In this document: piece by piece, positions 1 through 64,000 of the stretch | How the letters are laid out: each line of letters starts with the position of its first letter | How positions within the stretch are numbered: the stretch's first letter is position 1 | Assembly: GCA_949482135.1 (NCBI GenBank) | Contig: CASYFC010000005.1 | Location: 26,469 to 90,468, forward strand | From: an uncultured Clostridia bacterium | GTDB lineage: Bacteria > Bacillota > Clostridia > TANB77 > CAG-508 | DNA length: 64,000 bases | Reading direction: 5' to 3' | The notes under the pieces: generated by a model | Databases searched by the model: none | What the model saw: the letters and a program-made list of their open reading frames with translations, nothing else | Told to the model about the DNA's origin: nothing | Translations under genes and position numbers: made by a program

Positions 1-1037
1 CAAAATATAAAGTTCAAAATTATAATAATGAATTTTCATTAGATGAATTATGTGTTACATTTAGAAATTTTGCAGCATCTCAATTACATTTATACTATAC
101 ATTACCAATGATTCGTGTATTTATAGCTGGTCTTGCATCAACAAAATTAGTTATTTTACAAGGTATTTCTGGTACTGGTAAAACATCACTTGCTTATGCT
201 TGGGGAAAATTTTTAAAACATGATTCATGTGTTGTTTCAGTACAACCATCTTGGAGAGATAGAACAGAGCTTTTCGGATATTTTAATGAATTTACTAAAA
301 AATTCAATGAAACACAATTGTTAGAAACATTATATACTGCAACTTATACAGATGATGTATACACAGTAATTTTGGACGAAATGAACCTTGCTCGTGTTGA
401 ATATTATTTTGCAGAGATGTTATCTATTTTGGAAATGCCAAATAGAGATGAATGGATAATAGAAGTTGCTGCTAGTCCATGGGAAACAGATCCAAAACAT
501 ATTATAAATGGTAGAATAAGAATTCCAGCAAATACTTGGTATATAGGTACAATTAATAATGATGATTCTACATTTATGGTAACAGATAAAGTTTATGATA
601 GAGCAATGCCTATAGATATAAATGAAAAAGGACAAGCATTCAAAGCAGCAGAAACACCTTCAATGGATATTAATTTTTCATATTTAGATTATTTATTTGA
701 AAAATCTAAAAAAGACTTTCCAGTTTCAGCTGAAAACTGGAAAAAGATAAATGATATGGATGATTATGTAATAAAACACTTTAGAGTTGCATTTGGTAAC
801 CGTATTGTTTCACATTTGGGAAAATTCGTATCTGCATATGTTGCTTGTGGTGGAGATGAAGTTGAAGGAATTGATTATTTTATTGCAAAGAAAATTTTAA
901 GAAAATTTGAGCAATTAAATATAGCTTACATAAAAGATGAAATAGATGGATTTGTTACATTCTTAGATAAAAGCTTTGGTAAAGGAAAGATGAAAGAATG
1001 TATAGAATATGTTCTAAGATTAAAGAAATTAGGATAG
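1..1037 (+). CDS. McrB-like AAA+ NTPase (AAA_5/COG1401 type); 5' end lies upstream of the window
   Basis: The frame is open from nt 3 to the first ATG at 108, so the gene is cut by the window edge. Walker A GISGTGKTS, Walker B VILDEMNLA, then VEYYFAEMLSILE, as in McrB/dynein-related AAA+ proteins. Confidence 0.6.
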   Translation, partial: KYKVQNYNNEFSLDELCVTFRNFAASQLHLYYTLPMIRVFIAGLASTKLVILQGISGTGKTSLAYAWGKFLKHDSCVVSVQPSWRDRTELFGYFNEFTKKFNETQLLETLYTATYTDDVYTVILDEMNLARVEYYFAEMLSILEMPNRDEWIIEVAASPWETDPKHIINGRIRIPANTWYIGTINNDDSTFMVTDKVYDRAMPIDINEKGQAFKAAETPSMDINFSYLDYLFEKSKKDFPVSAENWKKINDMDDYVIKHFRVAFGNRIVSHLGKFVSAYVACGGDEVEGIDYFIAKKILRKFEQLNIAYIKDEIDGFVTFLDKSFGKGKMKECIEYVLRLKKLG

Positions 1038-1054
1038 TTTTCTAGGAGGATACA

Positions 1055-2188
1055 GTGGATAAAATATTAGATGTTTTTGAATTATATGCAGATACAGATG
1101 ATAATAGTGTAAAAAAATTCAATGATAAAATAGATTCTAAAATGAATGTTAGAATTGAGACAACTAGACCAAAATCACAATATATTTGGATTGAAAAAAT
1201 GGAAGAAACTCTTCCATATATAGAAAATATACTAAGAGATCCAAAGAAATTAATTGTTAATGAAGAAGAAGTTGTTAAAATTGAAAAAATAAAAAAAGTA
1301 ACTGTAGAAAGTATAAAAAATTTAGCTAAAAATTCATCTTATATTGATGAAATAGATGAAAATGGTGATGTAAAACCAGGGAAATTATTAAATGTTTTTA
1401 AAGAGGAAACTCTTAATACATATGAAAATAGATTTATTTATACTTTAATTCAAAAAATGATAATGATTATAAGAAAAGAAAAAGACAAACTATCTAAAAA
1501 TACTAAAAAAGATAAAGAATTCAAAAAAATTGATTATACAGCAAAATCTTATAATGGAAAAAATAAAGTTGATATGCAACTTTTAATTTCAACAACTACT
1601 GAAGAATTTGATAAGATAGGTGAGAATAAGAAACAGTTAGAAAGAATAAGAATATTAGAAAAAAATGTTATGAGTTTAACTCTAACAGGTACATATCAAG
1701 AATTAGAAAAAGAACATGTTACATTAGTAACCCCACCACTTAGAAAAAATAATGTTTTATTAAAAAATGTTAATTTCCAATATGCAGTTAAATTATGGGA
1801 CTTTATATTAACTGAAATGGATGAGCTAGAAAACAAAAATCTAGAGCCAGAGCATAAAGTTAAAGATTATAAAGATAATGGAAAAGCAAAAAAATTAATG
1901 GATGAAACTTTTTTACTTGATTATTTAATTTTAGATTGTGTTGAAAATCCTAAAATTAATGCAAAAAAGAAAAAAGAACTAATAGAAAGATTAATTGCAA
2001 ATGTTATAGAAAAAACAATTGATGTAAATAAAAATATCACAGAAGAGCAATTAAAGAATCTAATTGCAAGACAATTTAATATAATTAAATACAAAAAAAC
2101 AACATCAAATGAAGGAATACAAGAAATATTTAAAAAACATATTGGTAAATATGTTCAAAAAATAAATAAGTTTGAAAGTGGACAATAG
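1055..2188 (+). CDS. K/E-rich hypothetical protein, partner of the AAA+ gene (a McrC/DUF2357-like role is possible but not shown)
   Basis: GTG start shortly after AGGAGG and 17 nt after the upstream stop. No PD-(D/E)xK or other catalytic motif recognised by eye. Confidence 0.5.
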   Translation: MDKILDVFELYADTDDNSVKKFNDKIDSKMNVRIETTRPKSQYIWIEKMEETLPYIENILRDPKKLIVNEEEVVKIEKIKKVTVESIKNLAKNSSYIDEIDENGDVKPGKLLNVFKEETLNTYENRFIYTLIQKMIMIIRKEKDKLSKNTKKDKEFKKIDYTAKSYNGKNKVDMQLLISTTTEEFDKIGENKKQLERIRILEKNVMSLTLTGTYQELEKEHVTLVTPPLRKNNVLLKNVNFQYAVKLWDFILTEMDELENKNLEPEHKVKDYKDNGKAKKLMDETFLLDYLILDCVENPKINAKKKKELIERLIANVIEKTIDVNKNITEEQLKNLIARQFNIIKYKKTTSNEGIQEIFKKHIGKYVQKINKFESGQ

Positions 2189-2189
2189 A

Positions 2190-2774
2190 ATGAGAAAAGA
2201 AAAAGTAAATGGGATAAATATAGTTTTTACAATAATAAAATTAATTTGTATAATACTATTAATATGTTTAATAGCAGTATTAGCTCTTCAAAGATTTTCA
2301 AATAATGAAATTGCTATAGGTGGATTTAGGATTTTTAATGTTGCTACAGAAAGTATGGTTCCTAAATATTTAGTTGGAGATGTTTTAATTGTTAAAGAAA
2401 CAGAAAACAATGAATTAAAAGTTGGTGATGATGTAACATATTTAGGAAAAGAAGGATCTTTTAATAGAAGAGTTGTAACTCATCAAATTGTACAAATTGA
2501 TGAAACTGAAAATGGTAAAGTTTTTCATACAAAAGGTATAGCAAATGAAGTTGAAGATCCTACAATAACAGGTGATCAAATATATGGTAGAGTTATTTAT
2601 AAATGTTTAATATTTAGCCAGTTAACAAAACTAATGAATAATATGACAGTATTTTATATTGTAGTATTTGTACCTTTTGCAATATTAGTATCATTACAAT
2701 TAAAAGATGCAATACTAGGGAAATCAGATGAGGAAGAAGATGATGATGAGTCTGATGAAAATGAAGAAAAATAA
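2190..2774 (+). CDS. sipW: Type I signal peptidase, SipW (archaeal/eukaryal-like S26B) type
   Basis: N-terminal TM, catalytic Ser context ATESMVPKY, His motif VVTHQIV, HTKGIANEVED, C-terminal TM and acidic tail. ATG 2190 is preferred over the track's TTG 2172. It starts 1 nt after the upstream stop. Confidence 0.8.
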   Translation: MRKEKVNGINIVFTIIKLICIILLICLIAVLALQRFSNNEIAIGGFRIFNVATESMVPKYLVGDVLIVKETENNELKVGDDVTYLGKEGSFNRRVVTHQIVQIDETENGKVFHTKGIANEVEDPTITGDQIYGRVIYKCLIFSQLTKLMNNMTVFYIVVFVPFAILVSLQLKDAILGKSDEEEDDDESDENEEK

Positions 2775-2801
2775 GTGATAAATAAAATGGAAGGAGTATA
2801 T

Positions 2802-3650
2802 ATGAATCACGACGATTTAGAGATAATGCTTGATAAAGAACTTGAAGAAATGTTATTGTTAGAAGCTGTTGAAGATAATGTTGATAATGAATTAAATGAA
2901 AAAAATCAAGTATCATCTAATAAAAAGAAGCGAAAAAAGTATACTAGAAAAAGACTAAAAGAAGCTATAAAAATAAGAACTGTAATAATATTATTATTAA
3001 CTTTACTTGTAAATACATATGCTTGGTTTATATATATTTCTACAGTTTCAACAGGATTAAATATACATGTTAAGAGCTGGGAATTCGAGTTCTCAGTTGA
3101 AGATAAAAAAGATGATATTGTTATATTTTCTGATGATTTATATCCTGGAATGGAAGAAGTAAAAAGAACAATAACTGCTACAAATAAAGGTGAAACATCA
3201 GCAAATTTATCTTATAAAATTTCATCTGTAAAAATTTTTGGAATAGATTTATTAGAAGGAAAAGAAGCTATTGATGAAAAAGAATTTCAAGAACTTCTAA
3301 AAGATTATCCATTTGAGATTCAAGTAAAAATGCTTTCGCAAGATGGAAACTCATATGACCCAAGTAATCCAATGGAAGAAAATGATAAAGTACAAATAGA
3401 ATTTACTTTAAACTGGGCATATGAGACAAAAGATACAGAAGGGAATGTTATAGAAGAGAAAGATCAATTAGATACACAAATAGGAAAAGATGCATATAAC
3501 TATTATCATTTTAAATATGAAAATGGTGTTCAAGTTGAATTAACAGAAGAAGAAAAAGCTCAAAGAAAGAATGCTATAGAGATTACTGTTCATATTGAAG
3601 CAACACAAACAAAACCTAATACAGAAGAATCAGTAGAACCTGAAGTATAA
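2802..3650 (+). CDS. Secreted TasA/BsaA-superfamily-like protein with a SipW-dependent-type signal peptide
   Basis: ATG 2802 lies behind a GGAAGGAG SD (the track's GTG 2775 is less likely). Basic patch KKKRKKYTRKR, then a TM ending in NTYAWF. The C-terminal strand ITVHIEATQ recalls the TasA-family C-terminus (from memory). Confidence 0.5.
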   Translation: MNHDDLEIMLDKELEEMLLLEAVEDNVDNELNEKNQVSSNKKKRKKYTRKRLKEAIKIRTVIILLLTLLVNTYAWFIYISTVSTGLNIHVKSWEFEFSVEDKKDDIVIFSDDLYPGMEEVKRTITATNKGETSANLSYKISSVKIFGIDLLEGKEAIDEKEFQELLKDYPFEIQVKMLSQDGNSYDPSNPMEENDKVQIEFTLNWAYETKDTEGNVIEEKDQLDTQIGKDAYNYYHFKYENGVQVELTEEEKAQRKNAIEITVHIEATQTKPNTEESVEPEV

Positions 3651-3657
3651 AAAAATC

Positions 3658-3683
3658 CCCCAATTGTTATATAGCAATTGGGG
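3658..3683. terminator. Bidirectional hairpin between convergent genes 2802..3650 and 3690..4355
   Basis: CCCCAATTG/CAATTGGGG stem flanked by A-rich and T-rich runs. Confidence 0.7.
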
Positions 3684-3689
3684 CTATTT

Positions 3690-4355
3690 TTATATATTAG
3701 AATTATTATTTTGAGAATTTAATTGCGTTACTTTTAAATTAACTGGAATTTTTATATTGGTATCTATTTGTGATTTTGAATTGTATACATCTTGGTAATT
3801 ATCTGCTTTATCTTTTTCTTGATCACTTAAATTTTCATATCCTTCAACACTACTATCTTTATCATACCACATAACATAGAAGGTCAAAAGATGTTTATTT
3901 TCAGATTGTATATTTTCTGGTGGATTAATAGTTCCTTTAATTGATTCATCTGTAGATTCAACTTTTGTTGAAGTTTCTGCATCATCAATTTTATATGAAA
4001 TAATTCTAAAATCTTCTATATTTGCAGATTTTCCTAAAGATATGTCATATTCAAATGGAATATCAGTTCCAGTAGAATCAATTTCTAATGTAAAGTAACC
4101 AGTAGAAGTAGGAACTAATACATTATTTTTAATATTTTCATTTTCTTCAAATTTTAATTCTAATTCTTCTGAAAAATTATTTGTTTCTGTAATATTTATT
4201 CCATTTACAAGAATATTCCAACCAGATATTTTGAATTCTGTTTTTTTATCTTCTTTTTCTATATATTTTGAATAAGTAGATTGAATTATTAAAAACAAAA
4301 CTATTAAAATTAAAACAAGCAAAATATTTTTCAGAGTTTTTCTATTATTTTTCAT
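3690..4355 (-). CDS. Small secreted TasA-like protein
   Basis: Basic N-terminus, TM, and STYSKY in the position of TYAWF. C-terminal NLKVTQ. Convergent with 2802..3650 and shares its hairpin terminator. Confidence 0.45.
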   Translation of the reverse strand: MKNNRKTLKNILLVLILIVLFLIIQSTYSKYIEKEDKKTEFKISGWNILVNGINITETNNFSEELELKFEENENIKNNVLVPTSTGYFTLEIDSTGTDIPFEYDISLGKSANIEDFRIISYKIDDAETSTKVESTDESIKGTINPPENIQSENKHLLTFYVMWYDKDSSVEGYENLSDQEKDKADNYQDVYNSKSQIDTNIKIPVNLKVTQLNSQNNNSNI

Positions 4356-4581
4356 AAATAAACTCCAATCATAATTAATCTAAGAAAATTTTAACATAGA
4401 CAAATTTTTTAGTCAATTAAAGTCGAAGATGTAACATATATGAAAGAAAAATGTAAAAATAATGTAATTGAGTGAAATGTATGAAATATGGTAAAATTAA
4501 CCTAAATTAGAGAATATGCAAAATTCAATATGTATGTCTAATCTAAGTAGCTTTTATCTAATAGGAGGTGAGGTTTTTCAA

Positions 4582-5286
4582 ATGAAAATGACAAAATTTG
4601 AATTTGAAAGAGCCTCTAAGAAAATATTTAGAAGAGATTTGAGAATCAAGATAATTAGATTGGCACTACTTATCTTATTGTTGATGCTGATTTTATTATA
4701 TTTTATTCTTTCAATAATCTATGATGCGGGACATTTCACTATTTCGCTTGATAGAAATTTAAGTTGGGAAAAAGGTATAATAATTTACGACAATTTAAAT
4801 GAGAAAAAGGTGTCAAAAAAACTTGAGGCGACAGCTTATAATGGTATGGACAATATCTCAATAGATTGGTTACCAGAAAATATTGATACTGAATCAGATG
4901 GCTCTCATAATGGTGATAATTATATTGCCTACACATTTTACATAGAAAATGAGGGAAAAGATACAGTTAATTACTGGTATACTACTTTAATTGATGATGT
5001 CATTCTAAATATAGATGAAGCTATAAGATTTATGGTATATTTAAATGGAGAACAAACTGTTTATGCTAAATTAAATGGTTTCACAGAAGAACCAGAAAAA
5101 GATACAAAAGCGTTTTATTCCGAAGATACTGTAATGTTAGAATGTAGACAAGACTTTAAACCAGGTGATGTAGATAGATTTACAATCGTCATTTTTGTTG
5201 AAGGTGATGATCCAGATTGTACTAATGCATTATTAGGTGGAGAGATAAAAATGCATATGGATATTACAGAAGAACATGTTGATTAA
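4582..5286 (+). CDS. N-terminally anchored or secreted protein; its C-terminal domain is paralogous to 5301..6413
   Basis: ATG 4582 follows GGAGGTGAGG (the track start 4516 has no SD). Single N-terminal TM. C-terminal RFTIVIFVEGDDPDC aligns with RYRIYMWMEGQDVDC of the next gene. Confidence 0.5.
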   Translation: MKMTKFEFERASKKIFRRDLRIKIIRLALLILLLMLILLYFILSIIYDAGHFTISLDRNLSWEKGIIIYDNLNEKKVSKKLEATAYNGMDNISIDWLPENIDTESDGSHNGDNYIAYTFYIENEGKDTVNYWYTTLIDDVILNIDEAIRFMVYLNGEQTVYAKLNGFTEEPEKDTKAFYSEDTVMLECRQDFKPGDVDRFTIVIFVEGDDPDCTNALLGGEIKMHMDITEEHVD

Positions 5287-5300
5287 TATAGGAGGAAAAA

Positions 5301-6413
5301 ATGAAGAAAAAAACAAAAGTTAACAAGAGAAAACTAGATAGTTTATTACTTGTTTTATTACTAACTGCAGTACTATTAATCATGTCTACTTATGCATGGT
5401 TTACTGCTAACAGAACAGTAAGCATTGATACTTTTGATGTTAGAGTAGAAACAACTAGTGGATTACAAATTTCTGCTACAGCTGAACCAGATAGCTGGAA
5501 AACATCATTAGATATAAATGATTTAATTAATGCAACTAAAAATACTACATTTGGTATAACAAATCAGTTACCAAGTACAATGGAACCAATGTCAACAGTT
5601 CCAGTAAATAAATCAGGAGTATTAGATATGTATTTAGGTACTACTGTTCAAAATGATGCTAGAGACGGATTTTATCTATCAACAGAATTAGAAAGAGAAA
5701 AATCTTATGTATCTGCAGATGGAGATAATGGACATTACATAGCATTTGATATTTTCTTAAAATCAGGTAATCCAGAAGATAATTTATATATGTATGGTAG
5801 TGTGATAGAAACAGATGCATCTGGAAATTCTTTAAATATTGAAAAAGAAAAAGGTATAGCCAATTCTGCTCGTGTAGCTATTTTAAGAAGTCCAAATACA
5901 GTAAATAAAGAAAATGGTGGAGAATTACGTAGCGAATTAACTCCTACTCATGATAAAGTATTATTATGGGAACCAAATGTCGATACACATACAGAAAAAG
6001 GTGCTGAAAATGCAAATGCATTAAAATGGCATGGTGAATCTATAGTAACAAAAGGTTCAGGAACAAGCCCTCTAGCTTATGATGGAGTTAAGGCAAGTAT
6101 TGCTCCAAAAACTTTATTATTACCAGAGGCTACAGCAACAGCTAACCCATCTATGTTTGAAAGAGTAACACCAACTTGGCAAACTACTCGTGCTCAAAAT
6201 AGTAATGCTAACTTAGAAATGCCACCAATAACTGAAGGTGGAAAAGCATTAGAGGCAGGAGTTGTAAGGTATAGAATCTATATGTGGATGGAAGGTCAAG
6301 ATGTTGACTGTGAAACTTCAGCAGCTGATTCATATGCACAATTTACATTAAACTTCACATTAGATAAACTTAAAGATGCTGGAGTAGATGCACCAGTTAT
6401 AGATGCAAAATAA
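5301..6413 (+). CDS. Secreted protein with a SipW-dependent-type signal peptide (candidate fibre subunit)
   Basis: AGGAGG SD. KKKTKVNKRK basic n-region, TM, then STYAWFTANRT, the TasA/CalY-type signal class. Strong hairpin terminator downstream. Confidence 0.55.
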   Translation: MKKKTKVNKRKLDSLLLVLLLTAVLLIMSTYAWFTANRTVSIDTFDVRVETTSGLQISATAEPDSWKTSLDINDLINATKNTTFGITNQLPSTMEPMSTVPVNKSGVLDMYLGTTVQNDARDGFYLSTELEREKSYVSADGDNGHYIAFDIFLKSGNPEDNLYMYGSVIETDASGNSLNIEKEKGIANSARVAILRSPNTVNKENGGELRSELTPTHDKVLLWEPNVDTHTEKGAENANALKWHGESIVTKGSGTSPLAYDGVKASIAPKTLLLPEATATANPSMFERVTPTWQTTRAQNSNANLEMPPITEGGKALEAGVVRYRIYMWMEGQDVDCETSAADSYAQFTLNFTLDKLKDAGVDAPVIDAK

Positions 6414-6431
6414 TACTTAGACTATAAATTC

Positions 6432-6466
6432 AAGGCGATAACATTAATTGTTATCGCCTTTTTTTC
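6432..6466 (+). terminator. Intrinsic terminator after 5301..6413
   Basis: AAGGCGATAAC/GTTATCGCCTT stem plus TTTTTT. Confidence 0.8.
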
Positions 6467-6554
6467 ATTTTTGTTACAAAATCCAAAAATGCTTTAAATC
6501 AGTAGTGTTGTATGATAAAATGACCATGAATAAATCTAAAAATGGGAGTATTGT

Positions 6555-9500
6555 ATGACTAGGAAAAATAGAAGAAATAATAAAACTAAAAAAAGCCAAA
6601 CTATTCAAAGAAATTTAATTAGAAATATAGCAGTAATACTAGCTCTAATTGTTTTTTTATTTGTTATATATAGATTTAATTTTTCAAGTAAATCTGAACT
6701 AACAGAAACAGTAAAAATTAATTTCAAAGAATTTGGAGAAAATATTTCATTAGAAGAACAAGAACTAGATATGGAAGTTCTTACAGATGCTGATGGAATA
6801 AAATATATTTTCCTACCAGAAAAAGTAAATGGATATTTTGTAGAGCAATATTATATTACTAATTTAGAGGAAGATACCAATACCAATACTTCTATAACAT
6901 CAGATAATACAAATACACTTTTAGAAAATATTATTCCTGATACAAATGTGGCTGAAGAAGTTGCAGGATTAAAAAAATATTATTTAACTTCCCAAGAGTA
7001 TGAAGAAAATGAAATTAAGCAAAGTGAAGATAATGAAATTAAAGTAGAAGAAGAGATTAAAGAAAATCTAAAAGAAGATAAAAAAGAAGAAAATACTATA
7101 TCAAATACAATAAATAATAATTCAAATACTACAGTTCAAAATAATGTAACAAACGAAATTGAAAAAACAGATATTGAAAAAGAAAATGCAATAAAAAATG
7201 AATTGCAAAATAATACTGTATCAAATACAGTTGAAAATACTACAGATAAAAATGAAGTTATAGAAGATAAAAAAGATGATAGCGAAAATATACAAGATAT
7301 AAATAGTGAAACTATGAGTCAAACTGGAATTAAGCCAGGCACAAGATATAATGTATATGAAACAAATGAAAAAGGAAAATATACTTTAGGAAATATTTTA
7401 GTAGAAGTTGAATATCAAACTATAACAAATGAAGAAATAAAATTATATAATCAAGAATTAACTTTTAAAGATGAAAGTTCAGAAATTACGGTTACAGGAT
7501 ATATCCCAGCAGAATATGAATTAAATTGTATAAAAGAAAATTCAAATGAATTAGAAAATCAAGTAAATGAATATGAAGATTTGAAAGATTATCAAATGCT
7601 TTGCGTTTATGATATATCAATTCAAAAAGATGGAGTTGTTTATCAACCAGAAAATTATGCATGGGCACCAAGTGTTTCAGTAAATATTCAATCTACAGAT
7701 TTGAATTCATTACCAAATAAAGATGATGTAAAGTTAATACATTTTGCAGATTCGATTGAAACAATTGAAGGATTTGAAACAGAAGCAAATTCAATAGAAT
7801 TTAATGCTAAGGGATTTTCAAAATATGCAGTTCTTTCAAAAAGAGCAGTTACAGAAACTCAAGCTACAATAGATACGTATGAAGATGACAAGAATTATTA
7901 TTTAGGAAAAAATTATACAGATAATATTTCAGGAGAAAATACAAATCAATATTCTATTGATAATTTAGCAAATGTTACTGTAAATTATCATAGTGCTCCT
8001 GAAAAGAACTTTAGAAATGAAAATGTAGAATACAATTCGGAGTATAATTTGACTTATACATCAGATTCTCCTATAAATATATCTTCAAACGAAAGACTAG
8101 TTACCTATACTTTAACTTTAGATAAAAATGTAACTATAGGAGAGAATTGGGAAATAATAATAGATTTTGAACTTAACCAAGGAGCTGCTCAATTTCAATT
8201 TACAATTTTAAGTAATCCGACAGAATCTTATACTATAGACAATGGTGGAAGACAAATAAGATTAAATTCAAAAGATTACCGACTTGATAATAATACATTA
8301 AGTGTAAATATAATAATAAAACGTACTGATAAAAATTTAAGACCTAACATACCTAGTATAAATTTAAAACCCAAAATAGTAGAGCATCTAACATATTCTT
8401 ATGAATACAATATTTCAGAAAATAAAACTGGATATGTGTCTGCTACAGAAAGACAAAATCTTATAACATATCATAAAGCTGTTCCTATTATTAATGGACA
8501 AGTTGAATTGGAATTAATTGATAATCCTTTTATGGATAGACCATTTGGAACTGTTAATGAAGAATACTCTAATGGAAAAACAAGAGAATATCAATCTTTA
8601 TTTGGATTTAATGGTTGGAAAAATAAATCTGATGCATTACATATAATAGAAACTAATAAAGATACATATCAACAAATTCTAATTGCCAATGTAGAAGACA
8701 AAAATAATGTAGTAATAGATTTATATGTTGATTGGATCCCAGCGAATGTTGTTTTTGTAAAAGATGGTGGAAATGGTGATGGAAGAGAAAAAGAAAACCC
8801 TACAGGTACATGGACGCAAGCTATTGAAGCACTTAAAGATGAAAAGAATAAAAAAAGTGCAGAATTTGCATCAGATAGAGAAGTTAATATAATAGTTGTT
8901 ACAGGACCACTAAGTGCTGATGATAAAGCTCTTGCAACAGAGATTCCATTTACAGTTACTAGTTTGTATGATGGAGTAGACTATAGAATTGCTACAAATG
9001 CTACTATTACTTTAAATAAAGGCGTAAAAATTACTAATGATTTACAATTAGAATATTTAAATGTAATAGGGTCTACTAATTATATAGATACGAGAGATGA
9101 GTTGAATGATAGTATGAAGTATATTAATGGTAATTCATATAACTTACGTATTGGAAGAGGAATGCTACCATTAAACTATGCTGTTGATACTACTACGTTT
9201 GGACAAATTCAATGTGGTGGACAAAATAATAAACAATTTAAAACCGTAGTAGAATCTGGAAGATACTGTAATATCTATGTAGATAGAGCTCAAGGAACTG
9301 GAAATAATACAAATTTTTCAATGAATGGAACTTTAATTGTAGGTTGCGATTACGATAGATATATAGAAAATGGTAATAGTAATTTACAAATTTTCTCAAA
9401 AATTACATCAAGACGTAATAAGTCCAAAAATACTGCATTAGATGCTAATAAGCCTATATATAATATATATATTAAGAGTGGAATGATAGGAATTGATTGC

Positions 9501-12500
9501 TTTGAAAATTATGATGAAGCTGCATATTCAGGAATATATTTAAGCGGAAATTCAGGAGAATCAGCAACAGATTATGATGTAGGAGAAAGAAGACTAATTA
9601 TTGAAGGTGGAAAAGTATCTAATATAATAGGTGGATTAAAAACTTATAGTAGCGATAAAAACGCCACAAGTACACGTATATATATAAAAGGAAAAGACTC
9701 AAGTGTACAAAATATTATTGGAGGATGCGTAAGAATAAAAACATCCAGTGATAGAATTATCCAAATAACCAGTGGAACTATTGAATATAGTATTTTTTCA
9801 GGTTCTAACGGAAAAGATACTACAAATGCAGATATAGGTAGCTTAGATGGAAATACTTTGGTTTATGTTGGTGGAAATGCCAAAGTTGGTGGAACGAATA
9901 GATTAACGATTAATGGAAGTGATGGAGGAGATTCACTTTATGGTTTGCAATATGGATGTATACTTGGTGCTGGAAATGGAAATTCAAGTGTTGATACAGC
10001 AGGTGTAGTTAATTCTTCACATATTATAATTGATGGAAATGCTCAAATAAAAAATAATATATATGGTGGAGGAAACTTTGCGGGGGTTAGTGGAAATTCT
10101 CAGATAGATATGTATGGTGGAGTAGTTGGTGGAACTATACATGGAGGATCTAATAATTTAGGTAGAATAACAGGAGATGCAAATATAAACATAGCTGGTG
10201 GAACTATTAATGGTAATGTAAGAGATGAATCTTCAATTACAGCTGAAGGGAAATCAAAAGAAAATGAAGCTATTTTTGCAGGAGGATATGGACTTAATAC
10301 TAATATAAATGGAAATACTAATATTAATATTTATGATAAATTTGGGAATGTAAATATAAATGGAAATATTTATGGTGGTAGTGCTATGGGAAATGTTTCT
10401 CAAAAAGCTAATATAACTGTAAAACAAGAAAATGGTAATAAAATAGAAATTTCAGGAAATATATTTGGAGCTGGAAAAGGTTCAGAAAATAATCCATCCT
10501 CAAATGGAAGTGATATTAATATAACTATAGATGGTGGCGATTATGCATCAGTATTTGGAGGAGCAAATACAAGAGGATATGTTAATGGAAATATATATAT
10601 AAATATAGGGGAGACTAATCCAACAAAAGTAGATTCAGTATTTGGAGGAGGAAACAATGCTAATTTAACTGATAGTAAAAATAGCAGTCCTGCTGAAACT
10701 TATGAAGATAATATTAGACTTGGAAAAAATGCTACAATAACTAATGTATTTAATGGTGGAAATAATGCATCAATAAATAAAGAATTTAAATTAAAATTAG
10801 ATATAAATGGATCTACAGTCACAAATATATATGGTGGTGGAAACCTAGGAGCTGTTAATGGTTCTACTTTAATTATGGTAAAAGAAAATGCTAATATCGA
10901 AACAATACATGGTGGAGGAAAGAACGGAAATATTACAGGAAATATTGATTTAATGATATCTGATTCTATTATACAAAATGTATATGGTGGAGGAGAGAAT
11001 GGACAAGTTAAAGGATTAATCAAAGTAACTGTAAATTCAGCTTCAAAAATACTTGAAGATATATATGGTGCAGGTGAAGGTGCTAATGCTACAGTAGAAG
11101 GAAACACTGAAGTTAATATAGATAGTATAACAGTTAAAAATGTTTATGGTGGTGGAAGACTTGGAGATGTTAATGGACAAACGCAAGTAAGAATAACATC
11201 ATCAATAATAGAAGAAAATGCTTATGGAGCTGGTAGAGGTGAACTTGGAGACAATGACAAAGATAATGGTCAATTTGCTACTACACAAAAATCAAAAATT
11301 ATTATAGAAGGAAACTCTATTATAAAAGGAAATGTGTTTGGAGGAGGAAATGCCTCTAATGTTGGAAATAAGGGGGTTTCGGAAGCTAATAATACATATA
11401 TTGAAGGTTGTGATGCAGAAGTATATATTTCAGGGGCAACAATAGGAACAAAAGAAAATCAAGGAAATGTATATGGTGGATCAAATCGTTCTAAAATTTG
11501 TGGAAATACAAAAATATATATTGGAAAACCAGCGTTTGATGAAGGTTATATAAAAGGTATAATAGATATAAATGGAACAGTTTTTGGTGGTGGTGAATCA
11601 AGAACAAATAGTACAAACTTTGATTATAGTTTCTTGAGTGTTAATGGTGATATTGAAATCAATATTGATGCAAATGAATATGATTTAAATATAAAAGAAA
11701 ATATTTATGGTTCAGGAAATGCATCTAGTGCTAAGAATGATGGAAATATTTATATAAATAATTTGGGAAATGAAACAGATATTAAAAAATTAAAGTCAAT
11801 TCAGAGAGCAACAAATGTTGTAATAAATAATTCTGAATTACAATTACTAGGAGATACCAATAGTACCAATATACACGAAACTACATTATATTCATTAACA
11901 AATATTAAAGAATTAATTATAAAAAATGATACTACTTTATATTTAGAACATGGTTCATTTGCATTAACTGGATTTAGTAGTTTAAAATATAATGAAGCAA
12001 CTCAAACTGATGAGGAAGCAACTGTTACAATAGAAAATGGAATGCTAGACATAAATGGAAATAATAAAATATATATGTATAATGGACAACATTTGGATGT
12101 TGTAAATGCTACTGGTGATATATATGGAACAGTAAAAGGAATGACATTCTTTGGTCAGTATAGATATGATAATTCAGGAAAAATCGACAAAGGTATATAT
12201 GGAGATGAATTTATAAATCACCAAGTAGATGAATTATTATGGAAAGATAGAGATTTTACTCAGTCATATGTTTTAGGTGCACACACACTAGATTTACAAA
12301 GAATGGGATTCTATACAGTATATGAAGATTTAAGTCCTGAAGTAGAAGCACTTAAAGAACGTGGAGAATTAAAAGAAGAAAATTATGAGGCAGAAGGATA
12401 TCATATTGGGTATATTGAGCCAACACCTAATGATGAAAAAATAGCATATGATTATTGGCATACAGGATTTGTTACAGATATAATTAATGTAGATGTGGAT

Positions 12501-14651
12501 TTAAAAGCATCAAAATATTCGACTCTTGGTGTAGTAAGTAAACCATTACAAGGAGCAGAAAAATATCCAAATGCTACTTTAACATTAGATAGTTTTAGTA
12601 TATCTAGTGGATTAGATGAGAAAGAAATAGAATTTGTAGAAACAAGTTCTGTAAATAATATAGAAACAAATACAGATGTTGCTAATAAAACTTTCGGATT
12701 ATTAATGAAAACAAGTAATAATGGATGGATAAATAATTCAAGTACAGAATTTCTTCTAAATCCTGAAAAGCATCATGCACAAGTAAATAATGAAGATGCA
12801 AGTTACAAATTTTCAGAAAATCCAAGCGATACATATAAAGGAGATAATACATATTTAGCTGGAAGCTTGCCAAATTCAGTAGCGCCAACACTAGAGTTTT
12901 ATTTATATAATTCTAATACTCTTACATTAAAAACAGGAGAAATCGGTACATACAAATTAAGAATGACTTTAACTTGTATGGCAAATAATAAATATGTGAT
13001 TGTACCAGTTATTATCAATATTAAAATAACGGCTTCAGAAGATGAAGAAAAAGAAGGATACAATGGTGTAACTACTCCAGGAGCAAAATATGATATATTC
13101 CCACAAATGGCAACTAATATAACAGATAAAAGTAGTTTTTCAACTTACTTTGAATTAGCAAGAAAAGATGAAATAACTGAAGAACAATATAGTAAGGCAT
13201 ATAGAGTTATAAATGTAGGACTTGCATTGCCTAAAAATACAAGTATTACTATGATAGATAAATCTCAAGCACAACCAGAATATTATTATTATACTGTTAC
13301 TGAACAAGATGAATTTAATAAAAAAGAAGAGTTTAGATTAGATGAGTTTATACGTATGGGAACTACAGATGTTACTAAAAAGTATCAAGATAAAGCATAT
13401 TATGTAAATGAATATAAATATGAATGTTTTATATTTATAGTAGATTTCCAAAATGCAAGCTTTAATGGTAAACAAGGTCAAATAACCAATAGTCCTAGAA
13501 TGGAAATAAAGTTGATGAAAGATGAACAAGAAACTATTTATAGATTAATAAGTTCTCAACAAAAAGATGGAAAAACTGTATATAATGTATTTGGTACAAC
13601 GTCTGAACTTACTGTAAATTCAAAAGTAAGTAATTCAAGTATATATATTGGAAACACATCTATTCTAACAATAGATTCTTCATTAGTAACACAATCAACT
13701 ATGACAGATGATAAAACACATGAGGAAAGAACAGTAGATGTCTATAATACACAATATTTTGATAAAAAACTTGGAGCTGAAATAAGAATTTTAGATAAGA
13801 ATGGAAATCAAATTAGTGATTTAAAAGGAACAACATTCCAAGTTGAAGAAATAAGAGAGGTAGATGGAATAAAGAAAAAAAGTTACAATACTTATACACC
13901 ATATAATGGTATAATAAGATTAAAACTTGCTAATATTTTTTCAAATACATCAATACCAGTGATAATAAATACTAAAAATACTACTAACGATTTTGCAAAT
14001 AAATATGATATTGAAACAAAAGTATTCGCTTCAGCAGATGGGGTATATAATGGAAGAGAAAATATCTCAAATCCAACTAGAGAAGAAATATCATTTATAA
14101 GTAATGAGTATGGTTTAAACACGACTATTCCAGAAAATCAAGTTATAATAAATAAGCTTACATCAACAACATTAGATAAAGAAGGATATCTTTCAGATGA
14201 TTTAAAAGACTTAGATTTACACATTGAATATAAATATTCAGTTGCAAATCCATATTTAACAATATCTTTGGCAAGAAGAGATTATTCTGGTAATGATATA
14301 AGTCCTATATATATATCAGAGGGAATTGATTTTGCAGACTATTTAGTTCCAAAAGATGAAAAAGAACTAAAACGAGTTCTAGATATGAATGAAGATAAGA
14401 AGGCTATAGAATATGAAGCTCTAAGTACACAAGAAATGATTGATGCAAGTAAAGATGCAAATGGAAAAAGAACAGTGGATTTAAATTATCAAATAAAAGA
14501 TAATTTACCACTAACAGGAACATATAAAATAACAGTTACATTATATGATGTAAAACAAGATAATGTAGAAACTACTGGAGATACAGATACAAATTCAGAA
14601 GAAAAATATCAATATATTGGAGATGTATATTCATATATAATCATAAAATAA
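6555..14651 (+). CDS. Giant (2698 aa) N-terminally anchored surface protein with parallel beta-helix-like Gly-rich repeats
   Basis: Uninterrupted 8.1-kb ORF. Basic N-terminus plus one TM, then an N/T/E-rich low-complexity region. Dozens of degenerate (I/V)(Y/F)GGGN...V.GN repeats lie roughly between 9.6 and 11.7 kb. No LPXTG at the C-terminus. Confidence 0.75.
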   Translation: MTRKNRRNNKTKKSQTIQRNLIRNIAVILALIVFLFVIYRFNFSSKSELTETVKINFKEFGENISLEEQELDMEVLTDADGIKYIFLPEKVNGYFVEQYYITNLEEDTNTNTSITSDNTNTLLENIIPDTNVAEEVAGLKKYYLTSQEYEENEIKQSEDNEIKVEEEIKENLKEDKKEENTISNTINNNSNTTVQNNVTNEIEKTDIEKENAIKNELQNNTVSNTVENTTDKNEVIEDKKDDSENIQDINSETMSQTGIKPGTRYNVYETNEKGKYTLGNILVEVEYQTITNEEIKLYNQELTFKDESSEITVTGYIPAEYELNCIKENSNELENQVNEYEDLKDYQMLCVYDISIQKDGVVYQPENYAWAPSVSVNIQSTDLNSLPNKDDVKLIHFADSIETIEGFETEANSIEFNAKGFSKYAVLSKRAVTETQATIDTYEDDKNYYLGKNYTDNISGENTNQYSIDNLANVTVNYHSAPEKNFRNENVEYNSEYNLTYTSDSPINISSNERLVTYTLTLDKNVTIGENWEIIIDFELNQGAAQFQFTILSNPTESYTIDNGGRQIRLNSKDYRLDNNTLSVNIIIKRTDKNLRPNIPSINLKPKIVEHLTYSYEYNISENKTGYVSATERQNLITYHKAVPIINGQVELELIDNPFMDRPFGTVNEEYSNGKTREYQSLFGFNGWKNKSDALHIIETNKDTYQQILIANVEDKNNVVIDLYVDWIPANVVFVKDGGNGDGREKENPTGTWTQAIEALKDEKNKKSAEFASDREVNIIVVTGPLSADDKALATEIPFTVTSLYDGVDYRIATNATITLNKGVKITNDLQLEYLNVIGSTNYIDTRDELNDSMKYINGNSYNLRIGRGMLPLNYAVDTTTFGQIQCGGQNNKQFKTVVESGRYCNIYVDRAQGTGNNTNFSMNGTLIVGCDYDRYIENGNSNLQIFSKITSRRNKSKNTALDANKPIYNIYIKSGMIGIDCFENYDEAAYSGIYLSGNSGESATDYDVGERRLIIEGGKVSNIIGGLKTYSSDKNATSTRIYIKGKDSSVQNIIGGCVRIKTSSDRIIQITSGTIEYSIFSGSNGKDTTNADIGSLDGNTLVYVGGNAKVGGTNRLTINGSDGGDSLYGLQYGCILGAGNGNSSVDTAGVVNSSHIIIDGNAQIKNNIYGGGNFAGVSGNSQIDMYGGVVGGTIHGGSNNLGRITGDANINIAGGTINGNVRDESSITAEGKSKENEAIFAGGYGLNTNINGNTNINIYDKFGNVNINGNIYGGSAMGNVSQKANITVKQENGNKIEISGNIFGAGKGSENNPSSNGSDINITIDGGDYASVFGGANTRGYVNGNIYINIGETNPTKVDSVFGGGNNANLTDSKNSSPAETYEDNIRLGKNATITNVFNGGNNASINKEFKLKLDINGSTVTNIYGGGNLGAVNGSTLIMVKENANIETIHGGGKNGNITGNIDLMISDSIIQNVYGGGENGQVKGLIKVTVNSASKILEDIYGAGEGANATVEGNTEVNIDSITVKNVYGGGRLGDVNGQTQVRITSSIIEENAYGAGRGELGDNDKDNGQFATTQKSKIIIEGNSIIKGNVFGGGNASNVGNKGVSEANNTYIEGCDAEVYISGATIGTKENQGNVYGGSNRSKICGNTKIYIGKPAFDEGYIKGIIDINGTVFGGGESRTNSTNFDYSFLSVNGDIEINIDANEYDLNIKENIYGSGNASSAKNDGNIYINNLGNETDIKKLKSIQRATNVVINNSELQLLGDTNSTNIHETTLYSLTNIKELIIKNDTTLYLEHGSFALTGFSSLKYNEATQTDEEATVTIENGMLDINGNNKIYMYNGQHLDVVNATGDIYGTVKGMTFFGQYRYDNSGKIDKGIYGDEFINHQVDELLWKDRDFTQSYVLGAHTLDLQRMGFYTVYEDLSPEVEALKERGELKEENYEAEGYHIGYIEPTPNDEKIAYDYWHTGFVTDIINVDVDLKASKYSTLGVVSKPLQGAEKYPNATLTLDSFSISSGLDEKEIEFVETSSVNNIETNTDVANKTFGLLMKTSNNGWINNSSTEFLLNPEKHHAQVNNEDASYKFSENPSDTYKGDNTYLAGSLPNSVAPTLEFYLYNSNTLTLKTGEIGTYKLRMTLTCMANNKYVIVPVIINIKITASEDEEKEGYNGVTTPGAKYDIFPQMATNITDKSSFSTYFELARKDEITEEQYSKAYRVINVGLALPKNTSITMIDKSQAQPEYYYYTVTEQDEFNKKEEFRLDEFIRMGTTDVTKKYQDKAYYVNEYKYECFIFIVDFQNASFNGKQGQITNSPRMEIKLMKDEQETIYRLISSQQKDGKTVYNVFGTTSELTVNSKVSNSSIYIGNTSILTIDSSLVTQSTMTDDKTHEERTVDVYNTQYFDKKLGAEIRILDKNGNQISDLKGTTFQVEEIREVDGIKKKSYNTYTPYNGIIRLKLANIFSNTSIPVIINTKNTTNDFANKYDIETKVFASADGVYNGRENISNPTREEISFISNEYGLNTTIPENQVIINKLTSTTLDKEGYLSDDLKDLDLHIEYKYSVANPYLTISLARRDYSGNDISPIYISEGIDFADYLVPKDEKELKRVLDMNEDKKAIEYEALSTQEMIDASKDANGKRTVDLNYQIKDNLPLTGTYKITVTLYDVKQDNVETTGDTDTNSEEKYQYIGDVYSYIIIK

Positions 14652-14680
14652 CAAAAGGAGACGGTAGTCTCCTTTTGTTA
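14651..14680 (+). terminator. Hairpin after the giant gene
   Basis: ACAAAAGGAGAC/GTCTCCTTTTGT 12-bp stem with a GGTA loop. The T-run lies partly inside the stem. Confidence 0.55.
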
Positions 14681-14772
14681 TATAAATTTAACATAAAAAG
14701 TATAGACTATAATTTTAAATTAATATATAATATTTATGAAATATTAGTAATTTCTCGAAAGGAATTAATACA

Positions 14773-14898
14773 ATGGATAAAGGTTTTGAATTTTCAGAAT
14801 TAAGTAACAATGAGCTACTAGAGTTATATAAAAAATCAGAAGAATATATAACTTTTTTAGAAAAAGAAAAAAGAATGAAAGGTACTGATGAAAAATGA
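14773..14898 (+). CDS. Small (41 aa) hypothetical protein, translationally coupled to the next gene
   Basis: AAAGGA SD. Its stop overlaps the next start in ATGA (14895..14898). Not in the ORF track because it is short. Confidence 0.35.
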   Translation: MDKGFEFSELSNNELLELYKKSEEYITFLEKEKRMKGTDEK

Positions 14899-16502
14899 GC
14901 GATATATTAGAAAAGTTTGACCAATATATCTCAACAAATAAGGAAGTTTTAAGTGTTTTACCAACTAATACCAAAAAGAATGTTTCTAAATACTTAGAAA
15001 AAGTTGATGAATTTTTAGTAGAGGCAGAAAAAATAAATATAGATATTTTTAATGCAATAGATGAAAGATATGAAAAAATTGTAAATGTAGTAGAAAATTC
15101 AAAAATTGGTGAGTTAACGAAAAATATTGAAAATATAAAAGACATAGAGTTATTTAATGAATTAAATACTGCTTATGAAAAGTTAGAATTTGATAAAATA
15201 AATAATAATTTAGATTGCTTTTTTGAAGGTAACTTGGAGTCTGTAAATATAAACATAAAATTGTTTATAGAAAAATTTAAGGATTGTGGAATCACTTTAA
15301 CAGCAGAAGATTTTAGTTATAGTCAGTATACTAAAGAATATATGAAAGTATTTTTTGAAGAGACTGCTGATGGAAACTTAAATACACCTAGATTAAAAGA
15401 AAAATTTGATGCTTTATATTGGAAGTGTACAGATTTAGTAACTCATATTCAATTAAATTTAAGACATTTATATAATCTTAATTCTAAAAAAATTGAAAAA
15501 TTACAAAAAGATAGAAATATTTCAATTTTAAAAAGTATGTCTGTAGACAAAAATGGATTGGTAAAAAGATATTTCGAGTTAAATGAAGAGTTAATAAATT
15601 TAAAAAGTATAGATTCAAATAGTATACTTGAGAAATTTCTTTCTGGAGAATGGAAATCAAAAGACTTTTCTGATAAAGAAATGCTTTCTTTATATTCAAG
15701 ATTATGTTCAATAAATTATTATTCTGCATCTCCTGAAAGACAAATAGAAATAGATAAAACTTTTGAAAATTTACTAAAAACGCTTCAAGAGTATAATACA
15801 TATAGGAAGTATAAATATATTTTAGATGATTTAAAATCTAGATGTAAGAAAAAAGATTCTTTTAAGGAAGAGCATGATAACAAAATTAAAGAAATACATA
15901 AAAAAGAACAAGAATTATTAAAAGAAACTGAAAACAATAAAAAATTAATAAAAAGAAAATCTAATCCATTCTTTATATTATTTAGAAAAAAATTGGAAAG
16001 AAAAATTTATGAATTTCCAGTTGCTTCAAATGCATTAATAAAAGAAATCAAAAACTTGTATAAAGAATTAGATGATTCTGAAGTTAATCTTAGAATTGCA
16101 GAATTTGTTGATGATACATGTACAATAAAATATATGTTTAAAATTGCTGTATCTTTCTATTCATATGCGTATAATATAATAAAAGAACATTACAAAAATG
16201 ATCCAGAAGTTAATATAGCAACGGAATTACAAGATTTAGTTGATTTTATAAATCAACCATATAAAGTAATGTTGAACAATATAAAATTAGTTGAAGAACC
16301 AAACATTGTTTCAATAATTTCAAATAAATATAAAATATTAAATATTAATATTGAAGAAGCAGATTTAGAAGAAAATCTAGAAGGACTTATTGCAGATGTT
16401 GAAAAAATAGTTAATAACAGAAATATTTCTAGAAGTGGTCTTAAACTAAATGATATTGAATTCATAGAAACAGTAAAGCCAATTGTTATGAAAAAGCAGT
16501 GA
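14895..16502 (+). CDS. Coiled-coil-rich cytoplasmic hypothetical protein (535 aa)
   Basis: Long ORF with K/E/L-rich heptad-like composition and no TM. Ends a few nt before the second signal peptidase gene. Confidence 0.55.
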   Translation: MSDILEKFDQYISTNKEVLSVLPTNTKKNVSKYLEKVDEFLVEAEKINIDIFNAIDERYEKIVNVVENSKIGELTKNIENIKDIELFNELNTAYEKLEFDKINNNLDCFFEGNLESVNINIKLFIEKFKDCGITLTAEDFSYSQYTKEYMKVFFEETADGNLNTPRLKEKFDALYWKCTDLVTHIQLNLRHLYNLNSKKIEKLQKDRNISILKSMSVDKNGLVKRYFELNEELINLKSIDSNSILEKFLSGEWKSKDFSDKEMLSLYSRLCSINYYSASPERQIEIDKTFENLLKTLQEYNTYRKYKYILDDLKSRCKKKDSFKEEHDNKIKEIHKKEQELLKETENNKKLIKRKSNPFFILFRKKLERKIYEFPVASNALIKEIKNLYKELDDSEVNLRIAEFVDDTCTIKYMFKIAVSFYSYAYNIIKEHYKNDPEVNIATELQDLVDFINQPYKVMLNNIKLVEEPNIVSIISNKYKILNINIEEADLEENLEGLIADVEKIVNNRNISRSGLKLNDIEFIETVKPIVMKKQ

Positions 16503-16510
16503 GGATAAAA

Positions 16511-17123
16511 ATGAGATATGAACCAGAAGTGATATCAAAAAGAGTAAAAAGAAATAAGAAAATAAAAAAATTCTCTACTATATTTTTATATTTACTTTTA
16601 ATATTTACAATGATATTTAGTTTGTTTTTAATTACTTTGGAACTAGGAAATTCAAACGAAGTTCCTAGTTTTTTTAATAATGCCATTTACACAGTATCAT
16701 CTGAAAGTATGAAGCCAAAGATGAATGTAAATGATATTATTATTGTAAAAAGAGGATATGCAAGTAATAAATATAAAGTGGGTAATGTAATCACTTTTAC
16801 AGATAATAATCGGAAATATTATTACTCATAGGATTTCAAAAATAGTAAATTTAGGCGATGATTATGGATTTATTACTAAAGGTGATAGCAACAGCATTGA
16901 AGATGAAAATGTTGTTACATATAATCAGGTTATAGGAAAAGTAATTTTAGTAATGCCTAAATTTGGTAAAATTGTTAGTATATTGAAAAATAAAATATTT
17001 TTTAGTTTTTGTATAATAACTTTAATTTCAATTTTGATATACGATATAAGAGTAAAAGAAAGAAAAATTTCTAGAAAATTAGCTAGAGAAAGATATGAAA
17101 AAAAATCAGATTTTTATTTTTAA
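16511..17123 (+). pseudogene. Second SipW-type signal peptidase, interrupted: needs a +1 shift at in-frame CGG 16811..16813 (frameshifted or recoded)
   Basis: GAGGA SD before ATG 16511. Ser motif SSESMKPKM in frame 2. After AAT-CGG the +1 frame (16812..17123) reads GNIITHRISKIV..FITKGDSNSIED..VIGKV plus a C-terminal TM, colinear with the SipW at 2190. Confidence 0.8.
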
Positions 17124-17134
17124 GGAGAATATGT

Positions 17135-17665
17135 ATGGCAGATAGTCCCGAAGAAATAGAAGCAAAAGAAAAAACAAATGATAGAGAATATTATTTGGAA
17201 TTAGTAAAAACAAGACCAACATTAATTGAATGGGCTAATGAACAAATTCGTGATGATAAAGAAGTTATATTAACAGCTGTTAAAGTTGATGGTGGAGCTT
17301 TAGAATTTGCAAGTGATAGATTGAAAAATGATAAAGAAGTTTTATTAGAAGCTGTTTCTCAAGCTGGATGGACTTGTTGTTATGCTAGTGAAAAATTGAG
17401 AGCAGATAAAGATGTATTACTAACTGCAAGTAAAAATGATGGTCAAGTATTATATTATGCAAGTAAAGATTTAAGAGATGATAAAGATGTGGTGCTAGCT
17501 GCTGTTTCTAATAAACCAATTATTCTAAAATATGCAAGTTTTAGAATGAGAGATGATAAAGATGTTGCAATGGTTGCTGTTAGCAAAGGAAAAAATAAAG
17601 TATTAGAATATATATCACATAGACTTAGAGAAGATGAAGATATAAAATCAATTTTAAGTGAATAA
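17135..17665 (+). CDS. DUF4116-type repeat protein
   Basis: AAGGAGA SD. About five tandem ~30-aa repeats of the form DDKEV(I/L)L.AV...G.AL.YAS..LR. Confidence 0.65.
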   Translation: MADSPEEIEAKEKTNDREYYLELVKTRPTLIEWANEQIRDDKEVILTAVKVDGGALEFASDRLKNDKEVLLEAVSQAGWTCCYASEKLRADKDVLLTASKNDGQVLYYASKDLRDDKDVVLAAVSNKPIILKYASFRMRDDKDVAMVAVSKGKNKVLEYISHRLREDEDIKSILSE

Positions 17666-17722
17666 TTTATGAATAAAACCTTTCTTTTTGAATATATAAA
17701 TAAAAAGAGAGGTTTTTATTTT

Positions 17723-18004
17723 ATGAAAGATTATAGTAGAGTTAGTAAATTTTTAGAAATTCCAAGAGAAGTAATTTCTAATATTCCAAAGATAACAATA
17801 ACAGGATTTGATGAAATTATGATAGAAAACTTTAAAGGAATTCTAGAATATGAAGATTATTTTGCAAGAATAAGTACAGCAGTTGGAAATATTAATATAA
17901 ATGGATTTAACTTAAAACTTAATCAAATGACAGATAATGATATTTTGGTAAGTGGAAAAATAGAAAGTTTAGATTTTGAAAATAGAAAAAATATAGAGGA
18001 GTAG
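17723..18004 (+). CDS. yqfC: Sporulation protein YqfC
   Basis: MKDYSRVSKFLEIPREVISNIPKITITGFDEIMIENFKGILEY matches the YqfC family pattern and sits directly upstream of yqfD. ATG 17723 is preferred to the track start 17669. Confidence 0.8.
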   Translation: MKDYSRVSKFLEIPREVISNIPKITITGFDEIMIENFKGILEYEDYFARISTAVGNININGFNLKLNQMTDNDILVSGKIESLDFENRKNIEE

Positions 18005-18010
18005 CTTGTT

Positions 18011-19195
18011 ATGATTTTTAGATGGATTTGTATGTTTTTTTCTGGCTATGTAACAGTTATTATAGAAGGATTTTTTGTAGAGCGATTCATAAATATATGT
18101 AAAAGTAATAATATTATTTTACTCGACATTGAAAGAGAGAATAGTACATATTTAAAAATTAAGATTTTAAAATCAGATTTTAAAGATATTAGACATATTG
18201 CAAAAAGAACCAAATGTAAAATAAAAATAGATAAAAAAAGTGGAATACCATTCTTTGTAAATAAATATAGAAAAAGAAAAGTATTTGCAATTGCTATTTT
18301 AGTAATTGCAATTTTTATTTTTATATCAACAAAGTTTGTTTGGAATATAGAAATTAATGGAAACGAAAAAATAGCAAAAGAAGAAATTTTAGAATTAGTT
18401 TCTGAATATGGAATAACAAAAGGAATATTAAAAAAGAAAATAGATACAGATAAAATTAGTAATTCAATAAGGCTTGAAAGAGATGATATTTCTTGGATAG
18501 GAATAACTTTAAAAGGAACAAATGCAATTATAAATATTAAAGAATCAATTGAAACTCCAGAAGTTATAGATAAAAACGAAATATGCAATATTGTGGCAAA
18601 TCGTGATGCTACAGTTTCAAAATTAGTTGTACATAGTGGAACTGCAAGAGTAGAAGTTGGAGATGAAGTAAAGGAGGGAGATCTCTTAGTTGAAGGAGTA
18701 ATGGAAGGAGTCCATTTAGGAAATAGAAATGTCCATGCAGATGCAATAGTAACTGGTAGTATAAATTTACAAAAAGAGAAAAAAGAAGAATTTATGCAAA
18801 CAAAAAAAGTAGAAACTGGAAATATGGAAATAAAAAGGGAAATTTGTATAAATAATTTTAAAATAAATTTAAATAAAAAGCTTTCAAATTTTGAAAATTA
18901 TGATACAATATATTCGAGTAATAGAATTAGGCTATTTTCTGATTTTTATTTACCAATTGAAATAAAAAAAACTGAGTATAAAGAAATAAAAAGTGAACTT
19001 CTAGAATATTCAGAAAGTGAACTAAAAGACAAATTGGAAAAAGAATTAGAAGAAGAAATGCAAAATGAATACAATATATCAAGTTATGAAAACAAAACAA
19101 AAGATGTAGAAGTAACTAAAGAACCAGATGGAATGAGTGTTAAATTAACTTATGAAATAAAAGAAGATATTGGTACAAAAGTTAAAATAAATTAG
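18011..19195 (+). CDS. yqfD: Stage IV sporulation protein YqfD
   Basis: N-terminal GYVTVIIEGFFVERFINICKSNNI signature, central TM, ~394 aa, conserved yqfC-yqfD synteny. Confidence 0.8.
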   Translation: MIFRWICMFFSGYVTVIIEGFFVERFINICKSNNIILLDIERENSTYLKIKILKSDFKDIRHIAKRTKCKIKIDKKSGIPFFVNKYRKRKVFAIAILVIAIFIFISTKFVWNIEINGNEKIAKEEILELVSEYGITKGILKKKIDTDKISNSIRLERDDISWIGITLKGTNAIINIKESIETPEVIDKNEICNIVANRDATVSKLVVHSGTARVEVGDEVKEGDLLVEGVMEGVHLGNRNVHADAIVTGSINLQKEKKEEFMQTKKVETGNMEIKREICINNFKINLNKKLSNFENYDTIYSSNRIRLFSDFYLPIEIKKTEYKEIKSELLEYSESELKDKLEKELEEEMQNEYNISSYENKTKDVEVTKEPDGMSVKLTYEIKEDIGTKVKIN

Positions 19196-19214
19196 ATGAA
19201 AGGGTGAAATAAAA

Positions 19215-20396
19215 GTGGTTGAAGAGAGAAGTTTAAAAGTTATTTCAAAAGATACAACCTTTTTCAATAAAGTATCTGATACTTTAACGAAATTATTAAT
19301 ACCTACAAGAATTGGTATTAATGGAATGATGATAAATTTAAAAAGAAGTAGTACAGTAAAATCTTATGAGCAATTTAAAATTTCTGAACAAGGAAATGAT
19401 GTTACTAAAACAGCCCAACTAAAAAATAGATATGAAGAAAGTTTTACATTATATTTGGAATCTATAGATAAACATATAATGGATTCAATTTATAAAAAAG
19501 TAAAAAATAATACAGCATCAGATTTTGAGAGAAATGCTTTAGCAAATTACTATAATGTAGTTCATTTAAAAGAAACAGAATATCTAGAGTATAAATATAG
19601 AAAACAAAAGTTTTTATTAGATTTAGATTATCAAAGTTTATCTGCTAATAATAAGGAAAAAATACTAAAAAAATATACTCCAATATATGTGGAAAGAATA
19701 GATAGCTTATATAAAGGAATATTGAAAAATTATTCTGTAAAATTAGCTGATGGACTAAAAGCTACAAGAATAAATCAGTTAGAAATTTATAAAAATATTT
19801 TCTTAACATTAGAAGATTATATAAAAAATGTTTTACCAATAAAAATTGAACTAGAAGGTAAAGAAAAATATTCAAAAATACTTGATGAATATGAAGAATA
19901 TGAGAAATTTGTTGTTGGTAAATTAGATGAAAGGGATTTCCTAGAAAAAAATATGATTTTACTAGGATTAAGTAGAGTGCTATTCACACACTCTTTACCA
20001 CTTGTTGCAGCTGAACAATGCTACAATAAATTACTTAGAGATACAAGAAATTTAATATCAACTACAAAAATAAAAACGAAAAAAGAAGAAGTCTATAAAA
20101 TGCTATTAAAGCTTATTGAAGATTATAATGTTAAATTATTATCAACAAAAGTTTATTGGGATAAACCAGTAGAAAGAGATGCATATAAAAAATTCTGGGA
20201 TGCATATAGTAAATCAAATTCAGACAAAGAAAAAGAAATATTATCTTTAAAAAGAGAATTGCATGATACATCTTATGAATACGAGAAATATGCAGAAATA
20301 AGAAAATTTTATAAAGATAAATTATGTGATTTAGGAGTAATGAAAAAATTAAAGAATTCAAGAAAGACTTTAGATGGATATTTTACAAAATTATAA
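19215..20396 (+). CDS. K/E-rich hypothetical protein (393 aa) in the slot normally occupied by phoH/pgpH
   Basis: GTG start after AAGGGTGA. No P-loop, HD or TM features visible. Confidence 0.55.
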   Translation: MVEERSLKVISKDTTFFNKVSDTLTKLLIPTRIGINGMMINLKRSSTVKSYEQFKISEQGNDVTKTAQLKNRYEESFTLYLESIDKHIMDSIYKKVKNNTASDFERNALANYYNVVHLKETEYLEYKYRKQKFLLDLDYQSLSANNKEKILKKYTPIYVERIDSLYKGILKNYSVKLADGLKATRINQLEIYKNIFLTLEDYIKNVLPIKIELEGKEKYSKILDEYEEYEKFVVGKLDERDFLEKNMILLGLSRVLFTHSLPLVAAEQCYNKLLRDTRNLISTTKIKTKKEEVYKMLLKLIEDYNVKLLSTKVYWDKPVERDAYKKFWDAYSKSNSDKEKEILSLKRELHDTSYEYEKYAEIRKFYKDKLCDLGVMKKLKNSRKTLDGYFTKL

Positions 20397-20411
20397 TTAT
20401 AAGAGGTTTTT

Positions 20412-20879
20412 ATGAAAGCAGAAATTGAATATTTAGAATTAGAAGAAAATAAAGAGTGGAATGATTTAATAGAAAAAGTTATTACCAAATGTTTTGAAAT
20501 AGAGAACATGAATGATTTTAAACTATATATTAGTGTAACATTAACAAATCCTGAGAACATAAGAAAACTAAATAAACAATATAGAGATATTGATAAAGAA
20601 ACAGATGTACTTTCATTTCCAATATTTGAAAAAGATGAAATTGCAAATCTTAAAAAATTAGAATATGAAGAAGCTCTTGGAGATATAGTTGTATCAATAG
20701 AAAGAGTAAAACAGCAAGCTGTTGAATATGGACATAGTTTTGAAAGAGAACTTAGCTATATGTTGGTACATGGATTTTATCATCTAATGGGAGAAGATCA
20801 TATAAAAGAAGAGGACAAGGTAATAATGAGATCTAAGGAGGAGAATGTTCTAGAACAACTAAATATTGTAAGGGAATAG
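20412..20879 (+). CDS. ybeY: rRNA maturation endoribonuclease YbeY
   Basis: Zinc motif LVHGFYHLMGEDH, ~155 aa, conserved position before dgkA/era. Confidence 0.9.
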   Translation: MKAEIEYLELEENKEWNDLIEKVITKCFEIENMNDFKLYISVTLTNPENIRKLNKQYRDIDKETDVLSFPIFEKDEIANLKKLEYEEALGDIVVSIERVKQQAVEYGHSFERELSYMLVHGFYHLMGEDHIKEEDKVIMRSKEENVLEQLNIVRE

Positions 20880-20886
20880 TTAAACT

Positions 20887-21264
20887 ATGAATAATAAATG
20901 GAAAAACCAAAATTTTATTTCAGCATTAAAAAATGCATTTAATGGAATAATATATACATTTAAAACTCAAAGAAATTTAAAAATACAACTAGTAATTAGT
21001 ATAATAGCTATTTTTGCAGGAATTATTTTTAAAATTAGTATTTTAGAGTGGGCTATAGTTACTGTAATAATTTTTATGGTATTTTTTTCCGAACTATTAA
21101 ACACAGTAGTAGAAACAATCGTAGATATGATTACAACAGAATATAATGAAAATGCCAAAATAGCAAAAGATATATCAGCAGGAGCTGTTACTTTAGTATC
21201 ATTTGCTTCAGTAGTTATTGGAATATTAATTTTTTTACCAAAAATATTAGAAATTATATATTAA
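20887..21264 (+). CDS. dgkA: Diacylglycerol/undecaprenol kinase, DgkA family
   Basis: 125 aa, three TM segments, N-terminal ALKNAFNGIIYTFKTQRNLKIQ, typical prokaryotic DAGK. Confidence 0.85.
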   Translation: MNNKWKNQNFISALKNAFNGIIYTFKTQRNLKIQLVISIIAIFAGIIFKISILEWAIVTVIIFMVFFSELLNTVVETIVDMITTEYNENAKIAKDISAGAVTLVSFASVVIGILIFLPKILEIIY

Positions 21265-21276
21265 AAGGAGTTACAT

Positions 21277-22386
21277 ATGAAAAAGAAAAAAAGTAAAAAA
21301 AGTGAACAAAAGTTAGTAACAATTTTGGTTATTATTTTAGTTGTAATAGCAATTTATGCTTTATCAACAGTTGTACCAGAAAAGAATTCTACAAATCCAG
21401 CAGAAGATATTGCAAATTTTGAAACAGAGCAAGTATCAAATGATGATAGAGAAAAAGAGCCAGTTCCAGAAGTAAAATCTAATATAAAAATATTTAATGG
21501 AACAGATAGATCAATTGCTTTTATGATAGATAACAATAAAAATGCTCAACCACAAGCTTCTATAAATTCTACATATATGGTTTATGAAATAATTGTAGAG
21601 GGTGGAGAAACAAGATTAATGGCATTGTTTAAAGGAAAAGATGCTGATCAAGTAGGACCAATTAGAAGTTCAAGACATTATTTCTTAGATTATGCAATGG
21701 AAAATGATGCAATATATGCACATTTAGGAATGAGCCCACAAGCTGGAGAAGCAATCCAAAAATATGGAATTAATAATATAAATGGACAAGCATATGATAC
21801 AGGTAAGGCAAGAACAGAAAGCTCATTATATTGGAGAGCAACACATAAAAAAGCTCCACATAATGCATATACCAATACTAACTCAATTATTAAAATTGCT
21901 AAGGATAAAGGATATAAAACCACTTCAAATCAAAAAAGTGTTTTAAATTATAGTTCAGAGGAAATTAATTTAGAAAAAGAAAATGCAATTGTAGCAAATA
22001 CAATTACTATTCCATATACATCAAGTCATAAAGTAAAATATGAATATAACGAGAAAACAAAAAGATATACAAGATATTCAAAAGGAAAAGTTATGTCTGA
22101 TGAAATGTCAAAAGAAAATATTACAACAAAAAATATTATAATTACATTTGCTGAAAACTATACTTTAGATGATGGAGAAAACAAAGGAAGACAAGATGTT
22201 GTAACAGTTGGGAATTTAGATGGATATTATATTACAAATGGAAAAGCAATAAAAATTAAATGTAATAAATCTGATAGAAAATCACAAACTAAATATGTAG
22301 ATTTAGAAGGTAATGAAATAAATGTAAATGATGGAAATACATGGGTTAATGTATGTCCAATCGACAGCAATGTAGTTATAGAATAA
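21277..22386 (+). CDS. DUF3048 (YerB-like) exported protein
   Basis: Signal anchor, then IAFMIDNNKNAQPQASINSTYMVYEIIVEGGETRLMALF, characteristic of the DUF3048 family. Confidence 0.65.
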   Translation: MKKKKSKKSEQKLVTILVIILVVIAIYALSTVVPEKNSTNPAEDIANFETEQVSNDDREKEPVPEVKSNIKIFNGTDRSIAFMIDNNKNAQPQASINSTYMVYEIIVEGGETRLMALFKGKDADQVGPIRSSRHYFLDYAMENDAIYAHLGMSPQAGEAIQKYGINNINGQAYDTGKARTESSLYWRATHKKAPHNAYTNTNSIIKIAKDKGYKTTSNQKSVLNYSSEEINLEKENAIVANTITIPYTSSHKVKYEYNEKTKRYTRYSKGKVMSDEMSKENITTKNIIITFAENYTLDDGENKGRQDVVTVGNLDGYYITNGKAIKIKCNKSDRKSQTKYVDLEGNEINVNDGNTWVNVCPIDSNVVIE

Positions 22387-22420
22387 TAGGAGGAATTAGC
22401 TAAAAGCTAAAATTTATAAA

Positions 22421-23323
22421 ATGGGAGAATTTAAATCAGGATTTGTATCACTAGTAGGTAGAACAAATGTAGGAAAATCGACTTTATTAAATAGTTTGGC
22501 AAAAGAAAAAATTGCTATAACTGCAAACAAAGTTCAAACTACAAGAACAGCAATAAAAGCAATTTTAAATAATGATAATTATCAAATAATAATTACAGAT
22601 ACGCCAGGTATTCATAAGCCAAAAACAAAATTAGGGCAAACAATGGTAGATACTGCATTTACAATGTTTTCTGAAGTGGATGTTATATTATTCTTAATAG
22701 AAGCAGATTCTACTGAAATAGGAAGAGGAGATAGAAGAATACTAGATAAAATAATAGAAAGCAAAAAACCATGTATATTAGTAATAAATAAGATTGATTT
22801 AATACAAAAAGACAAATTGTTGAATTTAATAAATCTATATAGTAAAGAGTATAACTTTAGTGCTGTAATTCCAATATCAGCTACTAAAAAAGATGGTATA
22901 GATAATATTATTGATGAAGTATTAAAATTATTACCAGAAGGTCCAAAATATTATGCAGATGATGAATACACAGATCAAACAATGAGACAAATGGCAGAAG
23001 AAGCAATAAGAGAAAAAGCTTTAAAATTTTTAAATGATGAAGTACCACATGGCATTTACATAGAAGTAGAAGAATTTAAAGATAGATTAACAACAAAAGG
23101 TGAGCAAATATATGATATTAGTGCAACAATATATTGTTTAAGAGAATCTCACAAGGGAATTATAATTGGAAAAGGTGGAAATCTATTAAAGAAAATTGCT
23201 ACATATGCAAGACAAGATTTAGAAAAACAATTTGACTCAAAAATAAATTTAAAAGTTTGGGTTAAGGTAAAAGAAGATTGGCAAGAAAAAGATAATATTG
23301 TTAATAAATTTAAGTTTAAATAA
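22421..23323 (+). CDS. era: GTPase Era
   Basis: G1 GRTNVGKST, G3 DTPG, G4 NKID, C-terminal KH domain (HKGIIIGKGG). Confidence 0.95.
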   Translation: MGEFKSGFVSLVGRTNVGKSTLLNSLAKEKIAITANKVQTTRTAIKAILNNDNYQIIITDTPGIHKPKTKLGQTMVDTAFTMFSEVDVILFLIEADSTEIGRGDRRILDKIIESKKPCILVINKIDLIQKDKLLNLINLYSKEYNFSAVIPISATKKDGIDNIIDEVLKLLPEGPKYYADDEYTDQTMRQMAEEAIREKALKFLNDEVPHGIYIEVEEFKDRLTTKGEQIYDISATIYCLRESHKGIIIGKGGNLLKKIATYARQDLEKQFDSKINLKVWVKVKEDWQEKDNIVNKFKFK

Positions 23324-23395
23324 CTGAAATGGATAAACTTTAGAATAATACTCTAAATTTTACAAAAGATAAAGTTAGATAAGGAGGGAACTTTT

Positions 23396-23548
23396 ATGAT
23401 TAAGAAATTAGCATGGGACACTTTTAAGCAAACTGGTAGTATAAACTCTTATCTAGAATTTAAAGAATTAAAAAATATAGAAGAAACTATGAAGGTAACA
23501 ATAGATGAAGCAAATAAAGGTAAATGGGATTATAATATCAGAAAATAA
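23396..23548 (+). CDS. yqzL: YqzL-family small protein (50 aa)
   Basis: AAGGAGGGA SD. MIKKLAWDTFKQTGSINSYLEFKELK resembles YqzL, which lies between era and recO in Bacillus. Absent from the ORF track because it is short. Confidence 0.55.
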   Translation: MIKKLAWDTFKQTGSINSYLEFKELKNIEETMKVTIDEANKGKWDYNIRK

Positions 23549-24233
23549 TATGGGGGATTTTGATAAAATGCTTACACTTTTAACACCTAACTTGGGTAAA
23601 ATTTCGTGTAGTGCAAAAGGCTCAAGAAGACCCAAAAGCCTTTTATTAAGTGGAAGTCAATTTTTGTGTTTTGGAGAATATATGTTGTTTAAAGGCTCTG
23701 AAACATATACTATGAATTCTTGTGAAACAATAGAACTTTTTTATAATATAAGAACAGATTTAGATAAGCTAACATATGCAACATATATAACCAAAATAGT
23801 ATCTGATGTAACGACAGAAAATCAAAATAGTTTTAATACATTAAAACTATTTTTAAACACACTTTATATGATTTCGGAAACGGATAAAAACTTAGATTTT
23901 ATTACATCAATATTTAAAATTAGAATGCTCAAAATATTAGGATTCACGCCAAACATAAGAGAGTGTGTTTCTTGTAAAAGCAAAGAAAATTTAAAGTATT
24001 TTAGTATAAAAGACAATGGGTTTAAATGCTCTAATTGTAGCAAACAAGATACAGGAAGTGTTGAAATGAGTGAGGCAACTAAAAATGCTATAATATATAT
24101 TTTAAAAGCAGATCCAAAGAAAATATTTTCATTTGAACTTTCAGAAAATTGTCAAAAAGAATTAGAATTAATTTCAAGTATTTACTTAAACGAAAAATTA
24201 GATAAAGAATATAAATTAGAAAAGTTATTTTAA
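23505..24233 (+). CDS. recO: DNA repair protein RecO
   Basis: N-terminal OB-fold pattern GIIISENNMGDFDKMLTLLTPNLGKISCSAKGSRRPKS and Zn finger CVSC...CSNC. Overlaps yqzL by 44 nt. Confidence 0.9.
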   Translation: MKQIKVNGIIISENNMGDFDKMLTLLTPNLGKISCSAKGSRRPKSLLLSGSQFLCFGEYMLFKGSETYTMNSCETIELFYNIRTDLDKLTYATYITKIVSDVTTENQNSFNTLKLFLNTLYMISETDKNLDFITSIFKIRMLKILGFTPNIRECVSCKSKENLKYFSIKDNGFKCSNCSKQDTGSVEMSEATKNAIIYILKADPKKIFSFELSENCQKELELISSIYLNEKLDKEYKLEKLF

Positions 24234-24240
24234 AATATGG

Positions 24241-24269
24241 TTGCAAAATTTAAAATTTATTTATATAAT
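24241..24269 (+). promoter_or_regulatory. Sigma-A-type promoter upstream of hpf
   Basis: TTGCAA, 17 nt, TATAAT, located ~120 nt upstream of the hpf ATG. Confidence 0.55.
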
Positions 24270-24388
24270 TAACTAGCAAATAAACAATGCAAAAAAATAT
24301 GTCTTTCTTGTTGTCTCAACTTCAAGGATTACAAAATAATCGTTGAAATGCAGATTACAAGCGAAGTAAAGTAAAGGAAGTGTGTAAT

Positions 24389-24925
24389 ATGAATATAACA
24401 ATTACAGGAAAAGAACTTAAAGCTACAGATGCAATTAAAGAATATGCTGAAAAAAAATTAGCAAGAATTGAAAAATACTTTGGAGAAGAAGCAATAGATG
24501 CAACTGTTACAATTAAAAAAGAACATGTTGCTAGCGAAATCGCAGAAATGTATGTTTCAGTTAAAGGAATGTCTTATAAAGCAGTAACAGAAGATAAAGA
24601 TTTATATGCTGCTATAGATAAAGATATAGATATATTAGAAGGTCAAATAAGAAAAACAAAAGCTAAAAAAGAAAAAATGCAAAAGGATTCTTCAATTAAG
24701 CAAATGAACTTAAGTGGAGTTGAAGAAAGCAAAATTGAAGATGAAATAGTAAAATCTATTGCATATGATTTAAAACCAATTTCTGTAGAAGATGCAAAAA
24801 TTAAATTAACAGAAAGAAAAGGAAACATATTCTTTACATTTGTTAATGTAGATACAGGAAAAGTAAATGTAATCTTTAAATTAAAAGATTCTAATAATTA
24901 CGGATTAGTTGAGCCAGAGGCTTAA
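24389..24925 (+). CDS. hpf: Ribosome hibernation-promoting factor, long form
   Basis: MNITITGKELKATDAIKEYAEKKLARIEKYF N-domain plus C-terminal dimerisation domain. ATG 24389 lies behind AAAGGAAG. Confidence 0.9.
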   Translation: MNITITGKELKATDAIKEYAEKKLARIEKYFGEEAIDATVTIKKEHVASEIAEMYVSVKGMSYKAVTEDKDLYAAIDKDIDILEGQIRKTKAKKEKMQKDSSIKQMNLSGVEESKIEDEIVKSIAYDLKPISVEDAKIKLTERKGNIFFTFVNVDTGKVNVIFKLKDSNNYGLVEPEA

Positions 24926-24935
24926 GATAGAAAAT

Positions 24936-24966
24936 AAAAGGCAATTAAATGCCTTTTATTTTTTTC
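24936..24966 (+). terminator. Intrinsic terminator after hpf
   Basis: AAAAGGCA/TGCCTTTT stem followed by a T-run. Confidence 0.7.
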
Positions 24967-25129
24967 CAAAAATTACTTGTTTAAAAATTTTAAAAATACA
25001 CATTATATAATTAGAAATTGCATTTGATTATTTTTAAATATTTAATCACTCAATTTAAAATTTTAAATTGAATGATTAGCTATTTGATAATAAATGCTTT
25101 TTCAGAGTAATTTTGGAGGTGAATTTAAA

Positions 25130-25330
25130 ATGGCAAGAAGTAATAAAAACGTAGTTCCAGAAGCTATGGATTCATTAGAAAGATTCAAATATGAAGTAGC
25201 TAGTGAAGTAGGTGTTAACTTAAAAAACGGTTATAACGGAAATATATCTGCAAGAGATGCTGGTAAAATCGGTGGTAACATGGTTAGAAAATTAATCGAA
25301 CAAGCTGAAAATCAAATGGCTAACAAATAA
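25130..25330 (+). CDS. Alpha/beta-type small acid-soluble spore protein
   Basis: MARSNKNVVPEAMDSLERFKYEVASEVGV...GNISARDAGKIGGNMVRKLIEQAE is the canonical SASP alpha/beta signature. GGAGGTG SD. Confidence 0.9.
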   Translation: MARSNKNVVPEAMDSLERFKYEVASEVGVNLKNGYNGNISARDAGKIGGNMVRKLIEQAENQMANK

Positions 25331-25348
25331 GTAAAATTTAATAATAGT

Positions 25349-25386
25349 AAGGAGCAGGAGGAAACTCTAGCTCCTTATTTTTTATT
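25349..25386 (+). terminator. Intrinsic terminator after the SASP gene
   Basis: AAGGAGC/GCTCCTT stem plus a T-run. Confidence 0.7.
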
Positions 25387-25396
25387 TATTTTAATG

Positions 25397-25424
25397 TTGT
25401 CAAATAAAAGTTTAATGATATAAT
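25397..25424 (+). promoter_or_regulatory. Sigma-A-type promoter with extended -10, upstream of the Cof-type gene
   Basis: TTGTCA, 16 nt, TGaTATAAT. Confidence 0.5.
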
Positions 25425-25455
25425 ATGAACGTATTAACAAAGGAGAAGTAGAAAA

Positions 25456-26331
25456 ATGTATAAATTTGTAGCAATTGATTTAGATGGAACATTATTAAAT
25501 TCATATGGAGAAGTAACCAAAGATACTAAAGAAGCTTTATTAAAAGCTAAAAGTCAAGGAGTAGAAATTGTGTTGTCTTCTGGAAGACCAATTAGTTCTA
25601 CAGAAAGTTTAGCTAAAGAGCTTGGTGTAGATAATTACTTAATTTCTGGAAATGGTGCAGCTGTGTATGATATAAAAAATCAAAAGTTAATAAGAGATAG
25701 ATTTTTATCAAAAGAGCAAGTTTTAAATATTGCCAAATTATGTGAAGAAAACAGTTTCTTCTATAATGTTTATACAGAAGATGAAGTTATTGCAAATTCA
25801 TTAAATTATAATGTTTTATTTTATCATAAAGAAAATTTAAAGAAGATAGAAGAAAAAAGAACACATATAAATATTGTGCAAAACATTGAAAAATATATAG
25901 AAGATTCTGGCAAAGAAAAATTTCTAAAAATAACTGTTTGTGATGAATCTCAATTTATTTTTAATAGTATAATGAAAAGATTAAAATTAATCGATGGAAT
26001 TGACGTATTAGAAACAGAATATATGTCAAGAAAAAAAATAAAGTCTGGTACTGAAGATGTTAATATTCAATACTTTTATACAGAAGTTACTAATAAAAAT
26101 GTTAATAAATGGTCTGCAATAGAATTTCTTTTAAAGGAATTGAATATAAATAAAGAAGAGGTTGTTGCGATAGGAGATAATATGAATGATATTGAAATGA
26201 TACAAAATGCAGGGCTAGGTATTGTAATGGGAAACAGCAATCCTAAAATGAAGGAAATTGCAGATGAAATTGTTTCAGATAACAATTCAGAAGGGGTTTT
26301 GGAAGCATTTAACAAATTTATATTAAAGTAA
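25456..26331 (+). CDS. Cof-type HAD-IIB phosphatase
   Basis: Motif I FVAIDLDGTLLNS, SSGRP, C-terminal GDNMNDIEMIQNAGLGIVMGNS. Confidence 0.85.
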   Translation: MYKFVAIDLDGTLLNSYGEVTKDTKEALLKAKSQGVEIVLSSGRPISSTESLAKELGVDNYLISGNGAAVYDIKNQKLIRDRFLSKEQVLNIAKLCEENSFFYNVYTEDEVIANSLNYNVLFYHKENLKKIEEKRTHINIVQNIEKYIEDSGKEKFLKITVCDESQFIFNSIMKRLKLIDGIDVLETEYMSRKKIKSGTEDVNIQYFYTEVTNKNVNKWSAIEFLLKELNINKEEVVAIGDNMNDIEMIQNAGLGIVMGNSNPKMKEIADEIVSDNNSEGVLEAFNKFILK

Positions 26332-26401
26332 TATTACGATTGTATTACAGCAAAAATAAGTTTATATTACAACAAGACAATTTGTTGATTTAACACCATT
26401 C

Positions 26402-26430
26402 TTGTTGTAAAATAAAGAAAATGGTATCTT
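26402..26430 (+). promoter_or_regulatory. Candidate promoter of the Tad-like operon
   Basis: TTGTTG, 17 nt, TGgTATCTT. The -35 overlaps the right arm of a 10-bp inverted repeat. Confidence 0.35.
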
Positions 26431-26478
26431 GAGAAGATGCCACAAATTATTTTTTATGTTATTGAGGAGGAACTTGAA

Positions 26479-27429
26479 ATGGCAATGAATCCAATGCAAA
26501 GAAGAGCTAGAACATCTTTTATTATAGGTTTTTTAGTGGCATTAATTATGGGAGCTTTAGTTGTAGTAGCTCTATTAGTAAAAATAAAAGGTATAAATGA
26601 AGCTAAAGAAGCTATAGAAGCTTTACAAAAACAAGTATATGTTGCGTCAGCTGATTTAACATCTGGACAAGAAGTTACTTTAGAAGATGATTTTTCAATG
26701 GGAACAGTTCAAACTGTTGTTCCAACAGATGCAATGATAAGTGCTGACGATTTTTCTGAGCTTGTAGAAGAAGATGGTGAAGAATTTGAAATTGCTAAAA
26801 AAGTGTATATGAAAATAGATGTTCCAGCAGGAACAATTATAACAAAAGATATGATAGAGACTGCTGATGATAAATTAGAGGATTCACAAAGAATTCAAGA
26901 ATTTAATATGATTAATTTACCATCACAATTAAAAAATGGTGAGTACATAGATGTAAGAGTAACATATCCAAACGGACAAGACTTTATAGTATTATCAAAG
27001 AAAAAAGTTATAGGAACAAATGCTACATCAGTATGGTTAAAATTAAATGAATTAGAATTAAGTATATTAAACAATGCAATTGTTGAATCATATATGGCTA
27101 TTGGTGCCAAATTATATGCTATAGAATATGTAGAACCAGGATTACAAAAAGAAGCAACACCTACTTATGTTGCAAGTCAAGAGGCTATGAATTTAATTAA
27201 TAAAAATCCTAATATTTTACAAGAACTTAAAGAAGAATATGCAAATAATGTAGTAGGATTTTCAGAGTATAGAGCAACAACAATTCAATCATTGTTGGAT
27301 GTAAATATGGATAATCGTGATGCATTAGTTAGTGCTGGAAATGCAAATGAACAACAAAAAGTTCAAGCTTTAAGACAAGAATATGTAAAAGCATTAGAGG
27401 GAAGCGAAGATATAGGATATAATCAATAA
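26479..27429 (+). CDS. CpaB/RcpC-like (SAF-domain) pilus assembly protein
   Basis: GAGGAGG SD before ATG 26479. N-terminal TM, then VYVASADLTSGQEVTLEDDF (SAF-like). First gene of a TadZ/TadA/TadBC cluster. Confidence 0.5.
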   Translation: MAMNPMQRRARTSFIIGFLVALIMGALVVVALLVKIKGINEAKEAIEALQKQVYVASADLTSGQEVTLEDDFSMGTVQTVVPTDAMISADDFSELVEEDGEEFEIAKKVYMKIDVPAGTIITKDMIETADDKLEDSQRIQEFNMINLPSQLKNGEYIDVRVTYPNGQDFIVLSKKKVIGTNATSVWLKLNELELSILNNAIVESYMAIGAKLYAIEYVEPGLQKEATPTYVASQEAMNLINKNPNILQELKEEYANNVVGFSEYRATTIQSLLDVNMDNRDALVSAGNANEQQKVQALRQEYVKALEGSEDIGYNQ

Positions 27430-27453
27430 AATATATGCATATGGAGGATATTT

Positions 27454-45991: not shown

Positions 45992-48169
45992 ATGAATAAT
46001 AATATTGAGGATATTTATATTGGTGCAAATTATAATTCAAATAATAAAAAAAATAGAAATACGGTCTTATTTTTTATTATATTTCTATTATTTGTTTTAA
46101 TTGCTACCATATTCGCTTACATGCATTTTTCTAATACTAAAACTGTAAGTATAAAACAATTATTTTTTAATCATTTGTCAAATAATAATGTACAAGAACT
46201 TCTTTCTGAAAATTCATATGAAGATTTATTTGATAAAATTCTAAATAATAATTATGAGGCCAATAGTACAATAGATTATTCTACAAATCTGGAACATGAA
46301 AAATTAGAAGGAATAGATATTAGTAAATTTACTTTTCATTTAAATTCTCAAAGTTATAATAATAAAACTTATAGAGAGTTAGGAATTAACTATTCTGGAA
46401 ATGAAGAATTAAAAGTAAAATTACTTACAAATGAAGATGCAATAGGAATTGCAGAAGATGAAGTTGTTAATAAATATGTAGGAATTCATTATGATAATTT
46501 AAAAGATTTTTATGGAATTGATCTAAATCAAGAAAAAATTAAAGATATATTTTCAACAGAAAAAAATAATTTAACAGATGAGGATAAAAAGCAATTGGTA
46601 TCTAGTAATATTACTAAAATAATGGAAATGATACCAGAAGAAAAATTTACAATTCAAGATAATATAGCTATAAATAAAGGTGATAGTAATATACCAGTAA
46701 CAGCTTATACATTAACATTATCTCAAATTGAATTAAATAATGTATTAGTTGAAGTTTTAAAAAATGTAAGAAATAGTGAAGAAATATTAAACAAGTTAGT
46801 TTATAAATCAAATGAAAAACCAACTATTAATGTTATGCCAGGAAATGTTGTAATTACACCAATGTTAGAAGAAGCTACAGAAGAGGAGCAGGAACACTCA
46901 GAAGAACAGCAACAACCAGAATTTGAAGCAGAATCAATACCAAATTTTGAACCAATTTCTGGTGAAGTAACTGAATTTAATGAACCTCAAGTTATTGAAG
47001 GAGAAAATGAAGAGGAATATAATCCAGAATTAGAAAATCAAGAAATAACTCAACCTGAAGAAAGTAATTATACTCCTGAATTAGAATTAACACAAACACC
47101 AAATTTAGATGTTGTTGGAGAAGAAAACAATATTAATTTTGGAGTATTTAATCAATTAGATGAATATACTAATATAATAAAATTATTATTTGGATTAAAA
47201 GTAAATAAAACTCAAATAGAATTAGAAGAAATGTTAGATTCTATTATTGAGGAAATGGATGGAATGACTGGAAATGGTTTAACAATGACTTTATATGCTT
47301 CAAAAGAAAAAACAGAAAAGGTAAGCATTATACTACCAAATGAGAATACTGTAGAAATTGAAGTATTAAAAAAATCAGATTCAGAAAATAGAATAAAATT
47401 AACTTATTTATATAAAGGAAATAATTCAATATTTTCAAAACAAAATGAAGAAAATAATGTTGAATTTTTAGATAATGATGAAATAATATCAGTAGAAGAA
47501 GAGGTGCTAGAAGAGCAAACAAATGGTATTTCATTTGATATTAGTAAAATAAAAACAGCCACAAATACATCGATAGATACAACATTTAGTTATATAGAAA
47601 ATGAAAAAATAACAAAGAAAATAAATATAAAGGCAGATATTAATGATGTTTCAACAGCAAAATCTATTAATAATAGTCTAATAATTACAGTATCTACAAA
47701 AGAAAATGAAAGTAAACTTGTTGCTGATACAACATTTAAATTTTCAAATTCAGGAGATAGTATTCCAGATTTAACAGATGAAAATTGTTTGTTTTTAGAA
47801 ACATTATCGCCAGAAGATTATGGTGTTACAATACAAGCCATAAAAGAAAAAATTGACTATGTATGGAATCAAAAGAAAGAACATTTTGGATTTATAGATA
47901 CAAATACAAAATCCTCAAAGAAAAGTATTATAGATAAAGCTTCAAGCAGTATTACTCGTGATGAAGCTAGACAAGCTCTTCAAGATAAAATATCTAATAT
48001 GATAAACGAAGCAATTGAAAATGAACAAGAATTTACAATTCAAAATTTAGAAAACTTACAAATAGATGGATATGAAATTTCATCAGTTGTAAATGAAAAT
48101 GGCGCTGTTATAGTAATCGATATATATACATTTAATGTAAATAATGAATTTAATATAATAGATGCTTAA
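45992..48169 (+). CDS. Membrane-anchored hypothetical protein with an acidic E/Q/P linker
   Basis: GAGGGA SD before ATG 45992 (track start 45941 lies inside the promoter). One TM. The central EEATEEEQEHSEEQQQPEFEAE low-complexity segment separates two domains. Confidence 0.55.
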   Translation: MNNNIEDIYIGANYNSNNKKNRNTVLFFIIFLLFVLIATIFAYMHFSNTKTVSIKQLFFNHLSNNNVQELLSENSYEDLFDKILNNNYEANSTIDYSTNLEHEKLEGIDISKFTFHLNSQSYNNKTYRELGINYSGNEELKVKLLTNEDAIGIAEDEVVNKYVGIHYDNLKDFYGIDLNQEKIKDIFSTEKNNLTDEDKKQLVSSNITKIMEMIPEEKFTIQDNIAINKGDSNIPVTAYTLTLSQIELNNVLVEVLKNVRNSEEILNKLVYKSNEKPTINVMPGNVVITPMLEEATEEEQEHSEEQQQPEFEAESIPNFEPISGEVTEFNEPQVIEGENEEEYNPELENQEITQPEESNYTPELELTQTPNLDVVGEENNINFGVFNQLDEYTNIIKLLFGLKVNKTQIELEEMLDSIIEEMDGMTGNGLTMTLYASKEKTEKVSIILPNENTVEIEVLKKSDSENRIKLTYLYKGNNSIFSKQNEENNVEFLDNDEIISVEEEVLEEQTNGISFDISKIKTATNTSIDTTFSYIENEKITKKINIKADINDVSTAKSINNSLIITVSTKENESKLVADTTFKFSNSGDSIPDLTDENCLFLETLSPEDYGVTIQAIKEKIDYVWNQKKEHFGFIDTNTKSSKKSIIDKASSSITRDEARQALQDKISNMINEAIENEQEFTIQNLENLQIDGYEISSVVNENGAVIVIDIYTFNVNNEFNIIDA

Positions 48170-48193
48170 ATTTAGTAGTATTAGGAGAAAAAA

Positions 48194-49189
48194 GTGGAAA
48201 ATAAAAGTCGTAAAATAAAAAAAAGAAAAGTTAATATGAAAAGATTATCATTAATATTTGTTATATTACTTGTAATTATTGCTGTTTTTATAGGAATTTT
48301 AAATTTATTAATAAAAGCTTTTTCACCGGAAAAAGTTTTTGGAAATTATTCAAATAATAATGCAGGACTTGCAGTCTCTTCAGGTGGAACTGTATACTAT
48401 AATAAATATGAAGAAGGAATTTTTAAAGCAAAAAATAAGAATGAAACTAGATTAACAAATGAAACAGCTTATTCTATTACTTTAGTAAAAAATACTTTAT
48501 ACTATTTAACTATTTCAGATAGTAATACAATAGATTTAAAATGTATTAATACAAATGGTGAAGATATGAAAACAATAACAACATTATCAACACCTATAAG
48601 TAAGTTTTATATAGAAGATAATAATGTGTTTTATGTTTCAAATAGACAAAGAATGAAAATAGCTAAAATATCTTTAGAGAACTTAGAAGAAACAACAATT
48701 ATTGAAACTGGAATTCAAGATTTTGTTGTATCAAATGGAAAAATATATTATACAAATAATGAAGGGCATTTATATTCTATAGATATCAATGGTGAAAATG
48801 CAAAAGAAATAGCAAGTGAATATAATATTAAAAATATACAAATTATGAAAAATTGGATATATTTTTATGATAGTGCAGAAAAAGCTCTATGTAGAATAAA
48901 AAACAATGGAAAATCAAAGCAAACAGTTTCAACATTTGTAACTAATGAAATTTATAATGTTACAAGTAAGAAAATTTATTATTTTGATAGTGTAAATAAA
49001 CAAATTTGTAGATGTGATTTAAAAGGAAAAAAATCTGTTGCACTTGTAAAAATACAAGCAGAAAGAACTAAAATAAATATAGCAAATGGAATCTTATATT
49101 ATCTAGATAAAAGTCAAAATGAAAATCAAATGTATCAAATGTTTAGAGTAAAAACAAATGGTGGTGCAACAAATTCAATTGATTATTAA
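48194..49189 (+). CDS. DUF5050-like beta-propeller protein with an N-terminal anchor
   Basis: Repeated (I/L)YY.....L(Y/C)R...(D/N)G pattern (KIYYTNNEGHLYSIDINGEN, WIYFYDSAEKALCRIKNNGK, KIYYFDSVNKQICRCDLKGK). Confidence 0.6.
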   Translation: MENKSRKIKKRKVNMKRLSLIFVILLVIIAVFIGILNLLIKAFSPEKVFGNYSNNNAGLAVSSGGTVYYNKYEEGIFKAKNKNETRLTNETAYSITLVKNTLYYLTISDSNTIDLKCINTNGEDMKTITTLSTPISKFYIEDNNVFYVSNRQRMKIAKISLENLEETTIIETGIQDFVVSNGKIYYTNNEGHLYSIDINGENAKEIASEYNIKNIQIMKNWIYFYDSAEKALCRIKNNGKSKQTVSTFVTNEIYNVTSKKIYYFDSVNKQICRCDLKGKKSVALVKIQAERTKINIANGILYYLDKSQNENQMYQMFRVKTNGGATNSIDY

Positions 49190-49197
49190 AAAAGATA

Positions 49198-49226
49198 TTG
49201 ACATATGTTAGGGTTATATATATAAA
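49198..49226 (+). promoter_or_regulatory. Sigma-A-type promoter
   Basis: TTGACA, 17 nt, TATAAA. Confidence 0.45.
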
Positions 49227-49286
49227 TAAGATATAATCTATAAAGAAGGCTATAATTTTGAAAAAAGAATTATAGGAGGATTTACA

Positions 49287-49436
49287 ATGAAATTAGGAAC
49301 TATTGCATACAAAAATAAAATTTATAATTTAGACTATATGAAGATTGATGAATTGAAAAATTTATTAAAACTGATTGAAGTTGAAAAAAAAGAAAGCTTT
49401 AAAAGCGCAAAAGAAATGCTAAAGAACAATCAATAA
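49287..49436 (+). CDS. Small (49 aa) hypothetical protein
   Basis: AGGAGGA SD 7 nt upstream of the ATG. Not in the track because it is short. Confidence 0.4.
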   Translation: MKLGTIAYKNKIYNLDYMKIDELKNLLKLIEVEKKESFKSAKEMLKNNQ

Positions 49437-49453
49437 AGGAGTGTACAATTGCC

Positions 49454-50338
49454 TTGGAAAATGTAAGTGAAGTTGAAATTTGTGAATCTTTAAAAAAATT
49501 ATATGATGAATCAGAAAATAGAGTAAAGTCAGATGCCTTTGTGTGTAGAGCTTATGTAAATAAAGTGTCTATAGATACAATTAATGATAAAGTGAATGCA
49601 CAAATGAATGCTGTAAAAATAGGAATATACGAGATAAATCATAATTTTAAAGAAACATCAAAAAATTATGAACAAGTAAGAGAACTTGTTTCAGAAACTT
49701 TAACTAATTATAAAGATACTTTAATAGAATTAAGTAATTTTTATGATGGAAAAATAGAACAATTAATTTTAAGAAAAGTTGAATTAGAAGCAAGTCTTGT
49801 TGGTTCTCTTTTAAATGATGAATATTTATATAGAAAGATTAATAGAAGAATTAATCAAAAGGAAAATGATAAAGTTACAAAATCAGTTAAAGATAATGTA
49901 AAAATATTTTTAGATAAAATAAAATCTAAGAAAGATGAGAAAGCTCCTGTGGATCCAAATGTAATTTATAAAGCTATGGATGCTCAAGATGTTATATACG
50001 AAGTTGATGAAAAAAATTCTACAAGTTTGACTTCAGCTGAAAACAATAAAAAAGAGAACTTAGAATCTATGGCAAAAATTGAAAAAGAAATTACATTAAT
50101 AAATTCAGAAATTGAAAGATTAAATGAACAAAAAAGAAAAGCTATATATGAAGCAATGGAAGTTGGAGATAAATCAATTGCAAAAAATATTAGAAGACCT
50201 AAGGTATTTAAGAAAATTACAAGATTTTTTATTAGTAGATTTAATACAGCTAAAATTGTTGAAACAACAATTTTAGATCCTTTAAGACTTAGGATTGAAA
50301 CCTTTAGAAATAATGAATTAGCAAATATGAAGGGATAA
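49454..50338 (+). CDS. Coiled-coil hypothetical protein
   Basis: TTG start after AAGGAGTG. K/E-rich helical composition. Confidence 0.5.
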   Translation: MENVSEVEICESLKKLYDESENRVKSDAFVCRAYVNKVSIDTINDKVNAQMNAVKIGIYEINHNFKETSKNYEQVRELVSETLTNYKDTLIELSNFYDGKIEQLILRKVELEASLVGSLLNDEYLYRKINRRINQKENDKVTKSVKDNVKIFLDKIKSKKDEKAPVDPNVIYKAMDAQDVIYEVDEKNSTSLTSAENNKKENLESMAKIEKEITLINSEIERLNEQKRKAIYEAMEVGDKSIAKNIRRPKVFKKITRFFISRFNTAKIVETTILDPLRLRIETFRNNELANMKG

Positions 50339-50342
50339 TTTT

Positions 50343-50534
50343 ATGGAAAATTTAAGTTTTGCAGATAAAGTAAATAATGCATTTGAAGATGGTTGGAAAT
50401 CAAATCCTCAATTTAGTAAAGCATTAAAAGAAGTAGAACAAGTTGTAGAAGAAAATAGACGTATTCAAGAAGCTGAGCAAGTAGTAACTGTAGAAAAAGT
50501 TGCGTCAACTAGAGAAGATGATGAAGGAAGATAA
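50343..50534 (+). CDS. Small (63 aa) acidic hypothetical protein
   Basis: AAGGGA SD. Starts 4 nt after the upstream stop. Confidence 0.4.
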   Translation: MENLSFADKVNNAFEDGWKSNPQFSKALKEVEQVVEENRRIQEAEQVVTVEKVASTREDDEGR

Positions 50535-50540
50535 AAATAC

Positions 50541-50569
50541 TTGAAATTTATTTTTAATTGTGTTATAGT
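50541..50569 (+). promoter_or_regulatory. Sigma-A-type promoter of the pheST leader
   Basis: TTGAAA, 17 nt, TGtTATAGT (extended -10). Confidence 0.6.
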
Positions 50570-50575
50570 ATTAAC

Positions 50576-50827
50576 ATAATATTTAAAACCGCTAAGAAAA
50601 AGCAAAGTAAGTAAATTGGAAAATATATTAAAGAGAAAACAAATGGTACGCTGAGAGTTTGTTTATATATAATTTGCTGAAATTTCACTTTTGAGGTTCT
50701 TATGGTGAAAATAAGTAGCTGTAAGCGTTTGTTACGTTATAACTAAAATGAGGTTAATAATTTTTATTAATAAAATTAGGTGGTAACACGGTAGAGCGTC
50801 CTATATATAGGATGCTTATTTTTTTTA
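50576..50827 (+). promoter_or_regulatory. T-box riboswitch leader (Phe specifier) with terminator/antiterminator
   Basis: AGAGA/GGTACGCTGAGAG stem I elements, UUC specifier at 50684..50686 followed by A, T-box sequence AAATTAGGTGGTAACACGG at 50772..50791, terminator AGCGTCCT/AGGATGCT plus a T-run. Confidence 0.85.
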
Positions 50828-50850
50828 ATAATTAAAATAGGAGGATAAAA

Positions 50851-51900
50851 ATGAAAGAGAAAATCGAAGAGATTCGTAAAGTTGCTAAGGAAAAAATTGA
50901 AGATATTCAAAACTTGCAAGAACTACAAGAATTAAAAGTAAAACTATTAGGTAAAAAAAGTGAATTATCTAATCTTTTAAAAGGATTAGGAACTTTATCA
51001 CAAGAAGAAAGACCTAAAGTTGGTAGTTTAGTAAATGAAGCAAGAACCGAAATTGAACAAAAAATTCAAGGTGCAGAGCAAATTTTAAAAGAAAAAGCAA
51101 TGGCTCAAAAGTTAGAAAAAGAAAAAATAGATATAACAGCACCAAGTACAAAAATTACAAGAGGCAGCAAACATCCAATAAACAGAGTTATTGAAGAAAT
51201 ACAAGATATATTTGTTTCAATGGGATATGATGTAGTAGAAGGCCCAGAACTTGAAACAGATGAATTTTGTTTTGAAAGGTTAAATCTTCCACAAGGTCAT
51301 CCAGCAAGAGATATGCAAGATAGTTTTTATATAACAGAAGAATATTTGTTAAGAACTCAAACATCAGCTGTTCAAGCAAGAACTATGATTGAAAACGAAG
51401 AAAAATCACCAATTAGAATGATTTGTACAGGAAAAACATATAGAAGAGAAGATGATGCAACACACTCTCATCAATTCAATCAAGTTGAAGGTTTAGTTAT
51501 AGACTACAAAGAGAAAAATACATCACTTGCAGATTTAAAAGGAACTTTGGAAGTATTTATGAGAAAAATGTTAGGACCAAATACACAATTAAGATTTAGA
51601 CCAAGTTATTTCCCATTTACAGAACCATCTTATGAAGTAGATGTTACATGTTTTAAATGTGGCGGAAAGGGTTGCCCACTTTGTAAGAAAACAGGTTGGA
51701 TAGAACTTTTAGGTTCAGGAGTGGTTCATCCAAGAGTTTTAGAAATGAATGGATATGATTCAGAAAAATATTCAGGATTTGCATTTGGAACAGGAATAGA
51801 TAGACTTGCAATGTTTAAATATGGAATTACTGATATGAGATATTTATATACAAACGATGTCAGATTTTTAAGTCAATTTGATAGAAAGGATGAAAATTAA
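50851..51900 (+). CDS. pheS: Phenylalanine--tRNA ligase alpha subunit
   Basis: [22 protein letters not shown], class II motifs ([25 protein letters not shown]). Confidence 0.97.
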
Positions 51901-51901
51901 A

Positions 51902-54274
51902 ATGATATTAAGTAAAAATTTCTTAAAAGACTATGTAGATATAGATGAAAATATAGATATAAAAACTTTAGCAGAAGATATGACTAGAGTTGGTAATGAA
52001 TATGATTCAGCAGAAAAATTAGTTCCAGCTACAAAACTTGTTATTGGTAATATTTTAGAATGTACAGACCATCCAGATTCAGATCATTTACATTGTCTAA
52101 AAGTTGATATTGGAACAGAAGTTGCAAAAATTGTATGTGGTGCTCCAAATGTAAGAGCTGGAATTAAAGTTATAGTTGCTCTTCCTGGTGCTGAGCTTCC
52201 AGGAGATGTAACTATTAAAGCTGGTGTTATTAGAGGTGAAGAATCAAATGGAATGGTTTGTGCTTTATATGAAATAGGAATTGATAAAAAATTCTTATCA
52301 GAAGAAGATAAAAATGGAATTCATATATTGCCAGATGATAGTCCTGTTGGAAAAAATCCAATAGAATATTTAAAATTAGATGATGAAATTGTAGATTTTG
52401 AACTTACAGCTAATAGAGGAGATTTATTAAGTATTTTAGGTATGGCTTATGAAGTTGCTGCAATTTATGATAAACCAGTAAAAGAAATAGATTTATCTCA
52501 TAATGAATTAGGTGAAGATCTAAATGAATCATTTAATGTAAAAGTAAATACAGAAAATTGTAGTTTATTTTTAGCTAGAAAAGCTTTAAATGTAACAATT
52601 AAAGAAAGCCCAGATTTTATTAAAAATAGATTAATAGCATCTGGAATAAGGCCTATTAATAATGTTGTAGATATTAGTAACTATGTAATGCTTGAATGTG
52701 GTCAACCACTACATTTTTATGATGCTGATAGATTAGGAAATGTTATTGAAACAAGAATGGCAACTAAAGGTGAAAAATTAACAACTTTAGATGAAATAGA
52801 AAGAGACTTGGAAGAAACAGATATTGTAATTTCAGATGGAACAAGAGCTATAGGTTTAGCTGGAGTTATGGGGGGATTAGATACAGAAATAGAAGAATCA
52901 ACAAAAAATGTTTTAATTGAAGCAGCTATATTTGATTCAGTTAAAGTTAGAAAAACATCTAAAAAAATAGTTAGAAGTGAAGCAAGTAATCGTTTTGAAA
53001 AAGGTTTAGATCCAAATAGAACTTATATGGCAATGGAAAGAGCTGTAAAACTATTAGAAGAATATGCAGGTGCTACAATTCAAACTGGTACTGTAGTATA
53101 TGATAAAATAGATAAGTCAGAAAAGAAAATTAATATAACAGCAAAAGATATAAATAGTTTACTTGGAACTAATTTAACAGATTCTGATGCAATTGATGTT
53201 TTCAGAAGATTAAATTTTGTATCTTCATTAAATGGTGATGTTATAACAGTATCTGTGCCAACAAGAAGAATGGATATTTCAATTAAAGAAGATTTAATTG
53301 AAGAGGTTGGAAGAATTTATGGTGTTGATAATATAGAAGGAAAATTACCGGTATCACCAATCAAACTTGGTTATGTTGATAAAACAGATAGAGAAATTAG
53401 AAATAAAATGGTTTCTTTAGGTTTAAATGAAACATTATCTTATATATTAATAAATGATAAAAATGTACATCAATACACAAACGATAAGTTTGAAGAATTA
53501 AGATTATCAGATCCAATGACAGAAGAAAGAAATACTTTAAGATATAGCTTAATTCCCTCATTATATAAAATTTATGAATATAATAAAGCTCGTTATATTA
53601 AAGATGTATGTTTATTTGAAATAGGAAAAGGATTCTGGAAAAAAGAAGAACAATATGGTGAAGATAAAAAACTATGTGCATTAATGACTGGAGAATATTA
53701 TTTAGGAATAGATAATAAGAAAAATGTTGACTTTTATATAATTAAGGGTGTTGCAGAAGAAGTGCTAGATTATTTAGGATACGGAAATAGATATAGTTTT
53801 GTATTACCAAAAGAAACTTTGAAAGAATTCCATCCAGGTCAAGTTGCTGAAATAAATGTAAATGGTGAAGTTATAGGTGTTATGGGAAGAATTCATCCAG
53901 AAATATCAAAAGAACCAGTATTTGTTTTAGAAATCAATTTGGATAAATTATTAGCTAAAAAAGTTGGAAAAATGAAATTTAAAGATATTTCAATTTATCC
54001 AACAGTAAATAAAGATATAGCAGTAATACTTGATAAAGATATTACTTCAGACGAAATATCTAAAGTAATAAAGAAATCAGCAGGAAGCTTACTTGTAAGT
54101 TCAAAGTTATTTGATGTTTATACTAATTCGATTTTAGGAAATAAGAAAAGCATGGCTTATTCATTAACATTTGGTTCAAACAGTAAAACATTAACAGATG
54201 AAGAAATAAATCCAATAATTGAAAAAGTAATTGAAGCTTTAGAGAAAAACTTTAAAGCTGAATTAAGAAAATAA
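51902..54274 (+). CDS. pheT: Phenylalanine--tRNA ligase beta subunit
   Basis: MILSKNFLKDYV start (the track start 51878 overlaps pheS). tRNA-binding, B3/4, B5 and FDX-ACB domain order, ~790 aa. Confidence 0.97.
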   Translation: MILSKNFLKDYVDIDENIDIKTLAEDMTRVGNEYDSAEKLVPATKLVIGNILECTDHPDSDHLHCLKVDIGTEVAKIVCGAPNVRAGIKVIVALPGAELPGDVTIKAGVIRGEESNGMVCALYEIGIDKKFLSEEDKNGIHILPDDSPVGKNPIEYLKLDDEIVDFELTANRGDLLSILGMAYEVAAIYDKPVKEIDLSHNELGEDLNESFNVKVNTENCSLFLARKALNVTIKESPDFIKNRLIASGIRPINNVVDISNYVMLECGQPLHFYDADRLGNVIETRMATKGEKLTTLDEIERDLEETDIVISDGTRAIGLAGVMGGLDTEIEESTKNVLIEAAIFDSVKVRKTSKKIVRSEASNRFEKGLDPNRTYMAMERAVKLLEEYAGATIQTGTVVYDKIDKSEKKINITAKDINSLLGTNLTDSDAIDVFRRLNFVSSLNGDVITVSVPTRRMDISIKEDLIEEVGRIYGVDNIEGKLPVSPIKLGYVDKTDREIRNKMVSLGLNETLSYILINDKNVHQYTNDKFEELRLSDPMTEERNTLRYSLIPSLYKIYEYNKARYIKDVCLFEIGKGFWKKEEQYGEDKKLCALMTGEYYLGIDNKKNVDFYIIKGVAEEVLDYLGYGNRYSFVLPKETLKEFHPGQVAEINVNGEVIGVMGRIHPEISKEPVFVLEINLDKLLAKKVGKMKFKDISIYPTVNKDIAVILDKDITSDEISKVIKKSAGSLLVSSKLFDVYTNSILGNKKSMAYSLTFGSNSKTLTDEEINPIIEKVIEALEKNFKAELRK

Positions 54275-54276
54275 AT

Positions 54277-54322
54277 AAAAAGTGAAATTTAAAGATTTTC
54301 TTTAAATTTCACTTTTATTTTT
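54277..54322 (+). terminator. Intrinsic terminator after pheT
   Basis: 17-bp stem AAAAGTGAAATTTAAAG/CTTTAAATTTCACTTTT plus a T-run. Confidence 0.8.
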
Positions 54323-54332
54323 TATCTTAGTG

Positions 54333-54361
54333 TTGACCCTCAAAAAATAAAAAGGTATAAT
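54333..54361 (+). promoter_or_regulatory. Sigma-A-type promoter of the muramidase gene
   Basis: TTGACC, 17 nt, TATAAT. Confidence 0.65.
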
Positions 54362-54384
54362 TCTTAATAAGAGGTGGATAGGCA

Positions 54385-55962
54385 ATGAAAAATTTTTTTA
54401 GAAGACTTTCTACAAGAGGTAAAGTTACAATAATTGCAATTATAACTATAATTCTTGTCACAACGATTGGAATTATTGCAAATAGTAATTTAGAAAGCAA
54501 AGAAACTAAGGTTGTTAGTGCTAATAGCAAAAAATTAGCATTAGAAGAGGAAATAGTCCCTACAGTTAAGGAAGAAGTTATCCATGTTTCACAGGATAAT
54601 TCAATAGATGAAAATTCAAAAGAAGATGAAGATAAAGAACTTGAAATTGGAGGTAAAAAAGTTGCTGTTCCAAAATCTAAAGTTGCACCAGTAAATTCTG
54701 CTGAGGATCCTGAAAATAATAAGAAAAAAGGTGGAGATGAAGTTAACCAAAGTCAAGTAAATTCAATGTTTGAAAATGTTGGAACAAAGTCTTTTGGTAT
54801 AGATGTATCTGCACATCAAGGAAGAATAAATTGGGCTACTGTTAGAGCAGCTGGTGTTGATTTTGCAATGATTCGTTGTGGATTTAGAGGATATGGAACA
54901 GGAGCTATTTGTGAAGATGCTTATTTTAAAACAAATGTTGCAGGAGCAACAGCTAATGGAATAAAAGTAGGTATTTATTTTTATTCAGCTGCAATAAATG
55001 AAAATGAAGCAGTAGAAGAAGCTGTATGGGTTATAAGTAAAATAAAAACATATAGAATCACATATCCAGTTGTATATGATTTTGAAGATTATCAAAGACA
55101 TAGATGTGCAAACGTAGATGGTGCACAAGCAACTAGAAATGCTCACACATTCTTAAACCTTGTAAGACAAGCAGGATATGATCCTATGATGTATGCAAAT
55201 AAAAGTGATTTAACATCAAGAATATCAAGATCAGCATTTTCAGGATATAAAATGTGGCTTGCACATTATACAAGTCAGACAGATTATAGTGGAAGTTATA
55301 ATATGTGGCAATATACAAGTAAAGGTAGTGTAAGTGGTATTAATGGATATGTAGATATGAATATTGCATATTTCAGTTATGGAACTACAGCAGCACCAAA
55401 ACATACTCATAATTTTAATGAGGTTGTAAAAAATAGTGAAAAACCAGCAACATGTACACAAGAGGGAAGTAAAACATTAAGATGTTCTTGTGGAGATACT
55501 GAAGTTCAAAAAATTCCTAAATTAGGACATAAATATGGAAAATGGGAAATAACTAAACCAGCAACTATAGAGGAAGAAGGCTTAAAAACTAAAAAATGCT
55601 CAAATTGTGGAGATACACAGGTTGAACCAATTGCTAAATTAAAACCAAACACAAATACAAATTCAAATAATACATCAAATAATAATACAGTAAAAAATGA
55701 AACAAATACAAATACAGTAACACATACACATTCATTTACAGAAGAGGTTGTATCCAAGAGAGTTGAATCAACTTGCAAAGATGAAGGAAGCAAAACAATG
55801 AAATGTACTTGTGGAGAAACTCAAATAGTAAAAATTCCAGTTACAGATAAGCATAATTTTGAAAACGGAAAGTGCACTATTTGTGGAAAAGCAGATCCAG
55901 ATTATAAGGAACCTGAAGATCCAGTTGAAAATAAAACAGAATTAAGTGATGTAAATCAATAA
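54385..55962 (+). CDS. GH25 muramidase (lysozyme) with C-terminal Cys-rich repeats
   Basis: Signal anchor. FGIDVSAHQGRINWATVRAAGVDFAMIRCG and KVGIYFYS are GH25 hallmarks. Three C-terminal C..EG.K...C.CG(D/E)TQ modules. Confidence 0.85.
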   Translation: MKNFFRRLSTRGKVTIIAIITIILVTTIGIIANSNLESKETKVVSANSKKLALEEEIVPTVKEEVIHVSQDNSIDENSKEDEDKELEIGGKKVAVPKSKVAPVNSAEDPENNKKKGGDEVNQSQVNSMFENVGTKSFGIDVSAHQGRINWATVRAAGVDFAMIRCGFRGYGTGAICEDAYFKTNVAGATANGIKVGIYFYSAAINENEAVEEAVWVISKIKTYRITYPVVYDFEDYQRHRCANVDGAQATRNAHTFLNLVRQAGYDPMMYANKSDLTSRISRSAFSGYKMWLAHYTSQTDYSGSYNMWQYTSKGSVSGINGYVDMNIAYFSYGTTAAPKHTHNFNEVVKNSEKPATCTQEGSKTLRCSCGDTEVQKIPKLGHKYGKWEITKPATIEEEGLKTKKCSNCGDTQVEPIAKLKPNTNTNSNNTSNNNTVKNETNTNTVTHTHSFTEEVVSKRVESTCKDEGSKTMKCTCGETQIVKIPVTDKHNFENGKCTICGKADPDYKEPEDPVENKTELSDVNQ

Positions 55963-55974
55963 ATTATAAAATTT

Positions 55975-56012
55975 AAGAGTGATTATCTAGTTTAGATAAT
56001 CACTCTTTTTTG
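55975..56012. terminator. Bidirectional terminator between convergent genes
   Basis: 15-bp stem AAGAGTGATTATCTA/TAGATAATCACTCTT plus a T-run. Confidence 0.8.
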
Positions 56013-56013
56013 A

Positions 56014-56439
56014 TTATAAAAATTTTTTCAATCTATTAATATTATTTTCTTGAAGTCTAATAAATCCATTCAAAATATCTTTAACATTTTGACTTGCTTC
56101 AGGGTTTTGATTAAGAAGTTTAAATCCCTTAATAACGCCCATATCATATCCTTGAATCAAAATTTCAGACAATTTTGAATTAGATGTATCTTTCATTGTG
56201 TTCATCTTAATTCCAGTCCATCCCATAAGCTTTTCGTTAATAGGAGTATCATCAGGAATTTCACCGCTATCTGCAAATGCATTATTAACTTTATTTAAAG
56301 TTGTTTGATAGGTAGTAAATTGAGCAGATAATTCGTCTTTGAAATTAGAGTCGGTTGTTTTTTTTGAAACTTCTTCAAGAGAAGACATTCCCATTGTAAC
56401 TCCTTTATGAACTTCATTTAAAATTGTTAAATCATCCAT
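56014..56439 (-). CDS. Small all-helical hypothetical protein
   Basis: ATG at 56439 behind GGAGG (the track start at 56472 is less likely). ~141 aa, no TM. Confidence 0.5.
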   Translation of the reverse strand: MDDLTILNEVHKGVTMGMSSLEEVSKKTTDSNFKDELSAQFTTYQTTLNKVNNAFADSGEIPDDTPINEKLMGWTGIKMNTMKDTSNSKLSEILIQGYDMGVIKGFKLLNQNPEASQNVKDILNGFIRLQENNINRLKKFL

Positions 56440-56687
56440 AAAAACCTCCATTCTTAAAAATATTATTTGCAAATATTTTCTTACTATACGAATTTTAACT
56501 TAAATTAAAAGATAAAAATGTAACTAAAATGATATATAAAATGAGGCTTAATTATATTTACATATTTACAAAAAAGAGATATATTATTGTATATACATCT
56601 GTATATCAATATGTATATACAAAACAAATAAAAAAAAATTATTCAAAATATTTTATATAAAAATGAAGTTTAAACAATGGAGAAAAA

Positions 56688-64000: not shown

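What the first reader, a model, noticed from the sequence alone, without database searches (positions are those of the whole stretch)
2190..17123. Expanded SipW/TasA-like fibre locus with four subunit-like genes, a 2698-aa beta-helix protein and two peptidases
Seen: two SipW-type peptidase genes bracket the region. Three genes (2802, 3690c, 5301) encode a basic n-region, a TM, and TYAWF or TYSKY. These are joined by a related anchored protein (4582), a giant repeat protein and a coiled-coil protein. Established: SipW processes TasA/TapA in B. subtilis (tapA-sipW-tasA) and CalY/TasA in B. cereus. C. perfringens has sipW-bsaA. The SipW-dependent signal class has a (G/S)TxA(x)F motif at the cleavage region. 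Inference: this is a matrix or fibre assembly system far more elaborate than those operons. The giant protein could be cargo, tip or anchor. I do not know of a described system with this composition.
Basis: partly seen in the sequence, partly recalled or inferred. Interest (0 to 1): 0.7.

Follow-up and report, generated by a model that had tools for sequence, protein, structure and literature searches.

The report
McrBC-linked SipW surface-fibre gene cluster
This is part of a roughly 27-kb, 17-gene cluster, conserved in hundreds of uncultured gut Firmicutes, that combines several SipW-type signal peptidases, eight membrane-anchored exported proteins (one of 2698 aa) and a membrane-tethered GTPase derived from a restriction enzyme; it most likely builds a cell-surface fibre by a route nobody has studied.

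Summary
(1) The second SipW gene (16511-17123) carries a +1 frameshift, also seen in independent assemblies. (2) The cluster does not start at 2190. It runs off the window start, and about 6.4 kb more lies upstream. That stretch holds another active SipW, a catalytically dead SipW paralogue, three more anchored proteins and a cytoplasmic protein. They are the most conserved genes of the cluster.

The whole set is colinear in the loci that reach far enough, among 80 kept of at least 532 matches in Clostridia and Bacilli MAGs. It fits "CoCoPALM", a class named in two sentences by Bell et al. 2024 and never described.

A TasA relationship is not demonstrated:
- Pfam and NCBIfam gave no TasA/camelysin hit.
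- HHalign against 111 TasA-family proteins gave at most 15% probability.
- Foldseek gave no significant hit, although the TasA fibre and an archaeal thread ranked first and second for the 5301 protein.

Best reading: a SipW-processed surface fibre and giant-adhesin system with a GTPase module of unknown role. The function is inferred, not shown.

The parts
1..1037 (+). U7, 3' part: membrane-tethered McrB-type GTPase. The full gene is 511 aa and starts about 498 nt before the window.
   Evidence: The full gene is read from L008, which differs from the window at 14 of 12188 nt. It has one TM at about residues 50-80. Walker A GISGTGKT, Walker B ILDEMN and YIGTINNDDSTF are 100% invariant in 52 orthologues. 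The best PDB sequence hits are E. coli McrB 6ut6/7vsr/6hz4, E about 7e-4. It hits PADLOC PDC-M26A at 1.6e-38.
1055..2188 (+). W1: McrC-like partner (DUF2357), 377 aa. No nuclease domain was detected and it has no TM.
   Evidence: Pfam DUF2357 at 50.1 bits (cutoff 23.3), covering residues 40-162 only. No PDB or PADLOC hit. Present in 57 of 89 loci, always next to U7.
2190..2774 (+). W2: SipW-type (S26B) signal peptidase, 194 aa, two TMs.
   Evidence: TIGR02228 at 74.5 bits, above its cutoff. The catalytic Ser (xSM) and His (TH) are kept in about 50 orthologues. The Asp of the KGD box is Ile here.
2802..3650 (+). W3: exported small subunit-like protein, 282 aa. It has an acidic cytoplasmic extension, a basic stretch, a TM, then NTYAWF. 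The C-terminus reads ...IEATQ.
   Evidence: Sequence. One TM. HHalign to U2 gives 94.6% over 176 columns. It is the best, but still insignificant, match to TasA: 14.8%, W3 residues 74-132 against TasA 25-78.
3658..3683 (.). Bidirectional terminator-like hairpin between the convergent genes W3 and W4.
3690..4355 (-). W4: exported small subunit-like protein, 221 aa. TM, then STYSKY, then a beta-sandwich. It lies on the opposite strand in nearly every locus.
   Evidence: AlphaFold2 model with pLDDT 76: an N-terminal helix followed by about 8 strands. Foldseek returns only generic beta-sandwiches, including the PapG pilin domain, FimG and CBMs; the TasA fibre ranks 50. HHalign to U4 gives 96.9% and to W6 91.2%.
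4582..5286 (+). W5: highly conserved TM-anchored protein, 234 aa, with C-terminal EGDDPDC...GGE.KMHMDITEEH.
   Evidence: E about 1e-124 between species whose W6 proteins are about 40% identical. HHalign to the W6 C-terminus gives 81.5%. Consensus sequence.
5301..6413 (+). W6: candidate major subunit, 370 aa. Basic stretch, TM, STYAWFTANRTV, a large beta domain, then the invariant W.EGQD.DC.N motif.
   Evidence: AlphaFold2 pLDDT 90.3, pTM 0.86. The family has 3673/1261/485 clusters at E<=1e-3/1e-10/1e-30 and no Pfam model. Below-cutoff TIGR04088 hits in 42 of 52 members.
6432..6460 (+). Intrinsic-terminator-like hairpin after W6.
   Evidence: 12-bp stem plus a T-run. A similar hairpin follows W6 orthologues in 38 of 77 loci, against 0-1 of about 50 for eight other cluster genes and 15 of 49 for W3.
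6555..14651 (+). W7: giant exported protein, 2698 aa. N-terminal basic stretch plus one TM, a poorly conserved N-terminal ~700 aa, a Gly/Asn-rich repeat core (~1000-1700) and a conserved C-terminal ~1000 aa.
   Evidence: No Pfam or PDB match. Orthologues in Bacilli-type clusters carry TM + TYG(D/E/A)(Y/F), the same junction motif as the small proteins.
14773..14898 (+). Small 41-aa ORF overlapping the W9 start codon.
   Evidence: Gene calls of 40-41 aa occupy the same position in related genomes.
14895..16502 (+). W9: 535-aa cytoplasmic Lys/Glu-rich protein with no TM.
   Evidence: Found in 52 of 89 loci, always beside the giant gene. No Pfam, NCBIfam or PADLOC hit.
16511..17123 (+). W10: fourth SipW-type peptidase gene, disrupted by a +1 frameshift near 16808-16812.
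   Evidence: The same split (106 aa + 56 aa) appears in three independent assemblies.

Best explanation
The finding is the downstream two-thirds of a conserved cluster of about 17 genes. The cluster most likely builds and displays a proteinaceous cell-surface fibre carrying a giant adhesin-like protein. [quoted passage not shown]

Proposed mechanism:
1. Eight proteins are inserted into the membrane by a basic-stretch + TM signal-anchor that ends in a [ST]-[YF]-[ASG]-x-[YF] junction. These are U2, U4, U5, W3, W4, W5, W6 and the 2698-aa W7.
2. The active SipW-type peptidases (U3, W2) cut after the small residue of that junction, as SipW cuts TasA after T-W-A. This frees a conserved N-terminal strand.
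3. W6, the abundant subunit, polymerises. This probably occurs by inserting that strand into the beta-sandwich of its neighbour.
4. The small paralogues (U2, U4, W3, W4) act as minor, initiator or adaptor subunits. W5 is the conserved membrane-proximal anchor. W7 is the cargo or tip.
5. On the cytoplasmic face sit a membrane-tethered McrB-type GTPase ring (U7) with its nuclease-less McrC-like activator (W1), plus U6, W9 and the 41-aa protein. This module powers or gates a step such as ordered hand-over of anchored subunits to the peptidases.
6. The dead peptidase U1 serves as a substrate-holding accessory.

Shown: gene content, colinearity, conservation of catalytic residues, paralogy of the subunits, predicted beta-sandwich folds, and the terminator after W6. 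Inferred: cleavage, polymerisation, donor-strand exchange, and any role of the GTPase.
For: - Cluster conservation: every component from U1 to W9 recurs in 51-89 of 89 related loci in the same order. The flanking genes (DUF4116, yqfC, yqfD) do not recur. At least 532 genomic matches exist, all in uncultured gut Clostridia and Bacilli MAGs.
- Peptidases: U3 and W2 exceed the TIGR02228 cutoff. Their Ser and His are kept in about 50 orthologues each. U1 lacks both in all 54 orthologues.
- Substrates: eight proteins have exactly one N-terminal TM and share the junction motif. HHalign links U2, U4, W3 and W4 (94-97%), W4 to W6 (91%) and W5 to W6 (81%).
- Signal class: 42 of 52 W6 homologues give below-cutoff TIGR04088 SipW-cognate hits, and no other family recurs as often.
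- Folds: AlphaFold2 gives a TM helix, a low-confidence linker and then a beta domain for both W6 and W4.
- Structure search: the top Foldseek hits for W6 are two donor-strand filaments, the TasA fibre and the Saci_0406 thread. For W4 the hits include chaperone-usher pilin domains.
- Major-subunit signature: a terminator-like hairpin follows W6 in 38 of 77 loci.
- Conservation pattern: machinery genes are highly conserved (U7 E about 1e-290; W1, U6 and W5 about 1e-125 to 1e-148), while exported subunits diverge fast. This is typical of pilus systems.
- Motor: the U7 motifs are invariant, its best solved relatives are McrB, and W1 is DUF2357.
- Literature: Bell et al. 2024 describe exactly this combination of an FtsB-like TM/coiled-coil fusion and signal peptidase neighbours, and predict pilus assembly.
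Against: - No experiment exists for any member.
- No significant sequence, profile or fold match ties the subunits to TasA or to any solved pilin.
- The TIGR04088 hits checked fall below the curated cutoff, and the TYSKY family gives none.
- Known TasA-superfamily fibres assemble outside the cell without an NTPase, so the GTPase has no precedent in this role.
- The nearly invariant TM segment of W6 could mean the helix is kept rather than cleaved.
- W2 lacks the Asp of the KGD box, and one of the four peptidase genes is a pseudogene here.
- Polymerisation was not modelled, because no multimer prediction was available.
Confidence: 0.55

Rival explanations
1. A dedicated export-and-anchoring apparatus for the giant W7 protein rather than a polymeric fibre. 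The small anchored proteins would form a finite stalk or membrane platform that holds W7 on the surface. The GTPase would help extract or thread this very large substrate.
For: - W7 is always present next to W9.
- It carries the same N-terminal anchor and junction motif as the small proteins.
- Residues 800-2500 of W7 are well conserved.
- No evidence of polymerisation was obtained.
Against: - W6 shows the signatures of an abundant subunit: a downstream terminator, fast divergence, and a second copy in Bacilli-type clusters.
- Five or six paralogous small subunits are more than a simple anchor would need.
Confidence: 0.2
2. A type-IV-filament-like machine. The N-terminal helices of the subunits are kept and pack into a filament core, and the McrB-type GTPase plays the part of the PilB/PilT motor. 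The SipW paralogues would trim only a short leader or act on other substrates.
For: - The TM segment of W6 is almost invariant across proteins that share about 40% identity.
- AlphaFold2 models show a long N-terminal helix.
- A membrane-associated hexameric NTPase sits beside many pilin-like genes.
Against: - No prepilin peptidase, PilB/PilC or GFxxxE-type leader is present.
- The small-residue junction lies after the TM, not before it.
- Two or three catalytically intact SipW-type enzymes are conserved.
Confidence: 0.1
3. An McrBC-derived defence or abortive-infection system. The GTPase pair would sense invading nucleic acid, and the membrane and exported proteins would act as effectors.
For: - U7 and W1 are McrB and McrC homologues.
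- The U7 GTPase domain matches the candidate defence model PDC-M26A at E 1.6e-38.
- The sister clade, CoCoNuT, is predicted to be a restriction system.
Against: - W1 has no detectable nuclease domain.
- U7 has a TM anchor in place of a DNA-binding domain.
- Twelve of about 17 genes are peptidases or exported proteins, one of them 2698 aa.
- The other cluster proteins tested (U6, W1, W5, W6, W9) give no PADLOC hit, and W2 gives only a weak KwaA match (E 5e-4).
- The locus is colinear in hundreds of species rather than patchy like a defence island.
Confidence: 0.08
4. A sporulation-linked structure (spore appendage or coat fibre). TasA was first described as the spore-coat-associated protein CotN, and the cluster sits next to yqfC/yqfD here.
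For: - yabP/yqfC-like and yqfD genes lie directly downstream at 17669-19195.
- TasA homologues are often annotated as 'spore coat-associated protein N'.
Against: - The adjacency is not conserved. A yqfC match recurs in 1 of 89 loci and yqfD in none.
- The cluster is also common in Bacilli and 'Tenericutes'-labelled reduced genomes.
Confidence: 0.05

Closest known systems
[quoted passage not shown]
   Same: An McrB-type GTPase is fused to an N-terminal TM + helical segment. Its partner is a DUF2357 (McrC N-terminal domain) protein. Signal-peptidase-family genes sit in the same operon. All three features are present here.
   Different: The paper gives only two sentences and defers the description to a later publication. 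No follow-up is in the searched library. The pseudo-peptidase, the eight anchored substrates, the giant protein, U6/W9 and the two gene orders are not mentioned in the text I read.
Bacillus subtilis tapA-sipW-tasA (and B. cereus sipW-tasA-calY)
   Same: A dedicated SipW-type (TIGR02228) peptidase is encoded beside its substrates. The junction T-Y-A|W-F resembles TasA's T-W-A|A-F. There is one major subunit plus accessory subunits. The predicted fold is a beta-sandwich with a free N-terminal segment.
   Different: No detectable homology to TasA/Peptidase_M73. This cluster has 3-4 peptidase paralogues instead of one, 8 substrates instead of 2, a 2698-aa substrate, and a cytoplasmic GTPase module with no counterpart in the Bacillus operons.
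Archaeal and bacterial TasA-superfamily loci (AbpX, Tafi, AbpA, Saci_0406 threads) with SPase I, accessory proteins, minor subunits, tip and anchor (bioRxiv 10.64898/2026.01.04.697558; PMC9715654)
   Same: These are multi-gene loci that combine a TIGR02228-type peptidase, a major subunit, minor subunits, a tip adhesin and a membrane anchor. The TasA fibre and the Saci_0406 thread are the two best Foldseek matches of W6.
   Different: The matches are not significant (E 0.08-0.26, TM 0.19-0.32). Those loci have no NTPase. The DUF5305 accessory protein was not detected here.
McrBC type IV restriction system / CoCoNuT
   Same: The AAA+ GTPase domain has the McrB signature region, and the partner is a DUF2357 protein.
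   Different: The DNA-binding domain is replaced by a TM anchor. No PD-(D/E)xK nuclease was detected. The genomic context is exported proteins, not methylases or nucleases.
Type IV filament (T4P / Tad / Com) systems
   Same: Works alike in outline: many small N-terminally anchored subunits (one major, several minor), a dedicated peptidase, and a membrane-associated hexameric NTPase.
   Different: No component is homologous. The peptidase is a Ser/His S26B enzyme, not an aspartic prepilin peptidase. The cleavage motif follows the TM. The motor is an McrB-type GTPase, not a PilB-type ATPase.

Membership tests
CoCoPALM (Bell et al. 2024) | McrB-like GTPase of the NxD-motif branch | tested here: inconclusive
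   YIGTINNDDSTF is invariant in 52 orthologues. In the phmmer alignment to E. coli McrB, N353 pairs with the N of NTAD and no Asp falls at +3, so the motif reads N-D-D. N352-N-D-D355 could formally still be read as NxxD. No phylogeny was made.
CoCoPALM (Bell et al. 2024) | GTPase fused to an FtsB-like TM + coiled-coil N-terminal region | tested here: inconclusive
   One TM at about residues 50-80, followed by a charged helical stretch. The only matches are weak: Pfam FtsL_2 E 0.022 and NCBIfam ATP synthase subunit b E 0.0016. No coiled-coil predictor was run.
CoCoPALM (Bell et al. 2024) | Adjacent McrC homologue (DUF2357) | tested here: met
   Pfam DUF2357 at 50.1 bits, above the 23.3 cutoff. 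It is always adjacent to U7.
CoCoPALM (Bell et al. 2024) | Signal-peptidase-family genes in the same operon | tested here: met
   U3 scores 77.6 bits and W2 74.5 bits against TIGR02228, both above the cutoff. U1 and W10 are further paralogues.
SipW-type signal peptidase (S26B; TIGR02228) | Model score above cutoff, with the catalytic Ser and His present | tested here: met
   Met for W2 and U3. Not met for U1: 33.5 bits, with Ser and His absent. W10 is frameshifted.
SipW-dependent-type signal peptide (TIGR04088) | N-terminal region scores above the curated cutoff (19 bits) | tested here: not met
   W6 scores 15.3 bits. 42 of 52 homologues hit at E<=1, best E 0.0011. The W4/U2 family gives no hits. 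The region resembles the model but does not pass it.
TasA / camelysin family (Pfam PF12389 Peptidase_M73) | Sequence or profile match to the family | tested here: not met
   No hit for any cluster protein or for the 52 W6 homologues at E<=10. HHalign against 111 TasA-family sequences gives a best probability of 14.8% (W3); the others are at most 5.5%.
TasA superfamily (jelly-roll, donor-strand fibres) | Significant structural similarity to a solved member | tested here: inconclusive
   W6 model: 8aur_A ranks 1 (E 0.076, TM 0.19/0.28) and 7pnb_A ranks 2 (E 0.26). W4 model: 8aur_A ranks 50 (E 0.031). Nothing reaches E<=0.001.
TasA superfamily (jelly-roll, donor-strand fibres) | Polymerisation by donor-strand complementation | not testable with these tools
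   No multimer structure prediction was available. Only monomer models were made.
McrBC restriction system | McrC partner carries a PD-(D/E)xK nuclease domain | tested here: not met
   W1 is 377 aa. Only DUF2357 (residues 40-162) is detected, and there is no nuclease hit in Pfam, NCBIfam, PADLOC or PDB sequences. Its fold was not predicted.
Type IV filament systems | Prepilin peptidase, PilB-type ATPase and PilC-type platform | tested here: not met
   None was detected among the cluster proteins in Pfam or NCBIfam.

The most novel reading that the evidence does not exclude
The cluster encodes a previously unrecognised class of energised surface-filament machine in monoderm bacteria. A hexameric GTPase recruited from the McrBC restriction system, tethered to the membrane and activated by a nuclease-less McrC, would drive or gate the release and ordered polymerisation of SipW-cleaved beta-sandwich subunits and a giant adhesin. 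It would be a functional analogue of type IV pili built from entirely unrelated parts.
Probability: 0.3. Interest if true: 0.9.

Novelty: new variant of a known kind. Interest (0 to 1): 0.72.

Why it matters
- **Reach.** The marker subunit family has at least 1261 clusters (50% identity) at E<=1e-10 and no Pfam model. It occurs in at least 532 genomic matches, all in uncultured gut Clostridia (TANB77/'Ca. Scatovivens'-like) and Bacilli with small genomes. Almost nothing is known about the surface biology of these lineages, and some are linked to host phenotypes.
- **If the reading is right.** It would add a new way of building surface fibres in Gram-positive bacteria. It would show a restriction-enzyme motor repurposed for envelope biogenesis. 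It would also give function to more than ten families of 'hypothetical' proteins.
- **Testability.** It turns the two-sentence CoCoPALM prediction into a concrete parts list: which peptidases are active, which is dead, which protein is the major subunit, and where cleavage should occur.

Tried and rejected
- **Sequence searches of W6 and W4 against the PDB.** Single-sequence and profile searches found nothing relevant.
- **Pfam and NCBIfam on the cluster proteins.** The only matches above cutoff were the peptidases and DUF2357; the McrB-like hits were far below their cutoffs.
- **TasA homology.** Tested with Pfam, NCBIfam, HHalign against 111 verified TasA-family sequences, and Foldseek. Nothing was significant. 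My remembered TasA sequence was first checked against 8aur and matched over residues 28-261.
- **Phage origin.** Foldseek against BFVD gave no hit.
- **Invertible-segment idea for the reversed W4 gene.** No convincing flanking inverted repeats were found.
- **TANB77 'conserved pilin' paper (PMC11680825).** It describes a Tad-type pilus, a different cluster.
- **Sporulation link.** The neighbours yqfC/yqfD are not conserved with the cluster.
- **Sigma-70 promoter scan.** No enrichment over shuffled sequence (122 found, 136 expected), so it was uninformative.
- **AlphaFold2 with my locus-derived alignment A2.** It was redone with database homologues.
- **Supplementary files of Bell et al.** No CoCoPALM details are held.

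Full report
**What is in the window**

Gene calls in near-identical public contigs give the same starts: 2190, 2802, 4582, 5301, 6555, 14895 and 16511.

- The product of 2190-2774 passes the archaeal/SipW-type signal peptidase I model TIGR02228 (74.5 bits, cutoff 51.85).
- 2802, 3690c and 5301 each encode a basic stretch, a single TM and then NTYAWF, STYSKY or STYAWF.
- The pattern TY[AS].[FY] occurs four times in 22.7k residues of long ORFs in the window. Three of the four are these proteins, directly after the TM.
- 4582 and the 2698-aa protein also have one N-terminal TM.

**First correction: the second peptidase gene is broken**

The reading frame from 16511 stops at 16831. The remainder (THR, KGD, second TM) continues in another frame to 17123, so one extra base lies near 16808-16812. 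Three independent assemblies of the same species carry the same split into 106-aa and 56-aa genes. It is therefore a real pseudogene in this species, or less likely a programmed shift. It is not a sequencing error.

**Second correction: the locus is larger than the finding**

The neighbourhoods of the 5301 homologues P0001 (90% identity) and P0074 (39%) show the same genes in the same order. They also show seven further conserved genes upstream.

Contig L008 differs from the window at only 14 of 12188 overlapping bases, so it shows what lies before the window:

| Gene | Size | Description |
|---|---|---|
| U1 | 321 aa | SipW-like |
| U2 | 234 aa | TM + STYSKY, paralogue of 3690c |
| U3 | 163 aa | SipW-type, TIGR02228 77.6 bits |
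| U4 | 211 aa | anchored |
| U5 | 328 aa | anchored |
| U6 | 331 aa | no TM |
| U7 | 511 aa | TM, helical stretch, P-loop NTPase |

The window's ORF at 108-1037 is the 3' part of U7. The gene at 1055-2188 (W1) is a DUF2357 protein (50.1 bits, cutoff 23.3).

**Conservation across genomes**

A pattern scan of 185,579 species genomes found at least 532 loci encoding a 5301 relative. All are in uncultured gut Clostridia ('Ca. Scatovivens' and relatives) or Bacilli/'Tenericutes'-labelled MAGs.

I searched the ORFs of 89 fetched loci with phmmer, using all cluster proteins as queries:
- Every component from U1 to W9 is present in 51-89 loci. The shortfalls fit truncated contigs.
- The flanking genes are not conserved: DUF4116 and yqfD were found in none of the 89 loci, and a yqfC match in one.

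Two gene orders exist:
- Clostridia-type: U1 U2 U3 U4 U5 U6 U7 W1 W2 W3 w4 W5 W6 W7 W9.
- Bacilli-type: U1 U5 U6 U7 W1 W2 W3 w4 W5 W6 W7 W9 U1 U2 U3 U4 W6'.

The most conserved proteins are U7 (E about 1e-290), W1, U6 and W5. The exported W6, W3, W4, U2, U4 and U5 diverge fast.

**The peptidases**

- U3 and W2 keep the catalytic Ser (xSM) and His (TH) in about 50 orthologues each.
- U1 lacks both residues in all 54 orthologues, so it is a conserved pseudo-peptidase.
- HHalign confirms that the three families are homologous (97-99.8%).

**The exported proteins**

Profile-profile comparison links most of them:

| Pair | Probability | Region |
|---|---|---|
| U2-U4 | 96.8% | 128 columns |
| U4-W4 | 96.9% | beyond the signal region |
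| U2-W3 | 94.6% | 176 columns |
| W4-W6 | 91% | N-terminal ~80-100 residues |
| W5-W6 | 81% | C-terminal EG.D.DC stretch |

- The junction after the TM is conserved within each family.
- In Bacilli-type clusters the giant protein reads TM + TYG(D/E/A)(Y/F), the same motif.
- The W6 family is large, with 3673/1261/485 clusters at E<=1e-3/1e-10/1e-30. It has no Pfam model and no informative name.
- AlphaFold2 models show an N-terminal helix, a low-confidence linker at the junction, and then a beta domain. This holds for W6 (pLDDT 90.3, pTM 0.86) and W4 (pLDDT 76).
- A terminator-like hairpin follows W6 at 6432-6460. It recurs after W6 orthologues in 38 of 77 loci, against 0-1 of about 50 for eight other cluster genes and 15 of 49 for W3. 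This fits W6 being the abundant subunit.

**Is it TasA-like?**

Negative results:
- No Peptidase_M73/TasA hit in Pfam or NCBIfam for any cluster protein or for 52 W6 homologues.
- No PDB sequence hit.
- HHalign against 111 TasA-family sequences gave at most 14.8% probability (W3 74-132 against TasA 25-78) and at most 5.5% for the rest. I gathered those sequences with a TasA query that I first verified against 8aur.
- Foldseek gave no hit at E<=0.001 for either model.

Weak positive results:
- The two best PDB matches of W6 are the TasA fibre 8aur (E 0.076) and the Saci_0406 thread 7pnb (E 0.26). Both are donor-strand filaments, and a recent survey places both in the TasA superfamily.
- W4 matches chaperone-usher pilin domains and generic beta-sandwiches.
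- 42 of 52 W6 homologues hit the SipW-cognate signal model TIGR04088; the window protein falls below its cutoff (15.3 against 19 bits) and the best E-value among them is 0.0011.
- Colinear motifs resemble TasA: T-aromatic-A/S-x-F, xPGxxG, and a C-terminal ...A.Q.

I conclude that the system plausibly works like a SipW/TasA fibre, but membership of the TasA family is not shown.

**The GTPase module**

- In U7, Walker A (GISGTGKT), Walker B (ILDEMN) and YIGTINNDDSTF are invariant in 52 orthologues.
- Its only solved relatives by sequence are E. coli McrB structures, at E about 7e-4. The alignment puts N353 on the N of NTAD with no Asp at +3. That is an N-D-D motif, consistent with the NxD branch.
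- The GTPase domain matches the PADLOC candidate model PDC-M26A at 1.6e-38.
- W1 shows only DUF2357 and no nuclease domain.

Bell et al. [quoted passage not shown] They name this clade CoCoPALM and defer it to a future paper. I found no follow-up in the searched library and nothing in the held supplements. The present locus fits that description and supplies its parts list.

**Mechanism**

The most likely mechanism has these steps; steps 1-3 and 5 are inferred:
1. Eight proteins are inserted as signal-anchored precursors.
2. U3 and W2 cut after the small residue of [ST]-[YF]-[ASG]-x-[YF].
3. W6 polymerises, and the small paralogues serve as minor or adaptor subunits. W5 acts as the conserved base and the giant W7 as cargo or tip.
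4. The membrane-tethered U7/W1 GTPase sits on the cytoplasmic side with U6, W9 and the 41-aa protein.
5. That module powers or gates assembly.

Rivals:
- A non-polymeric display apparatus for W7.
- A type-IV-like filament that keeps the TM helices.
- An McrBC-type defence system.
- A spore-associated structure.

The defence reading is weakened by the missing nuclease, by the replacement of the DNA-binding domain with a TM anchor, and by twelve exported or peptidase genes. The sporulation reading is weakened by the non-conserved adjacency to yqfC/yqfD.

**Context**

- The organism has murein and sortase machinery: a Mur ligase, a D-Ala-D-Ala carboxypeptidase and an LPFTG-anchored 1574-aa protein.
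- It also has sporulation genes yabP/yqfD.
- The published TANB77 'conserved pilin' belongs to a Tad-type cluster, not this one.

**Verdict**

A fibre-assembly function is plausible, while TasA membership is unproven.
- The system is uncharacterised, widespread in uncultured gut Firmicutes, and has been named but not described in the literature.

Noticed in passing
window 16511-17123: The fourth SipW-type peptidase gene carries a +1 frameshift just before the catalytic His. The same split is present in three independent assemblies of the species, so one of the cluster's peptidases is decaying here.
   Followed up: yes
L008 3559-4524 (upstream of the window start): U1 is a SipW paralogue that lacks the catalytic Ser and His in all 54 orthologues examined. 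In this species it also has a ~160-aa Lys/Glu-rich tail. It is a conserved pseudo-peptidase of unknown role.
   Followed up: partly
window 6432-6460 and 3658-3683: A strong terminator-like hairpin follows the 5301 gene and is conserved after its orthologues in 38 of 77 loci. A bidirectional hairpin lies between the convergent 2802 and 3690c genes.
   Followed up: yes
window 6555-14651: The N-terminal ~700 residues of the giant protein are poorly conserved, while residues ~800-2500 align in about 57 of 62 orthologues. In one relative (L004) the gene is split into 1158-aa and 1887-aa ORFs.
   Followed up: partly
window 5301-6413 and 4582-5286: An invariant acidic/Cys motif is present: W.EGQD.DC.N in the 5301 family and EGDDPDC in 4582. 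It could be a metal site or a cross-link site. Calcium-dependent donor-strand assembly is reported for archaeal AbpX and cannulae.
   Followed up: no
window 2802-2980: The 2802 protein has a ~55-residue acidic segment before its basic stretch and TM. This is unusually long for a Sec signal n-region and is possibly a cytoplasmic docking tail.
   Followed up: no
window 14773-14898: A 41-aa ORF overlaps the start codon of the 535-aa gene. It is also called at the same position in related genomes.
   Followed up: partly
window 56688-61412: A 1574-aa surface protein has an N-terminal TM, DUF7601 and SpaA-type domains, and a C-terminal LPFTG sortase signal. It is unrelated to the cluster.
   Followed up: partly
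window 17135-17665: A 176-aa protein made of five DUF4116 repeats (E 1e-55) lies between the cluster and yabP/yqfD. It is not a conserved neighbour of the cluster.
   Followed up: partly
L025/L062, L059/L065, L073/L076 (pairs on the same contigs): Bacilli-type clusters carry two 5301-like genes about 12 kb apart, and a second U1 copy. This suggests a modular duplication of a 'peptidase + small subunits + major subunit' cassette.
   Followed up: partly
window 1-64000: The whole 64 kb contains no tRNA gene and no Rfam family at gathering score.
   Followed up: yes
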